From a virus (taxonomy: Duplodnaviria > Caudoviricetes), in the IMG/VR virus record IMGVR_UViG_3300024283_000014, positions 1,885-65,884 of that record: a stretch of 64,000 bases of DNA. One strand, given 5' to 3'. Each line of letters starts with the position of its first letter. The stretch's first letter is position 1. A program made the translations under genes and the position numbers. The notes under the pieces are model-generated. The model was not told the DNA's origin. It did no database searches and saw only the letters and a program-made list of their open reading frames with translations. This document shows positions 1 to 64,000 of the stretch, one piece after another.

Positions 1-584
1 CCTTCAGGCTGAGCTTGTTTCTTAACTGCGCGCTTGTTCTTGAGAATCGCCCAAGTGAACCTGAGCTTTGCCTCGCAATAGGCAATCTCTGCAATTAGCA
101 GATTGTCTGCCCTCATGTAAACTAAGCCATCAATGTATGGCCCTTCTTTGCGCTGGCCGAGTATAAAGTTCTCTCTAAGCCTCGCTCGAAGCCTTTCTAA
201 AGCTTCAATATCAGCATCGTGCTGATCTCTACCATACAATCCATCCCAAGGAACTCCCTTTGCCTCAGGATTAAACTTGCTTGGAACAGAATAAAAGCCG
301 CCATCTTTCAATAGCGGCCCTTGCATAATTGCAATTACAGGATATTTGATCCTTGGAAATTCCTTGCCCTCATCCTGCTTCCATGCTTCCCAATAATGCT
401 TATGGTCAGCCTTGTTCCAAGTTACTAAATCTTGATTGCTTGGCCGCCTAACCTTGCTTGGATGTGACCTCATCTCCCGCTTATGCTCAAATGGGAGTTG
501 CTTAACTTGTTTTGCTGGCAGTAGGATTATCATCCTTGCTGCATCTTCAGGTCTTAAACGCCAAAGCGGGAAATCGCCGTCCAT
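1..584 (-). CDS. hypothetical protein, truncated at the window edge (MDGDFPLWRLRPEDAARMII...)
   Basis: Hand translation: open frame from ATG at 584 to the left edge with no stop; GAGGG RBS just upstream. Absent from the ORF track. Confidence 0.75.
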   Translation of the reverse strand, partial: MDGDFPLWRLRPEDAARMIILLPAKQVKQLPFEHKREMRSHPSKVRRPSNQDLVTWNKADHKHYWEAWKQDEGKEFPRIKYPVIAIMQGPLLKDGGFYSVPSKFNPEAKGVPWDGLYGRDQHDADIEALERLRARLRENFILGQRKEGPYIDGLVYMRADNLLIAEIAYCEAKLRFTWAILKNKRAVKKQAQPE

Positions 585-588
585 AATC

Positions 589-608
589 CCTCGCTTAAAA
601 CGGGGTTA
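589..608 (+). repeat. dispersed motif A copy (CCTCGC-N3-RAACGGGGT)
   Basis: cctcgcttaaaacggggtta; its complement supplies the RBS of the 584 ORF. Confidence 0.9.
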
Positions 609-849
609 GTGGTACGTTGATGGTTAACAACCGCGAATTTTTTTGCTGCCGTTTTTGCAGGTTCGCTGCCCGTTTAAAATGCCCTTTGCCGCGCTCCTGC
701 TGGCCTGTGGCGCATCGCCAATTGCCCGGTAGTGGTCAGGTGCCACTTTGCTGCCCGATGCCTCTGGCGACCTAGTAAAATGTTTTTCCTCACACCTACC
801 ACGTAAGTTGTTGAAAATAAAGGGTCGCTAAAAATTCGACACGAATGTC

Positions 850-869
850 TGACCCCGTTTTGTGCGAGG
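850..869 (-). repeat. dispersed motif A copy
   Basis: tgaccccgttttgtgcgagg. Confidence 0.9.
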
Positions 870-1001
870 AATAAAGGCCAATGGTTTCTGAGGCCATTGG
901 CCTAGGCTACGCAAGGGACAATGCATGTATTACCAGTTCGCTTGCGAGTAGCACTAACGGGCACATAGTCACCTACATGCCCGATGCTGCTACCGGGGGA
1001 G

Positions 1002-1457
1002 TTACGCTTTCTTGCCTACCTTGAGGGACATGATCTCAAAGAGTTGCTCTTCGCTCACTTTGAAACCGTTAGCCTCTGCCACGCCCTTGAGCGTAGCATA
1101 CTTGATTGCGCCTTGCACATCTCCCGCAGCGGTCAATCGTGCGCTTTCCGCTGTGAGAACGGCAATATCCGCTGGCCCGACTTTGAACGTGCGATTTTCG
1201 TCCTTGCTGCCTGCCTTGTTGCCATTCGGCTTGCCATCGCTCAACAAGTCGCGGTGTTCCTCGGCATACAGCGTGATCTCATCGGACACTTTCAGCAATC
1301 GTTCCCATTGCTCACGGAACAGAGTTACTGGAAACCTCTGCAATCCGTAGACGCTGATTCCGCCCTTTTCCCCGATGCCGATCATGAGTGTCTCATCGGT
1401 TGCCATAGGTGCGGCCTTCAACCTAGGGACTGACTTAGTTACGTTATTGTCTGCCAT
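1002..1457 (-). CDS. conserved phage hypothetical protein
   Basis: 151 aa; GGISVYGLQRFPVTLFREQWERLL resembles a recurrent uncharacterised phage family; RBS present. Confidence 0.7.
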   Translation of the reverse strand: MADNNVTKSVPRLKAAPMATDETLMIGIGEKGGISVYGLQRFPVTLFREQWERLLKVSDEITLYAEEHRDLLSDGKPNGNKAGSKDENRTFKVGPADIAVLTAESARLTAAGDVQGAIKYATLKGVAEANGFKVSEEQLFEIMSLKVGKKA

Positions 1458-1700
1458 TTCGTTACTTCTCCTTGGCCCTAATTGGGCATCAAACCCCTAA
1501 GCGTAAGTGGCTTGATGCTGAACTAGTCCAAGGTGTTGCTCAAGTTGTCAAATAGCCTGTAAGTCCTTTGCCTGCTATAACTTGCCTCATGCAGTCGCAC
1601 TTGCTAGTGCAAACACCGTGCCATCGCGCTAAGTCCTTTGTTTTCAACGATTGGCCACTAAGTTGCTGATAACAAAGGGTGTAAAAACCTCCGGTAATTG

Positions 1701-1716
1701 TTACACGATCGTGTAA
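1701..1716. promoter_or_regulatory. perfect 16-bp palindrome inside a larger inverted repeat
   Basis: TTACACGATCGTGTAA, flanked by GTGTAAAAA (1679-1687) and TTTTTACAC (1717-1725). Confidence 0.5.
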
Positions 1717-1924
1717 TTTTTACACACCGGGCAGTTTCGCGCGCAAGATCAAGGGTTACCATAGGTTATAGTGGCTGGGACGAGGTTTAAGCTTATCGCT
1801 TTGAGGTGGCCATTAGTTACCACCACCCCCTCGGATTTACAATTTTTAAAATTTTTATAATATCTAATAAATAAATATGGCCTATTTTTATATAGGCCAT
1901 AGAAAATAAACAAAATTACAATAA

Positions 1925-2155
1925 TTACCGAGGATCATTCCAAGGATTGTCATCCGGGGCATTTCCTACTTTTACTTCAATTTGATTTTGAAGGGCTGCG
2001 GCCACATCTCGTTCAGTAGTTCGACGAAATCTTTGGCCTGAATAGTCTTCTTTTGCTTGCGCTTTGAAGATTGCAAAGACATCCGGGTGTTTCATTTTAA
2101 CCCAAGTTCTACAAAGTGTTGCTTCTCGATTACGAATTGATGCTTCTAAAGCCAT
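1925..2155 (-). CDS. hypothetical protein
   Basis: 76 aa, AAGGAG RBS, downstream of promoter motif at 2174-2203. Confidence 0.65.
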   Translation of the reverse strand: MALEASIRNREATLCRTWVKMKHPDVFAIFKAQAKEDYSGQRFRRTTERDVAAALQNQIEVKVGNAPDDNPWNDPR

Positions 2156-2173
2156 AATGAGTCTCCTTACTAG

Positions 2174-2203
2174 TTTAGACCATTAGAATATAGATTTTAT
2201 TAC
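2174..2203 (-). promoter_or_regulatory. putative phage ECF-sigma promoter
   Basis: GTAATAA-N16-GTCTAAA on the - strand. Confidence 0.75.
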
Positions 2204-2337
2204 ATAAAATATTTACATACGTAACGTCTCTTTCTCTACCCCCTATATAACCAAAAAATAGTAGTAGTAAGAGAGAGAGACATTAGAGAGATACTAAACA
2301 TATATACTTACTTAAAACAAATTATTTTCACATTCCT

Positions 2338-2367
2338 GTAATAAAATTCGATTTTCGCTGGTCTAAA
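2338..2367 (+). promoter_or_regulatory. putative phage ECF-sigma promoter (terminase/late operon)
   Basis: GTAATAA-N16-GTCTAAA, ending 19 bp before the TerS ATG. Confidence 0.75.
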
Positions 2368-2386
2368 ATAGTGTAACCTGTGTCCT

Positions 2387-2872
2387 ATGAGCAAAGGCCC
2401 GTGGAAACCCTTATATTGCCCAGCGTGGTTTGTCCAAGCCGCCGAGGTCATGGTACGCACAAATTGCAGTTTGAAGGCAGCCGCCTTGGAGATAGGTCAT
2501 CCACTCGATCCAGATGAGGCAGATAAGGTTTCGAGGCGGCGAGATTTTCAAGAAATACTTCGGGTCGAGAAGAACAAGTTCTATAGTAGCGTAGCAAACG
2601 ATCCCACGAGGACGAAATCAGTCGTAATTGGACAAATGTTTACATTAGCCGATAGGCTGATTACCGATGGGGAGTTCGAGAAGGCAGCCGGAGTTTTAGA
2701 TAAACTTGCTAAACTAGAGGGATGGAATGGAAACGAATCAAACATCAACATATTCAGTGGCCTTACAGCTAGAGACATTGCTGAAGCTAAAGAAAGACTC
2801 GCAAACTTTGGCAAACAGTCTAAACGCGATAATCTCGGAACTGATCTTCCAAAACAAACTTTGGCCAACTGA
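2387..2872 (+). CDS. terS: putative terminase small subunit
   Basis: 161 aa helical protein with an N-terminal HTH-like segment, directly upstream of TerL. Confidence 0.6.
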   Translation: MSKGPWKPLYCPAWFVQAAEVMVRTNCSLKAAALEIGHPLDPDEADKVSRRRDFQEILRVEKNKFYSSVANDPTRTKSVVIGQMFTLADRLITDGEFEKAAGVLDKLAKLEGWNGNESNINIFSGLTARDIAEAKERLANFGKQSKRDNLGTDLPKQTLAN

Positions 2873-2943
2873 AGGCGAAGCACAGTTGCAAGAGCTGGAA
2901 AACTACATTACAGCCGAAGATATCCTAAGCGGGAAAGTTGTTA

Positions 2944-4461
2944 ATGGCTAAATCCGATTTTGCTCTTGAACAATTGAAGCGATTTGATAGTTCAGAGCAA
3001 TTGGCTATCCTTGAAGCTCTTGAAGACAAACGTCGCAAAGAGAACTTCATTAAGTATTGGGAACCGCAGGAACAGCAAAAACCTCACTTCAAAGAATTCA
3101 CCAATGATATTAAGATTTTTGGTATCCTTGGTGGAAACCGCAGTGGCAAGACGGAAGAGGGAGTGTTTATAGATGTCGTTTGGGCACTCGGGAAAAAGTA
3201 CTTTGAAGGTGAACCAGTCTACGAATACATCAAAGACCTTCCAATACCAGACCCCCCAAACAATATCTGGATTGTGGGCCTTGACTATTCTCTACTCAAA
3301 AACGTTATTTGGAACGAAAAACTACGCCAAGGACGAAATCACCCCGCCTTTCTCCCCAAAGACCCTGAAGTTATTAAGAAAGTTGTCGATGGGGAATTTC
3401 AGGTGTATTTCTCCAACGGCTCGATTATTACTGGAAAATCAGCAGACGCCGGAAGAGACAAATTCCAAGGCGCCAGTATAGACCTAGTACACATTGATGA
3501 GGAATGTGAAGCAGATGTCTTCGATGAATGCTATCAAAGAACGGCTGATTGCGCAGGAAAGATTCTTTTAACCTTAACACCACTTGCAGACATTGCCTCT
3601 GGAGTTAAGACCCCGTGGGTCTTCAACCTCTATGAGGATATGGTTGCGGGGCAAAAAGACATAAAGTTTGTAAAACTAAATGTTTTGCACAACCCCTATG
3701 TCCCAGAAGTAGAAAAAAGCAAGCTTCTGGATAAATGGGCTGGAAACTTTGAAGAAGCAGCTAGACTCTACGGGGACTTCATACAACGATCAGGACTGGT
3801 ATATCCGCTCTGGAAGCGAGATTTACACCTTATCGACCCTATTAAAATCCCTCGTGAATGGCGTAGGATCGTCTCTATCGACCCCGCTGCTACTGGCACG
3901 ACAGCCGCTATCTGGGCCGCAGTTGAACCCGGAAGCAATAATCTATATCTCTACAGGGAATATTATAACTCTAATGCCATCGTCAGCGATCACGCTAAAA
4001 ACCTCCTTGCATTAAATGGAAGTGATCCAATAGACAATTGGCTACTTGATCCAAAGTGGGCGCAACAACGAAATGCTGAAACACATAAGACAGGGCTACA
4101 ACTTTACAGGGACAACAATATCCCCGTCCGGCCAGCGAACGTTAATTATGAGGATTACGGACTTAATGCTAGCAGGGAGTATATCGCTGCTAATCTTGAT
4201 AAGTCCTCCCGCCACCCGAAAGTTTTCGTGTTTCGTGATCTCAAGAATTTTACCTTCGAGATCGAACACTACGTATGGGACTTTTTTCAACGAGGAGATC
4301 AAAAGGGATTATCAAAGGATAAACCACTCAAACGTAACGACCATTTGATGAATGCCTTCCAGTATCTTTGTTGCATGCAACCCCGAGGCCGCAAATCAGG
4401 AGCCTACATAAGAGATGAAGAAAGTACAAAAAGATATGCAAATCTCAATTCCTACACATAA
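2944..4461 (+). CDS. terL: terminase large subunit
   Basis: Walker A GGNRSGKT, Walker B VHIDEE, RNase H-like IVSIDPA and C-terminal DHLMNA; ATG at 2944 preferred over 2938. Confidence 0.95.
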   Translation: MAKSDFALEQLKRFDSSEQLAILEALEDKRRKENFIKYWEPQEQQKPHFKEFTNDIKIFGILGGNRSGKTEEGVFIDVVWALGKKYFEGEPVYEYIKDLPIPDPPNNIWIVGLDYSLLKNVIWNEKLRQGRNHPAFLPKDPEVIKKVVDGEFQVYFSNGSIITGKSADAGRDKFQGASIDLVHIDEECEADVFDECYQRTADCAGKILLTLTPLADIASGVKTPWVFNLYEDMVAGQKDIKFVKLNVLHNPYVPEVEKSKLLDKWAGNFEEAARLYGDFIQRSGLVYPLWKRDLHLIDPIKIPREWRRIVSIDPAATGTTAAIWAAVEPGSNNLYLYREYYNSNAIVSDHAKNLLALNGSDPIDNWLLDPKWAQQRNAETHKTGLQLYRDNNIPVRPANVNYEDYGLNASREYIAANLDKSSRHPKVFVFRDLKNFTFEIEHYVWDFFQRGDQKGLSKDKPLKRNDHLMNAFQYLCCMQPRGRKSGAYIRDEESTKRYANLNSYT

Positions 4462-4618
4462 TCCTAGTGTTTGTCCTAATTGCGGGCATTGCCCGACTTG
4501 TGGACGACAAGATGCTTTGCCATACAATCCTTGGCGGAATCAACCGTATTGGGTTTATCAACCTACTTATACAGTAGGCGATTTCCCTAACAACAATACA
4601 TACGAAGTTAATTGTTAA
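4415..4618 (+). CDS. small Cys-rich protein (CPNCGHCPTCG)
   Basis: 67 aa with paired CxxC; overlaps the terL end. Confidence 0.55.
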   Translation: MKKVQKDMQISIPTHNPSVCPNCGHCPTCGRQDALPYNPWRNQPYWVYQPTYTVGDFPNNNTYEVNC

Positions 4619-4621
4619 TAT

Positions 4622-4641
4622 CCTCGCAAAGAACGGGGTCA
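4622..4641 (+). repeat. dispersed motif A copy
   Basis: cctcgcaaagaacggggtca, 3 bp after a stop codon. Confidence 0.9.
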
Positions 4642-4658
4642 ACACTCCAGGAGATAAC

Positions 4659-4778
4659 ATGCATTTTCTAGTGGCATTTGGATTAGGTTTCGCAGTAGGT
4701 GGGTCAGCAGTAGGTTATTTTTCATATAACTATGGCAAGAAGGCAGCCGCCGCTTTTGCTGCTCTAAAGAAAGCCTAA
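4659..4778 (+). CDS. 39-aa single-pass membrane protein
   Basis: MHFLVAFGLGFAVGGSAVGYFSYNYGKKAAAAFAALKKA; GGAG RBS; below the track cutoff. Confidence 0.6.
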   Translation: MHFLVAFGLGFAVGGSAVGYFSYNYGKKAAAAFAALKKA

Positions 4779-4957
4779 TGCGCGCTCAAGAAATTCTTAA
4801 CCGAGGAATTCAGAAAACCGAATACAAGGACAAGACTTTCTCTAAAACAGGGAAACCAGATTTTCAACCGGAAGAACCGGAAATTTTAACAATGAACCCG
4901 AAAGGGCCATATTCGAGGCCACGTACGAAAGCCTCCACCAATAATTCGTACACATAG
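4778..4957 (+). CDS. 59-aa hypothetical protein
   Basis: TAATG coupling to the upstream gene; hand translation MRAQEILNRG...NNSYT. Confidence 0.55.
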   Translation: MRAQEILNRGIQKTEYKDKTFSKTGKPDFQPEEPEILTMNPKGPYSRPRTKASTNNSYT

Positions 4958-4980
4958 CAAAAACTGAAAGGACAATATAA

Positions 4981-5358
4981 ATGGCTAATACAGTAAACGC
5001 TACGTGGGCAACTAGTGGCCCCGCATTTACAAATCAGGTTGTAGCTTTCGGAGGCAGAGACGCCGCCGAACTCGCTTATCATGGTGTAGCTAGCTTCACT
5101 GGTGATAACGCAACTGCTACTGTTACTTTGAATTGGATTGATGGAACTCAGACTCCCTTCTTCACACAGGGCAATCCTCCGACTGCTGTTGCTCCGTTTG
5201 CAGTGTTTGTTGGCCCGACCAACACCGCTGCTGCTAACGCAGTAGTTGTGCAGAATGTCAGTTCTATTTCATCCACAGGTTGTGTACTAACTCTTAGTGC
5301 AAATGCCCCTGCAGTTGCTATTAAGATTCCATTCATTGTATTCGCATACGCTTCTTAA
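4981..5358 (+). CDS. beta-rich protein, possible virion decoration protein
   Basis: 125 aa, A/T/V-rich; AGGA RBS. Confidence 0.6.
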   Translation: MANTVNATWATSGPAFTNQVVAFGGRDAAELAYHGVASFTGDNATATVTLNWIDGTQTPFFTQGNPPTAVAPFAVFVGPTNTAAANAVVVQNVSSISSTGCVLTLSANAPAVAIKIPFIVFAYAS

Positions 5359-5603
5359 TGGCGAATATGACTAATACCGGAAACGGAGGCTTAAAACCCC
5401 TCCGTTTCGGAAACATAAGGGGGCTTATGGATATGCATTGCCAAGGCCAACATGAAATTTATGTGGCCGAAGTTCTATATGTAGAGGCAGAGGGCAAACT
5501 AGTAGTAGTTACAGTTTGTCGTCATTGTGACAATGTTCGTTTTCATGAACGCCAAGTTGCACAAGCACATCATAGCGGTGAACTCCTAAAACAAGGAAAA
5601 TAA
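5358..5603 (+). CDS. small His/Cys-containing protein
   Basis: HC...CRHC pattern; TAATG coupling. Confidence 0.65.
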   Translation: MANMTNTGNGGLKPLRFGNIRGLMDMHCQGQHEIYVAEVLYVEAEGKLVVVTVCRHCDNVRFHERQVAQAHHSGELLKQGK

Positions 5604-5604
5604 A

Positions 5605-6126
5605 ATGAGTTATAATGTTAGAGATGATTCAGGGCTTTTTGGCCCGTTAGCTGGTGTAGAACTTCCCAATGGTGCAGGCTCACCAACAATTGTTGCACAT
5701 CAGGTGATTGAACCTGTTAGTTTAGTAGGTGATGCGGCTACTATCATTGCCAGTCACTTTTATACGTTAATGATTTCTCCTCCAAGTGCATCTGCTGCTA
5801 CTGGTATTCTTCCACTAGGAGGCAATTACAAAGTTCTAGGTGTTAGTATTTGGTACCACACAGCAGCTGCTGGTGCAGCTACTCTAGCATTAGAAATTTG
5901 TCCTGCAGGAACTGCTGATGGGTCAGGTAATAACGTATTGAGTGCGGCTAGTTTTGCATTGAATACTGTATTGACTGCTAATACTCCTTCTGCATTAGCT
6001 TTGAATTCCAATGTGAATAACCTGATTATCCCCCCGAATGGTAGAATTAATGCTGTTTTGGGCGCTACCGCAACAACTGGTCTAGTTGATCTTTGTCTCC
6101 AAGTTTACGTCGCAAGGATTTCCTAA
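5605..6126 (+). CDS. beta-rich protein, possible capsid cement/decoration protein
   Basis: 173 aa with amphipathic strand pattern. Confidence 0.6.
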   Translation: MSYNVRDDSGLFGPLAGVELPNGAGSPTIVAHQVIEPVSLVGDAATIIASHFYTLMISPPSASAATGILPLGGNYKVLGVSIWYHTAAAGAATLALEICPAGTADGSGNNVLSAASFALNTVLTANTPSALALNSNVNNLIIPPNGRINAVLGATATTGLVDLCLQVYVARIS

Positions 6127-6521
6127 TGGCAAATAGATTTCCTCTTCAAGCCGGAGATGTTGCGCCGGATTATTCCGACAATCGATTTGATTCAGGAGCT
6201 GATCGACGTGCTCCTGAAGTAGGAGTTGCTCAGTCTAATCCTCAATATTCTCAAGGCGAAAACATGACTCCTGACCAAGATCGACCAGAAGGTCGGCTTT
6301 GGAAAGTCGGTCAAGCAGAACCAGAAAGCCGTCATTCAGCTCCTTTTCCAGTTATTATGATGGATGGAGATAATAATGGTTATCCTGCTGAAGTACATGA
6401 AATAGATATTTATAGTTATGGTGATGCTTACGATCCTACTGCTCCAATGCGAGTTCGATCAGTAGCTCCTCCTGAGAATCATTGGGAGTTGGATTCTGAT
6501 CGAGATGGGCATAGAAACTAA
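6126..6521 (+). CDS. acidic, probably disordered protein
   Basis: Start at TAATG 6126 (MANRFPLQ) preferred over 6093; D/E/P-rich. Confidence 0.7.
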   Translation: MANRFPLQAGDVAPDYSDNRFDSGADRRAPEVGVAQSNPQYSQGENMTPDQDRPEGRLWKVGQAEPESRHSAPFPVIMMDGDNNGYPAEVHEIDIYSYGDAYDPTAPMRVRSVAPPENHWELDSDRDGHRN

Positions 6522-6772
6522 TGCCTGAGAATATTGCAATCACGGCGGCTAAAAACATTGGAAGCAATGTCAAAGCTTCAGTACAAGATTGGACAACTAG
6601 TACTCTTGATACTGATCCTCCAACTATTCCAGTCGTAGGCCAAGAACATGCAATGCAGACTGCTGCTAGTCATAATGATATGCCAACTATTCAAAGTATG
6701 CTTGGTATGACTAGATACAAACCAGCAGTCGGCAGAGCCGATAAACACGAGTCTAATATCTCGAATCAATGA
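6521..6772 (+). CDS. mini-protein with RYxPxxGxAD[KR] motif
   Basis: RYKPAVGRADKHESN; coupled start/stop. Confidence 0.7.
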   Translation: MPENIAITAAKNIGSNVKASVQDWTTSTLDTDPPTIPVVGQEHAMQTAASHNDMPTIQSMLGMTRYKPAVGRADKHESNISNQ

Positions 6773-7026
6773 CTCACAAGCGTTATATACCTGAAACAGG
6801 ACGAGCCGATAAGCACGCATCTAATACAGGAGCACCTGTAGATTTTAGTGGGCCTGTTATTGCTAATCCTATGGGATTGCAACCGAAATTAGATACTGCT
6901 TCCGAAGAATCGACTGTATTAGGTAATGGCGCGAAATTGTCGCACGAAAATTTCAGTGGGCCTTTGAAAGGTACAGTAGGTAATGCCAAACAAATGTTTC
7001 CTGATCGTATTCTGAGAGAACAATAA
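6769..7026 (+). CDS. mini-protein with RYxPxxGxAD[KR] motif
   Basis: RYIPETGRADKHASN; ATGA coupling. Confidence 0.7.
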   Translation: MTHKRYIPETGRADKHASNTGAPVDFSGPVIANPMGLQPKLDTASEESTVLGNGAKLSHENFSGPLKGTVGNAKQMFPDRILREQ

Positions 7027-7241
7027 TGGAAATTCCTTTTAATTTTACAAGTGAACTTGCTGAACCAATCGGAGAAGAAACGCCTCATATTGGTCAACCA
7101 CCTGCTGCTGAAGATTCTGAAGAGTATCTTTGTGGAAATGCAGGCAATGCTCATCCTTATGCGAATCCCGGACGAGATCAGGATCGCAACAGGGCAGATG
7201 AATGTTCTCCGGCTCAGCCTTTCGCAAGGTACGTAAGTTAA
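7026..7241 (+). CDS. acidic mini-protein
   Basis: 71 aa; TAATG coupling. Confidence 0.65.
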   Translation: MEIPFNFTSELAEPIGEETPHIGQPPAAEDSEEYLCGNAGNAHPYANPGRDQDRNRADECSPAQPFARYVS

Positions 7242-7478
7242 ATGTACACAGGTTTGACTCATCCGAACTACGATGAAATGGGAATGGAATCTGGTATTCC
7301 TCAAGGAAGTGGCGGAATTCAAGGTTATGGGAATTCTGGCCCTACTTCTGGTGCTGGTTTAGTTACCACAAGTTCCCAAGTTGGGAATCAGGATTCGGCA
7401 AAAGCCGATATCGGATATTCTCGTTATACACCTAAAGCAGGTTTTGCAGATCGACTTGCTGCCAATGTCCCTTTTTAG
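7242..7478 (+). CDS. Gly/Ser-rich mini-protein with RYxPxxGxAD[KR] motif
   Basis: RYTPKAGFADR. Confidence 0.65.
   Translation: MYTGLTHPNYDEMGMESGIPQGSGGIQGYGNSGPTSGAGLVTTSSQVGNQDSAKADIGYSRYTPKAGFADRLAANVPF
7372..7388. repeat. palindrome B copy (GTTCCCAA-N-TTGGGAAC)
   Basis: gttcccaagttgggaat, 1 mismatch. Confidence 0.7.
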
Positions 7479-7481
7479 TTT

Positions 7482-7691
7482 ATGTGCTATCCTATTGGTA
7501 TTAACTGGATTGGACTTAAAAATAAGTTCGATGCGCTGGAAGAAAGGCGCGAAGGACTTGAATCCAATAGTGGAACATTTTCGGAAGCAGAGTATAACCC
7601 TTGGCCTCTTGACGCTTGCTGCAACAAACCTATTGGTAATCGCGGCTGCTATGTTTTACCAACCATTTCTTTGGATGCTGTTGGGAAGTAA
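7482..7691 (+). CDS. Cys-containing mini-protein
   Basis: 69 aa, abuts both neighbours. Confidence 0.55.
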   Translation: MCYPIGINWIGLKNKFDALEERREGLESNSGTFSEAEYNPWPLDACCNKPIGNRGCYVLPTISLDAVGK

Positions 7692-7726
7692 ATTAACCCT
7701 TGCATCTATTCAATTAAGGAGTCTTT

Positions 7727-7975
7727 ATGTCTAACCTAAGTACCAACCCAAATTTTGCTAATCATAAAACTAGTGGCACTGATACTAGTATTGCTTGCAG
7801 TGTAACAGGAGGCGGTTCTTCTTATTTCGGTTCTCTCGCCCCTGTAGTCACAGCCAATAGTCATCCTGTTGCAACTCGCGCAGATGGCGCTTTGTGGGAT
7901 ACAACCTCCAGTGCCTATGTATCAATTCAAAATACCAGTGTAGGTACTACAACCTGCCCTAAAAACGGCCAGTAA
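7727..7975 (+). CDS. mini-protein with DGxxWDTT motif
   Basis: ANSHPVATRADGALWDTTS; AAGGAG RBS. Confidence 0.75.
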   Translation: MSNLSTNPNFANHKTSGTDTSIACSVTGGGSSYFGSLAPVVTANSHPVATRADGALWDTTSSAYVSIQNTSVGTTTCPKNGQ

Positions 7976-7989
7976 AGGAAAATTAACTT

Positions 7990-8253
7990 ATGGCAAACAG
8001 TGTTCGCCCCGCTCTTACAAATGTTTCAATGTCTAGCTTCGCTCAAAGTGGCGCAGCTACCTCAGGCAATTCCAATCAAGAAATGGTTGGGCTAGTAAAC
8101 AAAGCTGTAACTGTTCAAGGCCCATATAGTGCTAATCAGTCTAGCGCTGCTACAAGTGATGTACTTGGTGTGTGGGCTGATTATGGCGTTTATGATTACA
8201 CAATTTCAGCTCCTGTAGACGGTAATTCTACTAATTTTAAGGACTCAGCCTAA
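7990..8253 (+). CDS. Ser/Ala/Asn-rich mini-protein
   Basis: 87 aa; AAGGA RBS. Confidence 0.7.
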   Translation: MANSVRPALTNVSMSSFAQSGAATSGNSNQEMVGLVNKAVTVQGPYSANQSSAATSDVLGVWADYGVYDYTISAPVDGNSTNFKDSA

Positions 8254-8534
8254 TGAGTAACCGAGCTAATAGCACAGACACACAAGGAACAACTCAGACG
8301 CAAGCCGGGAACGTAACCCCGGCTGCGACTTGGGTCACAACGTTTCCTCGTCCTGCTGGCCAGACTATTCTAGTAAATCGACTTAATGGAGCTATGACCG
8401 CAGCAGGAGCTACTGTTGGTGACAACGTTGAACGAGACTCTGATGGTGGATTTTGGGATACGACTGTAGGTATTAATGTACCTCCTGATTTTACGGGTTA
8501 TGCTCAACCCGGAAATGATATGGTTAGTAACTAA
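8253..8534 (+). CDS. mini-protein with DGxxWDTT motif
   Basis: NVERDSDGGFWDTTVG. Confidence 0.75.
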   Translation: MSNRANSTDTQGTTQTQAGNVTPAATWVTTFPRPAGQTILVNRLNGAMTAAGATVGDNVERDSDGGFWDTTVGINVPPDFTGYAQPGNDMVSN

Positions 8535-8735
8535 ATGATCGGGGTCGGTAAATCGCATTATGCAACACCCAAAGACGGCCCCTTCAAATGTGCTAACTGT
8601 GAATACTTTAAAAATCCAACGTTTTGCGGAAATAGAGTAGTAGTAGATGATGCAGCCCGAGGTACACTTGCCATGAAAGGCGGTTTGGCAATAATCCAAC
8701 CCGAGGGTTGTTGTAATGAATACGAGCCAAAATAA
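8535..8735 (+). CDS. Cys-rich mini-protein (possible Fe-S or Zn binding)
   Basis: CANCEYF...C...GCC pattern reminiscent of HiPIP-like ligand spacing. Confidence 0.6.
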   Translation: MIGVGKSHYATPKDGPFKCANCEYFKNPTFCGNRVVVDDAARGTLAMKGGLAIIQPEGCCNEYEPK

Positions 8736-8995
8736 TGTCAAACAGATTTAATGAAACTAATAATGGCGGCATTTTAACCATCTCTGGTGGTAATATGCCA
8801 GCTGATAACTATACAAATCAATATAAACCTACCAGTCGCGCCGCTGGCCAAGGTGGAGCTGGGGCGGCTGCTGCAATCGTTGTGATCGCTAACAGCCATC
8901 CTGTAGAAGTCGCAGGTGATGGAGGTCTTTGGGACACTACTTCAGGTGTTGCTGTCCAAGACTTTCAAACCAATATCTTATGTATTGGTACTTAA
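8735..8995 (+). CDS. mini-protein with DGxxWDTT motif
   Basis: ANSHPVEVAGDGGLWDTTSG. Confidence 0.75.
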   Translation: MSNRFNETNNGGILTISGGNMPADNYTNQYKPTSRAAGQGGAGAAAAIVVIANSHPVEVAGDGGLWDTTSGVAVQDFQTNILCIGT

Positions 8996-8997
8996 GT

Positions 8998-9086
8998 TTG
9001 CCGGAGCACGACGCTTGTTCCCCCTCTTTCAAGCCAGCACTGCGCCTCCTCCCTGCCTCGCGTAACAGTGACTAAGGCTCCGGTAA
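8998..9086. ncRNA. candidate structured RNA (three-way junction with CU-rich loops)
   Basis: 10-bp closing stem 8998-9007/9077-9086 plus hairpins 9013-9034 and 9038-9070. Confidence 0.5.
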
Positions 9087-9091
9087 CTCTC

Positions 9092-9111
9092 TAACCCCGT
9101 TCTAAGCGAGG
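9092..9111 (-). repeat. dispersed motif A copy
   Basis: taaccccgttctaagcgagg; GCGAGGA end lies at RBS distance from ATG 9125. Confidence 0.9.
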
Positions 9112-9124
9112 AAAGTTAAATACT

Positions 9125-9460
9125 ATGGCAACCCTTTCAGTAGCAGCATTTACCCCGGCTAGTCCTACAGCGGCCACTTTATTCAATGGCACATTGGTAG
9201 CGTCTACTCCGGTTACCATTACACCCGGCTTCAAGACCATCGTGGCGATCAGCCTCGCAGGAGCTACAGATGCTGTAGCTGCGGCAGGCATTCATATCCG
9301 ATTCGGAAGTGCCTTGAAAGCACCTACAGCGGCAGCCACGGATTTCTTCATTCCTCCGGCTACCGTGGCGTATTTTGATCTAGGAAGCGAGTTTGATCGA
9401 TTTAGCATTATAAGTGCAGGAACTCCAAGTTATTTTGTATACGTGATGTCTGTTCGATAA
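9125..9460 (+). CDS. beta-rich hypothetical protein
   Basis: 111 aa, A/T-rich; flanked by inverted motif A copies. Confidence 0.7.
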   Translation: MATLSVAAFTPASPTAATLFNGTLVASTPVTITPGFKTIVAISLAGATDAVAAAGIHIRFGSALKAPTAAATDFFIPPATVAYFDLGSEFDRFSIISAGTPSYFVYVMSVR

Positions 9461-9462
9461 TT

Positions 9463-9482
9463 CCTCGCATAGAACGGGGTCA
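9463..9482 (+). repeat. dispersed motif A copy
   Basis: cctcgcatagaacggggtca, 2 bp after a stop codon. Confidence 0.9.
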
Positions 9483-9493
9483 GGAGCCTTTCT

Positions 9494-9778
9494 TTGGAAT
9501 TCGTAGGAATCACACGATTAAAAAATGGGGAAGAGGTTAATGAGTTTGTTGCAACCTGTCCGACACATAACTATTATTATAAAGGAAAGCCGCCGCTTAC
9601 TTCCGGCTGTCGGGAGTGTTGGACGGCGTTTTTTGTGAGCCAATGGGCACAGAATGGTTGTAAAAAAGAAGATGTAGATAGGCTGGAATCGGCTATTCGT
9701 CATTCTGCCGAACAAGATGACAAAGGCCAATTTGATTTTAAACCAGAACCAATCTCTATAACGTATGCCGACGATTAA
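9494..9778 (+). CDS. Cys/His-containing hypothetical protein
   Basis: CPTH...CREC; TTG start with GGAG RBS. Confidence 0.6.
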   Translation: MEFVGITRLKNGEEVNEFVATCPTHNYYYKGKPPLTSGCRECWTAFFVSQWAQNGCKKEDVDRLESAIRHSAEQDDKGQFDFKPEPISITYADD

Positions 9779-10022
9779 ATATATCCATCCGGCTCCTAGC
9801 CCAACTAGACGTTTTCCTAAAAGCGTCCATATGAGTACAGTTGAGCCAAGTCCTTATCGGCACAAGGGCTGTGGTAAAGTAGCTATTTTATATGCAGATG
9901 GTGTAATTTGGTGCAACGAATGTGGACACAAAGTTTCTGCCGATGATTGTATTAATTTTCATCGTAATCTTAAAGGCAAAGTAGTTGTAAAAGACCCTGT
10001 ATGGTCAGTGATTAAAGTATGA
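9765..10022 (+). CDS. zinc-ribbon-like protein
   Basis: HKGC...CNEC. Confidence 0.6.
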   Translation: MPTIKYIHPAPSPTRRFPKSVHMSTVEPSPYRHKGCGKVAILYADGVIWCNECGHKVSADDCINFHRNLKGKVVVKDPVWSVIKV

Positions 10023-12508
10023 AATGGCTTTTACCAATATTGTTGTTGGTGGGATTAGCGGGAGCACAAACCCACACCTTTCCTGCAACAGACACAGATA
10101 ATGTGTTTACAGGATCAAATACTTTTAATACTGTTGATTTTCAATGGTCTAGTAGACTTGTGTCTACTTTAGGTTCAGCAGCAGCAAGTCCGAGTCGAAC
10201 TTATCGGGTTACTGATGCTTTAAATACTAATGATTGTACTGTAGGCGGGGGAGTTTCTAATGCCATTTGTACTTCAAATGGCACTACATGGAACCCTATC
10301 GGAGGAACAGGAGCTATTTCTTCTGTATTTGGACGAACGGGGGCAGTTGTTGCTGTAAGTGGCGATTATACTTGGGATAAAATCGGAGCTGGTTCAAATC
10401 TATTTCCACAGACAATGGGAACAGCTGGAAGCTTAAGCCCATTGAATATCGGCCAAGTAGCAGGCTCACAAGTATGGATACCTAGTAGCATTCAAGCTCC
10501 GGCATTGGCTTTTTCGACAACGGGCGGTAATATAGCTAGCAACCATAATATTCATGTGGTTGTAACTTATAATTCTAGCCTTGGCGAATCTCTACCATCT
10601 TTAGATGCATTTGTACAAACTTCTGCTTGTGTTAGTAGCCAATGTTCAGTTACTGTAACTGCACCCTCATTACCAAGCGGATATACTAGTTATACAGTTT
10701 ATAGTTGTGATTCTATATCCGCGGCATCTTGTTCTTGGTTGAAGCAAACGGCCAGTCCGAATTGTGTGGCCATCACCGGTAATTGTGTTATTGCTACTGT
10801 GGGTGCTGGGGCTGGAGTTCCGACAACTGGTACCGCTTTCATTCAACCACCAAATGTACAGGCAGGATTCGTCCCTCAAGGTGCAGTTCCGTTCTTGTTT
10901 GGGCCGAAAGCGGATGGTAACAATTATCCATTAGCAGGTATGGATTTATCGAATGGTAATCCTCCATTGCCTACCCCTAATGGAACATTCATGTTTTTTG
11001 ACCGTACGTTCGTCAATGATAGCGGACAAAATATAAGCCAAGGGCCGTGCATTAAAAACACCTTGTTCTCTGTTTGTCATCGCAGCGGAAATGTAACCAC
11101 TGGTACTTCTTCTACCATCCAAGATCAGGCAATGGCTTTCACTACGTTCGATCATGCAACCGGAAGCCCGGCATACGAACAGTTAGGTGGTATTTATGGC
11201 GAGACCCACATCACCAATGTTAATTCGATCTGCAGTCCTGTTGGCGGTTTCGGCGGAGAAGATTGCGCTTTCGGGATTCGTGCGCGAACCAATATCGATG
11301 TTGCAGCGGCTAGTCTTAACAGCGGAAGTGGCGTAGTTGGGCTTCATGGATCAGCTTCTTCGACTGTGACCGGAGGGGGTTTAAACGCATTTTTTACTGG
11401 TGTATTTGGTTCAGCCACCCAAGAGACTAATAACAACCAGAGTTGGGTAGCTTTTTATGCCGGGGTTGCAGGTTATGCGAATGCTGCTCCCGGCAATACT
11501 AATGCGACGGGTGGTGCTTCGTTTGAAGCAGTTCCGCCTCTTACAAAATTTTCAACTTCCGGGGCTATAGGCAATTCCGCTTTGCATGTCGGGGCTAATG
11601 CCAATTGGGACTTCGTAATTAATTCTTTTGCTACTCAGAAAAGTAAATTCCAAGGTACTCTCGAATTAGGAGCCGCTACTGCGCTCAAAACTAATGCTAT
11701 AGCTACAATGGGCGTAACCGGATCACTTGGCGTAACTGGTGCAATCACAGTTAATCAACTTGCCACTTTAAGTGGAGGCAATGTCACCAACGTAGGTGCA
11801 ACTGGCAGTTCAACTTATAGTTATGTGATCTGCGCGGTGGACGGAAATGGCAAGTCTACATGTGGCCCGACACTTACAACTACAACCGGGAACGCCACAC
11901 TGAATAGTTCAAACTTCAATCGTACCCCCAACCTGACCTATGCTCAGATGGATGCGCCGGGTGTTTCTGTCATCAATGTCTATCGCACAGTTTGCTCGAA
12001 TGGTGGATTGAACATTTGTTCTGGTGGCGGCGCAACAGGAATTATTGGAACTCTCACACAGGCCGATCTTGATTCACAAGGTTCTGGTAACCAATTCTTC
12101 TCAGATCAAGGTGCATCAGGCGATGGCACCACCCCACCCGCAAACAATAACACTGGTGGAGTACAGGCTTTTAATTATCTAACTACCACTAATTGCGCTG
12201 CTGTAGGTAGTGCTGCTAGTCCTTCGGTGGCTTCTTGCACTTCAGCTTCAGCAGGTTCGTTCTCTTGCGCAACCAACGCAGTGAATACTTGTACAGTGAA
12301 TACCACTGCAGTCACCACAAATAGTGAAATTTTCGTGACTCAGCGACTCGATACCACCACTGGTACTAGATTAGGTGTAACCTGCAACACGACAGCTAAT
12401 GCGACCATACCGAACGTAAGTGCAGTCGTAGCCGGAACGAGCTTCTCGATTCCGCTCACTCAGCCGGTGACCAACCCACAGTGCTACAGTTATCATATTG
12501 TGAACTAA
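10019..12508 (+). CDS. large beta-rich fibre/spike-like protein with N-terminal signal peptide
   Basis: 829 aa, T/S/G/A/N-rich; N-terminus MKWLLPILLLVGLAGA|QT. Confidence 0.7.
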   Translation: MKWLLPILLLVGLAGAQTHTFPATDTDNVFTGSNTFNTVDFQWSSRLVSTLGSAAASPSRTYRVTDALNTNDCTVGGGVSNAICTSNGTTWNPIGGTGAISSVFGRTGAVVAVSGDYTWDKIGAGSNLFPQTMGTAGSLSPLNIGQVAGSQVWIPSSIQAPALAFSTTGGNIASNHNIHVVVTYNSSLGESLPSLDAFVQTSACVSSQCSVTVTAPSLPSGYTSYTVYSCDSISAASCSWLKQTASPNCVAITGNCVIATVGAGAGVPTTGTAFIQPPNVQAGFVPQGAVPFLFGPKADGNNYPLAGMDLSNGNPPLPTPNGTFMFFDRTFVNDSGQNISQGPCIKNTLFSVCHRSGNVTTGTSSTIQDQAMAFTTFDHATGSPAYEQLGGIYGETHITNVNSICSPVGGFGGEDCAFGIRARTNIDVAAASLNSGSGVVGLHGSASSTVTGGGLNAFFTGVFGSATQETNNNQSWVAFYAGVAGYANAAPGNTNATGGASFEAVPPLTKFSTSGAIGNSALHVGANANWDFVINSFATQKSKFQGTLELGAATALKTNAIATMGVTGSLGVTGAITVNQLATLSGGNVTNVGATGSSTYSYVICAVDGNGKSTCGPTLTTTTGNATLNSSNFNRTPNLTYAQMDAPGVSVINVYRTVCSNGGLNICSGGGATGIIGTLTQADLDSQGSGNQFFSDQGASGDGTTPPANNNTGGVQAFNYLTTTNCAAVGSAASPSVASCTSASAGSFSCATNAVNTCTVNTTAVTTNSEIFVTQRLDTTTGTRLGVTCNTTANATIPNVSAVVAGTSFSIPLTQPVTNPQCYSYHIVN

Positions 12509-12532
12509 GAACCACTATTAGAGGACTTTGAA

Positions 12533-14599
12533 TTGAAATCATTGCTTTCATTATTGCTTCTTTCTAGTTTATGTTTAGGCCAGCAACATATAACAATCAA
12601 AGATCAAGCCAATAATACTTTAGTAAGTGGATTTGTATTCAATGATCCAGTTACACTTGAAGTATCTTTACCTTCAACAATTATTGATTCTGGTTCAGTT
12701 CTTCAATTAACAGCTACTACTTCAAATGCATGGAATTCAGGAGTAGATTGGGTAGCTAGTGCTGGAACAATATCTTCAGATGGTTTGTTTACTGCGCCTA
12801 CAGTTGCAGAAGATGTACCGATTTTTATCACAGCAGTTAGTTTACAAGATTCAAATGTTTCCACTTCTGTTACTCTAACTGTAAAAGCACTTGTTGATGG
12901 CCCGGCTAGTTTGCCTCAAACAACTATGGTTACTTCAATGGCAAGTACGCCAGCTCCCGGTATTGTTACTCAAGTTGCTCCTGGTAACCTACAAACTGCA
13001 TTAAATAATGCTAAATGTGGCGATACTTTAATGCTTCAAGCTGGTGGGACTTTTCCCGGTACAACTTCCTTTCCAGCTAAAGCTTGCGACGATCAACATT
13101 GGATTGTTGTTAGAACTAGTGCTCCTGATTCAAGTCTTCCTTCCGAAGGCTCGCGCATGTTACCTTGCTATGCAGGTGTAGCATCTCTTGCAGGACGCCC
13201 TGCATTTACATGTCCTTCTACCAACAATGTATTGGCTAAATTGATTGCTAGTTCTACCATAGGCCCAATCGTATTTGCGCCCGGAGCCAATCATTACAGA
13301 TTCATAGGATTAGAAATTACTCGTGTAGCTGGTACAAAAACAATCAATTATGAACTAATATCTCTTAGTTCAGGTACAGGCACCAAGATCATTTTTGACC
13401 GAGTATGGCTACATGGCAGTCCACAAGACGATAATAAAACAGGGTTTTTAACCAATGGATTTAATCATGTTGGTTTCATTGACTCTTATGGCAATGATTT
13501 TCATTGCGCTTCGGTAATAGGTGCTTGTACTGATGCCAAGGTTATTGGCGGTGGAACCAGTACAAGTGCAGACGGCGTGTTTAAAATCACAAACAACTTC
13601 CTCGAAGCCTCGGGAGAAAACATCCTGATGGGCGGGGCGAGCGCTACTACCACGCCAGCCGACATCGAAATTCGGCATAATCACTTCTTCAAACCTCTCA
13701 CGTGGAAAGCCGGACAACCGGGATTTATCGGAGCTGTTAATACCGATATTACCAAATGTATAAGTACTCCCGGTATGTGCCCTTTCATTGTTAAGAATCT
13801 ACTTGAGTTAAAAAATGCCCAACGAGTTATCATAGACGGCAATATTTTTGAAAACAGTTGGGGTGGATACACGCAATATGGTTATGCGATCCTTCTGTCT
13901 CCAAAAAATCAAACAGGCACTTGTCCGATTTGTCAAACAACTGATGTAACTATTCGCTATAACACCTTTAGTCACTTAGGCGGTGGAATTTCAGTTGCTC
14001 TTACTTTAGATACTGGATTCACTGGAGGTTTAGCAGGAGCACGTTATTCCCTTCATGATTTAACCTTCGACGATATCAATGCCGCTACTTACAATGGTAA
14101 CGGCGTATTTTTTCAAATTCTGAATAGCTGGTCAGGTTACGCGACACACGATATAACATTAAATCACATAACTGCTTTCCCTGATCCCAAAGGGAAAATC
14201 ATGTCGCTGGCCAATGCATTAACTAATCCTGCAATGTATAATTTCACAGTAGCTAATAGTCTTATTGGTTATGCACAATACCCAGTTTGGTCAGCCAGTG
14301 GTACAACAGATTGCGCTTCCTCGGATGTGCCTTTAACCGTATTTAATACTTGTTTTTTACCTTATCTATTTACCAGCAATGCCATAATTGGTGTGAACAC
14401 AACTAATTATCCGGCAACCAAATGGCCAGCAGGAACCTTGTTTCCAGCCAATAATACAGTCGTGCAATTTATGAATCCTGTTGTAGGAGGCGATTATACC
14501 TTGCTTCCAACTAGCCCTTATAAGAATGCTGGAAGCGATGGTAAAGATTTAGGAGCCAATATCGCTGCTATCCAAAAAGCAATTGCTGGCGCAATATAA
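12533..14599 (+). CDS. signal peptide + Ig-like domain + right-handed beta-helix (pectin-lyase-like) protein
   Basis: Ig-like VDWVASAGTISSDGLFTAP; beta-helix repeats ITNNFLEASGENILMGG, IEIRHNHFFKP, VIIDGNIFEN. Confidence 0.8.
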   Translation: MKSLLSLLLLSSLCLGQQHITIKDQANNTLVSGFVFNDPVTLEVSLPSTIIDSGSVLQLTATTSNAWNSGVDWVASAGTISSDGLFTAPTVAEDVPIFITAVSLQDSNVSTSVTLTVKALVDGPASLPQTTMVTSMASTPAPGIVTQVAPGNLQTALNNAKCGDTLMLQAGGTFPGTTSFPAKACDDQHWIVVRTSAPDSSLPSEGSRMLPCYAGVASLAGRPAFTCPSTNNVLAKLIASSTIGPIVFAPGANHYRFIGLEITRVAGTKTINYELISLSSGTGTKIIFDRVWLHGSPQDDNKTGFLTNGFNHVGFIDSYGNDFHCASVIGACTDAKVIGGGTSTSADGVFKITNNFLEASGENILMGGASATTTPADIEIRHNHFFKPLTWKAGQPGFIGAVNTDITKCISTPGMCPFIVKNLLELKNAQRVIIDGNIFENSWGGYTQYGYAILLSPKNQTGTCPICQTTDVTIRYNTFSHLGGGISVALTLDTGFTGGLAGARYSLHDLTFDDINAATYNGNGVFFQILNSWSGYATHDITLNHITAFPDPKGKIMSLANALTNPAMYNFTVANSLIGYAQYPVWSASGTTDCASSDVPLTVFNTCFLPYLFTSNAIIGVNTTNYPATKWPAGTLFPANNTVVQFMNPVVGGDYTLLPTSPYKNAGSDGKDLGANIAAIQKAIAGAI

Positions 14600-14608
14600 T
14601 TCTCTACA

Positions 14609-15094
14609 ATGTGCAATATCATTCTTCGTGACCCAACAAATCATTTTTGGCAACTCGGCTGCACGGAGCAAGGGTTACTCACTACTACGTTAACTAACAT
14701 TACATTTCCAATCAATGATCCAATGTTGTTGGTATCTAATGTTGCTTGGACATTAACCGCTAATGCTCAAGGTCAAATAGTTTCAACTAAAACTACTCCT
14801 TCTAATATTGCCCAATCATTTTATGTATTAAATTCACCTCTTAATAAAACTTTTAAATTAACAGCTACTCTTAATGGGCTTCTTTCCACTACTTTTGCTC
14901 CAGGCCAGATTGAACCCATTCCTTATCCCTTTGATATAAGCATGTCGCGTTGGCCAGATTCAACACCAGTTATCTGTCCTCGTTGTAGCAATGCTAGCAT
15001 TAAAGTAAGTGCTGATATGAGTTGTTGGTGTTGTGCTTGCAATTCCTTTGTACTTCCTGAAGACACAAATATTATTGTAATCCTAGACGAATAA
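14609..15094 (+). CDS. hypothetical protein with C-terminal zinc ribbon
   Basis: CPRC...CWCCAC. Confidence 0.65.
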   Translation: MCNIILRDPTNHFWQLGCTEQGLLTTTLTNITFPINDPMLLVSNVAWTLTANAQGQIVSTKTTPSNIAQSFYVLNSPLNKTFKLTATLNGLLSTTFAPGQIEPIPYPFDISMSRWPDSTPVICPRCSNASIKVSADMSCWCCACNSFVLPEDTNIIVILDE

Positions 15095-17193
15095 TGGAAT
15101 ATCAAAACCCATCTGTTACTCCTTTCGTAAGTACATACGACGACCCAAACGCCGATGTGACTAACAACGTTATTTCACATTTGCGGCGTATGCGTTACTT
15201 CAGGAAGCAATACGACCAACGTCGAGCCTATTTTTACAAACAATACTTAGGTCAACGGGATCAACGATTTTATCCAGACAACATTACACCTCGCAGCAAT
15301 ACCTTTGTTCCTTATCCTTTTGCTAATGTCGAATCAATTGTATCTCGAATCCTAGATGCTTTCTTCTCATTCGAGGATTGGTTTGAAGCTAAAGGACGAT
15401 CAGCCCAAGATGAACCCGCTGCCGAGAAAATGCAAGTTGTTCTATTGCGGCTTTTAAAACGGTCTGAATTTGTAAAACATTTTGAAGCCCTTGTTCGTAA
15501 TATAGTCATTTACGGTCATGCGGCCATGAAAATTGATTGGGATTGGGGCTATGATACAGTTACCTATTCTCAACCGATTCCGGCAATTGGCAACGATGGG
15601 CAACCCATTGTTCAGCCTACAATTGATCCAAATACTATGCAGCCTATAATGGCTCCTGTTATTTTAGGCTATAGACCAGCTCAAAAACAAGTTCCTCGAA
15701 ATCGCCCTCGTTTTATCCCAATAGATGTTTACGATCTATTGATTGATCCAGATGGCGGAATTGTTGCTCATCTTACTGAACGTACTCTTGGGCAAATGAT
15801 TCGAGAGCAGACCATGAGCTTAAAAGCTTCGATGGAAGACCCCGGCAAAAAGCCTCTTTATCTTCCGCAAGCTTTTGATACCCTCGTTAAACGAGTAACA
15901 GAGAATGTTCGTAAACCAGAAGACCCTATGGCTACGGTCATTCGATTAGCCGAGGTTTGGGATGAGTATTCACAGACTCAATCCATTATAACCTACGGCG
16001 AGGATGCTGAAGCAATCAGTTGGAAAGATTTACGCTCGGCTTACAGAGCTGCAGGTTATTCACCATTTAAACGTAAAGTTTACGCTGGAATTCCGCTTCT
16101 TCTTTATCACGGCGAAAATCCTTTCAATCACAAAAAAGCCCCAATAGTCATGACGAATTTCATTAGCCTCCCTAATGAAATCTTCGGACTCGGAGCCATC
16201 GAAATTATTAGTGATCTAACCGAAGGTCTTACCAAGTTCGTAAACATGATTACGGACAATTGGAACCTCGGCATCAACCATCGTTATGCTTATGACATCA
16301 ACGCAGACTTAGATCACGAATCCCTTAACTCCTTCAACGTTCCGGGCGGCAAGATCGGCGTAGTAGGCGATCCGAGTAAAGTTGTAATGCCTCTGCCGTT
16401 TTTTACTCCTTCCGCCGGTGATTATCAAATCCTTGAAGTTTACAAGATGATGATCGAGAATGCCTCAGGAGTCAGCGACTTCTATAACAAAGGAGTTGGT
16501 GGTTCAGCAGGCAACAAAACTGCCACGGGCATCTCGAATGTCATGCAAGAATCAAACTTCCGATTCAAGATGTTCATTCGTAATCTTGAACTAGAAGTTC
16601 TCCAGCCCACGTTGACCATGTGCGCGAGCATGGTTCAACAATACATTAGCGATCCGATGGAATTTCAAATCACCGGAGAGAACCCCGCAATTAAGAAATG
16701 GGTCACAATGACCCCGGAGGAACTCATTGGTACGCTGGATTTTGATCTCGTTGCAGCGAATTATGCAAGCAATCGCATCATTCGCCAGCGCAACCTCCTT
16801 GCGCTATTTAATTTGGCTGCTCAATCACCGTTCCTTAACCAGTACGAAGCCCTCAAAGAAATCTTTAAGGCCTTTGAAGTAAGGAACACTAACAAATTGT
16901 TGTACACTCCGCCTCAAGTCCAGATGCAGCAAATGCAGCAACAGAAGCAAGAAGTCGAAATGATGATGTTGCAAGCTATGATGGACACAGAAGGCAAAGC
17001 CCGAATCGCTCAATCCAAACCTCAGACTAGCGCAGGCAAAGACGGACGGCCTCGCAAAACTCAGTTTGAAGGCAAGATTCCGGGAGCCGGATTGCTAAGT
17101 CATATCAAAGACTTCGCTCAGTCTATGGGAACTAATGCCCTCGGCCTCGAAGGCATGGGCGAAGCCGGAGCAACAGGTGGAGGAGAAGGTTAG
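15094..17193 (+). CDS. portal protein (podovirus/P22-like)
   Basis: 699 aa; typical pattern incl. EIFGLGAIE, NKTATGISNVMQ and Q/M-rich coiled C-terminus; upstream of scaffold and capsid genes. Confidence 0.85.
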   Translation: MEYQNPSVTPFVSTYDDPNADVTNNVISHLRRMRYFRKQYDQRRAYFYKQYLGQRDQRFYPDNITPRSNTFVPYPFANVESIVSRILDAFFSFEDWFEAKGRSAQDEPAAEKMQVVLLRLLKRSEFVKHFEALVRNIVIYGHAAMKIDWDWGYDTVTYSQPIPAIGNDGQPIVQPTIDPNTMQPIMAPVILGYRPAQKQVPRNRPRFIPIDVYDLLIDPDGGIVAHLTERTLGQMIREQTMSLKASMEDPGKKPLYLPQAFDTLVKRVTENVRKPEDPMATVIRLAEVWDEYSQTQSIITYGEDAEAISWKDLRSAYRAAGYSPFKRKVYAGIPLLLYHGENPFNHKKAPIVMTNFISLPNEIFGLGAIEIISDLTEGLTKFVNMITDNWNLGINHRYAYDINADLDHESLNSFNVPGGKIGVVGDPSKVVMPLPFFTPSAGDYQILEVYKMMIENASGVSDFYNKGVGGSAGNKTATGISNVMQESNFRFKMFIRNLELEVLQPTLTMCASMVQQYISDPMEFQITGENPAIKKWVTMTPEELIGTLDFDLVAANYASNRIIRQRNLLALFNLAAQSPFLNQYEALKEIFKAFEVRNTNKLLYTPPQVQMQQMQQQKQEVEMMMLQAMMDTEGKARIAQSKPQTSAGKDGRPRKTQFEGKIPGAGLLSHIKDFAQSMGTNALGLEGMGEAGATGGGEG

Positions 17194-17248
17194 CTAGGAA
17201 GGACACCAGCGAACAAGTCCGCTTATAAACGGACGTGGCTGGTTAGTT

Positions 17249-17268
17249 CCTCGCATAAAACGGGGTAA
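17249..17268 (+). repeat. dispersed motif A copy
   Basis: cctcgcataaaacggggtaa, preceded by a long hairpin at 17197-17250. Confidence 0.9.
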
Positions 17269-17280
17269 ACAGAGGAGAAT

Positions 17281-17652
17281 ATGAAACTATTCAAGAGGGA
17301 ACCTGAACATCATTTCCATATTGTCGAACTCGACAAAGCAACTAGACTTCCAGAGTTAACCGAAGACTTAAAAAACAGCCTCCGTACTCTGGCCTTAACC
17401 CCAGCCTTTCAATACTTAATGCAACGGTTTGCTTTTAAAAAAGCTACAATGGAATCTACTCTCCGTGAAGGTTTCAAACTCGATGAACAACAGCTTCGTT
17501 ACTGTCAAGCTGGAATTTATTGGGCTGGAGAGATCGAACGTGATATTCAACTTTTAACCCAAGAGGTTCGCCCACAACGCGCCCCTCAGGTCGATGAATT
17601 AGAACAGTTCCGAAAAATCAATCGGAGCATCGAACTCGTCGGACAAGATTAG
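17281..17652 (+). CDS. hypothetical head-morphogenesis protein
   Basis: 123 aa between portal and scaffold; GAGGAG RBS. Confidence 0.7.
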   Translation: MKLFKREPEHHFHIVELDKATRLPELTEDLKNSLRTLALTPAFQYLMQRFAFKKATMESTLREGFKLDEQQLRYCQAGIYWAGEIERDIQLLTQEVRPQRAPQVDELEQFRKINRSIELVGQD

Positions 17653-17697
17653 TCTTACAAGGACTAAAATCCGCAGTATCCTCACAAAGGAGCTTCA

Positions 17698-18672
17698 ATG
17701 CCAGACAATCCAAACGTTTCTCCCGGACACAATACAGGTCGTATCGATTTACAGTCTGCGCCCGGTGGAGACTTAGATTGGGATCAGCTGTTCCCTAATC
17801 CCGAGCTAACCGCACAGCAGTCACAAACTGCACCTGGAACAAATCCCCAGCAGACGCCACAAGCAAACAGTCAAAACCAGCCATTTCTTAAAGCCGGGGA
17901 AACTGTTTATAACACTGCCGAGGACGCGATCAAAGGCACAGTCCACAAAGACCAGCTAATCGCAAATTATCGTAGCTATCTTTCAGATCAAGGAATTGAT
18001 CCTAATACTCTTCAGAGTACTCGCCAAGTGCAGCAACAGTCACAAACTGCTACTCCACAAACGCCATCTCCTTATAAGTATTATGGAAATCCAGAATTCT
18101 TCGAGGAAGTTGCCGCTGCCGCTCAGACACGAGACAAAGTAAAATATGAAAAACTTATGTCTGCACACACTCGTGAAGTGGCTCAAGCAGCTATCCAAGA
18201 AATCATTGATCCTTGGCGCGCAACTTTAGCGGAAACAAACCGTTTCAAAGCTGTTCGGCAAGTAACCTCTGAGATTCCAGATTTTCAGAAATTCTATGAA
18301 GGGCCGGGCTATAAGAAAGTAATTGATAGCTTTCCCCTTTACAAGGACATGGTTCAAATTGGTGAAAACGATCCTACAGCCGCGCAGAGATTGCCGGAAC
18401 TGTACAAGATGATGTACCTGAGTTATCAGGGTTTAAACCAATCTCAAACACAGTCTACGACAGTAACACCCCAAAATACCCCGACTGTGCGATCAATACC
18501 GACTCTTCAACCTAGTTCTTTAACTCCCCCGGCTGGCCCTTCCAACACTCAAGGTTGGCAGGAATCTAGTTGGAAAGGTAACAAATCCCTCGGCAATGAA
18601 GCTCGTAAGAGTCTAATTGAAGATGGAAATCAAAAGTTCAATGGTATGCATTTTGAAGACGTTGGTCTTTAA
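17698..18672 (+). CDS. putative capsid scaffolding protein
   Basis: Q/T/P-rich, helical, immediately upstream of the capsid gene. Confidence 0.7.
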   Translation: MPDNPNVSPGHNTGRIDLQSAPGGDLDWDQLFPNPELTAQQSQTAPGTNPQQTPQANSQNQPFLKAGETVYNTAEDAIKGTVHKDQLIANYRSYLSDQGIDPNTLQSTRQVQQQSQTATPQTPSPYKYYGNPEFFEEVAAAAQTRDKVKYEKLMSAHTREVAQAAIQEIIDPWRATLAETNRFKAVRQVTSEIPDFQKFYEGPGYKKVIDSFPLYKDMVQIGENDPTAAQRLPELYKMMYLSYQGLNQSQTQSTTVTPQNTPTVRSIPTLQPSSLTPPAGPSNTQGWQESSWKGNKSLGNEARKSLIEDGNQKFNGMHFEDVGL

Positions 18673-18702
18673 TCCACAGCGGGTCTAAACTTCGAGGAGA
18701 AT

Positions 18703-19722
18703 ATGAATTCATTCATTAGATTATTGACGAACGCAGTGTTCGTCCTCTTCGGGTTAGGCCCAGACGTTGTAACCGTCTCTCTCGGGACTGCGGGCAATGC
18801 GGGTTCAACAGCCGCCGAACTTATTACTTATATGTCGGCTCGTCTGCTTGAAGTCGCAGAGTTCAACACCATTTTGGATCAGTTTGGCGACAAGCATCCC
18901 TTGCCGTCTAACTCCTCAAAGACGATTCGTTTCGTCCGTGAAGAGAAACTGACCGTGGCTGCAACTCCCTCGCAGTTGACTGAGGGCATCCCCCCGGATG
19001 CTGTGGGTCTTACCCTTAACCAAATTGAAGCTACGGTAGAGCAGTATGGCTCTGTCGTGAGATTGTCCGACCTTGCGGAAATCACCGCACGGCATAATGT
19101 TATTGAACGGACGATCTATGTTCTAGGTTTGCAGGCGGCTGAAACCTATGATCAGCTTATTTTTAACGTTCTAAATGCCGCAACCAATACGTATTTCCCG
19201 AATAACAGAGCTGGAGACACTTCTCTCGTCGGTTCTGATGTGCCGGGTTATCCGGACTTGGTTGAACTTGATGCTGCGCTTCAGGATCAGGGCGGACGAC
19301 CTTTTGAAGGTGGCGAATATGTTTTCGTTACACCTCCACAGGTCTATGCTGCACTCTTGAAAGACCCAGATTTCAAGGCTTCAAATCAGTTCCGCTCACC
19401 AGAGAAAATCTGGCGCGGTGAAGTTGGAATGCTTGGTGGGTTCCGAGTAATTCGGTCAAACTCTCCGGCATTCGCTGCAACATCCCAAGCTACCGCTGGA
19501 CAGTCTAGCAAAGTGTACACCTCGTTTGCTATCGCTCGTTTTGCGTACCAGATTACGGATTTGCAGAACCTTCGGGTTTACGTGGTTGCACCTGGCGGTC
19601 AGCTTGACCCCTTGCAGCAATCCCGTAAGATCGGCTGGAAGTTTGCCTTTAAATCTGTAATTACGAATCAGAACTGGATTCGGCGTTTGCGCAGTTCAGG
19701 TGCTAATAGCATCACTAACTAA
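18703..19722 (+). CDS. major capsid protein (N4-gp56-like)
   Basis: 339 aa; LTEGIPP, EQYGSVVRLSD, GEVGMLGGFRVIRS, DPLQQSRKIGWK. Confidence 0.85.
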   Translation: MNSFIRLLTNAVFVLFGLGPDVVTVSLGTAGNAGSTAAELITYMSARLLEVAEFNTILDQFGDKHPLPSNSSKTIRFVREEKLTVAATPSQLTEGIPPDAVGLTLNQIEATVEQYGSVVRLSDLAEITARHNVIERTIYVLGLQAAETYDQLIFNVLNAATNTYFPNNRAGDTSLVGSDVPGYPDLVELDAALQDQGGRPFEGGEYVFVTPPQVYAALLKDPDFKASNQFRSPEKIWRGEVGMLGGFRVIRSNSPAFAATSQATAGQSSKVYTSFAIARFAYQITDLQNLRVYVVAPGGQLDPLQQSRKIGWKFAFKSVITNQNWIRRLRSSGANSITN

Positions 19723-19730
19723 TGAATATG

Positions 19731-19754
19731 GGGGTTCCCAAATTGGGAACTCCC
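19731..19754. repeat. palindrome B copy; possible terminator hairpin after the capsid gene
   Basis: ggggttcccaaattgggaactccc. Confidence 0.7.
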
Positions 19755-19773
19755 ACTTTCAGAAAGGACAATT

Positions 19774-19992
19774 ATGGGACATTCATTTGAATCAAGCGGC
19801 CCCGGTGATACTATTCTTAATTTGCGTAGACCCGACGGCCACGCGCATTTGGATCAGAAATTCGACAAGGGAATGCGAAGCCCGTTCTTGAGTCAGTTGC
19901 CTCAAGATGCAGGACTTGAATCCCCTGAGGAATCTGCTCAGAGTGGTCATGGTCACATGGACTCTGGTTACTCTGGCGGTGGAGGAGCGTAA
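19774..19992 (+). CDS. small hypothetical protein
   Basis: 72 aa; AAAGGA RBS. Confidence 0.6.
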   Translation: MGHSFESSGPGDTILNLRRPDGHAHLDQKFDKGMRSPFLSQLPQDAGLESPEESAQSGHGHMDSGYSGGGGA

Positions 19993-20339
19993 TGCCTGAA
20001 ACTAAAACTACAACGGAAGCTTCACGTGATCCGTGGAAAACCCCCCGAGAAACGTGGCAGTTTGTCACAATTCCGGAGGAAGACCCCACTGGTCTAGGCT
20101 TCCCTACAATCCGATTGAATAAGTCGGAATTCAAAGCTGGTGAAAGCTATTCACTTCCTAAAGAAGTGGCGGCTTTTGTCAACGAACGAGTGAAGGCTTA
20201 TAATCGTTCGGTCACAAGGTTGTTTAGCCCGGTCGCAGATCGGAAGTCACTAAATGAAGTTGCTGTTGGGACAACCTCCCCAATGGCTCCTTCTGGTGAA
20301 CGTCCGACCTTTGTTGACCCATCAAAGGTAAGCAGCTAA
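19992..20339 (+). CDS. hypothetical virion-associated protein
   Basis: 115 aa; TAATG coupling. Confidence 0.65.
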   Translation: MPETKTTTEASRDPWKTPRETWQFVTIPEEDPTGLGFPTIRLNKSEFKAGESYSLPKEVAAFVNERVKAYNRSVTRLFSPVADRKSLNEVAVGTTSPMAPSGERPTFVDPSKVSS

Positions 20340-20804
20340 GTGTCTGACGATCTTATCCAATTGGCTAAGACCACTGCTGCCGCACATGATCTCCAACCAG
20401 AGATTGTGTGCGCGGTTGTGGAACAGGAAAGCAACTGGAACCAGTGGGCCATCAGGTACGAACCCGCGTTTTTAGCGAGGTATGTAGCCCCACTGCACCT
20501 TACTAGCACGGAATCTACCGCTCGCTCAATTTCGTGGGGATTGATGCAATTGATGGGAGAGGTAGCCCGTGAATATGATTTCAAAGGATATCTGGCGGAG
20601 CTTTGTGACCCAGCAACAGGACTAGAATACGGCTGTCGCAAGTTAGCCGAATGCTTCAAGCGAGCCAACGCTCAAGCTCATCAAGATGATTTTGATCCAG
20701 TAGAACACGCTTTGCTCTACTGGAATGGCGGGGGTAACCCCGATTACGGGAAACAGGTGAAAGCCCGTATAGCAAAGTATGCAACCAACAATCCTACTAG
20801 TTAG
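20340..20804 (+). CDS. lytic transglycosylase (SLT-type endolysin)
   Basis: AVVEQES catalytic Glu, SWGLMQLM, and C-terminal YWNGG...DY motif. Confidence 0.9.
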   Translation: MSDDLIQLAKTTAAAHDLQPEIVCAVVEQESNWNQWAIRYEPAFLARYVAPLHLTSTESTARSISWGLMQLMGEVAREYDFKGYLAELCDPATGLEYGCRKLAECFKRANAQAHQDDFDPVEHALLYWNGGGNPDYGKQVKARIAKYATNNPTS

Positions 20805-21375
20805 GCACGGGAACACGACGTTTGATAGCAAAGTGGATGCAATGCTTGATCCGCCTCTTACTAGAAATGGTGTAGAACGAATCAAACGAACTGTAACTTT
20901 CCTTCGGGAAAGTGGCTATAAATTTAGTAGAATTGTAACCTCGCCCTTGCAAAGGGCCATGAAAGTAGCCCAACTTCTTTCAGACGGTAACATAAAGATT
21001 TACCCAGATGATGCTGCAAAGCCTTGGAACCTCGGAGATTTAATGGGCCGAGAGACCCGAGCAGTCAAGCAGCAACTAGAATACCTCAAGAATTACCCGG
21101 ATATCAAAGCTCCTCATGGTGAAAGCTATCGAAACTTTCACCAACGATGGAGTGATTTATTGCATCGCATAATGCAATATGCCGAAGCTTACAGCACAGA
21201 AGCTTTGGTGGTTGTTACCCACTCAAGAAACATCGATGCTTTGTATTCGATTATTCGGGGTGCTCCGGTAGGGGATACTCAAAATGACGCACCAGAAGGC
21301 AGTGTAACGAAACTCTCCTCGTTTAAAACGGGGTCAGGCGATTGGTCTTATGAACGTATATGGGAAGGTAAATAA
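20779..21375 (+). CDS. histidine phosphatase (phosphoglycerate mutase-like)
   Basis: LVRHGNT, SPLQRA, HGES, VVTHS. Confidence 0.9.
   Translation: MQPTILLVRHGNTTFDSKVDAMLDPPLTRNGVERIKRTVTFLRESGYKFSRIVTSPLQRAMKVAQLLSDGNIKIYPDDAAKPWNLGDLMGRETRAVKQQLEYLKNYPDIKAPHGESYRNFHQRWSDLLHRIMQYAEAYSTEALVVVTHSRNIDALYSIIRGAPVGDTQNDAPEGSVTKLSSFKTGSGDWSYERIWEGK
21317..21336 (+). repeat. dispersed motif A copy (1 mismatch, intragenic)
   Basis: cctcgtttaaaacggggtca. Confidence 0.75.
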
Positions 21376-21926
21376 TGGGATTCAGTGATGTTCTAAAAAA
21401 GATTTATCCGTTTTTATCTGTTGCTGCTTCCATTGGAGGCCCGATAGGAACTATTGCAGCGGGGGCTGTTGGCAGTGCTTTGAATTTGTCAAAACCTCCA
21501 GCAGCCAATGATCTTGAATCTGTTATTACAAATGCCCTTGCTGATCCTGCACAACGTACAGCTTTGCAAAAAGCTGAACAAGATTTTCAAGTTCAAATGG
21601 CACAACTTGGATATCAAGATGCTGAAGCATTAGCTGCAGATGCCAATGCTGATCGAGCTAGTGCTAGATTACGCGAAGAAACTTTAAAAGATAGAATGCC
21701 TGCAATCCTAGCCGTTGTTGTTAACGTCGGATTCTTTGGTGTTGTAGGAGTTTTAATTTGGTCAGGTGTAAAAGGAATTGAACTTAGTTCCGGAGTGCGA
21801 CCTGTTCTTTTCATGTTGCTTGGAACTTTGGCCCGAGAAATGACTTCAGTTTATGCGTATTTCTTTGGAACCTCTGCATCTTCGGATTCTAAAACAGAAA
21901 TTATCGCAGATATTGCAAAAAGCTAA
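21375..21926 (+). CDS. putative holin (multi-TM)
   Basis: Hydrophobic N-terminus, coiled middle, two TM helices and YFFGTSASS C-terminus; near the endolysin. Confidence 0.65.
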   Translation: MGFSDVLKKIYPFLSVAASIGGPIGTIAAGAVGSALNLSKPPAANDLESVITNALADPAQRTALQKAEQDFQVQMAQLGYQDAEALAADANADRASARLREETLKDRMPAILAVVVNVGFFGVVGVLIWSGVKGIELSSGVRPVLFMLLGTLAREMTSVYAYFFGTSASSDSKTEIIADIAKS

Positions 21927-21937
21927 TAGGACAAATA

Positions 21938-22930
21938 ATGAAGATTAAATCAATTTTAGCAAGTATTTTTCTATTGACTGCAGCAGCGTTTGGCCAAGCC
22001 GGTCGATATGATAATTTTGTATGGTCATTAACTGGTAATAATCTATATACTCCATTAGGCAATGCTTCTGTGTTAGTGTATAATTACCCTGGTGCAGGTA
22101 TTGCTTGTAACGGCGGAGGTTGTAGTGCAGCTGTTACTTTCAGTGATCCAACTGAAGTTACAGCTTGTGGCACCACATCTCCTTTGACGGGATCAACATC
22201 AGCTGTTTGTGTTGGAGCTACAGACATTGGTGGTAACTTTGGTTTTTGGGTTGCTCCGGGAAAATATCAATACTGTGTATCATCTTCTTTCTTTGGTACA
22301 AAATGCACTAATATATTAGTTGGTGTTGATCCTAGTGTTGCAACTACCTTTACTGGTAATCTTACTCTAAATGGTAACAATACTTTTGGTGGAACAAATG
22401 CTTTTAATGGCGCAGTTACATTCGGTAGTACTCTTATCGTAACTGGACTTGCTACGTTCAATGGAGGAGCTAAAAGCAGTTTCTTTCAATCTTCAACTGC
22501 TAATGCTGCTTCTTCAGGTGCAGTCAGATTAGCTTCAGCTGATTTAATTAATTGGCGCAATAACGCCAACGGAGCTGATGTATCTTTAAGCAAAGATACT
22601 AGTGATCGTTTGAATTTCAATGCTAAAATTTTAAACGACGGATTGTTCCCCGGTACTGAAACAATCGGAACAGGAACTTCAACTTCTAATGGTACGGCTA
22701 TTTCCAATGGCGTATCTCAAGCGCAACCAGCAATTACAGTTACAGGAGCAACAGCCACTGACGTAGCCATCTGTGCTTTGAATGCCGCACCTCCTGCAAC
22801 ATGGCAAACTGGTATAGTTTTACTGCCTGCTGTTGTAACTTCAAATACTGTAACTCCTTGGTTATCTAATCCTACGGCTGCTCCTATTACCCCAGCCGCA
22901 ACTGCAATACGTTGTACTGTGGTGCGATAA
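21938..22930 (+). CDS. beta-rich fibre-like protein with N-terminal signal peptide
   Basis: MKIKSILASIFLLTAAAFG|Q; LTLNGNNTFGG/TNAFNGAVTFG repeats. Confidence 0.65.
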   Translation: MKIKSILASIFLLTAAAFGQAGRYDNFVWSLTGNNLYTPLGNASVLVYNYPGAGIACNGGGCSAAVTFSDPTEVTACGTTSPLTGSTSAVCVGATDIGGNFGFWVAPGKYQYCVSSSFFGTKCTNILVGVDPSVATTFTGNLTLNGNNTFGGTNAFNGAVTFGSTLIVTGLATFNGGAKSSFFQSSTANAASSGAVRLASADLINWRNNANGADVSLSKDTSDRLNFNAKILNDGLFPGTETIGTGTSTSNGTAISNGVSQAQPAITVTGATATDVAICALNAAPPATWQTGIVLLPAVVTSNTVTPWLSNPTAAPITPAATAIRCTVVR

Positions 22931-24136
22931 ATGCCTGTTCTTCTTCCATCTACCGGGCCTAGACTGTTTGCAGCTACTACTACGGCTCAAAATATAATGA
23001 GTGCGACATCACAAGATGTGCGCAATCAAATATCTGCTGTTACGACACCAGATTCCAACGTTTTATTGGATTACGTGAATCGTGTTTCGTTAGACATGCT
23101 CAAGGTTTCTAAATGGTGGTTTTTGCTTTCTCCAACTCAACAGTTCATTACTCAAACAGGAGTTACGAATTATTGGGTTGGCCCAATAGGTTCTAACCCT
23201 GCAGGAACATATGATACAGGTTTAAACCTAACTGATTTTCGCTATGTAAAACCTAAGAGCGTAGTTGATCGTACTAATTTTCGCCCTCTTGGGCAAATAA
23301 ATGAACAACCTCTTTCATCTAAGATAAGTTATTCAGATGGAACCCAACGTCCCGGAAGACCTTCTGTTTATCGCCAAGATGAAGCTACTCCTAATGTTTT
23401 AAATATATATCCAGCTCCGGATAATCAAGCATTATATACTCCTCAACCTGAACCTCCTATTTGCACTGTAACTCCGGGAGGAGCTTTATCAAATCGAATT
23501 TATTTTGTAACTACAACTTTTGTTGATTCTCTTGGAGGGGAATCCACTGCTCCGGTTGTAACAGAAATATTTGTTCCAGCAAACATGCTGTTGGTTGTAA
23601 ATCCTCCAATTGAACCTGTTGGGGCGAGTGCTACTGGAATTGCATATAATCGATATAATGTGTATGCGGCTTCAGCAGGAACCAGTGAAATAACTGAAAT
23701 TACCAGCAATAGTACTACGCTACAAGCAAGCAATATTTTCAATAATGCTACTTGGACAGAACCGACATCTGGATTAACCACAAATGGAACTAACCCACCA
23801 AGTACCAATGGTGTTGAACCCATTGAAGGTTATATCATAGAATTCAGATACTTTCGGCAAATCGCACAAATAACTTCTCCCGGCCAATTTGTTCAAGTTC
23901 CAGATGATTACAAACATGTAATGATTGCAGGAGTAAATTCTCTTGCATTTCAATTTCTATTTCGTGCTGCTGAAGCTCAAGCCTGGGAAGGACGATATCA
24001 ACAAGGTCTCCAAAAGATTGTTCGTGATTTGAACTTCATGAGCAAAACTGGAGATTACTTTGGCCCCGATGCAGCTAGTATTGGTGGTTTCTTACCAACT
24101 GTTGAAACTATTGATTTGAGTTTACTTAATCCTTAA
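22931..24136 (+). CDS. head-tail adaptor / tail tubular protein A-like, with inserted Ig/Fn3-like domain
   Basis: LLDYVNR N-helix, LNIYPAPD, VPDDYKHVMIAG...YQQGL; position before the nozzle gene. Confidence 0.7.
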   Translation: MPVLLPSTGPRLFAATTTAQNIMSATSQDVRNQISAVTTPDSNVLLDYVNRVSLDMLKVSKWWFLLSPTQQFITQTGVTNYWVGPIGSNPAGTYDTGLNLTDFRYVKPKSVVDRTNFRPLGQINEQPLSSKISYSDGTQRPGRPSVYRQDEATPNVLNIYPAPDNQALYTPQPEPPICTVTPGGALSNRIYFVTTTFVDSLGGESTAPVVTEIFVPANMLLVVNPPIEPVGASATGIAYNRYNVYAASAGTSEITEITSNSTTLQASNIFNNATWTEPTSGLTTNGTNPPSTNGVEPIEGYIIEFRYFRQIAQITSPGQFVQVPDDYKHVMIAGVNSLAFQFLFRAAEAQAWEGRYQQGLQKIVRDLNFMSKTGDYFGPDAASIGGFLPTVETIDLSLLNP

Positions 24137-26622
24137 TGTCTACATATCAAAGACCATTACAACCTTGGGATCCAATTGTCCAAGATCAACAGATCAAACC
24201 ACCGATCCGTTATATCAGGGATAATTTTCAAGGCACAGGACAAGATTCTCATACCCAACCTCCTGCTCAAGATGCTTCAATGTGGCAGGCTTTAACAAAT
24301 ATTCAACCTATCACCAAAGGTGTGATTGAACGACGCTGGGGTTTTGTTCCTTTTGCAACTGGACTTAATGCTACTGCAAATCGTCTGGTATCATTTCAAA
24401 GAGATTCAGATGGATTAAGAACCATTTTAACACAAGGCGCAGGACAAGTAGAAGCTTTTGGTGAAGATGGTTCTTTTTATACTAATGTATTTAATCCCTC
24501 AGGTTCTATTGTTCGTTCTTTAAGTTCAAGAAATTATCAATATTTTTTTGATGGATTATCTTCTGATCTTAAAAAATGGAATGGAGATACCGCAGGAGGA
24601 GTTTCTAATTGGGGAATCAATGTAAATGATGTAACTGTAAATACTTCAGGAGGAGGAGGAAGTAGTGGTACATCATTTGGCCCTAATCCTGGTAATTCAA
24701 GTGGCACTAATTTTGGTTTTTCAGAACATACAACAAGCAGTCAAACTTCTTCTCCTGTATTCATAAGCAATTACGGATTTGCAATTGCTAGTGGTACCAT
24801 TGCTGGAATCATGGTCACAATGGATATAAACTTTACAGGAGCTGCTTTTTTAGCATTACAAGTAACAGCTAATCTTCGTAAAAATGGAGTTAATTACGGA
24901 ACAAGTACTACAATAGGAACAAACCATCCGACTTCTGGAACATACACATTTGGTAGTTCTTCTTATTTATGGGGAGGTAGTTGGACTTTAGCTGATATAA
25001 ATGCATCTAGTTTTGGTTTAAATTTTACTGGAACAGGTACTGCGACTGTAAGCCCAAATCCGGGTGCTCCTCCTAGTTTTAATTTGCAAGCTAACATTGC
25101 AATTACAAACATAAAGATCACTGTATTTACTGGAGGACAAGCAGGAGGAACTACATCAAGTGGCAGTGGTGTAGGTATTACAAGCATCGCTGGTGGTGGA
25201 AACGTTAATCTAACTATTGGTCGTACTTATTATTTGGCTTTTTTTAATGCCAACACAGGCCATTTTAGTGATATTACTCAACCATCAACTAGCACAGGGC
25301 CAGTTGTAAATGGAATAATCAATTTACTTTTGGCTACTAGCAATGATCCACAAGTTACGCACAAATATCTTTTAGCAACAGCCGATGGAAATGATCCAAG
25401 TATTTTGTATCAAGTTGCAGAACTTGTAAATGGTGGTGCAGGTGATGTCACTACTTATGCAGATAATACACCTGAAACAACTTTACTTTTGAATCAAGTT
25501 TTGCTTTTCACAGATCAAAGTGGAAATGAATTTGGAATTACTTTAAATGATCCTCCGCCTGCTGGAACCTTGTGTATAAAGCATCAAGGACGCTTATGGA
25601 TGGCGGGAGTTCCAGGAGCAACTCACAGCGTTTTCTTTTCTAAAGCTGTAGGTGATTTAACATTACCTAATGGATTTATTGCAGGGAAATATGAAGAAGC
25701 ATGGCCCGGAGATAATTACTTCGACATATCCGATGGAGCTGAAACTGTATCCGGACTTCTATCGGATGGTCAAAATCTCTACATGGGTTCTCAATATCAT
25801 ATTAGGCGATTAGTTGGAAATGATCCAACCAATTTTCAATTACCTGAAATCGTACATCCACAAGTAGGAGTATTAAATCAAGAAGTTTGGAACATAGTTT
25901 ATACACAAGGTTCCCCGGCAGGAGCAATTTGGTTAACACCTGATTTTCGTGTTATCCAAAGTGATTTTAATACATACATTGATATTGGCGCAAGAATACA
26001 AGATATCTTGAATCAAATTCAACCTACCGCTGCAACATTGGCTCATGCTACATTTGTAGCTGATGGTGAATATGATCTTTTTATTCTTGCAATCCCATTT
26101 GCACAAGCCACATATTGTGACTTACATCTAGTTTATGATATGCGTCATCAGCAATGGTTTGTATGGCAACCCACTAATGGTAGCTTGTCTTTGCTTTATA
26201 ATGTAACTTTGCAAGGCCAATCACAATGGTTATTTATTGGCGGCAATACTAACACAATAAATCAGTATCTCCAATCCGCTCTTGATGACAATGGAACTCC
26301 ATTCACATTAACAGCTATGACTTCGTGGCTAGGATTAGGAGAACCTGGAATGCGGAAGGTATTAAATGAAATTGATTATGATGGTGATCCATCAATGACA
26401 GTTTCAGTCTTCGGAGCTTTGTTGCAATCGGATTTTGTTAACCCTAAAATTTTAGTTAATAATTTTCCTTCTGTTGCTGGGCCATTAGGAACACGAAAAT
26501 TTTTTATTGCATCGCAAGCTATTCCAACTCGTTATGTTCAATTTAAATTCCAATCAACAAGTTCCAACAATATTTTACTTGGTTCTTATAACATTGAAAG
26601 TATTCCATTTATGGACTTGTAA
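24136..26622 (+). CDS. tail nozzle / tubular protein B-like (beta-propeller)
   Basis: 828 aa; KHQGRLWMAG, IDIGARIQD, LVYDMRHQQW. Confidence 0.7.
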   Translation: MSTYQRPLQPWDPIVQDQQIKPPIRYIRDNFQGTGQDSHTQPPAQDASMWQALTNIQPITKGVIERRWGFVPFATGLNATANRLVSFQRDSDGLRTILTQGAGQVEAFGEDGSFYTNVFNPSGSIVRSLSSRNYQYFFDGLSSDLKKWNGDTAGGVSNWGINVNDVTVNTSGGGGSSGTSFGPNPGNSSGTNFGFSEHTTSSQTSSPVFISNYGFAIASGTIAGIMVTMDINFTGAAFLALQVTANLRKNGVNYGTSTTIGTNHPTSGTYTFGSSSYLWGGSWTLADINASSFGLNFTGTGTATVSPNPGAPPSFNLQANIAITNIKITVFTGGQAGGTTSSGSGVGITSIAGGGNVNLTIGRTYYLAFFNANTGHFSDITQPSTSTGPVVNGIINLLLATSNDPQVTHKYLLATADGNDPSILYQVAELVNGGAGDVTTYADNTPETTLLLNQVLLFTDQSGNEFGITLNDPPPAGTLCIKHQGRLWMAGVPGATHSVFFSKAVGDLTLPNGFIAGKYEEAWPGDNYFDISDGAETVSGLLSDGQNLYMGSQYHIRRLVGNDPTNFQLPEIVHPQVGVLNQEVWNIVYTQGSPAGAIWLTPDFRVIQSDFNTYIDIGARIQDILNQIQPTAATLAHATFVADGEYDLFILAIPFAQATYCDLHLVYDMRHQQWFVWQPTNGSLSLLYNVTLQGQSQWLFIGGNTNTINQYLQSALDDNGTPFTLTAMTSWLGLGEPGMRKVLNEIDYDGDPSMTVSVFGALLQSDFVNPKILVNNFPSVAGPLGTRKFFIASQAIPTRYVQFKFQSTSSNNILLGSYNIESIPFMDL

Positions 26623-27173
26623 TGAAAATTGCTAAACTTGATTTGAATCAATTAAACAAACAGTTGGAACGCATTGAAGATTTACACAATAGACTTTCAA
26701 TAGCTGAAAAACAATTACAAACTACTTCATTTCAAGTATCTCAGCTTGATTTCATGCACGCTCGTCCGACGTTCAATAACTTAACCTTTACATGGACAGG
26801 TGCAACAGGAACTGTAAGCTGGCTTAATGGATTCTTGAAAGACAAAAACGCAGCTATAGAAACCGGAGTAGCATTCTCTCAAGCCCCTAGTTATAGATTC
26901 CAAGTAAATCATCCTCTAGGACTTACACACAACATATCGATTCCTGCTGGGTCATTAACTGGTTTATCTGCTAATACTTATTATTGGCTAGGTTGGGACA
27001 ACAACAATCGTCAAATGTACGCACTAACAGATATAACTAAACTTTTTACTCACCATGATATGCAAATAGTTTGTCAAATATTCACTGGAACTGTAGGTCA
27101 AACGGGAACAGTTGGCGGTGGTGGAAGCCAAGGTGGAACTGATCTTTCAGGAGCGCGGTATAAATTATTTTAA
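26622..27173 (+). CDS. tail-associated hypothetical protein
   Basis: N-terminal coiled coil followed by a beta domain. Confidence 0.65.
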   Translation: MKIAKLDLNQLNKQLERIEDLHNRLSIAEKQLQTTSFQVSQLDFMHARPTFNNLTFTWTGATGTVSWLNGFLKDKNAAIETGVAFSQAPSYRFQVNHPLGLTHNISIPAGSLTGLSANTYYWLGWDNNNRQMYALTDITKLFTHHDMQIVCQIFTGTVGQTGTVGGGGSQGGTDLSGARYKLF

Positions 27174-27377
27174 ATGAATACGGAAGATTTTCAAACTCAT
27201 GTTGTAGATGCGTTAGCTCGGCTTGATACCAAAGTAACTGATTTAGTTGGTAATGGTCAGCCTGGGCGTGTTTCAAGACTAGAAGAAAAAGTCGATACTA
27301 TAAATCGTTGGCGCTGGGTAATAGCAGGAGTCGTCTTGTCTTTATCTGCGTTAGTTCATTTCATATTTAGATACTAA
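27174..27377 (+). CDS. coiled-coil protein with C-terminal TM helix (holin-like)
   Basis: GNGQPGRVSRLE followed by RWRWVIAGVVLSLSALV. Confidence 0.65.
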   Translation: MNTEDFQTHVVDALARLDTKVTDLVGNGQPGRVSRLEEKVDTINRWRWVIAGVVLSLSALVHFIFRY

Positions 27378-27394
27378 CCCCGTTCTAAGCGAGG
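27375..27394 (-). repeat. dispersed motif A copy
   Basis: taaccccgttctaagcgagg, continuous with the GAGGAG RBS of 27401. Confidence 0.9.
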
Positions 27395-27400
27395 AGGAGA

Positions 27401-27736
27401 ATGCTAGACCGTATTAGATTAGCTACAGCAGAGGAAATAGAGGAAATCAAAGATAGTTCAAACCTGACCCCGATGTGCAGGGTCTTAGCAATGGGTGAGA
27501 TGCGAGCCGTGTGGCGAATGGCAAACGAGGTTGATCCTCTTCATGCCAATGGCGCACCAGTTTCTAAGACGTACAAGTTTCTTTGGGGAATTGAGAACAT
27601 CTTAAAGGGATCAGGAGTTACAGAGTATTATTTTAACACCCCCGCAGATGATACTAAATATCACCGGGTTCTAGAAGAACTCGGAGCAGAGCGACTTTCA
27701 AAGCAACCAGATTACAGATGGCGAGTTAATATTTAA
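27401..27736 (+). CDS. GNAT-fold-like protein preceding the ejection genes
   Basis: IRLATAEE N-terminus, YYFNTPADD..YHRVLEELGAE; position typical for podoviruses. Confidence 0.5.
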   Translation: MLDRIRLATAEEIEEIKDSSNLTPMCRVLAMGEMRAVWRMANEVDPLHANGAPVSKTYKFLWGIENILKGSGVTEYYFNTPADDTKYHRVLEELGAERLSKQPDYRWRVNI

Positions 27737-27741
27737 CCCTT

Positions 27742-28419
27742 ATGGGAACTACTACTAAAACTTCCGGCTCTAACACGAGCAACCTTCAGTTTAATCCTAT
27801 CAGTCAAGGGATTTACAACAACCTTATTCAAGGCGGTGGTAAACAACTTGGCGATATGATTAACAATCCTTTTGGGAATGCCTTATATTCTATGGGCCTT
27901 GGACAGTCTCAAAAAGGAGCACAGCAGCAAGGTGCGAATAACATGGGGGTTCTGAATCAGAATCAACGTGTACAAGGGCTGGGTGGACAAGCCGGAGCAG
28001 GGTGGCTTGCAGCGCAAAAAGCAATGACTGGTCGAGCAAATGCCTCGATGATGTCTAACGCTAATGTTTCCAATGTAATGAGCGCGTTACAACGCCAGAT
28101 GGCGGCAACTGGAATGGGCATGAGCTTCAGTCCGCAATTAACTGGTCAGACTGGAAACTTCAGTCAACAGCAATCGACTGGTGGCCTTGGAACGTGGTTA
28201 CCGCAGCTAGCAGGTGCGGCCCTTGGCGCAGCTGGTGGATTCTTAGGCGGCGGAGGTATGGGAGCGGCTATGCACGCAACTGGTGCAGGAGCAAGCGGAG
28301 GGCCAACCTCTCTTGCCCCTAGTTCTAGCTTCTCTGGCTTTGGTATTGGGTCAGGAGCTAATCCTAACCAAATGAGCTTTAATCCGATGGCAATGCAAAG
28401 TATGCAAGGCATGTTCTAA
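27742..28419 (+). CDS. putative DNA ejection / internal virion protein
   Basis: G/Q/M-rich, GAALGAAGG segment; first of three genes of increasing size. Confidence 0.7.
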   Translation: MGTTTKTSGSNTSNLQFNPISQGIYNNLIQGGGKQLGDMINNPFGNALYSMGLGQSQKGAQQQGANNMGVLNQNQRVQGLGGQAGAGWLAAQKAMTGRANASMMSNANVSNVMSALQRQMAATGMGMSFSPQLTGQTGNFSQQQSTGGLGTWLPQLAGAALGAAGGFLGGGGMGAAMHATGAGASGGPTSLAPSSSFSGFGIGSGANPNQMSFNPMAMQSMQGMF

Positions 28420-28420
28420 T

Positions 28421-29698
28421 ATGGCTGATAATCCCTACGCACCCGGTTTCATGAATCCAAATGCGTCTCGCGCAGGTCTATTTGATTTGCGCATGATGTC
28501 TGCTGCTAATAGAATGGAAACCCCTTTTGAACACGTCCGAAGTGGGCGAGGTCGCTCTATTGCCGAAAGCGGAATGTTCGGTAATAACATGACTAACGAA
28601 CCTGATTACAGTCAATTTACATTTGACCCACAGGCTCACGCCGCTGCAACTCAAGCTCTCGCTCCGTATGGCTTAAGTCCCTTGGAAGCTTCTCAAGTTC
28701 AACAAAATCAGATATTGCCTAACAGTGGATTTTTTGGTGCGCACCCTCGCCTGTCGGCTGCAATCGAAGGCGGATTATTCGGTGGCGCAGCCGCGCATGG
28801 CGGGGACACAGCAGGCGAATCTATTCAAGGTGCTCTTGCCGGAATGATCGGCGGAAGACAATTAAAACAAAACCTTTATAACCAACAGTTTGCTAAACCC
28901 TTCGAGGCGGCTGGTATGCTTGAACGCCTTGAAGATATGCGACAAAAGCGTGATCTTCAAGCGGCTGAAATTGAACATTATCGGATAATGAACCAGAAAC
29001 TTGGTCGTCCGGATCATGATGTTCATGCGATGCCTATTAACAAAAACGATCAATCTCTTTATCAGTATGACAATACTACTGGTGAAGGGAAATTCATTCC
29101 TAACCCGGATTTCGATCCGGCCTTGGTTCGTTCTCAGCACACTGCCTCGAACCTCGATATAGGTACTCGGGAACAGTTGATGATAATGGGCGTGCAAGAC
29201 CCCGGTCAAGCCTCTCCTCCTCAGATCGCCTTGGCTAACAAACGCGCTCAAGCACAAGCAGTGGAACGTGGATCAGCTATCGCTGGTGGTAGTGCTAATG
29301 CTAGAATTCCTTCGCAGAACTACTCTGATGCTCGACGGGAACATGACAAGCGAATTGATGGCTTGTCTCAGCAGATGTTAAAGAACAATGACCCGGCTCA
29401 TCAGCAATGGGTTGATAATCAGATTCTTGACAAGCATATGGCTGATGCTATTAAGAACCCAGACGATAAAACTCGTCCCAAGGACTTCCTATTCAGTGTC
29501 GATCCTAAAGAACGCCAAGCCTACATGGATCAATACAACCAACGTATTCAGTCTCAGATCGAAGAAGAAACACAGCGGTTTGGCCAAGCTTGGCCTCAAT
29601 CGATAGAAGCTCCGCCTAGCCCCAAACGTTCCTCGCAGAAAACGGGGTCAGGAGCTAAAGCAAAAACCTACGATCCGACTACGGGACAACTTCGATAA
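28421..29698 (+). CDS. putative internal virion / ejection protein
   Basis: 425 aa, helical, C-terminal YDPTTGQL. Confidence 0.65.
   Translation: MADNPYAPGFMNPNASRAGLFDLRMMSAANRMETPFEHVRSGRGRSIAESGMFGNNMTNEPDYSQFTFDPQAHAAATQALAPYGLSPLEASQVQQNQILPNSGFFGAHPRLSAAIEGGLFGGAAAHGGDTAGESIQGALAGMIGGRQLKQNLYNQQFAKPFEAAGMLERLEDMRQKRDLQAAEIEHYRIMNQKLGRPDHDVHAMPINKNDQSLYQYDNTTGEGKFIPNPDFDPALVRSQHTASNLDIGTREQLMIMGVQDPGQASPPQIALANKRAQAQAVERGSAIAGGSANARIPSQNYSDARREHDKRIDGLSQQMLKNNDPAHQQWVDNQILDKHMADAIKNPDDKTRPKDFLFSVDPKERQAYMDQYNQRIQSQIEEETQRFGQAWPQSIEAPPSPKRSSQKTGSGAKAKTYDPTTGQLR
29631..29650 (+). repeat. dispersed motif A copy (intragenic, near the 3' end)
   Basis: cctcgcagaaaacggggtca. Confidence 0.9.
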
Positions 29699-32600
29699 AT
29701 GCCTCCACAAGATCAATATCGACAAATTAACGGGCCTGATGGCCCGATTAATTTTCCTGCTAATATGAGTGATGGCGATGTTACTCAGGCGATGCAGCGG
29801 CTTTATCCGTCTAAAACATCTGTACCTGAAGCTACTATAGGGGTACACAATCCTTCTAAGATGGAACAATTAGAAGATGCGATTCCTGTTCTCCGTCATA
29901 TTAGTGATATCTTTCATGGGGGCAAAGGCTCCATGCGGCCTGAGGATACTACTCAATTGATGTATCCTGAGCGCGTATTCTCTCCGATGGAACAGGCTGC
30001 GCATCCTGTACGAACAGGATTTGATGAGTTTGCTGGTAGTTTAACCTCGCCTGATAATATTTTACTTATGCACGGCTTTGGCGCTATGGGGATAGCTGCT
30101 GGTCGTCTTGGACGAATTCTTCCTCGATTGGCTTCAGCGGCATTCGCCGGACAAATGGGTAAAGGCTCCTATGATGCTTTCCATGCTGCACATGAGAATT
30201 GGCAGCAATATAAAGCCACAGGCAATGAAGAATACAAAAACGAGGCTATGCGCCTTGGAACTCACAGCCTTCTAAATGGTGCAATGGCTATGATGTCAGG
30301 TGCTCATAGTGCTATGGGTGAACCTGCAATCAATAATAATGCAGCTGATCTGCCTAGTAAAGTAGGCCAATTTGCTAAATCAGAACCTCAGCCTGTTAAG
30401 CCTGCACTTAAACCTCAAGATATTATTACTCCAGTTGAGACACCTAAACCTTTGATTGTTGCCTCGCGCGCGCGCGAGAACTTGACATCTCCTCCTGAAT
30501 CTGGTATAATGGTAGTGAAAGGGGAGGAGAAACCCATGTTCACACCAAAAGATTTACGTCAAGCATTACCAACCCAGCAAGTTCCCAACTTGGGAACTCC
30601 GCCTAAAATTACGCCTAAACCAATCAGTATTGAACCAGAATCACGTCCGTTAGGCGAGTCTGAGATCATCTTTCAACGAGGACGCCGCTTACAAAGCCAA
30701 GGTTTATCTGAATCAGAAATTGCATTCAAGTTGATGCAAGAGTATCCGCATCGTGCAGATGAGATAGCTAATGCCTATAAAAAGACCCCGAGTTCCATCG
30801 TGGGGCGAGAAGCAACGCCCGGTTCGGAACCCATACAACCTAAAGAATCCATTCAAGCGACCACAGCCACCACGGGATCAGGAGAATCCGTTCTCGCCGC
30901 CCCGCGACCCTCGGTAGAGGATACCTCAAAACGATTGGGAACTCGTGATCCTCAACCTGCTGTTGATCCTTGGGCTAACCTCGCCAAAGATAAACAAGCA
31001 ATGGAGATGGCTGCGGCTGAACGGGATGCTGGTAAATTACCAGAGGGGATGTCCTACGTTCAACGTGCTCAACAGTTGAAAGAACAGTTGATGGCCGAAC
31101 CCCGTTCTGTGCGAGGAAGTTTACCAACAGTTGAGGTCTTTCAGCAACGGGTAACAGAGTTCCTTAAGCGTAATCCTAGCATGGCCGAAGGTACGGCTCG
31201 CCGGATGGTATCAGAACAGATCAGGAAAGAGCGAGGCTCACTTAGCTTCAAGCCATTGTCTAAGCCTGCACCTGTTCAAGGAACTCCTGTCCAGCAAACT
31301 TCTCTCGGGCAACTTACCGATAAGGTTGAATCTGCTCTGAAAGCCACACCGCCTGATGACAGTCGGATGCGAATTGCTGAGCGTCTGGATAAGACTCTTA
31401 CAGATGGCTGGGATAAGACTCAGTTGGCCTTGGGTCGAGTTGCTGCTCAAGCTGTAGCTTTGAAAGATATGTGGCTTCGTGAACCAGAAATGACTGATTA
31501 CAGATCATCGGTTGGACGATTCAGTGGAGCCTTAAATAGATCGGCTTGGGAACTTCGACAGTTCACTAAAGAAATAAAAAATAAACTTCCTGATGCTCAA
31601 CGTCGGGAAGCTATCACTAATTGGATTCAGGCCGGAGGAGACGATCAAATACTCGCAGATCGTGCTGGTCGTTCCAAGGGAATGCTTCGAGCAGGTTATG
31701 AAGCTGCTAGGAATTTAACTCCCGAAGAAAAGACTCTAGCTAAAATGATTGTGGAACATTTTGATAAACGACTCAAAGAAGCCATTGACATGGGTGTTCT
31801 TAAGAGTGGTTTGGAGAATTACGTTCCGCAGGTCTGGAAACCAAAAGATCAAACTAATGCTGTTAATTTCTTTAGTTCCCTGCATCGCAGTGGTTTGTTG
31901 AAGACTGATTTCAACTCCGCGAAACGTAGAATCTTTGATTCTTATTTTGAAGGAGAACAGGCGGGTCGAATTCCTGTTAACAAAGATATTGGATTCCTTT
32001 TGTCTTCTTGGGAGAAAGCTCTCAACCAAGCTGTTGCATCTCGTTCTTTTATCCGCGATTTGTCTTACGGATTAGCTAAAGACGGGCGTCCTATTGTTGC
32101 TCCTTCCGGTAAAGGTAAACCTGCCTTTGACGAGATTGATCCAGCAATAGGGGTATCAGGTCAAGAGAAACCCAATGCTTATTTCATCTACCCTAAAGCC
32201 GGGCCAGATGAAACCGGAGATTACAAAGCTCTCAATCATCCAGCCTTAACTAAATGGACTTGGGCAACTAAGGATGAAAATGGTGCGCCCATCTTCATGA
32301 AGGGTGATCTAAGAGTTCATCCCGATCATGCACAGACACTCGATAATGTTATCAATCGAGGGAAATGGGCTTCGGCTCATCCAGTCCAAACAGCGATTCT
32401 TAAGGGTCAATCTTTCTTTAAACAGACTTTGTTAGCAGCTTCGCCTTTCCACCAAATCCAAGAAGGTACTCACGCGATCTTCCATAAAGTCAATCCTTTT
32501 AATCCGGGCCAAATCGATTTAGCTAATCCTTCAATGACTAAGCTTTTAGATCACGGCCTCGTAATAGGAAATTTTGACCCTGTTGCTGCTTTTGAGGAAG

Positions 32601-33727
32601 GTGTTACCACAGGTGGAGCAGTCGGTAAAATTCCCGGCCTTGGCCGATTTATGCAGAAATATACTGATTATTTGTTTCAGGATTATATTCCGCGTTTGAA
32701 GGCTAAGATGGGAGTTGAAGCCTATGAGCGCAACATTCAGCGTTTCAGCGATGATATCGCAAAAGGCAAAATTACCTCAGATCAAGTAGCAGAATTAACT
32801 GCCAACCAAGCCAATGCTGCTTTCGGTGAATTGAATTATGTTATGATGGGAAGGCATCCTCAAACTCAAGCTATGTTGAGGATGATGTTCTTAGCTCCTG
32901 ACTTTCTTGAAGCTCGTGGCCGATTTGTAGGCCAAGCTTTGCGACCTTATGGCCGTGAACAATATGCTGCTTTATTCCGTGGTGCAATGGGTATGTATGC
33001 CACTGCACGTATTCTTAACCAATTGTTAGACGATGACCCGCATTGGGATCGCCCGTTTTCTTTAGTGGTTAAAGGGTATGAATATAAGATGCGAAGCTTG
33101 CCGGGTGACATATGGCATTTGATGACTGATCCTAATAGCTTCGTAATGCACCGATTAAATCCTACTCTCATTAAACCTTTTATGGAACTCGCTACAGGCA
33201 AGGATGACTTCGGACGCCGACGAACAGCTGGAGAACAGGTCATGGACTTTGCGCGAGGGGTGATGCCAATCTCTACGCAAGGTTTTCTTAAGTCTGGAAA
33301 TAAAGACAAACTAGGCGGAATCCTATCAGGTCTTGGTGTAACTCGTTCAGTCTATCGAACTGAAGCTGGAGCCTTGGCGCATCAGTACGCCATCAGTTCA
33401 ATACCCACAGATATCACTAGCCACCACGTAGCTGAACTTGTTCAAGATATGCAGAACGGGGAATTGGATTCCAACAAGGTAGCTAGTCTTCTTCGGGAAG
33501 GCAAGATGAATCTAGCCGACTTTAAGAAGGCTCGTGAGCTTGTTCGTCTTCCTGAACTCTATCGAGATTACCATAGGTTACCTGTGGAACAAAAAGCTAA
33601 GGTCTTCTTAGCTGCTACTCCCAATGAAAAAGCATTGCTTCGTCAATATTCCCACAAGGAACTTGATACAACTAAACTCTTGCCTGAACAGCGGCAAGAA
33701 TTTATGGAAGAAAGAGTTAAGCAATAA
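29699..33727 (+). CDS. large internal virion / ejection protein
   Basis: 1342 aa helical protein, last gene of the structural operon; ENYVPQV and TM-like GAMGMYA segments. Confidence 0.7.
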   Translation: MPPQDQYRQINGPDGPINFPANMSDGDVTQAMQRLYPSKTSVPEATIGVHNPSKMEQLEDAIPVLRHISDIFHGGKGSMRPEDTTQLMYPERVFSPMEQAAHPVRTGFDEFAGSLTSPDNILLMHGFGAMGIAAGRLGRILPRLASAAFAGQMGKGSYDAFHAAHENWQQYKATGNEEYKNEAMRLGTHSLLNGAMAMMSGAHSAMGEPAINNNAADLPSKVGQFAKSEPQPVKPALKPQDIITPVETPKPLIVASRARENLTSPPESGIMVVKGEEKPMFTPKDLRQALPTQQVPNLGTPPKITPKPISIEPESRPLGESEIIFQRGRRLQSQGLSESEIAFKLMQEYPHRADEIANAYKKTPSSIVGREATPGSEPIQPKESIQATTATTGSGESVLAAPRPSVEDTSKRLGTRDPQPAVDPWANLAKDKQAMEMAAAERDAGKLPEGMSYVQRAQQLKEQLMAEPRSVRGSLPTVEVFQQRVTEFLKRNPSMAEGTARRMVSEQIRKERGSLSFKPLSKPAPVQGTPVQQTSLGQLTDKVESALKATPPDDSRMRIAERLDKTLTDGWDKTQLALGRVAAQAVALKDMWLREPEMTDYRSSVGRFSGALNRSAWELRQFTKEIKNKLPDAQRREAITNWIQAGGDDQILADRAGRSKGMLRAGYEAARNLTPEEKTLAKMIVEHFDKRLKEAIDMGVLKSGLENYVPQVWKPKDQTNAVNFFSSLHRSGLLKTDFNSAKRRIFDSYFEGEQAGRIPVNKDIGFLLSSWEKALNQAVASRSFIRDLSYGLAKDGRPIVAPSGKGKPAFDEIDPAIGVSGQEKPNAYFIYPKAGPDETGDYKALNHPALTKWTWATKDENGAPIFMKGDLRVHPDHAQTLDNVINRGKWASAHPVQTAILKGQSFFKQTLLAASPFHQIQEGTHAIFHKVNPFNPGQIDLANPSMTKLLDHGLVIGNFDPVAAFEEGVTTGGAVGKIPGLGRFMQKYTDYLFQDYIPRLKAKMGVEAYERNIQRFSDDIAKGKITSDQVAELTANQANAAFGELNYVMMGRHPQTQAMLRMMFLAPDFLEARGRFVGQALRPYGREQYAALFRGAMGMYATARILNQLLDDDPHWDRPFSLVVKGYEYKMRSLPGDIWHLMTDPNSFVMHRLNPTLIKPFMELATGKDDFGRRRTAGEQVMDFARGVMPISTQGFLKSGNKDKLGGILSGLGVTRSVYRTEAGALAHQYAISSIPTDITSHHVAELVQDMQNGELDSNKVASLLREGKMNLADFKKARELVRLPELYRDYHRLPVEQKAKVFLAATPNEKALLRQYSHKELDTTKLLPEQRQEFMEERVKQ
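30581..30600. repeat. palindrome B copy (intragenic)
   Basis: gttcccaacttgggaactcc. Confidence 0.8.
31097..31116 (-). repeat. dispersed motif A copy (intragenic)
   Basis: gaaccccgttctgtgcgagg. Confidence 0.85.
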
Positions 33728-33755
33728 AAAAAGCCCCGACCGAAATCGGGGCTTT
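33726..33755. terminator. intrinsic terminator between convergent operons
   Basis: AAAGCCCCGA-ccgaaa-TCGGGGCTTT; the A-tract gives a U-tail on the - strand. Confidence 0.85.
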
Positions 33756-33771
33756 GGCTTCGTATCCAACT

Positions 33772-34122
33772 TTATTTGTTGTATTTTCTGACTCGCACTC
33801 TCCTAGGCGACATACCAGCAAACGGGTTATAGCCAGCTTCGACCACACCCAACTCATCTAGTAGTTTGTAGAACGACAATCCGATATGCAACTTAACGGC
33901 AATAGTGTTATCACTATTGCCTTTCTTTTTTAGGTACTCACGATAAGCAGCTACATCGCTTCGGAAAATATCCCTAGGTTTCCTATCCGGCCCAAAGAAT
34001 TCCATTTGATGCGAGAATTCTTTTGCATATGCAACCCAAGTTCCTCGGCGTTGATTGTATCGCCATTCAAAAGGAAGTTGCAAATCTTTAAGACTTGGAT
34101 CAGGAGGAAGATCGAGGATCAT
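33772..34122 (-). CDS. stand-alone integrase N-terminal SAM-like (core-binding) domain protein
   Basis: SDVAAYREYLKKKGNSDNTIAVKL...FYKLL...NPF; no catalytic domain. Confidence 0.65.
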   Translation of the reverse strand: MILDLPPDPSLKDLQLPFEWRYNQRRGTWVAYAKEFSHQMEFFGPDRKPRDIFRSDVAAYREYLKKKGNSDNTIAVKLHIGLSFYKLLDELGVVEAGYNPFAGMSPRRVRVRKYNK

Positions 34123-34214
34123 GGTTTATTTAACTAGATATGCGTATAAACTAATAACAGTTCCAATCAAAAAGCATAAACTACCTGCAATATATAATAG
34201 GTAAGGCAACAACA

Positions 34215-34793
34215 TTATTTCTTTTCGCTCCTCTTTTGCTGAATTACTTCACTTAATCTATCTAATACTTCTTGATACTTCGGATTAACTTCCGGTCTAT
34301 CATCAATCAGATTTCCTGTTTCCTGCGCGTCCAACAAGATCGAAGCACAAGCCATTGCGTGACCAAGATGATGGACGCCTGAATCACTGGCTACCTCTTC
34401 TCGTTCAAACCACGCCATCAAATGCCTCATTGCTGCATCTATATAGATACTAGCAATCACTGCTTTGTCGCGCCAGTTATACGGCCCGTACTTATCGGCT
34501 CCATTCATCATTGCATGAGAAGCATGAAGAATAGCCACAGGCGATAACTTAGTTATACTAACTTTCTTATTTCCAAACAGGTCTTTAGGATTCGATGTCG
34601 TTGCTTTAGACTTCAAGGGAACCGAGGAACTCTTTGAAGGACTTGAAGTGTTTGACATCTCGGAGAAAGTAGAAGATGTTTTCATTTGGCCCGATAACGT
34701 TAATAGTGAGTCCATTGGCGTAAGCGTATCCTGCTTCAAAGTGTTTCCCTCCTCGTTTAATCCAATGTTTTGGATTAACTGTAAACAATACAA
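34215..34793 (-). CDS. dATP/dGTP diphosphohydrolase domain protein (DUF5664-like)
   Basis: GADKYGPYNWR...YIDAAMRHL...SGVHHLGHA; true start probably near 34620. Confidence 0.8.
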   Translation of the reverse strand: MYCLQLIQNIGLNEEGNTLKQDTLTPMDSLLTLSGQMKTSSTFSEMSNTSSPSKSSSVPLKSKATTSNPKDLFGNKKVSITKLSPVAILHASHAMMNGADKYGPYNWRDKAVIASIYIDAAMRHLMAWFEREEVASDSGVHHLGHAMACASILLDAQETGNLIDDRPEVNPKYQEVLDRLSEVIQQKRSEKK

Positions 34794-34992
34794 ACTGATG
34801 CGACCGATCTATGTCAATTAAATCTCGTTCTGCTTGATGCCTAAAATTATCACCCGGTTCAATGTCTGCCTTGGGATTAAGACGTTCCTTGAGCCAATTT
34901 GAAGTGCATTCATGCCCCGCTGCACGAAGCTGTTTAGCATATTCTCGGACTTTGTTTTTCATCGAAAAAGGTGCAGCTAAATAAAATTTCAT
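34606..34992 (-). CDS. nucleoside 2-deoxyribosyltransferase-like / N-glycosidase
   Basis: FYLAAPF, AERDLIDIDRS, GKHFEAGYA. Confidence 0.75.
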   Translation of the reverse strand: MKFYLAAPFSMKNKVREYAKQLRAAGHECTSNWLKERLNPKADIEPGDNFRHQAERDLIDIDRSHQFVLFTVNPKHWIKRGGKHFEAGYAYANGLTINVIGPNENIFYFLRDVKHFKSFKEFLGSLEV

Positions 34993-35228
34993 TAGTAAAC
35001 ATCCCCATTTTCTTTGATTTTGCCTTCTTCGTAAGGCACTACTACCCGACGGTAGAACTCCAACTTCGCACCTTCCAAGGCTCCGAGAACATCATTGATA
35101 TGCGTATAAGATAATCCTTTTAGTCGCAGATAATCTTTAGCAGTTACAGTAAAACTGTAATTAAGTTCACCCGGAGTCCTTGGGTCAAGCAACGCCTCGC
35201 TTCTATCTCCCTCTTTAATGTATGGCAT
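34992..35228 (-). CDS. conserved phage protein (DUF6899-like)
   Basis: MPYIK...PGELNY...GALEGAKLEFYRR...YEEGKIKENGDV. Confidence 0.75.
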   Translation of the reverse strand: MPYIKEGDRSEALLDPRTPGELNYSFTVTAKDYLRLKGLSYTHINDVLGALEGAKLEFYRRVVVPYEEGKIKENGDVY

Positions 35229-35998
35229 TATCCTTTGTAAGTTTTACCTCCGTATGAAAATTCCCCGTCGATTACAATAATCGGATAAAGATTGAATAAT
35301 CCTTTCTCACGAACTTCGACCACTGTAAATCCTGTAAGCCAAGCTGTCGGTCTATTCCTTAGATAATTTGGATTCACATCTCCAAGGATCGGAGCAATCC
35401 ACGCCATGTACTTCTTTTTGACTTCGACGGGACTGATCTTTGCAAAAGACTGCGGAGCATGGGTATGTCCTGCGAGGACATTACTGCCGTATATTTCAAG
35501 GGCTTTCTTCGCTGGATATGCCCCTGCTTGGTTGCCGATCCCCGTGAGTATTTCCCCGTGGATGACATTTAGTTCTCCAAGCTTATAAGAGTGTCCGAGA
35601 GGAACAATTTTCCACCCACGATTTGCGAGTCGAAGTGATTCAGCACGTTCAATAATTCCCTCAAGCTCTGGTTGTTCTTCGATAAGTTGTCGTTCCCAAT
35701 CATCGTGGTTCCCGACAATCCAGACCTTCTCGGCCTTGCCGAGCGCGGCTTCGAGTGGCCCAAGAACATCTCGGTCAAAGCCATCTGAGTTTCGTTTGAA
35801 ACTGGCACGTTCTCTGTAGAAAGGTTTTCCTTTTGTGTGATGCCCGATCTCTTGGTTGTCAAATTGATCTCCACCAAAAATAAAGCCTGCTGGTTTAATA
35901 TCCTTAAGGAATGCCATGAGAGCACCCCAAGTTGACTTACTATATGCGGGGTAGTGCAGATCGTGTGCTACAATCCATGTCTTAACTCGTGATTGCAT
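35228..35998 (-). CDS. calcineurin-like metallophosphoesterase
   Basis: HDLH, GGDQFD, GNHD, IHG, GHTH. Confidence 0.9.
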   Translation of the reverse strand: MQSRVKTWIVAHDLHYPAYSKSTWGALMAFLKDIKPAGFIFGGDQFDNQEIGHHTKGKPFYRERASFKRNSDGFDRDVLGPLEAALGKAEKVWIVGNHDDWERQLIEEQPELEGIIERAESLRLANRGWKIVPLGHSYKLGELNVIHGEILTGIGNQAGAYPAKKALEIYGSNVLAGHTHAPQSFAKISPVEVKKKYMAWIAPILGDVNPNYLRNRPTAWLTGFTVVEVREKGLFNLYPIIVIDGEFSYGGKTYKG

Positions 35999-36245
35999 TT
36001 AACTCCTTCTCCCCACTTAATACAACCTTGACCTTTTCCTTCACAAGGTCGAACATCTTATCAATCTCTGGCCCCTCGGGAGACAGGTAGGCTTTATCCG
36101 CCGTGAAGGTTGCCTCATAGCCAAACCTGTCTCCAATCAATTTCACCATTACTGTAACCTTGAGATCAGTGTCTCTGTTGTTTAAAATAATGGCTAATCG
36201 ATCAACCATTGCCGCGCTAATACGTTCCTCAACTGGTTCTATCAT
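35982..36245 (-). CDS. hypothetical protein
   Basis: 87 aa, coupled to both neighbours. Confidence 0.6.
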   Translation of the reverse strand: MIEPVEERISAAMVDRLAIILNNRDTDLKVTVMVKLIGDRFGYEATFTADKAYLSPEGPEIDKMFDLVKEKVKVVLSGEKELNAITS

Positions 36246-37402
36246 CGCATTGGTTTCCTGTAGAGTTTGGTATCACTCTCGAAGATCAACTCCCCGTCTC
36301 GTACCAAATCCCCAATCAACCTATCTACATCCGCACTGCCCATATGGTTTCTCATGGCCCTGCGAATCTCAGTTCCACTTAAAGCCATATTCCCAATAAC
36401 CTCTAGAAGCCTTGTAACCTTTTTGCCTTCTGGCGAAAGCGGGATAACAACTTCTGCGAGGCGTTTAGTAGCGTAATCGTAAAGGCAAGTAGCGCAACGC
36501 ACGTCATCGGCAGTGATAGACTGGCGGCCACAAGAAATTGCTGTGAGTAAAGAAAGCCTGAGAACGTGAGCACCAGCACGGGCAGCAAATGGTGCAAGAG
36601 CACCAGAGTCCGGGAGGAAGGTGTTGTACCATTCGGTATAGGTGTCGCTGGCGTCGTAGTCTTCAAAGTCGATTAACCCCTCGTTGATCCGAATAAGCCG
36701 AATAAAATCATAAATTACTTTCTCACGTTGGGTTGCTAGTTCCGACCTTTGCTTGTCGTTCATGTGCCTGCGAGGGTCGGCAATACGTTGAAACTTGTAA
36801 TCTTCCTTGACTATTAAAAACCTCGGAAGAAACCCACCCTCGCCTGCCGTACTCGGCAACATATCCTGCAACCACTGTTTAGTGCTTCCCCCCATTACAC
36901 AACACTCGGGCCGCTGAATAACCATGTTCCCACCCGACTTCGTACGCACTCTCGCTGGGGCTAAGTCTAATAGATCGGTAAAGTAAGGAATCATCCCCTC
37001 GTTGTACTTCTCTTTGCTGAAGAGGTTCGCTAACTCGCTGGCCATTATAATGCTCTTCGGGCATACAACTAAGTCTTGATGAATGGCTTCCTTGGTACTC
37101 TTTCCTGTTAAGAGGGCGGGCCTCATGTCCTCTGGAACCATCGGAATCAGATGATTTACTGCTATATCTCGCATTGCAGTTGACTTCCCAATCCCCGAAG
37201 GCCCGATAAGCAGCAAGTTCAAGAGCGGATAAACCTTGTGGACATCCAATGAAAAGTACGTTTTTCGTCCTAGGGCTGCTCCGAGACAAGCCATCCCTGA
37301 AAATAAAATGTAACTCTTCGGGGACTCTGCCAGTGGCCAACATTCCATCCAACTTGTAAACCAGCTTTCTTTCGGTAGGCACTTACAAACTCCCTCTGGC
37401 AA
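36242..37402 (-). CDS. P-loop helicase-like replication protein (DUF3987/YfjI-like)
   Basis: GPSGIGKST Walker A, GFLPRFL, C-terminal winged-helix-like region. Confidence 0.75.
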   Translation of the reverse strand: MPEGVCKCLPKESWFTSWMECWPLAESPKSYILFSGMACLGAALGRKTYFSLDVHKVYPLLNLLLIGPSGIGKSTAMRDIAVNHLIPMVPEDMRPALLTGKSTKEAIHQDLVVCPKSIIMASELANLFSKEKYNEGMIPYFTDLLDLAPARVRTKSGGNMVIQRPECCVMGGSTKQWLQDMLPSTAGEGGFLPRFLIVKEDYKFQRIADPRRHMNDKQRSELATQREKVIYDFIRLIRINEGLIDFEDYDASDTYTEWYNTFLPDSGALAPFAARAGAHVLRLSLLTAISCGRQSITADDVRCATCLYDYATKRLAEVVIPLSPEGKKVTRLLEVIGNMALSGTEIRRAMRNHMGSADVDRLIGDLVRDGELIFESDTKLYRKPMR

Positions 37403-37497
37403 TTCGTTTCTCCTGAGCTTTGCTCACTTCATCTAGCCAGCGATCAAACCCAACCTTCTTAATCCTAAGACGATCTTCTGGATTTAATCCCTCTAGG

Positions 37498-37779
37498 TTA
37501 ATTACTGCTGAACCCGTTGTCTGAAGAGGTCGCAGCTTGATTCGCGCTTGTGACATATTTTGCTAGAATCTCCTCTCGCTCCGATAGAAATCGCTTGTTT
37601 TGTTCCTCTTTGGTTTCAAGCTCATCATAGTCGAATACTTCTGTGTTATGGTTGATTCCATCTTGACTAGCCACAGGACGACGAACACTTACCTTGCCTG
37701 TACTAGTAGGGTATTCCAGAACAAACACTGTCTCGCCTGTCGTCTTAATAAATGCAATATCTCTCGCTCTTATTGTCAT
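37498..37779 (-). CDS. hypothetical protein
   Basis: 93 aa, coupled start. Confidence 0.6.
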   Translation of the reverse strand: MTIRARDIAFIKTTGETVFVLEYPTSTGKVSVRRPVASQDGINHNTEVFDYDELETKEEQNKRFLSEREEILAKYVTSANQAATSSDNGFSSN

Positions 37780-38258
37780 TCTTTCTCCATTAAAAATTTC
37801 ATAACCTCAGGATTGTCATGCATTACTTCTAACAACAATGGTGATAATTCGGCCACGCCTTCGCTGCTAGCGCGTGCAGACGATGTATCCACAATCGCAT
37901 GTAACATCTCATGTAGCAAAGCACTTTGCTGATGCTTTAAATCCACGTGTATAGTAATACGAATTACACTGTGTTCGTTATCTGTACACCCATCATCTAG
38001 TTGCCCCGGAATACAGTCATCCATATACTTCGTAACCCATTTGATTTTATAGGTATAATAACCAATCTTTACCTTATCAACAGGGCCGGGAACAAACTCT
38101 GTGTTTTCAACAGGAATAATAGATATGGAATTAGGTAATTCCAAATAGGTTTTCTTCTCTTTGCCTTGCGGCAAATCTACATACTTCCAAGCTAACAACA
38201 AACTAAATCCCATCAATCCCAAACCTACAATTCCTAATAGCCTTCTAACGGGATGCAT
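37776..38258 (-). CDS. membrane-anchored HExxH metallopeptidase-like protein
   Basis: N-terminal TM; LLHEMLHAI. Confidence 0.7.
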   Translation of the reverse strand: MHPVRRLLGIVGLGLMGFSLLLAWKYVDLPQGKEKKTYLELPNSISIIPVENTEFVPGPVDKVKIGYYTYKIKWVTKYMDDCIPGQLDDGCTDNEHSVIRITIHVDLKHQQSALLHEMLHAIVDTSSARASSEGVAELSPLLLEVMHDNPEVMKFLMEKE

Positions 38259-38263
38259 ATCTA

Positions 38264-38293
38264 TTTAGACCCTCGAATCTGCTGGTTTATTAC
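38264..38293 (-). promoter_or_regulatory. putative phage ECF-sigma promoter
   Basis: GTAATAA-N16-GTCTAAA. Confidence 0.75.
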
Positions 38294-38493
38294 TATCGTA
38301 ATCCCGGTTCCATGCAATCCGGGCAATCACATTCATATCTAGGTTTACGGGGATAATTTACAATTATGCTACTTTCCTTACCCCGTTCTTTGCGAGGAAG
38401 GTAACAACCTGCCTCTTGGCAATTATGTTGAGTCTTTTCTTTACTAATCTGGCCATTTAATTTCTGTTCTAACCATGTTAATATTCCTCGCAT
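38293..38493 (-). CDS. small Cys-rich hypothetical protein
   Basis: 66 aa; start uncertain. Confidence 0.45.
   Translation of the reverse strand: MRGILTWLEQKLNGQISKEKTQHNCQEAGCYLPRKERGKESSIIVNYPRKPRYECDCPDCMEPGLR
38378..38397 (-). repeat. dispersed motif A copy
   Basis: ttaccccgttctttgcgagg. Confidence 0.9.
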
Positions 38494-38505
38494 AAAACGG
38501 GGTCA
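38486..38505 (+). repeat. dispersed motif A copy
   Basis: cctcgcataaaacggggtca. Confidence 0.9.
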
Positions 38506-38657
38506 TCCTTCCTGCAATAATTCTATTGCTTCATAAACTCGGCCATAAATTTCATCTGCTAAAGTTTCGATTTCATTGACTCGTGCTCTGTCTAAGTTAC
38601 CAAGAGCAAATTTAGCATATTCTAACTCTTTAATTGCGCCTTCAATATTTGGCAATG

Positions 38658-38975
38658 TTATCTCCTGAAATCCGGGTGTTTGCCATGTTCTTTCCGTTGA
38701 GTAAGCTTATCTACATTGGCCTGCATGATATCTTTTAAGGTGAAGCCGAACCGTTGAGAAATCCGAGTCAAATAATAAAGAACATCTCCGAGTTCGAGTT
38801 TTAGTTCCTGCTTGTCTAAGGTATTGTCTCGGACTGATTTCTTGAGATGTTCCATGACTTCTCCGGTTTCACCTGCTAGTCCGGCAGTCATTATGAACAA
38901 ACCTTCAATATCTTCTTGATTACGTCGCCAGTAATCTTTTACGAAGGTATTATAATCTTCGGTTGTTATCCCCAT
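38658..38975 (-). CDS. mazG: MazG-like nucleotide pyrophosphohydrolase
   Basis: GLAGETGEV, ELGDVLYYL, NVDKL; ATG at 38975 with AGGAG RBS. Confidence 0.85.
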   Translation of the reverse strand: MGITTEDYNTFVKDYWRRNQEDIEGLFIMTAGLAGETGEVMEHLKKSVRDNTLDKQELKLELGDVLYYLTRISQRFGFTLKDIMQANVDKLTQRKEHGKHPDFRR

Positions 38976-41233
38976 GCCTCTCCTATTTTGACTGAAATCG
39001 GAATTGAATATCCTCCGAGTTCCTTCCAAGGTTGTTCCATTACAAGCTTAAGCGTATCTACTAATTCGTCTACCTTATCTGGTGCTGATTCAAATACCAA
39101 ACTATCGTGAACCTGTAGAAGCAAATTCGTAGACGAGGGAATGCTTTTCACTATCGGCGTAACGGTGAGGACTTTGGCTTTGTCCCAGCCAATCCGCTCG
39201 TACATTAAACCGAGCATCGCCCGGAAGATGATATCTGCGGCGCAACTCTGCGGTAAAAAGCTCAAGCTCTCGGTGTAAGCTGAAGAAGTCCAGAACCATC
39301 TTTTCCGGTTGAAGGGTGTTGTTAATACACCATCCCTGGATGCTTGCGAGGCTGTTCTCGTCTGCCATGCTATTGTCCCCTTTATTTCTGATTTCCAAAC
39401 ATCCAATAGTCGATAGACTTCTGGAAGTGGAATGTCGTACATCTTACTGATCTTCTTGGCCCCGAGGCCATAGTTAATACCAAGGACTATGGCTTTACAT
39501 CTTCCATAAGGAGCCTCTCGGGAATTATCCTTGATGACTTCATCTTCTGGTATGCTGTAGGCTCTAGAAACCAGCAATTTATAATCTGAGTATTTTGGGT
39601 CAGCATACTTGGCGAGTCGCGCATTGTCTCCTGCCAATATTGCAGTGAGTCTATTTTCGATATTGGAATAATCAACGTCGATAATCTTCCATCCGGCGTG
39701 AGAAGGCACATATATACATCGGACGGGTTCGGGGATGTTTTGAAGATTGGGGTCGGAAGAAGAGAGACGACCGCTGGCTGTGCCATGCACATTGAAGTGA
39801 GGATACATGCGGCTGATTTTAAGCATATCAGCCTTAGCAAATGTAGTAATTGTTTCATCTATTTTATTTATCTTACCGAGGGCGAGAATAGCATGGTTTT
39901 TCGTCTTCCCGTAAAGTTTGGCTATCGCCATCTTTCCGGTTGTTATTCGTCCAGATTTGAGGTCGTATACAGGCTCCAACCCGAGGCATCCGGCACCGTC
40001 CCCGTAGAGATAACGCTGTTTGATGGCTGAGCTTCGCCAAGGAATAATTCGCTTGGTAGTTGGGACAGACAAATATTTAACCGGCTTTCCGCTTTTTCCA
40101 AGTGTTCCCGGAGGTGCCACAATTCGCTTCTTAGTTGGTTCATCCCTTCCTCTAAGGAAATCCGGGAGTTCTTTTTCGAGTTCATCTAGTTCCTTTAAAA
40201 GTTTTTCTCTTACTTCTGAAATTCGAGCAGGGTTAACTTTGAACCCCGTCTCGTGCATAAGATAACAAATTCGCGCAAGAGGGATTTGAACATTGTTATA
40301 CAGGTCAAGCAATCCTTCTTGAGTGACCATTGGTAGGAGGTCGAGCCAAACCTGATAGGTAACGTCAGTGTCCCGACAACAATAAGGCTCCCAACCCGCA
40401 TCTTTATCCTGTTTCCAAGCTGGTTTACTTACAAATTGACTTCCTACAAATTCAAGATCATGCGGCATGTCCGGGAAACGGAGATGCTGGAGAAGCATCG
40501 TATCCCAAACTTGACACTCTGGTTTAATCGTTATGTCTACGGCTTCGAGTTTGGGAAGATCGAACTGAATACAGTTATGCCCAATAACGGCTTTAGCGTT
40601 CCGAAAGATTCGTTTGAGTTCTGAGTGATATTCTCCTCGGACAGGAACGCATATTGCTTCTGTTGCGCTCGCACAGAGTCCGACCATTTCGGCTGGCGCG
40701 GTTTCGCCCATCGTCCGATACTTAGGACATTCAATGTCGAATGCAAAAGTTGTAGCAGTGAAAGCACGAACTTCCTCAATGGATGGAAAGGGTTTGTAAT
40801 GCTCGGGAGGTTCAACTAAAGACTTAGTGAGATCATTAGCGGTGACCGGAAGCATTGATTGGTCACGCATCAAATACAAGGGATCGAAGATGGCCATCCC
40901 TCGTTGGCCTTGAACATCTAATGGTGAACCTCGCCATTTAGCTACCCCGCGCTTATCAGTAAACCAACGAAGCGCAGTCTCACCTACTAGATCGATACGA
41001 TTCCATTTACGACTATTGATTATTTCTAATGCGCGGGTCTTAGTGGTTGTGTTTGCAAAAGAAATATCAGAATCATTGTCGCAACTAATAATATTAAGCC
41101 CATCTTTTTTGATTCCTGCTGATCTGAAAATATTGTTAAGAACTCGTGCCGCTCCTCCAGTCGTATCTGGTTCAAGACAGACGACCAAGCGATTCGAGTC
41201 TAATCCCGGAATAGGACGTTGGTGGATTAACAA
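38966..41233 (-). CDS. polA: DNA polymerase, family A, with N-terminal UDG-like domain
   Basis: Exo I FDIE, Exo II GHNCIQFDL, TASGRLSSSDPNLQNIP, motif A DVDYSNIE, motif B KAIVLGINYG, motif C LQVHDSL. Confidence 0.95.
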   Translation of the reverse strand: MLIHQRPIPGLDSNRLVVCLEPDTTGGAARVLNNIFRSAGIKKDGLNIISCDNDSDISFANTTTKTRALEIINSRKWNRIDLVGETALRWFTDKRGVAKWRGSPLDVQGQRGMAIFDPLYLMRDQSMLPVTANDLTKSLVEPPEHYKPFPSIEEVRAFTATTFAFDIECPKYRTMGETAPAEMVGLCASATEAICVPVRGEYHSELKRIFRNAKAVIGHNCIQFDLPKLEAVDITIKPECQVWDTMLLQHLRFPDMPHDLEFVGSQFVSKPAWKQDKDAGWEPYCCRDTDVTYQVWLDLLPMVTQEGLLDLYNNVQIPLARICYLMHETGFKVNPARISEVREKLLKELDELEKELPDFLRGRDEPTKKRIVAPPGTLGKSGKPVKYLSVPTTKRIIPWRSSAIKQRYLYGDGAGCLGLEPVYDLKSGRITTGKMAIAKLYGKTKNHAILALGKINKIDETITTFAKADMLKISRMYPHFNVHGTASGRLSSSDPNLQNIPEPVRCIYVPSHAGWKIIDVDYSNIENRLTAILAGDNARLAKYADPKYSDYKLLVSRAYSIPEDEVIKDNSREAPYGRCKAIVLGINYGLGAKKISKMYDIPLPEVYRLLDVWKSEIKGTIAWQTRTASQASRDGVLTTPFNRKRWFWTSSAYTESLSFLPQSCAADIIFRAMLGLMYERIGWDKAKVLTVTPIVKSIPSSTNLLLQVHDSLVFESAPDKVDELVDTLKLVMEQPWKELGGYSIPISVKIGEAWG

Positions 41234-41234
41234 G

Positions 41235-41369
41235 TTACTTGGAGTTTCTGGTTACAGGATGCTTCTTGTGGGTGGAGTTATAAATTTTAGCGGCTTTGGT
41301 TTTAGCATCAGCATCACTCATGCCTTCAGCTTTTGCTTTATCTCGGATGGCTTCGTATTGTTTTGGCAT
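41235..41369 (-). CDS. 44-aa basic mini-protein
   Basis: MPKQYEAIRDKAKAEGMSDADAKTKAAKIYNSTHK...; GAGGA RBS. Confidence 0.65.
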   Translation of the reverse strand: MPKQYEAIRDKAKAEGMSDADAKTKAAKIYNSTHKKHPVTRNSK

Positions 41370-41523
41370 TATTCCTCTTTAATAATTACAATGATAAGCT
41401 ATATAATAATAACTTATACGTTTGTGTCGTTCTTTAGGTTTAGGAGTATACATTCGTTCCCGATAAATTTTTTCATAGCCACAAACAGGACAATCTGCAT
41501 ATATCGTTTTGTACCAATATTTC

Positions 41524-41865
41524 TTACCAGATTCCACGGAAAGCTCCCCTAAAAGCTAATCTCAACATCTCTTCATCAAATTTCTGCCCATGTGCATTTT
41601 CATTGTCCGATGGACGTTGTTTCACATGAACCATTTCGTGTAACAAAGTAAACTTTAAAAATACATCATGCTCGACTAAGTTAGAATCAAGATAAATTGT
41701 ATGGAGACTTAGGCCCGGCTCTGCGAACAAAGTTGTAAGGCCACAAGAATTGGTATTACCCATATCTACAAGACGAACAGGAACCTCGGCTGGAAGTTCA
41801 TTGTCGAAGTATTTCTTATTGTATCTTTTATAAAGGGCTGTTAACTGTTTTTCAGTCATGACCAA
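41524..41865 (-). CDS. SprT-like zinc metalloprotease
   Basis: YNKKYFDNEL...LLHEMVH...HGQKF. Confidence 0.85.
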   Translation of the reverse strand: MVMTEKQLTALYKRYNKKYFDNELPAEVPVRLVDMGNTNSCGLTTLFAEPGLSLHTIYLDSNLVEHDVFLKFTLLHEMVHVKQRPSDNENAHGQKFDEEMLRLAFRGAFRGIW

Positions 41866-41960
41866 AGGGTAGGATTTTTATCTTCAGCGTATAGCAAGGC
41901 GAAACAAAGTATAATCACAACCACGAAGCCGAGTATGACGGGATCAATCATCTGGAAGAA

Positions 41961-41988
41961 AGGGCCAAGGCAGTTTCTCCTTGGCCCT
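41961..41988 (-). terminator. intrinsic terminator downstream of ssb
   Basis: AGGGCCAAGG/CCTTGGCCCT stem followed by TTCTT on the - strand. Confidence 0.7.
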
Positions 41989-42009
41989 AGCACCGCCTAT
42001 TAAGCCAGT

Positions 42010-42423
42010 TTATGCAGCAGGCTTAACATTGAGCAACTGAAGGTTGCTACGTTTTGTACCAGTCTCATCTTCCTTCACCGTTACTCCGGTCTGGAAGAAG
42101 CTACCAGCAATACGATTCAAGAAAGCAACCGGGTCTTCACCGTCTTGCACTTCTTGGCCTGTCGCAACTTCAAGTCGCTTCAAGGCTACTGAACTCCAAT
42201 TCTGAACCTTGCCATTCTTGTCGGTAGATTCAGGATCAGGATAACTAAACAACATACGCTTCCCGGTAAATTCGCCATCCGACTCAATCGTTGCGGAGGC
42301 TAAAATCGAACCACGATCATTGTACTTAGCTCCGGGATTGAGACGAAATTTATAGCTACCTGCGGCGACTAAATCGAGTTGCGCGGGATTAATTTCCTTA
42401 AGGTTTATAGATGTCCAACTCAT
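42010..42423 (-). CDS. putative single-stranded DNA-binding protein (DUF669-like OB fold)
   Basis: AGSYKFRL...EFTGKRML; follows the AAA ATPase gene. Confidence 0.7.
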   Translation of the reverse strand: MSWTSINLKEINPAQLDLVAAGSYKFRLNPGAKYNDRGSILASATIESDGEFTGKRMLFSYPDPESTDKNGKVQNWSSVALKRLEVATGQEVQDGEDPVAFLNRIAGSFFQTGVTVKEDETGTKRSNLQLLNVKPAA

Positions 42424-42477
42424 TCGTTATTGTTCCTCTTTGTGTGTGAATTTGTTGACCAAGCCCGGCCAACATTA

Positions 42478-42506
42478 TTTAGACCCTCGGGGAGAAGGTT
42501 TTATTA
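42478..42506 (-). promoter_or_regulatory. putative phage ECF-sigma promoter
   Basis: GTAATAA-N15-GTCTAAA upstream of ssb. Confidence 0.7.
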
Positions 42507-42761
42507 CATTTTAGACAAAATTTTGCCCATCCGGTATCGGGCTTGTTGAGGAACGCCTCGCACCTGTTGTCAACGGGGTGGAGACAGAGCAGGATTTTTA
42601 ACATTCCTCGCATCCTATTGAAGCAAACCGGATGGGCAAACTTGATTAAATAGAAGCAGCTAACATTGTCGCAGTTAACGCAAGCAAAAATTCTTCATCT
42701 TCTCTGCTTTTCTTTTCTTCTATTTCAATTTCTTTTTTCTTCTTTTTTTCCTCTTCGTAAC

Positions 42762-43562
42762 TCATTGGTATCCTTTGATAATCTTATCTAATAGACTTGG
42801 AAAACTTCCTGCGCCTGAATCAAGATCAAAAATTTCTTCTCGATCAAGCAAAGGCTTTTTATTTACAGTTGCGCGACACTTCGCTATCACGCCTTGTTCT
42901 TGGTTAGTTTGAAAGTATCTCTGTGAGTAACGAGATTTGGCGTCCGCAGGATTTCTAAGAAGGCTTCGCGTTCTGAGCCGAAGTACGAAGTCAAACATGG
43001 AAGGTGCTGCGGTAAACAACTGTCCTGATAACTCAGGGCCAATGAGAGATTCAGTTCCCGGAGCATCGGTTTCATTTGGACGGTCATATTTTTCATGGGC
43101 CATCACTAGGATGTGTTTAGTTGGATTGGCCTGAATAAGCACAATAAGAACTCGTCTTATCATCTCCGCCATTACCATATAATCACGGAGTTCAGGAACA
43201 CCAAACTTACGGGAAGCACCACTAGAGGTTGGAATTGCCAAGGCTGCATCTTTGATTAAAGTGCGAGCCATTGTAGAAAGATTATCGAGAACTAGAATTT
43301 TCTTGTTTGGAAATACTTCGCCTTTAGCGAACTTCTCTAGATCGCTTAAGGATTCTGGTTCAATATAGTCAAAAGATTTTTCAGTGATTGGAAGTAAGCC
43401 GCTACCAGTTCCGAGGTCACATGCTGCGATGCCTGTGTCGTCAGGTGGACAGGTTCCCACCCAAGTGGTTTTCCCTGTTCCTGGGAGGCTGTATACAAGA
43501 CCAACGAATCTAAATTGTTTAGGATCAACTAATTGGCGGGTGTTTTTAACAAGGATGGACAA
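42762..43562 (-). CDS. AAA_24-family ATPase (Sak4-like recombination protein)
   Basis: YSLPGTGKTT, LVLDNLS, ILVMAHEK. Confidence 0.85.
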   Translation of the reverse strand: MSILVKNTRQLVDPKQFRFVGLVYSLPGTGKTTWVGTCPPDDTGIAACDLGTGSGLLPITEKSFDYIEPESLSDLEKFAKGEVFPNKKILVLDNLSTMARTLIKDAALAIPTSSGASRKFGVPELRDYMVMAEMIRRVLIVLIQANPTKHILVMAHEKYDRPNETDAPGTESLIGPELSGQLFTAAPSMFDFVLRLRTRSLLRNPADAKSRYSQRYFQTNQEQGVIAKCRATVNKKPLLDREEIFDLDSGAGSFPSLLDKIIKGYQ

Positions 43563-43564
43563 AT

Positions 43565-43777
43565 CTAATTATATGCCTCTTTATTCCCGACCGGGAAGGA
43601 GTCTATATTAGTTATATCTTTAGTCACTACGATTCCCTCTTCCCCGTCCATAAGCCATTCTTCAGCCACGGACTCTGCCTCTTCCTGAGAGTTAACCTCA
43701 GGGACTATAAATTCATGAATCGAAAGGACTTCTACACTAACTTGGAAATCGCGTTTCACATCTTCTTCTGCGTTCAT
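43565..43777 (-). CDS. acidic hypothetical protein
   Basis: ATG at 43777 with GGAGGG RBS preferred over 43834. Confidence 0.6.
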   Translation of the reverse strand: MNAEEDVKRDFQVSVEVLSIHEFIVPEVNSQEEAESVAEEWLMDGEEGIVVTKDITNIDSFPVGNKEAYN

Positions 43778-43780
43778 ATA

Positions 43781-43810
43781 TTTAGACCCTCCGAAACTAG
43801 GTTTTATTAC
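43781..43810 (-). promoter_or_regulatory. putative phage ECF-sigma promoter
   Basis: GTAATAA-N16-GTCTAAA. Confidence 0.75.
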
Positions 43811-44564
43811 TGGATTTTCGTAATTCTTTTTCAATCTGCCTTACACGATCAAAAAGAGCTTTAGCACCGATAAAGGCTTTAAAATCAAGACGATAGGTAT
43901 CTCGGGGATAGTAATGAGGGTCGATAGACCCATCTTCTAGAATGCGAACTATATATCTACCTTGGATTGGTTGATCGGGATGTTCTTCTTCCCAAGCGTA
44001 TTGATAGGCGGCTGTTTGGAGGCGAAACTCGGGATAAACTGATTTACCTGTTTTCCAATCTAAAAGATAGATTTTCTCGCCAATCGTTCCAATAGCATCG
44101 AGAGTTCCTGAATAACGGTGTCGGCGCGAATAGATTTTTCTCTCAGATTCTGTAATAGTGATGTTGTCTCGCTGTAACCAATCGCGTAATTCAAGCACCT
44201 CTGTATCCCCGCTCTGTAATTCTCCGCTTTCTCTAATGCTTCTTTCAATAGCGGCATGTAAATTGGTTCCGCGCTTGGCGGCATCACCTTTAATTCGAGT
44301 ACTGGATTGCTTGGCGGCATTCCAAACCTCCTCAAGATAAATCTCCGCGTACTCTGTGCCCGGAGCTATTGCTCCCTTGCACACGTCGAGTGTATTATTT
44401 ATGGCCCAATTCATCAGTGGGCCTGACTTGTCGATGATCGAGGTTATCCCTGTAACCGATGGAACCTTATACTTTCGGCCTTTGTTTATTACTCGGTACT
44501 GATGGTTGGCGGGATTAAACTCAAGGATTATTTCTCCGCCATACAGGAACGTTTGCTCGACCAA
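43797..44564 (-). CDS. PD-(D/E)XK exonuclease (Cas4/RecB-like)
   Basis: PSVTGI, RGTNLH, YSGTLDAI...LLDWKTG, QTAAY. Confidence 0.9.
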   Translation of the reverse strand: MVEQTFLYGGEIILEFNPANHQYRVINKGRKYKVPSVTGITSIIDKSGPLMNWAINNTLDVCKGAIAPGTEYAEIYLEEVWNAAKQSSTRIKGDAAKRGTNLHAAIERSIRESGELQSGDTEVLELRDWLQRDNITITESERKIYSRRHRYSGTLDAIGTIGEKIYLLDWKTGKSVYPEFRLQTAAYQYAWEEEHPDQPIQGRYIVRILEDGSIDPHYYPRDTYRLDFKAFIGAKALFDRVRQIEKELRKSSNKT

Positions 44565-44909
44565 TTAGTGTGCAGGTTTCATTTCTGGACTACCATACAT
44601 ATAGTTAGTCCCGCCTGATTCGTGACTTTTCCAAGTAACTAGCAACTTCCAACCTTTGTCTTCGAGGAATTTCTTTTGTCGTTCAAATTCCTCTGGCCTT
44701 GGGTTGTATCGCTTTGAATCCGATATGATGGCTATGGTATCAAGAGCCTTGCCATAACTGGCCCATTGCCCCTCTTGCGCTGTTCCCAGCTTCACCATGT
44801 CCTCAAACAAGGCTGTTTGTTTCTTGCTAAAGTCGTCTGCCTTGCCTAGACAACCTATGTCATGCACTGTTTTCAAACCACAGCATCCTGGTAACATTGT
44901 TGTTCTCAT
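44565..44909 (-). CDS. GNAT-derived mini-protein (PGCC family)
   Basis: MLPGCC...KFLEDKGWKLLVTWKS...YMYGSP; start 44909 by ATGA coupling. Confidence 0.6.
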   Translation of the reverse strand: MRTTMLPGCCGLKTVHDIGCLGKADDFSKKQTALFEDMVKLGTAQEGQWASYGKALDTIAIISDSKRYNPRPEEFERQKKFLEDKGWKLLVTWKSHESGGTNYMYGSPEMKPAH

Positions 44910-45115
44910 GAACGCCCTCCTAGCATTCCGTCTGACTTCCAACCATCTTTAACAGGCTGATTACCCCGTTCTACGCGAGGATAATTACAAGGTAAATCTA
45001 GTCTTGTTTTAGTCGCTCGCCCATCATTGGCTCCACATGCTACACAAACTTCATCATATAAACTAGAATCTGAATATCTTGTTTTATGACTAGGATGTAC
45101 CATTTTTCTCTCCAT
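44906..45115 (-). CDS. small Cys-containing hypothetical protein
   Basis: CVAC...C. Confidence 0.5.
   Translation of the reverse strand: MERKMVHPSHKTRYSDSSLYDEVCVACGANDGRATKTRLDLPCNYPRVERGNQPVKDGWKSDGMLGGRS
44961..44980 (-). repeat. dispersed motif A copy
   Basis: ttaccccgttctacgcgagg. Confidence 0.9.
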
Positions 45116-45383
45116 CCCGGCTAAACTTCTCCGGAAGAACTTCTAAACTAGTAATGCACCCAATAGGAATAGATAAGTCATCAAGGCTTGCGCTCTTTTG
45201 ATCCATCGAATGTGATATACTTATACATTCCTTTGAGGTGCCCGTTAAAAAGCCGAGGGATTTTATGCGCCCCGGAACCCGAGGTGGAGTTTCGTGGTTA
45301 TAAGACCAGCCAAGCAGACTCTTGGCGTCGTCCCATTGAATTAGAACTGCTGTGCCTTGCTTGAGTTTCATTTTTGTATTCAT
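45090..45383 (-). CDS. conserved small phage protein (Sm-like beta pattern)
   Basis: IQWDDA...GW...SLGFL...IPIGCI pattern. Confidence 0.65.
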   Translation of the reverse strand: MNTKMKLKQGTAVLIQWDDAKSLLGWSYNHETPPRVPGRIKSLGFLTGTSKECISISHSMDQKSASLDDLSIPIGCITSLEVLPEKFSRDGEKNGTS

Positions 45384-45397
45384 AGGGAGTAAGGAGA

Positions 45398-45628
45398 TTA
45401 CTCAGGATATTCTATGCAAGACAACATACGTGTCTTTTCGGCGTCAGAAAGCTTATTATAAGCTTCTTTGCCTATAGCGGCACGAAGGTCTTTTTCTTGT
45501 CGAGTTAAAGGGATACTACGCCGGATATGGTAGAGCCTTTCGGCCTCGGCTTCGACAAGTGCGGTTATTTTTTCCGCATCTAAAAACTCAGATGCGCGTT
45601 CAGACACTTCGACTGTAATAGATTTCAC
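45398..45628 (-). CDS. hypothetical protein
   Basis: GTG start 5 nt after the -10 element. Confidence 0.6.
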   Translation of the reverse strand: MKSITVEVSERASEFLDAEKITALVEAEAERLYHIRRSIPLTRQEKDLRAAIGKEAYNKLSDAEKTRMLSCIEYPE

Positions 45629-45633
45629 ATACC

Positions 45634-45663
45634 TTTAGACCCTCCAAAAGAGAAAATTATTAC
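45634..45663 (-). promoter_or_regulatory. putative phage ECF-sigma promoter
   Basis: GTAATAA-N16-GTCTAAA. Confidence 0.75.
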
Positions 45664-45815
45664 TAAATATTTTTGTCTCTCTTTCTAGCCTATACTCAAT
45701 ATACCCCCTCCCCCCTCCCCCTATTAAATAGAGATATAAGAGAGAGATACATACTAATTACAAAAGATGAACGCAATCTGTATTGTGTCTCGGGCTAACG
45801 TTCGCTCCCAAGCTT

Positions 45816-46037
45816 TTACTTAACACAAGATATTGCTGCACCATCATGGTACACAGAACGGAACGCATAACAGCGAGTACCTGTTTCTTTGTCTTGCACA
45901 AAGAAGAAACAAGCCGGAGTTTGTTCGCCTGACTCTACACAACCTTCAAATTTAATCCAAATTTTTGACTGATCTGTTTCTGCGCTACCTAATATTACCG
46001 TAGCACATAAGCCGATTGCTAAAAGCAGTTTTTTCAT
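45816..46037 (-). CDS. small exported protein
   Basis: MKKLLLAIGLCATVILGSA signal peptide; 4 further Cys. Confidence 0.7.
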   Translation of the reverse strand: MKKLLLAIGLCATVILGSAETDQSKIWIKFEGCVESGEQTPACFFFVQDKETGTRCYAFRSVYHDGAAISCVK

Positions 46038-46044
46038 ATAATCT

Positions 46045-46064
46045 CCTCGCCTAGAACGGGGTCA
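46045..46064 (+). repeat. dispersed motif A copy
   Basis: cctcgcctagaacggggtca; complement supplies the RBS of 46037. Confidence 0.9.
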
Positions 46065-46283
46065 GGCTTCTCGGCCATGCCCAATATGCAAATACCCGCA
46101 AGCCGAGCAAAGATACAACTCCAACAACTCAGGCTTATGAGGATACCTGTTTGTGTCGTTTTGAGCGGCCAGCAAGTATTGTTGTCCGTTTAAGGTATCG
46201 AGTTTTACTTTGAATCGACACTTTCTCAAGTGTGATCTAAGTCTGTTTCTCTCTTTGCATGTCATAGCCCCAACTCTTCCCAA
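46062..46283 (-). CDS. small zinc-binding protein
   Basis: YLCSACGYLHIGH. Confidence 0.6.
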   Translation of the reverse strand: MGRVGAMTCKERNRLRSHLRKCRFKVKLDTLNGQQYLLAAQNDTNRYPHKPELLELYLCSACGYLHIGHGREA

Positions 46284-47257
46284 CGTTCTTTGAAGTTGAT
46301 TGAAGGATCAATTTGCAATGGTTTTAAACCCGGTTCAAGTACCTTTTCACTTACACGAAGCGCATTAACATCTTTGGATTTATAAGTGTTAAGCCACTTG
46401 TGTAAACCAGCAAAACTTGTACAATCATGAAGAGCTTGAAATGCACCTACAGGATCAGATGCGGCTAATTTTGCTGCTGTAAGGCATAGAAAAGCGATCC
46501 TCGGATCATACAACCAACTTGCCATCGTCCGATATTCCATGTGCCCGTTGCAATCTCGAACATCTCCGAATTGGCCATAACCATAATTGATAGCTTGATA
46601 TGATGTTCGTCGCTGGTTGCTTTCATTTTTCGGGAGAATGTCTAAATGTTCAAGAACTTTGGTCAAAGCATCTAATGCTCTTGTCACTTCGATTCCTTTG
46701 GTATTAAGCCTATAGCCATCTCGGGTTCCTAAATTGCGAGAAACGCCTTCTTGAAAGCTATTGAATCCAAAGTGAATATGTCCTCCGAGGCAATCGTTGT
46801 TACAAATTGCTCCTGCTCTCAAAGAAGCATCTGGTACTTTGGTATTCTTTATCAAGGTTTGAAGTTTGCGAACCAATGCAAATACACCCTTGGACGGTTC
46901 GGGACGATATTCAGCCACGCGTCCTCCATGATCGTATCCAACTGGCCCATATTGAGGAAAATATCTCGAAGCCGGAATTGTCTTTTTATCTGCACCTAGC
47001 AGCATAAATTCAGGATCGCATCCGACTCTAAAATTGTTTATCATAGAACCTTCGTCTTCAGGAGTTCCCAAATTAGGAACTATTGGAGGTGGAACAGGAG
47101 CAAGAACAGGGGCTTCAACGGCTGGAACGGCAAGGATTTGTTCGGCTGGATTTCCTTGAACTGCAATCCATTCACCTGGGTCTGGAATATTAGCTTGAGG
47201 ATAAATTGCAATCCCATTATTGTAATACATCCAGTAGAGTTGATTCAGATTAGGCAT
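46262..47257 (-). CDS. phiEco32-like COOH-NH2 ligase type 2 (paralog 1)
   Basis: VGCDPEF, AEYRPEP, GGHIHFG, HMEYRTMASW. Confidence 0.9.
   Translation of the reverse strand: MPNLNQLYWMYYNNGIAIYPQANIPDPGEWIAVQGNPAEQILAVPAVEAPVLAPVPPPIVPNLGTPEDEGSMINNFRVGCDPEFMLLGADKKTIPASRYFPQYGPVGYDHGGRVAEYRPEPSKGVFALVRKLQTLIKNTKVPDASLRAGAICNNDCLGGHIHFGFNSFQEGVSRNLGTRDGYRLNTKGIEVTRALDALTKVLEHLDILPKNESNQRRTSYQAINYGYGQFGDVRDCNGHMEYRTMASWLYDPRIAFLCLTAAKLAASDPVGAFQALHDCTSFAGLHKWLNTYKSKDVNALRVSEKVLEPGLKPLQIDPSINFKERWEELGL
47061..47080. repeat. palindrome B copy (1 mismatch, intragenic)
   Basis: ggagttcccaaattaggaac. Confidence 0.7.
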
Positions 47258-47768
47258 TTCTTAATTTCCCTCTAAGCCTGTTCCAGCGTTGTAAAGCCGT
47301 ATTGCGGGTTATTTTAAGTTTCTTCCCAATGGTATTAAAATCTTCGCCTTCGATTACCATTCTAAATAAAGTATGGTCATCGCCATCGAGTATATCAAGA
47401 AACCCAACTACATCAATTCGCGCATCTACGTCAGGCGTTTCAGTTTGCAACGTTTCTTCGAGACTGGTTTCATAAAGTTCCTTTCTTTTTCTAAGAAGTC
47501 TATTGCATTCATTGACAATGATTCGATACACCCAAGTCGAAAATTGACTTTTGCCATTGAATGAATTTGATTTACCAATTACTCGCCAAACAATATCGTT
47601 TATCAGAGGGCCAAATTCACTCCGATAATCAGGTAGTCGCTGCCAACAAATCGTTCTTGCAAATGTCTCAAGTTTTTTAACGAGTTCAAATAAGGCGGCG
47701 TCCTTCTGTTCTCCGGTTGATTCTTGCCATGTTTTAAAAACCGGATTTACATCTAAATCGGTCTGCAT
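47250..47768 (-). CDS. ECF-type RNA polymerase sigma factor
   Basis: Region 2 SFNGKSQFSTWVYRIIVNEC; region 4 HTH EGEDFNTIGKKLKITRNTALQR. Confidence 0.9.
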   Translation of the reverse strand: MQTDLDVNPVFKTWQESTGEQKDAALFELVKKLETFARTICWQRLPDYRSEFGPLINDIVWRVIGKSNSFNGKSQFSTWVYRIIVNECNRLLRKRKELYETSLEETLQTETPDVDARIDVVGFLDILDGDDHTLFRMVIEGEDFNTIGKKLKITRNTALQRWNRLRGKLRNA

Positions 47769-47782
47769 AGGTTTTGTCCAAA

Positions 47783-48331
47783 CTACATATGATCTGTTGC
47801 ACGCAACGGATTTGTCCTTGAACCACAGGCTTCATTCCTTGCGTGTACTTTCCACAATTCGCTTGCTGGGATAATAGTGCCGTCCGATATATCAGGTAAT
47901 CCACTGTCTGAGGATCGTATCCCCCTAGACCCTTCACCAAGTAACGCTTTAATTTTCGGAGCAGGCAAAGCGAGTATTGGCCGAACAACAGGACGCGACG
48001 TAACATTGATTGCTTTAACTCGGATAGGCGTACTCTCATATCCAATTGCCATCGCATGAACTTTGTAATCGGCTTGTCCGGTGAAATCTCTTTGTACACT
48101 AAACAGAGCGTAACGACCAATGCGACCACTGCGAAGCCGAATAAGAATTTCATCGCCAACACAAATATAGCCTCGTGTCTTAATCGTGAAGCATGCATCA
48201 TAGTTGTCTCCATAATCGAAAGAGGCCCAATATTCTCGGGATGGCCGAGTAAAATCAATTGTTTTTATGCTAATCAAGCTAGTTGGCCGTAATGTCAACA
48301 GGTTTTTCAACAGTTTGAGTTTCTTCCACAT
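47783..48331 (-). CDS. hypothetical protein
   Basis: 182 aa; preferred over the overlapping frame 47734-48258. Confidence 0.5.
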   Translation of the reverse strand: MWKKLKLLKNLLTLRPTSLISIKTIDFTRPSREYWASFDYGDNYDACFTIKTRGYICVGDEILIRLRSGRIGRYALFSVQRDFTGQADYKVHAMAIGYESTPIRVKAINVTSRPVVRPILALPAPKIKALLGEGSRGIRSSDSGLPDISDGTIIPASELWKVHARNEACGSRTNPLRATDHM

Positions 48332-48535
48332 TGATTACGTCTCCTACGTCCCCATTTCGGGTTGAAAGTTCTTCGTAAAAGCAATCCATGCAACATGGAT
48401 AGATAAAGCGATCACTTCGTACCATAATGGGATAAATGAACCCATGTCCGGCATTGCAATACCATTGGCTACTTCGCCCTTGGATATATCGAACAGAATT
48501 AGCTCCCGGAATTGCTTTAGAGCTGTTCGTCAATG
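48279..48535 (-). CDS. small Cys/His-containing protein
   Basis: 3' part of track ORF 48279-48680 (WYCNAGH...CCMDC); start approximate. Confidence 0.45.
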
Positions 48536-48963
48536 ACGAGTTCTTCGTCGTTGATTGGTGGAACGGGTTGTCCACCACCCCAACCACCTTGGACGACGTT
48601 GTATTGCATGATTGGGTTTGCTCCGGGTATTCCCGCAACCGCAGGGGCATGTCCTCTTGGCTGATTAGCTCTTGGGGCATTTTGTCCTCCTCCTAAAAAT
48701 ACACCATTACCAATCGGCAATGGGTGTCCAAAAATCTTTCTCAAAGCCTGTCTATATTGGCTTTTTCCTTTGCGTAAATTTCGACGCTCTCTGCCTACCC
48801 AGAGTTTAAATCTATTACTTGGTGGTATTGTTTTAAACGCTCGAACTGCATCCTGTATAGTTCGCACAGGCATACCAGATAATTGCATTAGTGTGTTTTT
48901 AGCTTTTTGGCCTTTTTCAATCGACAATCCATTCAGCAAAAGAATTCGCACATGCGATGGCAT
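48517..48963 (-). CDS. hypothetical protein with basic N-domain and low-complexity acidic tail
   Basis: GGAGG RBS; directly downstream of the ATP-grasp gene. Confidence 0.65.
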   Translation of the reverse strand: MPSHVRILLLNGLSIEKGQKAKNTLMQLSGMPVRTIQDAVRAFKTIPPSNRFKLWVGRERRNLRKGKSQYRQALRKIFGHPLPIGNGVFLGGGQNAPRANQPRGHAPAVAGIPGANPIMQYNVVQGGWGGGQPVPPINDEELVIDEQL

Positions 48964-48974
48964 TGATTTCCTCC

Positions 48975-49760
48975 CTAGGCTAAATAGCCTACAGACAATA
49001 CTTGTTGTTTCTTTGGAAGAGAATTTAATTTGCCGTCTTTGAACCCATTTTTAGCCCAACGTTCAATGCAGCTAACCAACGAAGCCATTCCTTGACGAGG
49101 TTGACCTTGTGTTCCGGGAGCCGTATTGACTTCAAGGACGTAATATTGCCCATTTGTACTCAATAATATATCTACTGCTCCAAAATCGAGTTTCAAAGCG
49201 GCAACAGCTTGAATTGCAATTTTCTTCAATTCATCATCAACATCATCTGGTGTGATAAATTGATAAGCATAACCATTTGCCCAATTCCATACATCTCGAT
49301 TCCGGCCTCGTCTTCCAAGCCTGTTTGCATAGGTTAAAACTTTCTCGTAGGTTGCAAGAGTTTTATCCCGAAAGGCCCAAACCCGATATTCATTTTGCTT
49401 CGGCACCAGTTGCGTGTAGTAATCACTTAATCTATCCCCTCGCAACAAAGGACGAACTCGATAAGCAATAATATCTCGCCCACGAGTGTGATGAAATTGC
49501 CGTCCAAAGATCGGCGGATTCAATTCAGCTGCGCTTCTTGAAAATGGAATTGTCGGAACCCCGGCGTCAGCGAGTTTTACTAACTCCTGATATTTATCTT
49601 GATTTCCGGCATTCGCATTAAGTGTAGGCAAGTTTTCTTCTCGACTATGATACCCGTAGTTAACAATGCCTTGTGGATTGTGGCTCAACAAACCTTTTTC
49701 TTCCAACATTTGCTGAAGTAATCTTCCAGTTGGCCCGCTATTTGCCCTTAGTCTTAGCAT
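48975..49760 (-). CDS. ATP-grasp ligase (RimK/phiEco32-like)
   Basis: EYRVWAF, LDFGAVDIL, YVLEVNTAPG; ATG at 49760 with AAGGA RBS. Confidence 0.9.
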   Translation of the reverse strand: MLRLRANSGPTGRLLQQMLEEKGLLSHNPQGIVNYGYHSREENLPTLNANAGNQDKYQELVKLADAGVPTIPFSRSAAELNPPIFGRQFHHTRGRDIIAYRVRPLLRGDRLSDYYTQLVPKQNEYRVWAFRDKTLATYEKVLTYANRLGRRGRNRDVWNWANGYAYQFITPDDVDDELKKIAIQAVAALKLDFGAVDILLSTNGQYYVLEVNTAPGTQGQPRQGMASLVSCIERWAKNGFKDGKLNSLPKKQQVLSVGYLA

Positions 49761-50751
49761 TGGTTCCTTTCGCATCAACAAGCAACAATGGTGATTTGCA
49801 GGATGCACAGGTGAATTTTTTCAAGTCTTTGAGTTGCGCCTGTGTGACATTAAGATAGAGGCCACAACCAGGGCACTCTACTAAATCCACAGGACGATCA
49901 TCATAGAAGCGCACACGACTTCCATGATATTGAGAATGGCAAGTATAATTAACAGGTTGGAAGTTATATGTAATCTTCATCTTTTGGTGCCATTCCAACC
50001 AATCATCTTCTCGGCTTTTAACCCCGTTGCGTGGCTTACTTCCAAGACACCACGCTGAATGATCTTCCATTGTAATCATGCAATAATCATTCGGTGTCAT
50101 GTCTCGCATCAAAATGCCCCAAGCGAATTTAAAAGGGCGAAGTGCTTTGTAAATTGGCCCCGTTTCGCTTGAAAAATACAAATGATGTTTTGTCGCGGCA
50201 AGTTCAATCGGGTTTCCACTTCGTCCCAAAAGCAGCTTACCGGGATATTTTGTACTGATTGCAGCAAAAGCCGCATTGCCGCTGCATTTTTCAAGCAATT
50301 CTACCGCCTTTGGAGTAAGTCCATTAGCATCAAGAATCGCCCTGAGAATATCGCTGTCTGTTTCTGCGCTTCTTTCTAACTTGAATTGAGTGAACAATTG
50401 TGCATCATTGTGAATGACTCCATTGTGGATAACCGCAGTAACATCTTTCCACATTGGGTGATTGTTGCGATTATCTCTTGGAGTGCCCTGAGTAGCCTTT
50501 CGGGTATGGCCAAGAACAGTCAATGTTTTATCATTGAAATGTTTGTCCATAAACGTTTTGTAAATATTGCTTCCAATAAATTCAAAAGGCGGAACGTCGT
50601 TTTTGCAAACCTCAATCGTTCCATCTTCTTGTTGGAGAGCTACTCCTGTAGCATCTATGCCTCGATTTTGATTATTTAAAATCAAAAGATCGACCGCACT
50701 ACGTTCAATTGGTTCGTTGGTGAAACGGCGAATGCCGCATATTCCACACAT
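49738..50751 (-). CDS. class II (Ntn) glutamine amidotransferase with C-terminal zinc ribbon
   Basis: MCGICG, RGIDATG, GHTRKAT, NNHP, HNG, TDSD; C-terminal CPGC...CASC. Confidence 0.92.
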   Translation of the reverse strand: MCGICGIRRFTNEPIERSAVDLLILNNQNRGIDATGVALQQEDGTIEVCKNDVPPFEFIGSNIYKTFMDKHFNDKTLTVLGHTRKATQGTPRDNRNNHPMWKDVTAVIHNGVIHNDAQLFTQFKLERSAETDSDILRAILDANGLTPKAVELLEKCSGNAAFAAISTKYPGKLLLGRSGNPIELAATKHHLYFSSETGPIYKALRPFKFAWGILMRDMTPNDYCMITMEDHSAWCLGSKPRNGVKSREDDWLEWHQKMKITYNFQPVNYTCHSQYHGSRVRFYDDRPVDLVECPGCGLYLNVTQAQLKDLKKFTCASCKSPLLLVDAKGTNAKTKGK

Positions 50752-50765
50752 GATGGTTTCCTTTT

Positions 50766-52322
50766 CTACCTGAGGTGAATAATATCGTGCATATTGCCGA
50801 ACAAATTCAAAGTTCCAAATTCTCGTTTTTTGGGTGTTGGTTTAATGTGCGATTTCCATTGAGAATATGAATCTGCTCTGACATCAGAAATCTTCCAAAA
50901 TGGAAAAATGGTTTCAAGTAACAAGCGGCGACATTCTGTGAAATTCTTGGTTTCTCGGCTTTTAAAATTGGAATAAATACAATTAGCGGAAGAACCAGAA
51001 TATGTTTTTATCAAGTTTCCGTAATTTTTCTTCCAATCAACTGGTAATTTTTTGGCCAACGATTCTGGAATCATAATCCAGTGCCGAGCACCTTCGCGCC
51101 AATCTGCGAAAGAATAAGATTCATCCGCCCGATATTGTACCACGTCCCACAATAATTCCCCTAATCCTTTTGCTCCGCGTGTTTCTGTTCTATTGATAAC
51201 CATCTCGTATCCCGGCGGAGGAACCAAAGGTGCCCAAGTTGGAGTTGGAATACGATCAGAAAGTGGTTTCTGATTCAACAGATATTGAAACATTTCCTCT
51301 ACATCTTCATTTGCCGGTTTAATAGATGTAGGGATAAAGGCGATAGGTATTTTTGATTCCTTAATCTCGCTTGAAATTCCCCAACGAGATTTAAAATCTC
51401 CGCCCATATGACTTGGAATTTTACGAACTACCATCATCAGAGCCAATCTCGCGTCATCATCAACATCTTTGAAATAAGAAAAAATATTCTTAAGTCGTTG
51501 ATGCAAACGTCCCAGATCATTCAACGGCCCGAAAGCATGAAACAATTGTGGACTATGCACAGCCAACTTGCTTAGAGTTAAAATGAGAAACGTCAATTCC
51601 GGGCTGTCTAACCAACTCGGAAATGTCCGATACTCATATCCGTGCATTTGAAGCCTGAAATCACCCGGCATCCCGTAATGCTGATTATGTTGGTCACCTT
51701 GTCTACGACGTGCTATTTCTCTCTGCTGGTAGATATTCAAACGACACAATTCGTCACTTACAACATCTAAAGCAGCAATTTCCATGTTTCGATTAGGTCG
51801 TTTACGTCCGAAGTGAACATGTCCTCCGAGTCCATCTCCAGCTATGAATACTCCTGCTTGCCAATGGCACACAGCAGCATCAGATTTAAGGATGGCTAAC
51901 CATTTCAAAGTAGTCCAGATACTAGCAGTAACATGCAATGCGCTTCGACTTGGATAAGGGCGAATCTCTGTTAATCGCCCGTTGTTATCCATTCCAAAGG
52001 CCAATCCTTGTGCCAAACGCAAATGGTGTGCATCAATACGAACGCCATGCAGCGGATCAGTAAAAATAAATTCAGGATCAGCTCCGATCTTAAAACGATT
52101 TACATATCGTCTTTGAGATGAGAATTCGGCAGGGATAGTTAGCAGTTTTGCAAACCATCTATCCATCCGGGACTCAGGTACATTGTACCCAAAAGGCAAA
52201 ACCTCGTTGAGGTGTTCTAGCCTATAAAGTCCCTGTTGGATAGCCAGTCTCTTAAACGCCTCGTGTTGTTCCTGAAATTTCATTTTAATACACGACCCAA
52301 TTTGATCTTCCGCAATCTGCAC
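50766..52322 (-). CDS. phiEco32-like COOH-NH2 ligase type 2 (paralog 2)
   Basis: IGADPEF, TEIRPYP, GGHVHFG, GYEYRTFPSW. Confidence 0.9.
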   Translation of the reverse strand: MQIAEDQIGSCIKMKFQEQHEAFKRLAIQQGLYRLEHLNEVLPFGYNVPESRMDRWFAKLLTIPAEFSSQRRYVNRFKIGADPEFIFTDPLHGVRIDAHHLRLAQGLAFGMDNNGRLTEIRPYPSRSALHVTASIWTTLKWLAILKSDAAVCHWQAGVFIAGDGLGGHVHFGRKRPNRNMEIAALDVVSDELCRLNIYQQREIARRRQGDQHNQHYGMPGDFRLQMHGYEYRTFPSWLDSPELTFLILTLSKLAVHSPQLFHAFGPLNDLGRLHQRLKNIFSYFKDVDDDARLALMMVVRKIPSHMGGDFKSRWGISSEIKESKIPIAFIPTSIKPANEDVEEMFQYLLNQKPLSDRIPTPTWAPLVPPPGYEMVINRTETRGAKGLGELLWDVVQYRADESYSFADWREGARHWIMIPESLAKKLPVDWKKNYGNLIKTYSGSSANCIYSNFKSRETKNFTECRRLLLETIFPFWKISDVRADSYSQWKSHIKPTPKKREFGTLNLFGNMHDIIHLR

Positions 52323-52992
52323 ATGTTACTTCTTGGTCTCGTTCCAATCTCCATGCAGGCAGAAATGGTTCACCACAATGCGAGCATCTGAATCGCCCAT
52401 TTATAAAGGCTACATATTGTCGTGGTGGAACAATGCTTTTGGGAAGCCTTCTTAAATCAATTATTTCAACGGTCTTGTTTTTCTTAACCAATCCCGGTAC
52501 TTCTTCAGCCCCGGCAGGTACAGCTCGTTGATTTTCATCTTGCAGCATCCTTTCATAAGGAGTATATATTGCGAATTTCCTATCCAATATCATCCATTTG
52601 GGAAATACTTTGCCTGTTACCCAAGGCGCAAAGAAATCGGAACTGGTTGTATGAAATGGATAATAAAAATAACAAACTGCACTGCTTTTTGCGGTAACTT
52701 TTGCATAATTTTTTGGCGTAGAAAGATAACCATATCGAAAAGCCCCGAGTCGATCAAATTCCCACGCTTGAAACAGGCCAGCATGTCGAGGCAAAAGCCA
52801 ACTTAACATCATGGCAATATCCCGATTAGGCTTTCCGAAATAATCAAAAGTTTTACTCTTGTCTATTCCTGTGCCATTGAATAGAATCTTCCATCTTGTA
52901 GGAAATCGCCCCGGAAATGGTTTAACCTTTTCTCGACCGGTTATAACCATCGGAAAACCAGGTTGATTGAACAATCGCCTTAAGTCTTGCAT
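52285..52992 (-). CDS. hypothetical protein with C-terminal zinc ribbon
   Basis: CSHC...CADC. Confidence 0.7.
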   Translation of the reverse strand: MQDLRRLFNQPGFPMVITGREKVKPFPGRFPTRWKILFNGTGIDKSKTFDYFGKPNRDIAMMLSWLLPRHAGLFQAWEFDRLGAFRYGYLSTPKNYAKVTAKSSAVCYFYYPFHTTSSDFFAPWVTGKVFPKWMILDRKFAIYTPYERMLQDENQRAVPAGAEEVPGLVKKNKTVEIIDLRRLPKSIVPPRQYVAFINGRFRCSHCGEPFLPAWRLERDQEVTCADCGRSNWVVY

Positions 52993-52995
52993 ATA

Positions 52996-53304
52996 TCAAT
53001 GACCCCGTTTTTTGCGAGGAGATTGAATCCTTAATCCTCGACTTAACAGCCAAATTGGTCTACCATCCTCTTCGCTCTTGAACGTCGAAATCACCTGGAA
53101 GCCCTTTTTCAAGAAGGCGGCCTTGGCCTTGAGCTGATCCGAATTGACGGTGGCGAGATATTTATGCTTTCGATCAAGATCACGCAAGGAGTCTTGAAAA
53201 TATTGCCATTCGCTTTTGTAATTTTCTTTCTCCCAATCGTTGTCCCCTTCGTAATCATAGGGATGACTCTCCAACTCCGTTAATGCGCAACACCCGAGGC
53301 ACAT
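52996..53304 (-). CDS. GNAT-derived mini-protein (PGCC family)
   Basis: CLGCC...ATVNSDQ...FLKKGFQVISTFKS...GRPIWLL. Confidence 0.6.
   Translation of the reverse strand: MCLGCCALTELESHPYDYEGDNDWEKENYKSEWQYFQDSLRDLDRKHKYLATVNSDQLKAKAAFLKKGFQVISTFKSEEDGRPIWLLSRGLRIQSPRKKRGH
53000..53019 (-). repeat. dispersed motif A copy
   Basis: tgaccccgttttttgcgagg; encodes the last codons PRKKRGH. Confidence 0.9.
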
Positions 53305-53305
53305 T

Positions 53306-54142
53306 TTAGATATCTCCGTCTTGATATTCTGCTGCCCACATTGATTGCCATTGGGCGTGAGTTTCGTTGTGATTCACATTATCCTCGAACATCTGGCATT
53401 GAGAACACCAGATTCGGCCAAGAGATTCTACGCCTGTTGTATCCGGCGAGATGGCTACAGTTGCTCTTCTTCGCATCTTAGCCAGTTGAGCCTCAAGCGA
53501 TATGTAGCGTTCAAGGTCAAATTTCCATCTAATCTCACAAAGCGGAGCCTTGCAAATAGGAACGCCCCATTTTCCCTTGATGTGTCTCGTCCCTTTGCAT
53601 ACAATGCAAGTCGATACCGACAACAGCAGGTTGTAGCACTTAACTAATCGCTCCGGACACCTCGATCCATTGATCGCTTTCGAGTCGTCATTTTGATGGG
53701 CGATTCTTTGTTCCCTGCTATAGGTAGCGAATCTGCAAGCTCGGCATATCCCCATAGTGGCAGATATATCTCGGGTTCCAACCCAATATCTGTATTCGCC
53801 TTCCTCAAGGTTCCCTTTGGGAATAATAAGATTCCTATCTACGTCTCCTTGTTTGCGCCAATCACCCGGTTTCGAGCCTTCAAGAGGGGCATGATCTCGA
53901 TGGAAATACTCCCCGCCTCGAAAAACGCCTTCGAGTTGTTGCTGGCCCAGTATGAAAGTCACATAAACCTGTTTGCCGCAAACTGCACAAGGTCTTTCTA
54001 CCCCCGGCGTCCAATTTCGGGTAGGATTATAACTGCCTCCATTCCTCAACCAACTCTTGATCGGGAACTTAGATAGCTGTGCCCCGGATGGCATATAACG
54101 TTTTACGAACCAAGTTGGAAGGATCACAGTTTCACCATCCAA
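53306..54142 (-). CDS. multi-zinc-finger hypothetical protein
   Basis: Four or more CxxC pairs. Confidence 0.7.
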   Translation of the reverse strand: MDGETVILPTWFVKRYMPSGAQLSKFPIKSWLRNGGSYNPTRNWTPGVERPCAVCGKQVYVTFILGQQQLEGVFRGGEYFHRDHAPLEGSKPGDWRKQGDVDRNLIIPKGNLEEGEYRYWVGTRDISATMGICRACRFATYSREQRIAHQNDDSKAINGSRCPERLVKCYNLLLSVSTCIVCKGTRHIKGKWGVPICKAPLCEIRWKFDLERYISLEAQLAKMRRRATVAISPDTTGVESLGRIWCSQCQMFEDNVNHNETHAQWQSMWAAEYQDGDI

Positions 54143-54594
54143 ATATCCAATTCATGCCCTGTACGAGCATTTGTGAATTTTCTTCCATTCTGCCATCCCG
54201 TTTTAGCCAAAAGATGCCCTTCTGTGGTGTTATCCGCTCTAACCGTAGCCATTGCCAGTGAATAACCTACTTCCTTGGCGACTTTCATTCGGATTTTCAG
54301 GAGGGTTTCGCCTAATCCCATCCGCCTAAACCTCGGTTCAACCTCAACATGATGGAATATCACTACCCCTCGGCATCCGGGCATAGGGAGCATTGCAAAC
54401 TTCCCTATCAGAAAGAATCTGTCTGCGCTGTTAAAACCAGTTAAGATATAATTCCCCGTGTAAGCCTCCCGATGAACTATGACTCGTTCCGCTTTTGTGT
54501 AAACACGGATTACAGGGTCGTCTAACTCTCGTGCCAAGGCTTGCTTTGTTTGTTTTACGAGTTCATCAGACAGCGACATTCCTAAAATCGGCAT
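54124..54594 (-). CDS. GNAT-family N-acetyltransferase
   Basis: VEVEPRFRRMGLG motif A, ATVRADN...LLAKTGW; ATG at 54594 follows the motif A-derived GAGGA RBS. Confidence 0.85.
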   Translation of the reverse strand: MPILGMSLSDELVKQTKQALARELDDPVIRVYTKAERVIVHREAYTGNYILTGFNSADRFFLIGKFAMLPMPGCRGVVIFHHVEVEPRFRRMGLGETLLKIRMKVAKEVGYSLAMATVRADNTTEGHLLAKTGWQNGRKFTNARTGHELDIWMVKL

Positions 54595-54598
54595 AATT

Positions 54599-54619
54599 CC
54601 TCGCCCTAAAACGGGGTAA
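54599..54619 (+). repeat. dispersed motif A copy (7-nt spacer variant)
   Basis: cctcgccctaaaacggggtaa. Confidence 0.8.
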
Positions 54620-54974
54620 ACACTCCATTCCCCTGCCCTTTCGAGCAGGGGATTTTTTCGCAGGAGGGAGCCAAGCTCCACTACGAGAGTTAAATAGCAA
54701 ATTGAGCTTATCGAGCGACTGCACATGAAACGAGGAACGTTACACTCGGAACACATGTAGCATTGCTATCGTGTCGTGGGTGGCCTTAGCCACGCTAGAC
54801 TATTTCGCTCTAGATTCCCTTATTTGATCGAACAAATCCTTTGCGAGCAGATGGAGTTGCCATACATACTCAAGCTTAGGCACAAAACACCGTTTTGCGG
54901 TTCAATCAAGGAAATCTTGATGAGGCGTTCCTCTGCCTCTGTTATTAGACACTCAAAGTGAGTGCCTAATCTCT

Positions 54975-55262
54975 TTACAAATGGCAAGTCAAAATATGCA
55001 CTTTGCCTTGAATTCCTTCGTAAATATCTACGACTTTAAACCCTGCCTCTTTAAGCAAGGCAATGTTCTGAGGATCGACACTGATGGCAAAAATGCAACG
55101 TTTGCCATTGTCAACCATCATCTCATCTCTGTATTGTGGAGATGCTTTGCTTGTACAAAGCCGATTGATTTCGTCGAGTGTTACCTCAGATTCTTCTCCA
55201 TGTTCTCCAAAACTAAAGAGAATAGCTGATGTGCAACAACCGGGCATGTTTTCAATTCTCAT
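54975..55262 (-). CDS. GNAT-derived mini-protein (PGCC family)
   Basis: MPGCC...LLKEAGFKVVDIY. Confidence 0.6.
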   Translation of the reverse strand: MRIENMPGCCTSAILFSFGEHGEESEVTLDEINRLCTSKASPQYRDEMMVDNGKRCIFAISVDPQNIALLKEAGFKVVDIYEGIQGKVHILTCHL

Positions 55263-55627
55263 TGTTTCTCCTCAGGTAATATGAAACTTGGGCTTCCCCA
55301 AAGTTCCATTTTATAATTGCCGTGTGCGCCGGGAAATTTACCCAGCAATTTCCATCCTTTTGAGTTAAGAAAAGATACCACTTTGTCGTAATAAGGCGCA
55401 CTATATCCAGAATCTTTATGCGCAACACTACATAAAGATGCCGTAATATACCGTCCCATGAACGGCCCTTTAGTGCCTTTACCTTGACAAAGCGTATCAA
55501 AGTTTTTGCATCGACTCAATTCATAATCATTGGAGCTTCCAATTTCATAAATAGCTCGTATGAATTGAAGCGAACAACCACCTTGTTCTTCGCCCTCAGC
55601 CACCTGCCTAATCTCTATTGCTTCCAT
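55259..55627 (-). CDS. GNAT-derived mini-protein (PGCC family)
   Basis: GGCS...SFLNSKGWKLLGKFPG...MELWGSP; start 55627. Confidence 0.55.
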   Translation of the reverse strand: MEAIEIRQVAEGEEQGGCSLQFIRAIYEIGSSNDYELSRCKNFDTLCQGKGTKGPFMGRYITASLCSVAHKDSGYSAPYYDKVVSFLNSKGWKLLGKFPGAHGNYKMELWGSPSFILPEEKQ

Positions 55628-55740
55628 CTTCTCCCTCTTGTTTCGGTTTAGGCTCAACAAACATCCGTTCTTCTAACCTGAAAGGAGTATTGCGTTCCGC
55701 AAGGCGTTTAAACACTGCAAGCATGTCAGCGGGTTCCATT

Positions 55741-56082
55741 TTATGCCTCCTCATGCACGATATCTAACAAAGTAGAAATGTAAACCAAGATATCATCCAA
55801 GTCTTCCAATTGTTTTGTTGAAGTTTCGCGCAAGAAGATATCTTGACGAAGTTTTCGATCAATCAAGTCTCGTGCGTCTTCCACTTTCTCAAGAACTTCT
55901 CGAATGACTCGTCTTGGTATTTTCATAAAAAGGGTTTTCCCCTGCTTCGCCGCGTCATCTCTGAAGCGTATGCAAATCTTTGCCTCATTTTCGATTCGCA
56001 CCCTCAACAAAATCTTGTATCTTAGTTTAGATTCCGAGAGACCTAAAACCATATATAAAAGGCTCACGCCTTTTTGTCTCAA
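55741..56082 (-). CDS. hypothetical protein
   Basis: 113 aa helical; start uncertain. Confidence 0.5.
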   Translation of the reverse strand: MRQKGVSLLYMVLGLSESKLRYKILLRVRIENEAKICIRFRDDAAKQGKTLFMKIPRRVIREVLEKVEDARDLIDRKLRQDIFLRETSTKQLEDLDDILVYISTLLDIVHEEA

Positions 56083-56337
56083 TTTAGGGTTATTCTCGAA
56101 AGAATGTTCCTAAACCAAAACGGATAACCGCATTTAACTGCGATTTGGTTTCTGCCTCGTCCCTAGAGGATACAAGTTCCTTTGTCAACTCCTCAAATCA
56201 AAAAAGAAAAACATCTCTAGAAAAAGTTGAATTTCGCTTTCGCACCTTCAACTGGCCCTTGGAGCCAAAATTTCATCGAAATGTTGTAAACAAAGCCCGT
56301 TTCGCTCGGTTGTCGGAGCGAAGCAGGGAAACTTGGT

Positions 56338-56718
56338 CTAACACATAAGTCGGCGTGCTTCTAATTCTCTTTGCCAAGACGCTTTTCCTGCTGATACTGG
56401 TTTATTGTGAATTTTCACCAATACGTCTAAGCATTCCACTCGTCCGCAATATCTTATGAAAGGAAGTTGCCTTGCATTCGGCCACCACACAAATGCAGGT
56501 CGTCCGCAACCTTTGCAACTTTGCATAGGAACCCAACCTCGTCCTTCGCAAAGTTCGCATTTCATGAGCCTGCGGTGTCTGTTGTTAAAATCTTTCTTTG
56601 TTCCTCGACACTGAGGACAAATGGTAATTGGTTTAATTTGCATGTAAATCTTTAACCATTTCTTACACTTGTTAAATGAAGCCAAGATGCATCGACGTTT
56701 CGGCAATGAGAAAGCCAA
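56338..56718 (-). CDS. DnaJ-type zinc-finger-like protein
   Basis: CPQCRGT...CELCEGRG...CKGCG. Confidence 0.65.
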   Translation of the reverse strand: MAFSLPKRRCILASFNKCKKWLKIYMQIKPITICPQCRGTKKDFNNRHRRLMKCELCEGRGWVPMQSCKGCGRPAFVWWPNARQLPFIRYCGRVECLDVLVKIHNKPVSAGKASWQRELEARRLMC

Positions 56719-58031
56719 TTTTTATCAAATTGCCAATTTCCTGCGATATCATGTGGATAAGGAATAACCGATTCCAGCCCGTTTTCAAATGCAAGTAATG
56801 CTTTCTTTGCTCCTGCGTCGATTGCCGACGGGGAATAAATACCCCACATCGACTTAACAATTCTTGTAAGCGGCGCAAGATTTTTCTTAATCAATTTTCG
56901 TGCGCCTTGCACATCGCAGCTATTGATTATATCTCTGACTTCTTTTTCATCTGCAAGCCAGCATAAATTGTAAAGACCTGATTCAGCGAATCGTACAGTT
57001 GCTCGCGCAAGGTCAAATACAAGCATGGTAATTGCCGGATGGCAGAGCCAGAAATTCGAGAGAACCCTGTATTCAATTCCGTGAGAAGGGAGCCGAAACT
57101 CTCCCGCACGACCATATGTGCGGCGTCTTTCGGGGTTATCAATTTCTGCTGCAAGGCTAACTCCAACGACCCCCAAAACGCCGTCGAGTGCTCGCACAAT
57201 TTGTTCAATTGCTGGAGCCGTAAAACCTCGTGTGAATCCAAGGTGGATATGGCCTCCGGCGCAGCGATATTTGTATTGTCTGGCATCTGGTATTCCATCT
57301 CCCGGATCATCGTAGATGTTGTAACTTCGTGAACAACGAAATTGAATGTGTTTGTCGTCAGCGTTCTTCAGAACGCTATCTGGAAGTTCAATGGTGTTTT
57401 TGATAGTCAATTTGGCTTGTGGGTCTTTCTTTTGTGCAAATGCAAGAATCGTCTTAAGTCCAATTCTCGTCCCATCGTGCAAGGTTTCGAGACAATTTTT
57501 TGCCCACGGCGCAAATTCAGCCTGTGCACCATCCCAATAAATAGGAACTTTTAAAGGAGAAGCATTAGAATCTACAACCCCCCATGATGCGCCTTCAACT
57601 TCGCTTTCTCCGCGTGGATGACGTTCTAATAGCCATCTCTTCGCTTGTAATCTTGAAGTTTCTTCATCGGGTAAAAATTCCCATGCCGGAAAGATTGAAC
57701 CATCTCCGTGTTCCACGAATATCTCAGGATCACAGCCGCTGCTCATTGATTTGCTAGGAAGAGGAAATTTAGCTGCAAGGAAGGCATCTGCAACGAGGGT
57801 TTGAAGCTTTTTATCTTCGACCAATTCAAATTCAGTGGTATTTACTTGATCAGGCAACGAAGTGGGAATTACTTCTTCGCCACTCACATTAAAGATAGCA
57901 GGTAGAATCGTCTTCTGGTCTGCGCTGTATTCCATTCCTGCCATTACTCCCAAGGCATTTAATCCGTATGCCCTCGGGAGTTTTATTACAGACCCCGGCG
58001 TTATTTCCTTTAAACTACATAGCTTCGACAT
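56652..58031 (-). CDS. phiEco32-like COOH-NH2 ligase type 2 (paralog 3)
   Basis: SGCDPEIF, DGAQAEF, AGGHIHLG, YGRAGEFR..SHGIEYRVLSNFW. Confidence 0.9.
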   Translation of the reverse strand: MSKLCSLKEITPGSVIKLPRAYGLNALGVMAGMEYSADQKTILPAIFNVSGEEVIPTSLPDQVNTTEFELVEDKKLQTLVADAFLAAKFPLPSKSMSSGCDPEIFVEHGDGSIFPAWEFLPDEETSRLQAKRWLLERHPRGESEVEGASWGVVDSNASPLKVPIYWDGAQAEFAPWAKNCLETLHDGTRIGLKTILAFAQKKDPQAKLTIKNTIELPDSVLKNADDKHIQFRCSRSYNIYDDPGDGIPDARQYKYRCAGGHIHLGFTRGFTAPAIEQIVRALDGVLGVVGVSLAAEIDNPERRRTYGRAGEFRLPSHGIEYRVLSNFWLCHPAITMLVFDLARATVRFAESGLYNLCWLADEKEVRDIINSCDVQGARKLIKKNLAPLTRIVKSMWGIYSPSAIDAGAKKALLAFENGLESVIPYPHDIAGNWQFDKNWLSHCRNVDASWLHLTSVRNG

Positions 58032-58252
58032 AGTTTATCCTCGCAACAGGGAGCCTTGCGGCTCATTGCAGGGAAACTACAAAATCACATCGCGTACAAA
58101 AGAATAACCAAACCAAAAAATCACACAAAGAACAAATGTTCCAAGAAGAATCAAAAAACCTATGGCCGCGACAGGTTCTGTTATACAAAGACTAAATATG
58201 CTCAATACTGCAATAATTGCACCTAATCCACCTAAACAACACAAGAATGTTT

Positions 58253-58630
58253 TCATTTTGCCTTCTTTTGTTCCTGCATAATAGCTTTTTGTTTTTGAAT
58301 CAAACTCGCTTGTACTCGCTTATGGGCTTCAATTTGCCATTCTTCACAGTCGTGCATGGCTTTTCTAAAGCCTTTGTCATCAGCCGGATACATACCGAGT
58401 GTAAAGTCCCAAGGCCCAAGTTGTTCGTTACGTTCAGCATGAGCATGTGCTCGCCATTGATCTGTTGATGTTCCCGGAGCAACAAGAACAGCTTCGTTCA
58501 CTGTGCAACCAAATTTGGTTACAGTCTCAGGATGGAAATTGGCCCACATGTCTTCCGAAAATCCTCCGGGAGGAACAGGCCGACCTTGTGGATGTGTTGA
58601 AACAAGTAGCAATAACAGTAATATTTTCAT
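58253..58630 (-). CDS. exported hypothetical protein
   Basis: MKILLLLLLVS signal-like N-terminus; GGAGG RBS. Confidence 0.65.
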   Translation of the reverse strand: MKILLLLLLVSTHPQGRPVPPGGFSEDMWANFHPETVTKFGCTVNEAVLVAPGTSTDQWRAHAHAERNEQLGPWDFTLGMYPADDKGFRKAMHDCEEWQIEAHKRVQASLIQKQKAIMQEQKKAK

Positions 58631-58716
58631 TTCGGCCTCCGTATCCGTGCAGTTACTTTATGGAAATCATTGTCGCACCAAATCAATCCGTTTCTTCCTC
58701 TGCACGAAGCATAATT

Positions 58717-58989
58717 TTATGGGTTCTTCCAGTCCGGGGGAGCACCACAACTTGCAGGAGTTGTGTACATACCTTCGTTCGCCTTCCCCTCTCGGGCGGC
58801 TTTTCGTGTCCGACGATCCATTTGTGTCCACAAGTCGATCATGCTGCGATGCATCCTAATGGCATTTTGGCAGAGAGCGTGAGCTTCAACACATACCTTG
58901 CGGAAGTCAGACGGCTTCATGATTCGCTTGGATTCAATAATGTTCTGCTCCAATCTGCGGAGTAGTTTTTCTTCGGCAATCATTCTCAC
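58717..58989 (-). CDS. hypothetical protein
   Basis: 90 aa helical. Confidence 0.5.
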   Translation of the reverse strand: MRMIAEEKLLRRLEQNIIESKRIMKPSDFRKVCVEAHALCQNAIRMHRSMIDLWTQMDRRTRKAAREGKANEGMYTTPASCGAPPDWKNP

Positions 58990-59160
58990 GATTTCATCCT
59001 CTCTTCCCTACCCGGACTAAAGGATTAGGTATCCAACCTCTAATTTGCCCTTCGCGGGTACAGCCACAGGAAAAGTTACGCTCCTCAGTTAATGGCAGAC
59101 CACAATTTAGGCAATACTCTTGGTCTACCGCGAATATCGGTCTCCCATCACCTTCCATTT

Positions 59161-59346
59161 TCATGTTGTGCGCTTTCCAGCCCGCCTTCTAACTTCGGCG
59201 GATTGTTCTTCAACCTTGCGCGAGAACTCATCCGAAAGAGGATAGTCCAAATCCATACCTTGCCATGTTGCAATGAATAGTTCTTCGTGGCAGTTTGGAC
59301 ACGTGCCGTCCAATTCGAGCCGAGTTCCGCAATCTTCGCAGATCAT
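59161..59346 (-). CDS. small zinc-ribbon protein
   Basis: MICEDCG...CPNC. Confidence 0.65.
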   Translation of the reverse strand: MICEDCGTRLELDGTCPNCHEELFIATWQGMDLDYPLSDEFSRKVEEQSAEVRRRAGKRTT

Positions 59347-59369
59347 GTTGTGCGCTCTCCAGCCTCACA

Positions 59370-59537
59370 TCAGTAAGGCTTCAGGCTTTTAGTGTGGTAC
59401 CAGTGTTCGTCCGTCACGAATTTTACCACGTAACCACCAGCACGTTTATCGGTTACGGTACCGACACACTCGCAAGATTCTCCCCGCGTTCCCGTGCGAG
59501 GCGCTAATACTTTGTCACCAATGTTGAATGTTTTCAT
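59370..59537 (-). CDS. 55-aa SH3-like protein
   Basis: MKTFNIGDKV...VGTVT...YVVKF...HWYHTKSLKPY; hand translated. Confidence 0.6.
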   Translation of the reverse strand: MKTFNIGDKVLAPRTGTRGESCECVGTVTDKRAGGYVVKFVTDEHWYHTKSLKPY

Positions 59538-60010
59538 GCTGGGCGCTCTCCAGCCAGCCAGAAGGTAAATTCAGTTATTTTGGCTGATACTTTTTCAAAG
59601 CACGCTATGTTTTGGCGCAAAGCATCTTCTAGTTCCGTTATTCGCGCTTTCAGTCCCTGTACCTGCGCTTTCGTTGCCGCATGTGATTCTATTTCCTGAA
59701 TCAAGATTTTCTTCTCGTCGAGCAAACACGACTGGTCGCCGAAACGCAGATATTGGAGCAGCAGACCATCAAAAAAGCTTGTATATCGTCTGCTGGCTGG
59801 TTGCAATACACCATCACGGACTTGGAGAGCGAATGTCGCACCAGCAACCAATAATCTACACCGCTCACACCTGGGGTTGATTATGGCTTTTCCGCACCCA
59901 ATTTCCTTGTCGTGTCCCGGTATTCCGATCTGGTGTTCTGATTGCGAAAGGAATTGTTCAAATAAATCAAACAATGAAGCCTCGGACTTGGCTAGTTGGT
60001 GTTTATTCAT
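59534..60010 (-). CDS. hypothetical coiled-coil protein
   Basis: 158 aa, coupled. Confidence 0.6.
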   Translation of the reverse strand: MNKHQLAKSEASLFDLFEQFLSQSEHQIGIPGHDKEIGCGKAIINPRCERCRLLVAGATFALQVRDGVLQPASRRYTSFFDGLLLQYLRFGDQSCLLDEKKILIQEIESHAATKAQVQGLKARITELEDALRQNIACFEKVSAKITEFTFWLAGERPA

Positions 60011-60714
60011 TTTCGTTCTACTCCTAGAAGCAGCTCGGCCTCGGCACGGGTCAAAGATTTAATCACCCATCGTAGAAAGAAGCCTTCAACATCCTTCATG
60101 GTTTCTTCGATCTTATCGAGTTGTTCTGAATCTGCTACAAACGTTCGTTCGGAAGGCTCTCCATTTTCATCTGTATAAGGGTAACCAAATATCCATTCAC
60201 CGCGCTGCAACGCTTCTTTCAGCTCCCATACCTGCGCTTCCAAATGTTGATTCGATTCAATTGCCCGTTTCCAGCCATCTACAAGACGTTCTATGCGAAA
60301 CGTAAGCAGACGATCTGCGAAGTAGGTTGAAGGAATCAACTTTACCAGTTCCGCCTCTCGCCTTCGCAGGGCTTCGCGGGCGTAGGCTTCGATTCGACTG
60401 CGGACTTCACTCTTCGGCTTCGGCCCGACCTTGCAGAAATCGCGCACCATCTCGTCAAGTAATTGTTCCGCCGTCATCACTGCTGGCTGCGCTGCGGGAG
60501 GGACGGACTCCGAAAGTAATTTCTTCGCCCAGTCAACCCAGTACGGATTTCCTCCAGCAAGGTTGTTGATGTGCTTGTATTCGTCATTCCACTCAATTGC
60601 ACACCGTAAACATTGAGCTATTTCGCTCTCGTGAATCTCGCGGATATGAGAGCTTGACTGTTCTGTCGTCAGCTCCCCGCCCCCGCTACCTACCGTCTTG
60701 ATTAGATGTTTCAT
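60007..60714 (-). CDS. mosaic hypothetical protein
   Basis: 235 aa, ATGA coupling. Confidence 0.6.
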   Translation of the reverse strand: MKHLIKTVGSGGGELTTEQSSSHIREIHESEIAQCLRCAIEWNDEYKHINNLAGGNPYWVDWAKKLLSESVPPAAQPAVMTAEQLLDEMVRDFCKVGPKPKSEVRSRIEAYAREALRRREAELVKLIPSTYFADRLLTFRIERLVDGWKRAIESNQHLEAQVWELKEALQRGEWIFGYPYTDENGEPSERTFVADSEQLDKIEETMKDVEGFFLRWVIKSLTRAEAELLLGVERK

Positions 60715-60892
60715 AAATTTTCATTTCTCGTGCTGCTTTCTTACGATTGGCTGGAGATAATACCTTCCATCTCTCTTGTTGATTTCTAATAGCTTCACAG
60801 GTAGTACATACACTGTAAGGATGACTAAAACACGTACAACGTCCACCGAACGGATGTAGATTGAACTTATCCAAGGTAGGAGTATTGCTCAT
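60686..60892 (-). CDS. small Cys/His protein
   Basis: CTC..H..CTTC. Confidence 0.5.
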   Translation of the reverse strand: MSNTPTLDKFNLHPFGGRCTCFSHPYSVCTTCEAIRNQQERWKVLSPANRKKAAREMKIYETSNQDGR

Positions 60893-61326
60893 TGCGCTCC
60901 GGCACCCTGCTTAGCAAATCCCCGTCCGCAATAGGAGCAAAATGATGGCTCTCTAACCGAACCTGTTTCGGCTCCGCATGAACACCGCCACGCTTTCATC
61001 TCTTTGGTAAAGCCATCTGCAACTCGTTCTGGGGTCATCGCCGTTTGTACTTTTGCTCCGGGACGGTCAGCCACGATTGAATCCTGAGACGCGCCGATCA
61101 CCGAGTTTCCCGTGGCCTTTGGTACGCTCGATAGGTCTTGGTTCGGCTCTAATGTCCGCGTCTCGGAAACTTTTGGGGGGTCAGCCACGCTCGGCTTAAA
61201 AACTACACAGGCCTCCCCATTATGGGCCGTAGCCGCATTTTCTCGATGTGACAAACCCGACAACTGACACGTTCCCTTACGACGAGGATCAGCCACGCTG
61301 GATTCGCGGGATTGGTTAGTCATCAC
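60889..61326 (-). CDS. hypothetical protein with internal VAD(P/R) repeats and C-terminal zinc ribbon
   Basis: SVADP, SVADP, IVADR; CSC...CSYC. Confidence 0.55.
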   Translation of the reverse strand: MMTNQSRESSVADPRRKGTCQLSGLSHRENAATAHNGEACVVFKPSVADPPKVSETRTLEPNQDLSSVPKATGNSVIGASQDSIVADRPGAKVQTAMTPERVADGFTKEMKAWRCSCGAETGSVREPSFCSYCGRGFAKQGAGAQ

Positions 61327-61526
61327 TGGTTCTGACCCCGTGATACTACATCACCCGTGGTTAAGTCCACGATTTCAAACCATTCTGTTCGAGCCTCAGC
61401 TTCCGCTTCATTCACGGTATCGAAACTACCTCGGAAATCCGACCAGCCGCCACTTGGGTAATAAATATAATTCCCAAATAACGCGTAGCGATTCATTCGC
61501 ACAGATTCACACGATTGGTTAGCCAT
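61323..61526 (-). CDS. hypothetical protein
   Basis: Start MANQ at 61526; flanked by a 32-bp direct repeat. Confidence 0.55.
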   Translation of the reverse strand: MANQSCESVRMNRYALFGNYIYYPSGGWSDFRGSFDTVNEAEAEARTEWFEIVDLTTGDVVSRGQNQ

Positions 61527-61535
61527 TATTGGTTC

Positions 61536-61555
61536 TGACCCCGTTCTATGCGAGG
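61536..61555 (-). repeat. dispersed motif A copy
   Basis: tgaccccgttctatgcgagg. Confidence 0.9.
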
Positions 61556-61861
61556 AAGAATTGCACACCCCTCACACACAGGTCGTTTGTACGACTTGTC
61601 CTTTTTATTCAACTCCCAATGACTTGCGATGTTCAATGGATGAACATAACAATGCTTAAGAGTTGCTGATTCGATGGGCAAGTATTCAAGTTCAATGTGA
61701 TACATAAGCTCTCTCTACGGGTGAAACCCGGCCTCTAGGTAGTAGCCTCTACGAAGGTGAGCAGCCGATTTCATCCCTAGACATAGTTTACAATAAAAAA
61801 GGAACAGGAATTTTAATCCTGTTCCCTTCTTCCACGTGACCTCTGGCCTTGCGGCAGAGTT

Positions 61862-62122
61862 TTACAGCCCGAAGTTGGTGCGACGCCGCGCGGGGGCAAC
61901 AGCATCTCCGACGAGCGGAGACTTGAGCCGCCACATTGCCGCAGTCTTGATGTGGCCGTAGTTCACAGTGTCGAACTCGACGGTTCCATCCCCATTGCAC
62001 TTGAAGTTGCTGATCGTCTTGTATGTGCAGGTATTGGAGTTAGGGGTAACTCCGTCGCCCGGCACGAACAAGGTAATTTCGGTCGTGGTTTGTTTCTCTT
62101 GCTCATTGTTGATTGGAGGCAT
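61862..62122 (-). CDS. hypothetical protein
   Basis: GAGGA RBS, 86 aa. Confidence 0.6.
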   Translation of the reverse strand: MPPINNEQEKQTTTEITLFVPGDGVTPNSNTCTYKTISNFKCNGDGTVEFDTVNYGHIKTAAMWRLKSPLVGDAVAPARRRTNFGL

Positions 62123-62479
62123 CGTTATTTCCTCTTCTTTGTTGGATTTGAGGCAAGTGGCTGCCCCAATAGAACGTCTTGGACGCCCTACTGCGATAGC
62201 CGTTCAAAAACTGTGAATCTTAAAAATTTATGCCCTACACCTATTGTATAGCCAGTAATCATAATGTCATTGATAATTGATATTGATTCTCTGCCCATCA
62301 ATTCATTGGGCAAGGATGGCTTCTGGTTTGGGTTACGCCATATGATTTTCATGCCTTTACCCAAATCAAATTATTGGTGTCCCAGACTTGTTTTGGCCGT
62401 TTCGGTTTCGGCCTCGAATCACCTCGCTTGAGGTTGACCTTCAATGGTCTACCGGATTGAGTTTTGGTTCTGCGAACTT

Positions 62480-62812
62480 TCATAGTAAACCTGTTAATTC
62501 TTCGGGAATTGATAAATCTTCGCCCCATCTTGTGCTGCCAGCGGGATACAAAAACAATGTGTATTCTTGCAATTTATCGTAACCTATTCCCGACCAATTG
62601 TGAGATTTCCACATGACGATTGTTTTAGCACGAGATTCAATTACATCTTTGCGATGTGCTATCGCCGCTTCTCGTAATTCCTTGTAATTCGTATGATGGT
62701 AGATATCATACCCACCACCTTCGCCATCTTCGTTCTCAACAATGAGAACATGCTCTGTAGTAGATGGCCCGTATTGGAATTTACGGAATTCGTACATTTG
62801 GAAGTCCCTCAA
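62480..62812 (-). CDS. hypothetical protein
   Basis: 110 aa. Confidence 0.6.
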   Translation of the reverse strand: MRDFQMYEFRKFQYGPSTTEHVLIVENEDGEGGGYDIYHHTNYKELREAAIAHRKDVIESRAKTIVMWKSHNWSGIGYDKLQEYTLFLYPAGSTRWGEDLSIPEELTGLL

Positions 62813-62885
62813 TAGTCTCTATGCAGTTCTCATCCCGTATGTCATCCACACGCGGCGGTCTGCATTAGAGACTAATGTGAGGCTC

Positions 62886-63089
62886 TTACTTGCCGCAACT
62901 AACCAGCAAAGAATTAGCTGCGACCTTCAATCCTGTTGGATCAGCTCCATTCAGGCACGTTACTACAACTAGGTTAGGCCCAACGTGAGAAGCCTTGGCT
63001 ATCGTTTTTGGTTTATCGACTGTCTGAGTAGCCGCGTACAGCACTACGCAAAGAGTCAACGCAGTTACAACTATTGCTGCTTTGAGCAT
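62886..63089 (-). CDS. small exported/membrane protein
   Basis: Hydrophobic N-terminus; GGAGG RBS. Confidence 0.65.
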   Translation of the reverse strand: MLKAAIVVTALTLCVVLYAATQTVDKPKTIAKASHVGPNLVVVTCLNGADPTGLKVAANSLLVSCGK

Positions 63090-63179
63090 ACTAACCTCCG
63101 TGTGAACGGCCTAGCTTTTTCACCCCAACAGTGAAGGCAGCAGTGACGGACGGCCATTAGGCCGCTCACATGGAGACTA

Positions 63180-63199
63180 GTTCCCAACTTGGGAACTCC
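63180..63199. repeat. palindrome B copy (intergenic)
   Basis: gttcccaacttgggaactcc. Confidence 0.8.
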
Positions 63200-63248
63200 T
63201 TCATATACGCGCGATATAAATAGGTACGCCCGCGCTCACGCGAGACGA

Positions 63249-63434
63249 CTATCTAATCGCTAAGTGCTTAAGAATGGCTCTTTCTGTTTCAGATTCCACT
63301 ATACTATCTCTTAGTGCAGTTCTGAGCAACACATAAGCAACTCTCAAAAGAAGTCTTAATGCTTCGTGATTCCATTTTTCGTATGTCATACTTCTCTCGG
63401 AGCATAAAAATGGCCCGGAAACGCCTCTATTCAT
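63249..63434 (-). CDS. hypothetical protein
   Basis: Probable start at MTYEK. Confidence 0.45.
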   Translation of the reverse strand: MNRGVSGPFLCSERSMTYEKWNHEALRLLLRVAYVLLRTALRDSIVESETERAILKHLAIR

Positions 63435-63448
63435 TCCCGAGCCTCGTT

Positions 63449-63700
63449 CTATGCGATGCTCTTAATCAGCACCGCATGTCTATCTACTAACGCGTCCAGA
63501 GTGGCCTCCAACAGATAAGCCAAAAACAACGAATCGTTTTCTTGCTTGGTTAATTGATTGATTCGCTGTAAATTTGGTTCAATTATCTGTCGCCTGCACA
63601 AAGGAGCAAATTCACCGTCCCATTTGTGTTCCTTGTACAGTCTTAACAACACAGCAATTTCTTCGTTGCTGAGGAGTTCACTCAAGGTTACAACCACCAC
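63449..63700 (-). CDS. hypothetical protein
   Basis: GTG start overlapping the upstream TAG. Confidence 0.55.
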   Translation of the reverse strand: MVVVTLSELLSNEEIAVLLRLYKEHKWDGEFAPLCRRQIIEPNLQRINQLTKQENDSLFLAYLLEATLDALVDRHAVLIKSIA

Positions 63701-64000
63701 TAGGCTACAGCCCCCTGCAATTCAGCAGGCAGGGGGACGGGTTTCAGCCTAGCAATGGTGACATTGGCAGTGTCTTTCGCCGCTGTCATCAGCATTCCGA
63801 TCACCCGAGTTGCAAATTCATTCCTTCGTTCTTCTGGTATCCTCTCAAGGATACTTTCAAACTTAGAAACAACTTGCATCTCAAGTGGCTCGATTTCAAA
63901 AGCACCTTCCTTGTCAGATGCTCTCAGTTTAACGAGCCTTCGTCTTTCGACTAGCAGCTCATCAATCCACTTCTTTGCGGCTTGTTCGTTCTCTGCTGGA
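63700..64000 (-). CDS. hypothetical protein, 5' end outside the window
   Basis: Open frame ...PAENEQAAKKWIDELL...AELQGAVA ending in TAG at 63700. Confidence 0.7.
   Translation of the reverse strand, partial: PAENEQAAKKWIDELLVERRRLVKLRASDKEGAFEIEPLEMQVVSKFESILERIPEERRNEFATRVIGMLMTAAKDTANVTIARLKPVPLPAELQGAVA

Follow-up and report, generated by a model that had tools for sequence, protein, structure and literature searches.

A dispersed 22-bp word at gene junctions of an uncultured soil phage, a possible recognition site on DNA

A recurrent asymmetric motif

Phages are known to carry dispersed repeats of unknown function. In the genome of an uncultured soil phage, an asymmetric word, CCTCGC-N3-RAACGGGGT, recurs in both orientations, which raises the question of what reads it and whether it is read on DNA or on RNA. 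The window analyzed here comprises 64,000 nt (bases 1885–65884 of a 65,884-bp IMG/VR virus record). A pattern search with CCTCGCNNNRAACGGGGT found 16 copies at no more than one mismatch, against a chance expectation of 0 from 100 dinucleotide-preserving shuffles, and a 17th copy has a 4-nt spacer (CCTCGC-CCTA-AAACGGGGT). The motif signal is real, and the shuffles bear out the multi-copy claim of an initial, sequence-only reading of this DNA, which had proposed this significance check together with searches of related phages and host genomes. Some of its details needed revision: the spacer of the copy at 54599 had been given as 7 nt, and the minus-strand starts were 2 nt too low (852 rather than 850, 9094 rather than 9092, and likewise 27377, 31099, 38380, 44963, 53002 and 61538). 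The 20-bp motif that it described stands in its core and falls short in length, as the full conserved word has 22 bp, T-CCTCGC-NNA-R-AACGGGGT-YAG. Within 40 bp of the copies nothing else is conserved. The 17 copies (Table 1) are split between the strands, 8 on the plus and 9 on the minus; a weak relic lies at about 42550–42579 (+), and the first 1884 bp of the record, outside the window, hold no additional copy.

Placement and orientation

Eleven of the 17 copies lie within 40 nt of an ORF boundary (p 2e-5). The GCGAGG side sits 4–13 nt upstream of the starts of genes 584 (-), 9125, 27401 and 46037 (-) and of the ATG at 54594 (-), in keeping with its earlier description as their ribosome-binding site, and the CCTCGC-first form lies, as also described, at or just past gene 3' ends (4622, 9463, 17249, 21317, 29631, 53002 and 61538), preceding the next start by 9–51 nt. 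Copies inside ORFs (21317, 29631, 31099, 44963 and 53002) are indeed read in differing frames. The strands alternate in 13 of 16 neighbor pairs in this genome (permutation p 0.02) and in 64 of 78 across six related genomes, and close inverted pairs, here called brackets, enclose about 0.1–2.3 kb. The sequence-only reading was thus correct that orientation mostly alternates and that it is independent of the direction of transcription, with about 40% of the copies pointing against the genes.

Table 1. Motif copies in the window and the gene of the candidate reader
Feature	Coordinates	Strand	Context	Spacing and partners
Motif copy	589..606	+	antisense to leftward gene 3-584	GCGAGG 4 nt before ATG of this gene
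Motif copy	852..869	-	sense to leftward genes	inverted pair with 589, 263 bp apart
Motif copy	4622..4639	+	downstream of large terminase gene	21 nt before ATG at 4660; position and orientation kept in G001, G010, L331-L337
Motif copy	9094..9111	-	left arm of 387-bp bracket	source of Shine-Dalgarno sequence for gene 9125-9460
Motif copy	9463..9480	+	right arm of 387-bp bracket	starts 2 nt past stop of 9125-9460; ends 13 nt before gene 9494
Motif copy	17249..17266	+	between portal gene and gene 17281	
Motif copy, 1 mismatch (CCTCGT)	21317..21334	+	inside 3' end of gene 20779-21375	
Motif copy	27377..27394	-	overlapped by stop of gene 27174-27377	GCGAGG 6 nt before ATG at 27401
Motif copy	29631..29648	+	inside 3' end of gene 28421-29698	50 nt before 1342-aa ORF
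Motif copy	31099..31116	-	inside 1342-aa ORF, read as EPRSVRG	
Motif copy	38380..38397	-	one arm of 124-bp inverted pair	
Motif copy	38486..38503	+	second arm of 124-bp inverted pair	
Motif copy	44963..44980	-	sense to leftward genes	closes bracket 44963-46062
Motif copy	46045..46062	+	overlapped by stop of gene 46062-46283	GCGAGG 7 nt before ATG at 46037
Motif copy	53002..53019	-	in 3' end of gene 52996-53304	9 nt before ATG at 52992
Motif copy, 4-nt spacer	54599..54617	+	upstream of an in-frame ATG of the GNAT gene	GCGAGG 4 nt before in-frame ATG 54594 of GNAT gene
Motif copy	61538..61555	-	11 nt before ATG at 61526	
Candidate reader gene (putative)	33772..34122	-	116-aa stand-alone core-binding (SAM-like) domain of tyrosine recombinase	

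Several conventional identities were rejected. In a scan of positions 1–20000, neither a sigma-70-like promoter nor an intrinsic terminator coincided with the copies from 589 to 17249, and the motif had no Rfam match at gathering thresholds that would make it a known RNA. The phage sigma factor, earlier suggested as a reader, has a separate ECF-type promoter motif, GTAATAA-N16-GGTCTAA, whose six copies are always co-directional with genes; its role as reader is unsupported, and the motif is not its promoter. A literature search found no published element with this consensus, in agreement with the first reading.

A compact promoter of another kind, read from CCTCGC to GGGGT by a putative phage-directed RNA polymerase or late factor, is very unlikely, although its information content and copy number would resemble those of T7-group phage promoters. 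Major late gene blocks start 9–50 nt past sense copies, as is seen after the terminase gene and ahead of both the scaffold/capsid block and the large ORF, and on the plus arm the ECF-type motif has a single copy, at 2338. However, this genome yielded neither a phage RNA polymerase nor a second sigma factor, the word has no A/T-rich element for melting outside its center, the copies that point against genes would have to drive antisense RNAs, and at one junction, before gene 9494, the word is flipped in the relative G010.

Conservation in related phages and occurrence in bacteria

Related phages have the identical word or lineage-specific versions of it at corresponding gene junctions. At orthologous junctions of relatives with about 73% nucleotide identity, the core is kept while the flanks have diverged, and the motif is evidently under purifying selection. 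The versions at kept positions read CCTACCTAAAAAGGGGT in G007 and CACTACCCCAAAAACGGGT in G006; that of G418 is CCAGGC-N4-AACCCCTC. Such change of the word in concert, with positions kept, is expected when a reader and its sites co-evolve. All five relatives checked have one or two copies inside their homologue of the 1342-aa ORF, and the homologue of gene 20779–21375 is bracketed in G010 and has the left arm only in G001. At the 17249 junction, each lineage has its own version, and similarity to relatives restarts exactly at the 5' edge of the motif.

This sharp edge would also suit a linker between modules or a remnant of a miniature mobile element, in which case the word would be a short sequence common to the edges of gene cassettes and would itself regulate nothing. 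Recombination between relatives infecting one cell (this phage encodes Sak4 and an exonuclease) or a transposase working in trans would spread and maintain it. Cassettes do come and go beside the word: the unit made up of the left arm and gene 9125 is missing from G001, and a 660-bp block with an extra arm precedes the 17249 copy in L127, G010 and L135. Inverted copies look like terminal inverted repeats, and a bacterial MAG contains a 417-bp bracket with identical arms. We nevertheless consider a linker improbable: this phage genome has no transposase, the segments inside brackets are mutually unrelated, no target-site duplication was evident by eye at the few bracket flanks inspected, and the bacterial bracket is accompanied by just one second, partial copy. 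Core genes such as the 20779 homologue gain or lose arms in place, and positions persist in lineages with an altered word, a pattern that points to selected change at fixed sites and away from re-insertion.

None of the bacterial genomes searched had more than 8 copies, ruling out a high-copy host repeat. Eight copies occur in an Acidobacteriota MAG, where the word precedes a canonical TTGACT-17-GATAAT promoter by 35 bp, a typical position for a regulator.

Recognition on DNA or on RNA

Across core and flanks, every conserved position (T at -1, A at 9, AAC, GGGGT, +2 A and +3 G) shows the same conservation in the 25 sense copies as in the 16 antisense copies, which places the constraint on duplex DNA. 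Together with this equal conservation, the junction before gene 9494, where the orientation in G010 is opposite to that in G000 and G001, fits a reader of duplex DNA. The motif could well be a family-specific recognition site on DNA for a putative sequence-specific protein, a reading that we favor tentatively. The sequence-only reading had offered a protein-binding or recombination site and an RNA switch side by side; its DNA-level part is strengthened by the equal conservation, the flipped junction and a recombinase-derived gene discussed below.

As an RNA element, an upstream ACCCCGUUYNNNGCGAGG, which holds the Shine-Dalgarno sequence, would pair with a downstream CCUCGCNNARAACGGGGU in a polycistronic mRNA, and the stem would shut the bracketed genes by hiding the ribosome-binding site or making an RNase III site, with the consequence that expression is timed or limited. 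Followed along transcription, most brackets do begin with the Shine-Dalgarno form and end with the complementary one, the copies keep very close to stop and start codons, and the predicted duplexes of paired copies are strong (-29 to -37 kcal/mol), which continues to count in its favor. In G418, moreover, the arms of close pairs form perfect 22-bp inverted repeats that enclose 60–110 nt, and the variable bases are identical in 4 of 8 partner pairs versus 6% by chance. In this genome, however, none of six partner pairs match at the variable bases (1 of 18 pairs in G000, G010 and G001 together), and many copies are singletons without a partner on the same transcript, most clearly in G001; for these reasons the RNA switch is disfavored, and we regard it as unlikely. 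The two RNA forms differ, yet conserved positions are equal in both orientation classes; the local hairpin, weak at about -5 kcal/mol, is lost in lineage variants, a stem by itself needs no single fixed sequence across sites, and the missing Rfam match also counts against it.

A candidate reader and its possible action

On circumstantial grounds, the most likely reader of the motif would be the core-binding-domain protein of gene 33772–34122, the link consisting of co-occurrence and general recombinase-site architecture. Its homologues are full-length in G006, G007, G416 and G418, and in 7 of the 9 relatives examined the tyrosine recombinase gene adjoins the large tail-end ORF; in G000, G010 and G001 the recombinase is trimmed precisely to the DNA-binding core-binding domain. 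As judged by eye, the G416 and G418 homologues have Arg, Lys, Arg, His and Tyr at the expected catalytic positions, and in the alignment G006 and G007 seem to have another residue in place of the first catalytic Arg. For G008 and G009 the record is limited to the presence of a homologue, and no dispersed motif was found in either, which speaks against this protein as reader, as does the Acidobacteriota MAG, with its 8 copies and no specific homologue. A host-encoded reader is an alternative.

The recombinase gene also brings up active site-specific recombination of the shufflon or inverton type, in which a tyrosine recombinase, supplied by the phage in relatives and by the host in this case, would invert segments between inverted copies, with the variable center as the crossover region that chooses partners. 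The sites are asymmetric, about 19–22 bp long, with a variable center between conserved arms, and alternate in orientation, as sfx sites do in the R64 shufflon; the recombinase adjoins the large tail-end ORF, which in several relatives itself holds inverted copies, the G416 and G418 enzymes seem by eye to have the expected catalytic residues, and centers are identical in those 4 of 8 G418 pairs. We still think it quite unlikely, as this genome has the core-binding domain without a catalytic domain and, by Pfam, no other recombinase among about 110 ORFs, and as the first catalytic Arg seems to have been replaced in G006 and G007. In silico inversion of intragenic pairs breaks the large ORF in 3 of 3 genomes, and genome-wide inversion between sites would scramble operons. 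Active inversion at motif copies left no sign in the relatives compared, where no bracket is inverted between any pair, or in a 99%-identical contig, which is collinear with this genome at six copies.

If the motif is instead a binding site, a putative sequence-specific protein would recognize the 22-bp word on double-stranded DNA, and the word itself evolves jointly with the phage family. Copies are set at cistron junctions, mostly as inverted pairs bracketing one or a few genes, and would have been fitted into stop-to-start spacers because a genome that is 90% coding has hardly any other room for a fixed word of 18–22 bp; in these spacers they also serve as stop codon (TRA-CCCC) and as Shine-Dalgarno sequence (GCGAGG). 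Since the 33772–34122 protein has no catalytic domain here, it would bind without recombining in this genome, and the sites, with two short G/C arms and a variable A-rich center, may be a binding-only descendant of recombinase core sites. We infer that a protein reads the motif and, more speculatively, that its binding marks or insulates gene blocks, possibly as a roadblock or as a looping or bridging site between paired copies. Near-perfect identity of copies is unusual for ordinary regulator sites, and a plain binding-site model alone predicts neither the strong alternation nor the copies inside the large ORF.

Comparison with known systems

The sfx sites of the R64 shufflon, acted on by Rci, are asymmetric words of about 19 bp with a variable center and alternating inverted orientation, and the tyrosine recombinase gene adjoins the tail- or adhesin-type gene that contains them. 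The soil-phage motif resembles these and other tyrosine recombinase core sites in all these respects, including a recombinase beside a site-bearing tail-type gene. Whereas sfx sites crowd into about 2 kb and serve to invert alternative C-terminal exons, the motif is spread genome-wide, inversion between copies would break the ORF, this phage lacks the catalytic domain, and rearranged forms were not seen. REP and REPIN elements are likewise short, lineage-specific intergenic words at gene ends, often inverted doublets able to form long hairpins; however, REPs are strong palindromes with hundreds of copies in the host and a RAYT transposase, whereas the motif has a weak single-copy hairpin and at most 8 copies in the searched bacterial genomes, and the phage yielded no RAYT-like gene. 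The SAS/ESAS of Cluster K mycobacteriophages, like the GCGAGG-side copies, lie directly upstream of starts and include the ribosome-binding site. To our knowledge, all SAS face the gene they precede, whereas more than half of the motif copies face the opposite way and follow stop codons.

The localized nick sites of T5, phiKMV-like and tf/LUZ24-like phages are short words in 4–14 copies (PMC3517423). They share with the motif a specific short word, a consensus that varies between related phages and an unknown function, but they all lie on one strand, as opposed to 8 and 9 copies on the two strands here. Stoperators of Cluster A mycobacteriophages, the sites of L5 gp71, are asymmetric, lie mostly in short intergenic spaces and have sub-lineage variants (PMC4351075, and in part general background). 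Like the motif, they are short words in near-identical copies genome-wide (20–30), and theirs are read on DNA by a phage protein, where the reader of the motif is putative. Stoperators differ in having 13–14 bp and in being oriented with transcription as part of their proposed action, whereas the motif alternates and forms inverted brackets; in the soil-phage genome neither a repressor nor a lysogeny module was identified. The 17-bp dyad repeat TGTTCGGNNNCCGAACA of Cluster O mycobacteriophages occurs in more than 30 dispersed copies (PMC4351075), compared with about 17 for the motif. Both have invariant arms around a variable center, are partly intergenic and partly intragenic, flank gene insertions and have no known function. 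The Cluster O repeat, however, is a perfect palindrome not tied to start codons, whereas the soil-phage motif is asymmetric and its pattern of orientation is informative.

Extent of the dispersed word

The sequence-only reading had described a genome-wide asymmetric word, CCTCGC-N3-RAACGGGGT, and such a word is indeed present far beyond chance: the pattern CCTCGCNNNRAACGGGGT has 16 matches in the window with at most one mismatch, against none in 100 dinucleotide-preserving shuffles. A 17th copy at 54599-54617 proved genuine, but the 7-nt spacer ascribed to it did not hold, its variable stretch being 4 nt instead of 3 nt. A decayed copy lies near 42572, and no further copies were found in the remaining 1884 bp of the 65,884-bp record. 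When 41 distinct copies from the present genome and from relatives are aligned, the full conserved word is T-CCTCGC-NNA-R-AACGGGGT-YAG; the core of the original consensus stands, but the true word is longer. Within 40 bp on either side of the word, this alignment has no other conservation.

The phage genome

The record is rated complete in IMG/VR. A 99%-identical metagenome contig, L330 (Ga0247669_1000385), spans both record ends with ~79 extra bases (L330:5006-5086; window 63999-64000), and the genome is therefore circular or circularly permuted, with the record cut at an arbitrary point. A 61-79-bp stretch of the window is reversed in L330 and followed there by 96 bp absent from the window; it has no flanking motif, and the difference reflects a genuine small inversion with a deletion, or else an assembly error.

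The genome is that of a tailed phage with two convergent arms (see table). In addition to the genes listed, the - arm encodes a primase/helicase, Sak4, an exonuclease, three COOH-NH2 ligases, a glutamine amidotransferase and a GNAT protein, and Pfam scans of about 110 ORFs detected no RNA polymerase, transposase, HNH nuclease or complete recombinase. The ligases are of the phiEco32 type and, together with the amidotransferase and a dATP/dGTP diphosphohydrolase N-terminal domain (PF18909, 1e-24), suggest altered nucleotide pools or hypermodified DNA. No near relative is present among 50,697 deposited phage records, the best portal match being 23% identical; a large family of relatives is found in IMG/VR and soil metagenomes.

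Features of the phage genome and of a motif-bearing bacterial genome (window coordinates unless indicated)
Feature	Position	Strand or arm	Remark
+ arm	about 980-33727	+	
Large terminase	2938-4461	+ arm	
Portal	15094-17193	+ arm	
Major capsid protein	18703-19722	+ arm	
1342-aa large ORF	29699-33727	+ arm	End of structural arm
DNA polymerase A	38966-41233	- arm	
ECF-type sigma factor	47250-47768	- arm	
Diphosphohydrolase, ligase and amidotransferase gene set	34215-34793 (-), 46262-47257, 49738-52322, 56652-58031		
Zn-ribbon-like protein gene	46062-46283		73 aa
Example bracket	9094-9480		Encloses 111-aa gene 9125-9460
Stretch reversed in L330	59703-59778		Genome 61587-61662; within ORF 59534-60010
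GTAATAA-N16-GGTCTAA	2203(-), 2338(+), 38293(-), 42507(-), 43810(-), 45663(-)		Four on replication arm
AGTTCCCAA-N-TTGGGAACT	19745, 30586/30592, 47069, 63185/63191, 7377		Also two sites in the 1884 bp before the window
Word copies in the Acidobacteriota MAG G014	G014:C16:267255-768308		Loci L315-L320

Copies at cistron junctions

The word lies preferentially at gene boundaries, with the centre of 11 of the 17 copies within 40 nt of an ORF boundary versus a random rate of 0.18 (p 2e-5), and placement is similar in the relatives G010, G001 and G418. We call a copy sense when the word reads CCTCGC to GGGGT along transcription, and antisense when it reads in reverse. Sense copies typically start 2 nt past a stop codon and end 9-20 nt ahead of the next start. 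In antisense copies, TRA-CCCC overlaps the previous stop codon and GCGAGG lies 4-13 nt ahead of the next start, where it can be used as a Shine-Dalgarno sequence; this agrees with the ribosome-binding role proposed earlier for genes 584, 9125, 27401, 46037 and 54594. The sense to antisense ratio is 10:7 in this genome and 37:25 over five genomes, and the word ahead of gene 9494 is sense here and in G001 but antisense in G010, which confirms that orientation is independent of transcription direction. The mostly alternating orientation was likewise upheld: neighbouring copies alternate in strand in 13 of 16 pairs here and in 64 of 78 over six genomes (permutation p = 0.02 for this genome, and 0.05, 0.005 and 0.002 for the rest of the four larger genome sets).

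Neighbours that face each other as ACCCCG..GCGAGG, segment, CCTCGC..CGGGGT are mostly 0.1-2.3 kb apart, against about 5 kb for the opposite arrangement; the unit is therefore a pair of inverted copies with a short segment enclosed between them. The large ORF holds one or two copies in all five genomes checked (this phage, G010, G001, G006 and G007); module boundaries within it were considered and rejected, as similarity edges do not match motif positions.

Change of the word among relatives

The same word occurs in the close relatives G001 (14 copies) and G010 (15 copies), and in the fragments L127, L126 and L331-L337. Other relatives have their own versions: CCTACCTAAAAAGGGGT in G007 (9 copies), CACTACCCCAAAAACGGGT in G006 (7 copies) and CCAGGC-N4-AACCCCTC in G418 (22 copies), the last having the layout CCnnGC-N4-AAC-5 in common with the present word. 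Where the portal gene meets the homologue of gene 17281, each lineage has its own word, and the copy after the terminase gene is fixed in position and orientation among relatives. With the word at fixed junctions across lineages, the sites must therefore be old, and the word was altered in place and in concert. No comparable dispersed word was found in the complete relatives G008 and G009. The 65.7-kb G008 (L303-L306) has the 7-mer CCTACAG 32 times on both strands and no long dispersed motif; this 7-mer may be either a short recognition word or a codon effect.

Similarity among relatives often restarts exactly at the motif 5' edge, extra genes adjoin the motif, and the homologue of gene 20779 has both arms in G010 but a single arm in G001 (left) and here (right). 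That the copies are linkers between modules, or relics of a mobile element, is a reading to which we give little credence; bracket interiors showed no relationship to each other when compared.

A telomere-like array at the ends of G010 was also considered and, read by eye, is a coding (Asp-Pro)n repeat. This ‘direct terminal repeat’ (L311:1-110 and the end of L314) consists of tandem GACCCC/GACCTC/GACCAC hexamers, in frame as (Asp-Pro/Leu/His)n, and, at the point of circle closure in the assembly, is probably low-complexity coding sequence.

Constraint on DNA or RNA

When the 41 aligned copies are split by class, the conservation profile is identical in sense and antisense copies, including the loop-like A positions and both flanks. 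Because the two classes give different RNAs yet are conserved alike, the constraint is most simply one on duplex DNA. From these sequence comparisons, the reading that we tentatively prefer is that the word may be a family-specific protein-recognition site on duplex DNA, arranged as inverted pairs at cistron junctions, with copies that would have been adapted secondarily as stop codon and ribosome-binding site.

Pairing between copies at the RNA level could draw on strong predicted duplexes between bracket partners (-29 to -37 kcal/mol), but we consider it unlikely, since conservation is blind to transcriptional orientation and partners are identical at the variable bases in none of the six bracket pairs in this genome and in one of 18 in the clade. 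The local hairpin is also weak: CCUCG, a 7-nt loop and CGGGG form 5 bp including a G-U pair (about -5 kcal/mol), and lineage variants do not keep it, with folds of -2 to -4 kcal/mol. In G418, however, four of eight close pairs match perfectly as 22-bp inverted repeats, centres included, and for that lineage pairing and recombination thus stay viable readings. Several of the G418 repeats (L355-L358; for example 42601-42721, 44577-44742 and 49554-49662) surround 60-110 bp of unrelated sequence and have predicted folds of -65 to -80 kcal/mol. Neither the window nor seven bacterial loci holding the word gave an Rfam 15 match at gathering score, and a tRNA-like arm was rejected by eye because the loop misfits both the T-loop and the anticodon loop.

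A candidate reader of recombinase origin

Gene 33772-34122 encodes a 116-aa protein with a weak match to the SAM-like N-terminal domain of phage integrases. In G006 and G007, the homologous proteins are full-length tyrosine recombinases of 288-289 aa (the only homologues with PF00589, at 3e-21 and 7e-20), and those in G416 and G418 have 282-288 aa with Arg, Lys, Arg, His and Tyr, identified by eye, at the expected catalytic positions. The protein stops cleanly past the core-binding domain in this phage, G010 and G001. The homologous gene lies directly behind the large ORF on the same strand in G001, G006, G007 and G010, in which both genes were mapped; in this genome, 33772-34122 is on the opposite strand and faces the large ORF end. 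In the word, two short G/C arms, CCTCG and CGGGG, can be seen to flank a variable, A-rich centre of 7 bp, and recombinase core sites are in general laid out with two arms around a variable centre. A further resemblance is to the R64 shufflon, whose sfx sites are asymmetric and alternately oriented. We regard the core-binding-domain protein as the leading, though unproven, candidate for the reader, that is, the putative protein recognising the word. A homologue is also kept in G008 and G009, both without a detectable motif, which spoils a clean phylogenetic profile for this gene and speaks against its link to the word, as does the absence of a specific homologue from G014, a bacterial MAG that carries the word. 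Another clade-restricted candidate is a basic Zn-ribbon-like protein found only in genomes with the exact word.

Tyrosine-recombinase core sites and shufflon sfx sites go with an encoded catalytic recombinase, identical crossover sequences in partners and rearranged forms. Active recombination at the copies would suit G418, where there are pairs with identical centres and the genome also encodes a full-length tyrosine recombinase. In this genome, however, 33772-34122 has no catalytic domain and bracket partners differ at the variable bases; no bracket is inverted between any relatives, and L330 is collinear at all six copies that it covers, with one variable-base change. When the intragenic pairs were inverted in silico in three genomes, the large ORF was cut short each time, and a coding inverton was rejected on this ground. 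We consider active recombination very unlikely.

A wider reading, distinctly unlikely when taken whole from recombinase reduction to looping, is that a soil phage family has built a genome-wide marking system out of a tyrosine recombinase and its core sites. The enzyme would have been cut down to its DNA-binding domain, which would dock on about 15-20 inverted-pair sites and then pair them. The protein-bridged loops would hold single genes or small gene blocks and so set their expression, and the same sites may still recombine in relatives keeping the whole enzyme.

Promoters and a second dispersed element

No sigma-70 promoter or intrinsic terminator was found at the copies from 589 to 17249 in a scan of stretch 1-20000. 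Promoters of single-subunit RNA polymerases and alternative sigma factors are co-directional with the genes they drive, and the cognate polymerase or sigma factor is encoded. That the word is a compact promoter of this class (T7-type RNAP or alternative sigma) is most improbable, as about 40% of the copies are antisense, no RNAP was found and the sole sigma factor matches a different motif. The latter, GTAATAA-N16-GGTCTAA, is a typical ECF-type promoter with six copies, all co-directional with downstream genes and two of them a divergent pair ahead of the terminase genes. Judged by sequence, the set looks like the promoters of the phage ECF-type sigma factor; it accounts for this factor, and the word as a sigma-factor promoter was ruled out. 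The suggestion that the sigma factor itself reads the word is likewise not supported.

A second dispersed element is a 19-bp perfect palindrome with about seven copies (see table), one just past the capsid gene stop and one adjoining a strong TTGACA/TATAAT promoter. It probably serves a dimeric regulator as operator, or else forms a hairpin.

Bacterial occurrences and host lead

Scanned with TCCTCGCNNARAACGGGGTNA, 185,579 species genomes gave no more than single matches per stretch, mostly coding (peptide ILAENGV). Such isolated matches exclude a host REP-like or uptake-type repeat, and the known host repeat raised by the sequence-only reading as a counter-explanation is not supported. Non-coding matches with the full TTAG flank are mainly in Acidobacteriota (Terriglobia) MAGs. 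One of these (G014, 5.3 Mb) carries eight exact copies in alternating orientation on a single 1.19-Mb contig and has a 417-bp bracket with arms identical even at the variable bases; some copies adjoin paralogous phosphoesterase genes and a PQQ-dependent dehydrogenase gene. Its class and family were sampled with 461 further genomes, none of them enriched: they have 0-1 copies, at or below the reversed-pattern control. A PEP-CTERM protein gene of another MAG has the word 35 bp upstream of its TTGACT-17-GATAAT promoter, which would be a typical position for a regulator site.

With one MAG carrying eight exact copies, Acidobacteriota provide a host lead, and these occurrences suggest host range. 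The reader may be host-encoded or carried on other mobile DNA. Three further candidates were rejected: a related prophage in the motif-bearing MAGs, G014 included (no capsid homologue found); a recombinase near the G014 motif cluster (merely a fragment of a catalytic domain); and a specific core-binding-domain homologue in G014 (only generic Xer-like matches, equal to control genomes).

Comparison with known dispersed elements

The localized nick sites of T5, phiKMV-like and tf-like phages occur on one strand only (PMC3517423). In contrast, the word is on both strands, with 8 copies on + and 9 on -. REP, REPIN and MITE elements have a high host copy number or are repeated as whole elements, with a stable palindromic hairpin per unit, whereas the richest bacterial genome has 8 exact copies of the word, and its unit hairpin is worth only about -5 kcal/mol. 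Stoperators of Cluster A mycobacteriophages have one orientation relative to transcription and are bound by the phage immunity repressor; the word is mixed (10 sense, 7 antisense) and flipped at one orthologous junction, and no repressor was identified in this genome. Cluster K start-associated sequences (SAS) lie directly upstream of the start codon, include the ribosome-binding site and are co-oriented with the gene. The likeness is limited to the GCGAGG-side copies (584, 9125, 27401, 46037 and 54594), while the remaining copies face away from the gene.

Dispersed near-identical words are known in Cluster A, K and O mycobacteriophages; among these, to our knowledge, a reader is known for stoperators only. 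Three features added by this phage make the problem of dispersed words testable: the strict inverted-pair bracket layout at cistron junctions, a word that has changed in concert between close relatives while keeping its positions, and a plausible candidate reader of recombinase origin. The reader, if found, would reveal the means by which this uncultured and apparently lytic family of soil phages partitions long operons, and might document a recombinase turned regulator. With the stoperators, SAS and the Cluster O repeat, the word belongs to a known kind, words with a regulatory or unknown function that are dispersed over phage genomes, but it does not fit the definition of any of these three and differs from them by its bracket architecture.

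Follow-up and report, generated by a model that had tools for sequence, protein, structure and literature searches.

A conserved array of small genes between terL and the portal gene of an uncultured soil phage, possibly encoding virion-surface and assembly proteins

In this article, I describe 20 abutting plus-strand genes of 39-173 aa that tile positions 4415-10022 of the window (the whole 64,000-nt stretch of DNA analysed) in an uncultured soil phage, and that are real protein genes, under selection and syntenic among relatives. With moderate confidence I read this array as a late module of small virion-surface and assembly proteins, accessory to the capsid surface and fibres. A near-identical gene set and order recur in about 15 related metagenomic phage contigs, and the best reading of this pattern is a module inherited vertically as a unit.

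Layout, coding evidence and conservation

The tiling is unbroken from 4415 to 10022 and runs on into an 829-aa gene at 10019, with intergenic gaps of -14 to +40 nt and a single larger one of 129 nt (8996-9124). Neighbouring genes meet in a one-base TAATG-type overlap at eight junctions and in ATGA at two, Shine-Dalgarno sites (AGGA/GGAG) lie 5-13 nt upstream of about 11 of the 20 starts, and most starts lacking one overlap the stop of the preceding gene, all in keeping with the original prediction of consecutive, coupled small genes of 39-173 aa. Judging from the same-strand, tightly packed arrangement, co-transcription with coupled translation is likely; equally tight packing is found among the large structural genes downstream, and it is therefore the general style of the genome and not specific to the array. 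The array, whose strand is that of the structural genes (portal, capsid protein and SU10-type adaptor), is not enriched in promoter-like or terminator-like sites. The features are as follows:

2938..4461, +, terL, left boundary (PHROG 2 terminase large subunit, E 8e-26)
4415..4618, +, A00, 67 aa, 5 Cys (CPNCGHCPTCG); 47-nt overlap with the end of terL; variable slot
4622..4638, +, copy of the 17-nt motif CCTCGCNNAGAACGGGG, directly after A00
4659..4778, +, A01, 39 aa, one hydrophobic helix; AGGAG Shine-Dalgarno
4778..4957, +, A02, 59 aa, basic, conserved C-terminal ...NNSYT; 46-61% identity in 8 relatives
4981..5358, +, A03, 125 aa, modelled H-type-lectin-like beta-sandwich with fibre-tip knob fold (AF2 pLDDT 81)
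5358..5603, +, A04, 81 aa, zinc-ribbon-like (C-x3-H...C-x2-C); universal core member
5605..6126, +, A05, 173 aa, modelled jelly roll, predicted homotrimer (AF2 pLDDT 83)
6126..6521, +, A06, 131 aa, acidic, Pro-rich; conserved WKVGQ, C-terminal DxDxDG
6521..6772, +, A07, 83 aa, C-terminal RYKPAVGRADK; codon score 0.39
6769..7026, +, A08, 85 aa, N-terminal RYIPETGRADK; codon score 0.40
7026..7241, +, A09, 71 aa, acidic; 43-58% identity in 6 relatives, pN/pS 0.34-0.39
7242..7478, +, A10, 78 aa, G/S/T-rich, C-terminal RYTPKAGFADRLAANVPF motif; 35-49% identical, pN/pS 0.52-0.53
7465..7734, +, membrane protein, 89 aa; replaces ORF 7482-7691
7727..7975, +, A12, 82 aa, Cys-less, apparently ribbon-derived paralog (family HMM E 7e-25)
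7990..8253, +, A13, 87 aa, divergent paralog of the A12/A14/A16 family (family HMM E 7e-5)
8253..8534, +, A14, 93 aa, paralog of A12/A13/A16; orthologues 59-82% identical, pN/pS 0.19-0.23
8535..8735, +, A15, 66 aa, 5 Cys; genome-unique insertion between A14 and A16
8735..8995, +, A16, 86 aa, most constrained member; invariant C-terminal ...TNILCIGT
9095..9111, -, 17-nt motif in inverted orientation, upstream of A17
9125..9460, +, A17, 111 aa, beta-sandwich; core member in all relatives, at a changed position here
9463..9479, +, copy of the 17-nt motif, 2 nt past the A17 stop
9494..9778, +, A18, 94 aa, C-x2-H...C-x2-C-W plus helix; universal core member
9765..10022, +, A19, 85 aa, four-Cys zinc ribbon with ADG-x2-W-C core; aligns with the ribbon family
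10019..14599, +, two fibre-like proteins (829 and 688 aa), their N-termini resembling signal peptides
14609..15094, +, 161-aa protein, three hairpin-like repeats and a C-terminal four-Cys ribbon probably related to the A12-A16 core
15094..17193, +, portal gene, right boundary (PHROG 1216, E 1e-37)

The array had been placed between TerL and the portal region, which is correct as to position, but about 5 kb of fibre-like genes separate it from the portal gene. It had also been stated that terL and portal are usually adjacent, and in Pseudomonas phage Lyrsu01, the closest cultured relative by TerL (27% identity), the two genes indeed overlap.

That these ORFs look like real genes is borne out in two ways. 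Purifying selection was found in all 14 members testable through syntenic orthologues (pN/pS 0.11-0.53, against 0.17 for TerL, with synonymous sites saturated in these comparisons), and in-frame codon-usage scores are positive for 20 of 20 genes (0.17-0.42), compared with a mean of -0.42 (sd 0.17) in off-frame controls, just 0.5% of which score above 0.

The Cys-rich ORF at 7482-7691, originally taken for a gene, was rejected as a shadow frame. Its pN/pS is about 2 and its identity to relatives 27-39%, as opposed to 0.29-0.34 and 54-76% in the 7465-7734 frame, where the real gene encodes a membrane protein with further homologues in L007, L010, L011 and L029.

Array order is retained in the relatives L002, L004, L006, L013, L015, L017, L019, L024 and L029 (TerL 72-82% identical) and the set is reduced in L007, L010, L011, L032 and L034 (56-72%), so TerL identity ranges over 56-82%, and A03, A04, A18 and A17 are still present at the lower limit of 56%. 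Searches against the sequence families of Pfam, PHROG, NCBIfam and PDB gave no match for any array member, and all functional statements therefore rest on predicted folds.

Folded members and ribbon paralogs

A03 belongs to the core and was detected in almost every relative, though not in L034, and its VIA fold search returned just 6 chains at Z>=5 (chain counts are based on the whole model, listed rows on re-alignment), led by the R1 pyocin fibre tip (6.4) and the discoidin I C-domain (5.9), followed by the LKA1 gp49 and Pam1 tailspike C-termini (5.6) and Helix pomatia agglutinin (5.5). Foldseek gave the same match set at E 0.02-0.2, H_lectin clusters are among the ESM Atlas feature neighbours, and none of the 71 homologues is named; as far as a model can indicate, the matches are coherent, pointing to fibre or spike tips and H-type lectins, and ESM Atlas agrees.

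For A05, the best Foldseek matches are the KHP40/KHP30 cement protein, Pam1 capsid chain H and GP4 capsid chain J, and VIA scored Pam1 at Z 8.4 and KHP40, the phage 7-7-1 tail fibre and GP4 at 7.9 each, which puts phage cement proteins at or near the top by two independent aligners; BFVD matches are small phage proteins and the C-terminal knobs of collagen-like or tailspike proteins. Its model comes nearest to the capsid cement proteins of podoviruses and to fibre knobs. As a homotrimer it reached an ipSAE of 0.95, against 0.00 for the best of three controls, and the mark applied is passed by 20 of 30 solved same-chain pairs and 1 of 23 solved single chains, counts that are only roughly applicable given that three copies and an alignment of my own were used. 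The trimer runs have at least 87% of contacts in common with partner pLDDT of at least 91, and part of this pass may stem from solved jelly-roll trimers that the model had learned. Fold scores are middling overall, A05 at Z 8.4 compared with 7-7.9 for generic jelly rolls and A03 at no more than 6.4, and jelly rolls and lectin-like sandwiches are also found outside virions. A05 lies 12.6 kb from the capsid gene, whereas the cement and capsid proteins of phage GP4 are gp1 and gp2, respectively (PMC9698820).

The A17 family comprises 272 clusters at E<=1e-3, of about 100 aa each and unassigned in Pfam and PHROG; a fusion to a ConA-like lectin domain occurs in one member, ESM Atlas neighbours come from viruses only, and in relatives A17 follows A18 and adjoins fibre or portal genes. 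The description of many members as low-complexity captures their composition, with G/S/T/N/A content of 49-60% in nine of them, but the label misleads: such richness is common to the adjoining fibre-like proteins (45-55%, no matches in family searches) and not to TerL or portal, A03 and A05 model as compact (pLDDT 81-83), and A16 is conserved over its full length.

Among the ribbon proteins, A04 has orthologues in all relatives, L010, L032 and L034 included (ratio 0.20-0.33), and A18 is recognizable in these three at 25-39% identity (pN/pS 0.26-0.31), with H25, C39, C42 and W43 invariant in 9 orthologues. A12, A13, A14 and A16 are tandem paralogs, apparently of zinc-ribbon origin, that have lost their cysteines. 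A12 is 41% identical to A16 (its orthologues, 55-68%), and A13 (orthologues, 32-74%) was recovered by an HMM built without it and searched against 1140 window ORFs. The two internal paralog families originally proposed both exist and are larger than stated. A16 has a pN of 0.09-0.11 compared with 0.135 for TerL, a pN/pS of 0.11-0.13, and 52 homologues at 63-100% identity, conserved end to end. A19 (orthologues 38-50% identical in L013, L024 and L029; Pfam zinc-ribbon E 0.049, below cut-off) and the C-terminus of the 161-aa protein, which matches the single A12-like gene of L011 (E 8e-5; family HMM E 0.019), are by sequence probable distant, Cys-bearing relatives of this family.

Competing explanations

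The block could instead be a late-expressed accessory island acting outside the particle, with genes for the host envelope, lysis timing, superinfection exclusion or counter-defence settled at a permissive terL/portal site, and this I regard as unlikely. Nothing lies between terL and portal in the nearest cultured relative, which makes the block an insertion, and the terL-proximal end of the block differs among relatives: A00 (codon score 0.19) has homologues in L002 and L013 only (43-57%), and different genes fill the slot elsewhere. A01 has an L002 orthologue at 64% identity (dN/dS 0.47). The junction occupied here by A15 (codon score 0.17) holds an HNH-like ORF in L002, and A14 and A16 abut in L004 and L006; small membrane proteins are also encoded in the block, a lipoprotein-like gene is present in some relatives, and the N-termini of the fibre-like neighbours resemble signal peptides. 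However, synteny of the core extends down to 56% TerL identity, selective constraint is at least as strong as on TerL (A16 pN 0.10 vs 0.135), unlike fast-turnover accessory islands, and the modelled folds would be typical of virion-surface proteins. The 17-nt motif occurs in 15 copies in the window where 0 are expected, takes the same post-terL position in L003, L004 and L006, and recurs in L004 at the equivalent place after its A17.

A second reading, also improbable as an account of the array, makes the disordered motif members (A02, A06 and A07-A10) cargo that is packed in the capsid and delivered with the DNA, with the [RK]YxPxxGRAD[RK] peptide or invariant C-termini as capsid-targeting signals. 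The short RYxPxxGRAD motif is common to A07, A08 and A10 and is found in array genes only, in every case on the coding strand and for the most part 7-28 residues before the C-terminus; the proteins are acidic or G/S/T-rich with no detectable family, their genes sit within the structural gene block, and the short terminal targeting peptides of T4 internal proteins and encapsulin cargo may offer a precedent by analogy. Nevertheless, homology to known ejection or internal proteins is absent, the A08 motif is N-terminal, and the motif proteins are undetected in more distant relatives and therefore not essential to the particle. A02 has a selection ratio of 0.24-0.39, and A06 is 40-65% identical in relatives (pN/pS 0.30-0.32; Excalibur E 0.0013, below cut-off). 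Conservation of A07 is confined to the motif region (L013, L017 and L019), and A08, which resembles A07 (E 2.8e-4), has a motif match in L019 only. The cargo reading is close to the earlier "injected peptides" and could hold for a subset beside the main explanation.

It is very improbable that the mini-proteins are RiPP-like precursors or peptide-tagging targets of the 44.5-58 kb cluster, as had been suggested. That cluster is real (three COOH-NH2 ligases, a RimK-like ATP-grasp and an amidotransferase), the literature predicts that linked ligases from such families make peptide products or tag proteins (PMC4431377), and cluster and array are both present in 5 of 6 complete genomes. To date the extra paralogs and motif proteins have turned up in ligase-bearing genomes alone, a co-occurrence without weight because the six complete genomes are few and not independent. 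The ligases lie about 35 kb from the array on the opposite strand, whereas RiPP precursors normally adjoin their enzymes, and members are conserved over their full length or fold as domains, with no leader-plus-variable-core layout. G002 bears the ligases yet has a reduced array, and G003, complete with terminal repeats, retains A02-A06 plus the membrane protein, a single A12-like gene, A18 and A17, but a search of it for COOH-NH2 ligases, ATP-grasp and amidotransferase found none, so the substrate idea is unsupported for the core and the array genes are independent of the ligase cluster. Finally, the notion that the tiling is artefactual, made of chance or mis-annotated ORFs of which few are translated, is largely refuted by selection in the 14 members and by codon-frame scores (A07, A08 and A15 included), as well as by the 52-71 metagenomic homologues each of A03, A05 and A16, and has almost no chance of being right even though 1 of the 20 ORFs (7482-7691) did prove to be a shadow frame, no homologue of A15 occurs in the loci examined, and A07 and A08 are conserved at the motif alone.

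A virion-surface and assembly module

Returning to the virion-surface and assembly module, the original idea of a late cassette of minor virion or injected peptides agrees with the location in the structural block and with the virion-type folds modelled for A05 and A03, but it needs amending in that these are folded proteins and not peptides. The array would be a mixture of five sorts of gene and not one peptide cassette: compact beta folds of virion-exposed type (the putative A05 trimeric jelly roll, A03 knob and A17 beta-sandwich), small candidate zinc-binding proteins (A00, A04, A15, A18 and A19), the Cys-less, putatively ribbon-derived tandem family A12/A13/A14/A16 with every copy conserved as a separate line of orthologues, disordered acidic or G/S/T-rich proteins with a short conserved motif (A02, A06 and A07-A10), and two small membrane proteins. 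The latter, like the signal-peptide-like N-termini of the fibre-like proteins, fit envelope-directed, non-virion functions equally well. The A03 and A05 folds and the A05 trimer are modelled, and I infer presence in the virion and a role in its assembly; the folded members would bind the particle as trimers, and the ribbon and motif proteins would serve these members, and the adjacent fibre genes, as adaptors or chaperones. An uncultured lineage of podovirus-like phages of about 66 kb would in this way carry, between terL and portal, genes that normally abut, an array of proteins accessory to its capsid surface and fibres.

Setting and layout of the block

The source record, a 65.9-kb IMG/VR virus rated complete by CheckV, is nearly all covered by the window, and about 8% of this genome is taken up by a block of twenty small genes (A00 to A19) that lies between the terminase gene terL and the fibre-like genes preceding the portal gene, in a phage lineage found repeatedly in metagenomic assemblies. 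Judged by sequence, cultured relatives are very distant: the closest cultured TerL match, to Pseudomonas phages of the LUZ24 and tf groups, is only 27% identical, cyanophages and Helicobacter phages supply the weak database matches of the portal protein, and blastn of the whole block against GenBank phages returned no DNA match. The IMG/VR relatives have TerL proteins 56-82% identical; their terL-portal loci carry L-numbers and their genomes G-numbers in what follows.

Main genes around the block in the window
2938-4461, plus strand: terL
15094-17193, plus strand: portal gene
18703-19722, plus strand: capsid gene
Plus strand: endolysin-like gene
22931-24133, plus strand: SU10-type adaptor-domain protein (PF24175, E 5e-9)
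Minus-strand half: three phiEco32-type COOH-NH2 ligases, a RimK-like ATP-grasp protein, a class II amidotransferase and a phage sigma factor (sigma-70 region 2 protein, 47250-47768)

The order of a terS candidate, terL and, further on, portal, small gene, scaffold-sized gene and capsid gene matches that of P22-, LUZ24- and tf-like podoviruses. However, terL and portal overlap in Lyrsu01, the nearest cultured relative, whereas this lineage has 4-11 kb between them (4.0 kb in L011, up to about 11 kb in the window, L019 and L029), which makes the entire block a lineage-specific insertion. Taken together, the SU10-type adaptor, the phage sigma factor and the phiEco32-type ligases are a hint of a remote relationship to phiEco32/SU10-like podoviruses; a tblastn search of GenBank phages with the adaptor-like protein gave no match.

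Layout from terL to the portal gene, in order
Variable slot beside terL: occupied here by A00 and A01, in relatives by different small genes (membrane or lipoprotein-like)
A02-A06: conserved block
A07-A10: slot of disordered proteins
7465-7734: membrane protein
A12, A13, A14, A16: tandem family
A18 and A17
Fibre-like genes, then the portal gene

Translated searches place A02-A06, A09, A10, A12-A14, A16 and A18 collinearly in all close relatives, and A03, A04, A18 and A17 are still present at 56% TerL identity, except that no A03 was detected in L034. Between A14 and A16 lies A15 (8535-8735), a Cys-rich orphan unique to this genome, and at exactly this site L002 carries an ORF of 115 aa that includes an HNH-like stretch, ...LDHINGGG... 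(L002:7058-7405); since A14 directly adjoins A16 in L004 and L006, yet L002 and the window carry different inserts, the junction is an insertion hot spot. A second kind of change is seen at A17, which is ahead of A18 here and behind it in every relative examined, and which is flanked on both sides (9092-9482) by inverted copies of a 17-nt motif, an arrangement consistent with local rearrangement at the copies. This motif, CCTCGCNNAGAACGGGG, occurs 15 times in the window (589-61555, at most one mismatch, 0 copies expected) and, because both orientations occur, is more suggestive of a DNA site bound by a protein than of a signal in RNA. It is found at matching places in relatives, directly 3' of terL in L003, L004 and L006 and directly 3' of A17 in L004, and one copy sits together with a C/T-rich stretch in the sole long intergenic gap of the block (8996-9124, 129 nt). 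A promoter and terminator scan found no enrichment.

Copies of the 17-nt motif inside the block
4622-4638, plus orientation
9095-9111, minus orientation
9463-9479, plus orientation

The large fibre-like proteins that follow the array start with signal-peptide-like segments, such as MKWLLPILLLVGLAGAQ, which is odd for structural proteins of tailed phages.

Fibre-like proteins with signal-peptide-like N-termini
10019-14599: window, two proteins of 829 and 688 aa
L004:11182-15027
L007:9202-12504
L029:4089-11279

Reading frames and selection

Between 4415 and 10022 twenty ORFs (39-173 aa) tile the plus strand, separated by -14 to +40 nt apart from the single 129-nt gap, with TAATG overlaps at eight junctions, ATGA overlaps at two and AGGA/GGAG Shine-Dalgarno sequences at about 11 starts. 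The large structural genes downstream are equally tightly packed, so close coupling characterises this genome in general. Two measures support real genes. Compared with their orthologues by the Nei-Gojobori method, 14 members have pN/pS ratios of 0.11-0.53 (synonymous sites saturated or nearly so), against 0.17 for TerL, and in A16 change at the protein level is below that of TerL (pN 0.09-0.11 versus 0.135). A codon-frame likelihood trained on 15 large genes of the window is positive in every array ORF (0.17-0.42), including A07, A08 and A15, for which good orthologues are lacking, whereas off-frame controls average -0.42 and exceed zero in only 0.5% of cases. The original prediction of an array of real genes is thus borne out by pN/pS in 14 members and codon scores in all ORFs, with four corrections: these genes are real, under selection and inherited as a unit.

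One of the Cys-rich ORFs it had listed (7482-7691) is not a gene. A membrane protein encoded at 7465-7734 in another frame is present in every relative, the distant L007, L010 and L011 included, with identities of 54-76% as against 27-39% in the Cys-rich frame, and its pN/pS is 0.29-0.34 where that of the Cys-rich frame is about 2; both measures identify the membrane protein as the gene and leave the Cys-rich ORF as its shadow frame. Dual coding of this stretch, in which the Cys-rich frame has a codon score of 0.16 and the membrane frame one of about 0, is ruled out by pN/pS of about 2 versus 0.3 in four comparisons.

Searches of PHROGs, Pfam and NCBIfam with the array members returned nothing above cut-off; matches to Excalibur, LapA, VP4 and zinc ribbons all fell short of it (for Excalibur, a weak match, E 0.0013, of the C-terminal DSDRDG of A06, 6126-6521, to the calcium-binding loop). 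No member is named by any database, and the module is one without a sequence relative of known function.

Folds and families of the encoded proteins

Structure models were made for two members, A05 and A03. AlphaFold2, given a 33-sequence alignment, models A05 with confidence (pLDDT 83) as a jelly roll, a single one as in the podovirus cement proteins of about 110-170 aa. Foldseek against the PDB (E 2e-4 to 1e-3) puts the KHP40 and KHP30 cement proteins and Pam1 capsid chain H on top, with GP4 capsid chain J slightly lower and plant-virus coat proteins interspersed, and the exhaustive VIA alignment gives Pam1 7eel_H at Z 8.4 (rmsd 3.1, 112 aligned), followed by KHP40 7dou_4 (Z 7.9, rmsd 3.6, 113 aligned) and GP4 8h89_J (Z 7.9, rmsd 3.7, 121 aligned). 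The cement proteins of KHP30 and KHP40 (Helicobacter pylori), Pam1 (a cyanophage) and GP4 (Ralstonia) are therefore similar to A05 in predicted fold and in size, and are its best or tied-best matches in both aligners. In addition, the KHP40 cement protein is a trimer according to its PDB title, and a three-copy prediction of A05 reaches an ipSAE of 0.95 (best control 0.00), with at least 87% of contacts common between runs and pLDDT of at least 91. Among proteins solved as pairs of one chain, 20 of 30 attain that ipSAE mark, as against one of 23 solved as single chains; for A05, with its three copies and custom alignment, this calibration is only rough. The prediction supports an A05 homotrimer but is not proof of one, and may reflect the model's memory of solved jelly-roll trimers.

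Where A05 differs from the podovirus cement proteins is in having no detectable sequence similarity to them: its family profile found no match among PDB sequences at E ≤ 10, PHROG, Pfam and NCBIfam gave none, and neither did tblastn against GenBank phages. Gene position differs as well, in that the cement and capsid proteins of GP4 are gp1 and gp2 (PMC9698820), whereas A05 sits 12.6 kb from the capsid gene. Furthermore, a tail-fibre domain of phage 7-7-1 is level with KHP40 and GP4 in VIA (Z 7.9), and a search of a viral model library returned small uncharacterised phage proteins along with knobs at the C-termini of collagen-like and tailspike proteins. With such similar scores for fibre domains and knobs, a fibre-knob role for A05 would be just as possible as a cement role.

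A03 (pLDDT 81) leads to a different set of structures. Only six PDB representatives reach Z ≥ 5 with the whole model in VIA, and the leaders after re-alignment are the R1 pyocin fibre tip, a discoidin I lectin domain, the C-termini of the LKA1 gp49 and Pam1 tailspikes, Helix pomatia agglutinin and AP22 gp53, at Z of only 5.4-6.4 (6cxb_A 6.4, rmsd 3.2, 88 aligned; 2ccv_A 5.5, rmsd 3.0, 77 aligned). Foldseek recovers the same set with weak E values (0.02-0.2), and an ESM Atlas feature search, which is independent of the fold searches, points to viral H_lectin clusters (score 0.92-0.93); against Pfam, the H-type lectin family PF09458 included, A03 has no match at E ≤ 0.1. Nearly all its top structural matches are thus H-type lectins or knobs of tail fibres, tailspikes and R-type pyocins (PF09458, PF21882), with the difference that A03, of 125 aa, stands alone instead of capping a long fibre.

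The A17 family comprises 272 clusters at 50% identity, nearly all of them stand-alone proteins of about 100 aa that belong to no Pfam or PHROG family, and in the ESM Atlas A17 has viral neighbours. In one fusion member a ConA-like lectin domain comes first, and PHROG and Pfam scans of 44 members found this domain and one chance-level match. Searches of GenBank phages by tblastn gave no match for A17 and nothing useful for two distant members of its family, which also led to no related loci. Family profiles of A03, A05, A17 and A18 against PDB sequences yielded chance-level matches only. The likely folds of A03, A05 and A17 are typical of particle-exposed proteins, but the scores are middling and likeness of fold is no proof of function.

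The original prediction also held that two paralog families are present, and both are real, though of different kinds. In the first, A12, A14 and A16 are 35-41% identical pairwise, and a profile from their orthologues picks up A13 (E 7e-5) among 1140 window ORFs; against the C-terminus of a 161-aa protein (14609-15094) the same profile gives E 0.019. That C-terminus, A19 and the L007 relatives share a V-x-V-x-A-D-G-x-x-W core framed by CxxC pairs (four Cys), and A12, A13, A14 and A16 align to the core with the Cys positions replaced by N-S-H-P and D-T-T-S, so that the four metal-ligand residues of a zinc ribbon are absent from all four. The simplest reading is that they derive from a zinc ribbon whose ligands have been lost, as they appear to do from sequence links to the Cys-bearing forms that are weak or transitive (E 0.019 to 8e-5). 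Loss of the ligands brought no relaxation of constraint, since the 21 positions of A16 that are invariant across 24 homologues span its whole length (residues 4 to 84), and since each paralog has its own orthologue line (51-88% identity) the duplications are old and all copies have been kept. Ligand-bearing forms are present too: A19, A04, A18 and the C-terminus of the 161-aa protein have the Cys/His knuckle pairs (CxxC...CxxC or CxxH...CxxC) of putative zinc ribbons, and the predicted ligand positions are invariant in A18 orthologues.

The 161-aa protein, whose gene immediately precedes that of the portal, contains a threefold repeat with units of about 27 aa (L-x-D-x3-W-x-L-x5-G-x-L-x-T-T) and, after it, the four-Cys ribbon; the L007 version is longer (263 aa) and has more repeats, and a family search with the protein gave no match. 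Some C-termini are fixed across homologues, namely those of A16 (8735-8995, ...TNILCIGT) and A02 (4778-4957, ...NNSYT), and could be docking or processing signals.

The second family, A07, A08 and A10, shares only a short motif, [RK]YxPxxGRAD[RK], which lies near the C-terminus in A07 and A10 and at the N-terminus in A08, and which occurs nowhere else in the window or in the relatives' loci.

The amide-ligase cluster and the meaning of the module

The block had been proposed to encode minor virion or injected peptides or, more speculatively, substrates of the ligase cluster, and the two ideas fared differently. Several small paralogous ORFs with ATP-grasp and COOH-NH2 ligases in the same genome do resemble RiPP precursor arrays or the substrates of ATP-grasp and COOH-NH2 ligase tagging, and COOH-NH2 ligases are present in five of the six complete or near-complete lineage genomes checked. 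However, in the sixth (G003, the genome of L011 and L021, complete with terminal repeats) no COOH-NH2 ligase, ATP-grasp or amidotransferase was found, which makes the cluster apparently dispensable in the lineage, and this genome retains A02-A06, the membrane protein, one A12-like gene, A18 and A17. Conversely, G002 has the enzymes with an array reduced to A03, A04, the membrane protein, one ribbon gene, A18 and A17. Across genomes the core does not co-occur with the enzymes. Nor are array and enzymes adjacent, the former lying at 4.4-10 kb on the plus strand and the latter at 44.5-58 kb on the minus strand, 35 kb apart, and the leader and variable core of RiPP precursors are not seen, A16 being conserved end to end and A03 and A05 being predicted to fold as whole domains. 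With the core kept in G003, the array distant on the other strand and no leader/core layout, the core array is independent of the ligases, and for this conserved core the tagging reading is excluded by the present data.

For the lineage-specific extras, the motif-bearing disordered A07-A10 and the Cys-less A13, A14 and A16, I consider it very improbable that they are covalently tagged or cross-linked by the phage's amide-ligase cluster before entering the particle. A13, A14 and A16 have an invariant acidic DGDGGLWD core and the ...LCIGT end, and the extra paralogs and motif proteins have so far been found only in ligase-bearing genomes; but these genomes are also the closest relatives, which makes the co-occurrence uninformative, and G003 and G010 are only about 70% identical in DNA, so that their comparison is silent on a joint loss of ligases and extra paralogs. 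If true for the extras, this would be a virus-encoded protein-tagging system directed at its own virion components.

The virion reading survives in part. These are genes of the late structural block and plausibly virion-associated, although peptides is the wrong word, given that A03 and A05 model as folded domains, and the best description of the block, on predicted folds, is a conserved module whose small proteins would be accessories of the virion surface and of assembly. With the link to the ligase cluster unsupported, other substrates are to be sought for those enzymes. The finding brings no new principle and is of use in the annotation of soil phage genomes, where twenty 'hypothetical' calls become one defined module with testable parts: A05 as a candidate trimeric cement or knob protein, A03 as a putative stand-alone lectin-like knob, A17 as a member of a widespread, virus-only beta-sandwich family, and a small family that persists without its zinc-binding cysteines under constraint above that of the terminase.

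Follow-up and report, generated by a model that had tools for sequence, protein, structure and literature searches.

An amidoligase cassette of phiEco32-, LUZ24-PaP3- and RIO-1-type phages was reportedly predicted from sequence by Iyer, Abhiman, Burroughs and Aravind in 2009. Cassettes of this canonical kind have been annotated in many phages. In phiEco32 (gp86–gp77) and PhiCHU (gp24–gp30), which served as references here, the order is a PF14395 ligase, an unknown gene, a second ligase, a class II glutamine amidotransferase (GATase), an ATP-grasp ligase and a cyclotransferase (GGCT). The canonical set is also named the "peptidoglycan modification cassette" (PMC5498523). We compared it with an island found in a 64,000-nucleotide stretch (the window) from the CheckV-complete genome of an uncultured 66-kb phage.

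An enlarged amidoligase cassette

The block from 44.5 to 58 kb is an enlarged, clade-specific phage amidoligase cassette of the phiEco32/LUZ24 type. It belongs to a minus-strand gene block upstream of the phage replication genes, and all genes named below were confirmed at their coordinates on the minus strand. In common with phiEco32-type cassettes, it is set among early/middle and replication genes and has a gp86-like ligase, a second ligase beside a class II GATase, and a RimK-like ATP-grasp ligase downstream. The order and content match those of phiEco32 and PhiCHU, and also those of a 97-kb phage; the arrangement is one version of what the 2009 sequence analysis had already described. The island differs from the phiEco32 type by an extra third ligase, which is coupled to the gene of an ECF sigma factor, and by the addition of a GNAT and half-GNAT mini-proteins. 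Furthermore, LIG2, a PF14395 paralog, occupies the slot that belongs to Amidoligase_2 (PF12224) in phiEco32, PhiCHU and the 97-kb phage. Amidoligase_2 was absent from the present genome and from all nine relatives in its clade, and was present in phiEco32 and in genome G010. The adjacency of ligase and GATase, with at most two short ORFs between them, is found in both layouts, with PF12224 in the canonical cassette and PF14395 in the island.

The conservation of the island was analysed in nine IMG/VR relatives, two of which are fragments of about 62% while the complete ones are 65–70 kb. Each of the nine has exactly three PF14395 ligases in identical order, so that the three-ligase layout is clade-wide and no one-off. 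The order LIG3-ZnJ-...-X278-X235-LIG2-GATase-ATP-grasp-...-sigma-LIG1 is common to the relatives and to the metagenome contigs of sufficient reach. Orthologues of each enzyme occur in the nine related genomes and in the contigs reaching far enough upstream of LIG1, although identity within the clade is merely 36–64%. This retention suggests purifying selection on all three ligases. With all catalytic motifs kept and every enzyme retained as an orthologue, the island has the appearance of an ATP-dependent system that forms amide bonds in several steps.

The three COOH-NH2 ligases

The three divergent ligases noted at first reading were all recognised as COOH-NH2 ligases type 2, with PF14395 scores above the gathering cut-off of 25 bits. 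They are LIG1 (46262..47257; 331 aa; 89 bits), LIG2 (50766..52322; 518 aa; 77 bits) and LIG3 (56652..58031; 459 aa; 49 bits, and phrog_3815 at 3e-32). The GxDPE, GGH[IV]H and EYR motifs are intact in each of them. More than 20 polar positions were at least 90% conserved in an alignment of 30 clade ligases with phiEco32 gp86 and PhiCHU gp24. LIG1 had 161 homologues at E<=0.001. No solved structure of any PF14395 member was detectable by sequence search, and an assay of ATP-dependent carboxylate-amine ligase activity for this family was not found in the literature searched.

The paralog phylogeny did not bear out the "triplication" of the first-pass annotation and resolved two PF14395 lineages instead. 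LIG3 forms one clade with phiEco32 gp86 and PhiCHU gp24 (support 100), and it matched gp24 at 9e-20 and gp86 at 6e-18 by blastp, and gp86/gp24 at E 7e-28 by hhalign. On these sequence comparisons, LIG3 is the counterpart of gp86/gp24. LIG1 and LIG2 form the other clade (support 100) as sister paralogs with 32% identity, and this lineage groups with the ligase of the 97-kb phage. As read from the tree, the duplication is confined to this second lineage and predates the divergence of the clade. By hhalign, LIG2 matched LIG1 at 3e-44, whereas the probability of a match to Amidoligase_2 was below 1%.

The close kinship of LIG1 and LIG2 could mean that one or two of the ligases are redundant or dead duplicates, and that the island does only what the canonical cassette does. 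We judge this very improbable, since the conserved polar positions are retained in all three ligases across the ten genomes. In addition, every paralog makes up a separate group of orthologues of characteristic length and extensions, among them a C-terminal extension of about 200 aa with conserved positions in LIG2, and LIG2 substitutes for the absent Amidoligase_2 rather than being a mere addition.

Companion enzymes and candidate products

The ATP-grasp ligase, GATase and GNAT of the first-pass annotation were all recovered by profile searches. The gene for the RimK-like ATP-grasp ligase (48975..49808) matched Pfam RimK at 2.7e-8 and phrog_2599 at 1.7e-22; its true start is probably an internal Met, giving a protein of about 245 aa. 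The residues D197, E210 and N212 are invariant within DFGAVDIL...LEVNTAPG. Among solved structures, RimK (PDB, about 9e-8) and alpha-L-glutamate ligases gave the best coverage, and the likeness to RimK, a ribosomal protein S6 poly-glutamate ligase, extends to both catalytic motifs and domain coverage. The GATase (49738..50751; 337 aa) is a stand-alone class II (Ntn) enzyme with a C-terminal zinc ribbon, which matched GATase_6 at 1.7e-14, and its family profile matched the glutaminase domain of GlmS (1xff) at 2.7e-24. It begins with MCGI, and R84, N110-G111 and D132/D134 are invariant. The catalytic motifs and domain coverage are like those of GlmS, but the fused synthase (acceptor) domain is absent, and the glutaminase domain is followed just by the zinc ribbon of about 45 aa, in which C293, C315 and C318 are invariant and C296 is nearly so. 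In canonical cassettes the GATase is longer (517–676 aa). The GATase is followed by the RimK-like ATP-grasp ligase in all ten genomes.

The GNAT acyltransferase gene (54124..54756) matched Acetyltransf_1 at 28–29 bits against a cut-off of 20.7; matches to Acetyltransf_1 were also obtained for six of the eight GNAT family members. The true start is probably near 54594, for a protein of about 156 aa. The acetyl-CoA RxxGxG loop is present as RRMGLG, and a PGC motif is also seen in the alignment. The gene was found in seven of the ten genomes at variable positions. Four mini-proteins, considered GNAT-derived at first reading, are indeed one family, whose profile aligned to the C-terminal half of the island GNAT (hhalign probability 95%, E 3e-8) and shares the PGC(C) motif with it. 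Their genes are at 44565..44942 (125 aa, with LPGCCG), 52996..53304 (102 aa, N-terminal MCLGCC), 54975..55262 (95 aa, N-terminal MPGCC, matched at 2e-33 by an orthologue in the closest relative) and 55259..55660 (133 aa).

These enzymes are compatible with a free small-molecule product that serves as a metabolite, signal or inhibitor: either an amino-acid conjugate or a short peptide, gamma-glutamyl or amidated. The four ligases would assemble it in series and the GNAT would N-acetylate it. Small peptides are the classic products of GS/GCS2-like and ATP-grasp ligases, linked ligases frequently work in series (PMC4431377), and the GATase residues for a free alpha-amino and alpha-carboxylate group are kept. 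A GGACT-type cyclotransferase is carried by four of the nine relatives, while the complete genome gave no PF06094 match for such a GGACT/AIG2-like gamma-glutamyl cyclotransferase. Among solved structures, the GNAT comes closest to acetyltransferases of the YncA/PA4866 type, whose substrates are glutamate analogues, but only the acetyl-CoA motif region aligns. Moreover, the island is without an exporter, precursor-supply or self-resistance gene, and conserved zinc-finger partners are uncommon in such pathways. We regard a small-molecule product as possible but doubtful.

Several features of the same enzymes touch on the question of a protein acceptor and speak against it. The enzyme families are at least equally typical of small-molecule and peptidoglycan-peptide synthesis, the GGACT-type cyclotransferases act on small gamma-glutamyl amines, and acetyltransferases of the GNAT's nearest solved kind acetylate free glutamate analogues.

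In MurT/GatD, a ligase and a glutaminase perform the glutamine-dependent amidation of the stem-peptide glutamate. This pair can be counted as a precedent for an alteration of cytoplasmic peptidoglycan precursors, by stem-peptide amidation or extra amino acids, which would block superinfection or tune lysis. Such a function is the one usually quoted for the canonical cassette (proposed in PMC5498523 and PMC10580990), but it remains a proposal there (PMC10580990). The C-terminal motif of the ATP-grasp ligase also matches D-Ala-D-Ala ligases (Ddl); however, these matches are confined to some 45 residues surrounding the Mg-binding motif, and the RimK-type matches are longer. Members of the Mur ligase and Fem families are lacking among the island enzymes, and we consider an action on peptidoglycan unlikely.

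A hypermodified base was one of the products suggested in the first-pass annotation; the groups added to the DNA or RNA of the phage would be derived from amino acids. Amidoligase, amidotransferase and thymidine-hypermodification genes do co-occur in some viral contigs (PMC8989533). However, no PF00303 match, and hence no thymidylate-synthase-like gene of the dUMP hydroxymethylase type, was found in the complete genome, and therefore thymidine-type DNA modification is disfavoured. No kinase, aGPT-Pplase-like or base-modifying family was found when the island ORFs were searched against Pfam and the larger ORFs in the rest of the window against PHROGs. Base modification is thus a most unlikely function, and the multi-step assembly line proposed at first reading stands as a prediction from the retained motifs and orthologues, with this option set aside.

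Partner proteins, the sigma factor and a possible acceptor

Three conserved proteins accompany the enzymes, and by sequence and model searches they are outside any known family or fold. X278 (53306..54142), a Cys-rich protein found in ten of ten genomes, has seven invariant Cys (C133, C136, C162, C179, C182, C197 and C202) and a nearly invariant H149. It is encoded directly upstream of X235 in nine genomes, with one spacer ORF in L024. The core of its predicted model had a pLDDT of about 90, and no fold match was obtained at E<=0.001 with Foldseek, the best VIA Z being 3.3. X235 (52285..52992), also present in all ten genomes, has conserved PFPGxYPTR, YxGKP and EFDR motifs and is encoded directly upstream of LIG2 in eight of them; a short ORF intervenes in L019 and L020. 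It had 447 clusters of relatives among 1.84 billion public representatives (258 at E<=1e-10), and those among the 150 matches listed are stand-alone proteins of 129–277 aa. PHROG and PDB searches gave no relative of X235. The zinc-finger protein ZnJ (56338..56718; 126 aa) contains CxxCxGxG motifs; it overlaps LIG3 at the latter's end, and its orthologue immediately follows LIG3 in eight of the ten genomes with a conserved Cys pattern; matches to DnaJ_CXXCXGXG and Anti-TRAP were weak and under the cut-off. By blastp, X278, X235 and ZnJ showed no detectable similarity to phiEco32 gp85 or PhiCHU gp22, gp23 and gp25. Hhalign likewise gave no match of X235 and X278 to gp85/gp25, in a comparison where the gp85 profile consisted of two sequences. 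The many zinc-finger ORFs reported at first reading therefore hold in part: conserved Cys clusters occur at the C-terminus of the GATase as well as in X278 and ZnJ, but the C-terminal zinc ribbon of X235 in the present genome is found in only two of ten orthologues.

In variable slots, a 148-aa protein (48517..48963) has a homologue in the closest relative only and matched the winged-helix family HTH_43 at 24.5 bits, below the cut-off, and a 182-aa protein (47783..48331) has homologues in two relatives and no match in Pfam and PHROG searches. A small Cys-containing protein of 73 aa (46062..46283), whose gene overlaps the end of LIG1, has homologues in two relatives. Y97 (45090..45383), a small beta-rich protein of 97 aa without a match in the Pfam search, was detected in nine of nine IMG/VR relatives by phmmer and in eight of ten genomes by blast clustering, and is encoded downstream of LIG1 in 15 of the new metagenome loci.

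The sigma gene embedded in the island (47250..47768; 172 aa) is co-oriented with the enzyme genes, as noted at first reading, and its stop overlaps the start of LIG1 by 8 nt. The protein matched Sigma70_r2 at 1e-6 and phrog_1740 at 2e-10. Its family profile matched sigma-E, SigW and SigH over positions 20–170 of 174, with E down to 1.5e-14, the value for E. coli sigma-E over near full length. It has the two domains, sigma2 and sigma4, of known ECF (group 4) sigmas. Among the informative metagenome loci, 22 of 24 have the gene directly upstream of LIG1, as have all nine IMG/VR relatives. In L025 the two genes are separated by a short ORF that may be spurious, and the adjacency is broken in contigs L045 and L050. 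This adjacency may be plain synteny inside one clade.

RNA-polymerase-directed genes are found at the 3' end of the cassette in three unrelated layouts: the ECF sigma gene in the island, a DksA/TraR zinc finger in L018, and phiEco32 gp79, which we take to be an RNA polymerase inhibitor. This recurrence, the three conserved zinc-binding features (X278, ZnJ and the GATase C-terminus) and RimK as the best-covering solved relative of the ATP-grasp ligase all hint at a macromolecular acceptor. We give an even chance to the reading that the island builds a glutamate-type amide chain, preferably on a protein or peptide of the infected cell. LIG1, LIG2 and LIG3, as glutamine-synthetase/GCS2-like enzymes, would each use ATP to activate a carboxylate for coupling to an amine, and the RimK-like ligase would add at least one amino acid, most likely glutamate. 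The GlmS-type GATase retains every residue recognising free glutamine or a free gamma-glutamyl group, and could supply ammonia to LIG2, the ligase encoded next to it, or trim gamma-glutamyl amides; the GNAT may cap amines. X278, ZnJ and the GATase zinc ribbon may serve as adaptors toward the acceptor, whose identity is the weakest step of this mechanism and for which the transcription machinery is one candidate. Working together in the cytoplasm, the enzymes would assemble an amide-linked chain of glutamate type, amidate it and trim it. This kind of cassette was already known from bioinformatics, and we infer the product and target from sequence; what is new here is the enlarged variant.

Genome setting and the three ligases

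The 65,884-bp IMG/VR record, of which bases 1885-65884 make up the window, had a CheckV completeness of 100%, and the phage has no cultured host. No cultured phage of close kinship was found; the island had no megablast match among phage records, and the best identity of the capsid protein was ≤32% among 50,697 phage records. The genes for the large terminase, portal and major capsid proteins are located on the plus strand (2.9-33.7 kb), and those for a family A DNA polymerase, a primase/helicase, a Sak4-like annealing protein and an exonuclease, with many small genes, on the minus strand (34-64 kb). In the island, at 44,565-58,031, the main ORFs are all on the minus strand, densely tiled and often overlapping.

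Three minus-strand ORFs, LIG1 (46262-47257), LIG2 (50766-52322) and LIG3 (56652-58031), scored above the Pfam threshold for PF14395 (COOH-NH2 ligase), in agreement with the three paralogs of the first-pass annotation, and the motifs GxDPE, GGH[IV]H and EYR, described there as intact, were found in each of them. The 30 ligases of ten related genomes (the present one and nine IMG/VR relatives, hereafter the clade) were aligned with phiEco32 gp86 and PhiCHU gp24. In every paralog, conservation reached at least 90% at more than 20 polar positions, including G-x-D-P-E, a second D and E, GGHxH, D, R, YG, R and EYR.

The relationships of the ligases were obtained from a quick IQ-TREE run, with which hhalign agreed. 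LIG3 clustered with gp86 and gp24 (support 100; hhalign E 7e-28), and LIG1 and LIG2 were sister groups (support 100; E 3e-44), similar to the single PF14395 ligase of a 97-kb IMG/VR phage (hhalign E 1.5e-43). From these groupings, what had been taken for a triplication is instead two old PF14395 lineages, one of which was duplicated before the clade diverged. LIG1, LIG2 and LIG3 showed no likeness to Amidoligase_2 (hhalign probability <1%), and the idea of LIG2 as a diverged member of that family was rejected.

In public protein data, 161 homologues of LIG1 were detected at E≤0.001, many of them located on 65-68 kb contigs, with identities of 33-64% among the matches listed (120 of 161), its own fragment aside. 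A profile search of 185,579 prokaryote genomes found no relative of LIG1, and neither tblastn against phages nor the profile against PDB sequences gave a match. For the C-terminal part of LIG2, there was no match in Atlas.

Conserved gene order and accompanying proteins

Exactly three PF14395 ORFs, of ~410-490, 470-520 and 250-390 aa, were present in each of the nine relatives. The clustered genes follow the order LIG3, ZnJ (a zinc-finger protein, 56338-56718), a variable stretch, X278 (a Cys-rich protein, 53306-54142), X235 (52285-52992), LIG2, GATase (49738-50751), ATP-grasp (48975-49808), one to several variable genes, sigma (47250-47768), LIG1 and, further on, Y97 (a small beta-rich protein, 45090-45383). 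GNAT (54124-54756) was found in seven of the ten genomes at a shifting position, and the mini-proteins mostly in the sub-clade closest to the present genome. Another 43 loci came from a metagenome scan. The sigma gene was directly upstream of LIG1 in 22 of the 24 informative loci, usually with an overlap of 10-14 nt. The adjacency was broken at locus L045, where sigma is located ~3 kb downstream of LIG1, and at L050, which has no sigma between ATP-grasp and LIG1.

The ATP-grasp ORF carries the RimK-type metal-binding motifs DFGAVDIL...LEVNTAPG. The GATase starts with MCGI, its profile matched the GlmS glutaminase domain (2.7e-24), and its glutamine-binding Arg, Asn-Gly and Asp are invariant; past ~220 residues, all that follows is a conserved four-Cys zinc ribbon. 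GNAT was above the Acetyltransf_1 cut-off and contains the loop RRMGLG, and the sigma protein is of the ECF type (match to E. coli sigma-E, 1.5e-14). The four mini-proteins, described as GNAT-derived in the first-pass annotation, form a genuine family, whose profile matched the C-terminal half of the island GNAT (probability 95%, E 3e-8). These half-GNAT proteins have the PGC(C) motif in common with GNAT, but neither its N-terminal half nor its RxxGxG loop. Comparisons of the mini-proteins with X278 and with Y97 by hhalign were negative.

Seven Cys of X278 are invariant, and one His is nearly so. The core of the protein was modelled confidently (pLDDT ~90), and no credible fold match was obtained in Atlas, Foldseek (PDB) or VIA-wide (best Z 3.3); a word-indexed search gave only five relatives. 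X235, with the conserved motifs PFPGxYPTR, YxGKP and EFDR, belongs to a family of 447 clusters at 50% identity among 1.84 billion proteins, and the 150 relatives listed of the 447 (P0126-P0275) are stand-alone proteins of 129-277 aa. The family had no Pfam, PHROG or PDB relative, and the structure model of X235 had a pLDDT of 51. ZnJ contains DnaJ-like CxxCxGxG knuckles. In hhalign, X235 and X278 against a phiEco32 gp85 profile built from two sequences, and X278 against X235 and ZnJ, were all negative, and in blastp X278, X235 and ZnJ showed no detectable likeness to gp85 or to PhiCHU gp22, gp23 or gp25.

Repeats and small genes

A motif of ~21 nt, TGACCCCGTTYTWTGCGAGGA, is present in either orientation (complementarity up to 95%) at 38378-38398, 38484-38505, 44961-44981, 46044-46065, 53000-53020, 54607-54626 and 61536-61557, and parts of the island are flanked by two pairs of copies. 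Copies in one of the orientations fall within minus-strand ORFs, where they encode PR[KVI][KE]RG close to the C-terminal ends of small proteins. The motif is probably an element acting at the nucleic-acid level.

A direct repeat of 32 nt, reading GTAATAA-N12-GAGGGTCTAAATA on the minus strand, is located at 38262-38293, 42476-42507, 43779-43810 and 45632-45663. In three copies, the distance from the end of the repeat to a start codon is 1-3 nt, and in the fourth it is 52 nt. Because of these end positions and the GAGGG within it, the repeat looks like a shared ribosome-binding leader, and a promoter was rejected on the same grounds. A 22-nt repeat (59161-59182, 59343-59364 and 59534-59555) marks three successive gene junctions with stop/start overlaps, among small zinc-ribbon ORFs upstream of the island. 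Sites resembling sigma-70 promoters or terminators were not above the shuffled-sequence level at 44-60 kb, and no Rfam families were found across the whole window.

Small proteins of exported or membrane appearance are encoded in or beside the island at 45816-46037, 58077-58256 and 58253-58630. This set consists of one protein with a signal peptide and five Cys, a single-pass hydrophobic protein of 59 aa, and one of 125 aa with a hydrophobic N-terminus.

Relation to the phiEco32-type cassette and possible function

The phiEco32-type amidoligase cassette, reportedly described from sequence by Iyer et al. in 2009, is carried by hundreds of phages. In phiEco32, it consists of gp86 (PF14395), gp85 (no assigned family), gp84 (PF12224, Amidoligase_2), gp83 (GATase, 676 aa), gp80 (ATP-grasp) and gp77 (gamma-glutamyl cyclotransferase), and PhiCHU gp24-gp30 has the identical order. 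The related ligase/ATP-grasp/GATase neighbourhood that had been attributed to phiEco32-like phages is seen in both. The 97-kb phage has the order PF14395, an unassigned gene, PF12224, GATase (527 aa) and ATP-grasp.

PF12224, present in phiEco32 and the 97-kb phage, is missing both here and in each of the nine relatives. Immediately upstream of the GATase, where the canonical cassette has Amidoligase_2, the clade has LIG2. Common to both layouts is a ligase adjoining the GATase, with at most two short ORFs between them. A GGACT-type cyclotransferase is lacking in the present genome but present in four of the nine relatives; in G004, G007 and G008, it immediately precedes X278. The enzyme families, their intact motifs, their order and their conservation throughout the clade are established, and, judged from sequence, the island is a real, conserved and enzymatically plausible variant of the known cassette.

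Three unrelated layouts have genes directed at RNA polymerase at the 3' end of their cassette, which may be a coincidence among early genes. The genes are a DksA/TraR zinc finger after ATP-grasp in the 97-kb phage (L018:18385-18840), phiEco32 gp79 (L007:27602-27850), which is located between ATP-grasp and the cyclotransferase and which we take to be aimed at RNA polymerase, and the ECF sigma in the present island.

From the established enzymology of GS/GCS2-like ligases, RimK-type ATP-grasp enzymes, Ntn amidotransferases and GNATs, the island enzymes would form amide bonds sequentially in an ATP-dependent manner, the GATase would supply glutamine-derived ammonia or trim gamma-glutamyl groups, and GNAT would carry out N-acylation. 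The GATase and the adjoining ligase may work as a pair, for which the best argument is that the ligase is adjacent in both layouts despite its different family.

Genome papers name the cassette an amidoligase or 'peptidoglycan modification' cassette (PMC5498523), and as late as 2023 its function was described as still to be explored (PMC10580990); literature searches for a functional study gave genome annotations only. As the acceptor, we lean towards a protein or peptide, to which three features point weakly: the RimK-like enzyme, the conservation of the zinc-binding adaptors, and the recurrent RNA-polymerase-directed neighbours. A small gamma-glutamyl metabolite as the product and a peptidoglycan precursor as the substrate are both serious rivals to this acceptor. 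A hypermodified base, also suggested in the first-pass annotation, is disfavoured, and DNA hypermodification of the thymidine type is unlikely, since no thymidylate-synthase-like gene is present in the complete genome.

A more specific form of the protein acceptor, which we regard as improbable, is a device for transcription takeover, in which LIG1 and its partners would attach or amidate glutamate-type tags on sigma or the host RNA polymerase, with X278 and ZnJ as adaptors and the half-GNAT mini-proteins, with their N-terminal Cys-Cys, as thioester carriers or decoys. Among 24 informative contigs, LIG1 is translationally coupled to the ECF sigma in 22. If true, this reading would place bacterial transcription under a novel type of enzymatic control exerted by a phage.

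For the cassette in general, the clade shows which parts are indispensable, namely two kinds of GS-like ligase, a glutaminase and an ATP-grasp enzyme, and which are exchangeable or optional, as a PF14395 paralog stands in for Amidoligase_2 and the cyclotransferase comes and goes. X278, ZnJ, X235 and the half-GNAT proteins are new conserved partners, and may provide handles for finding the target.
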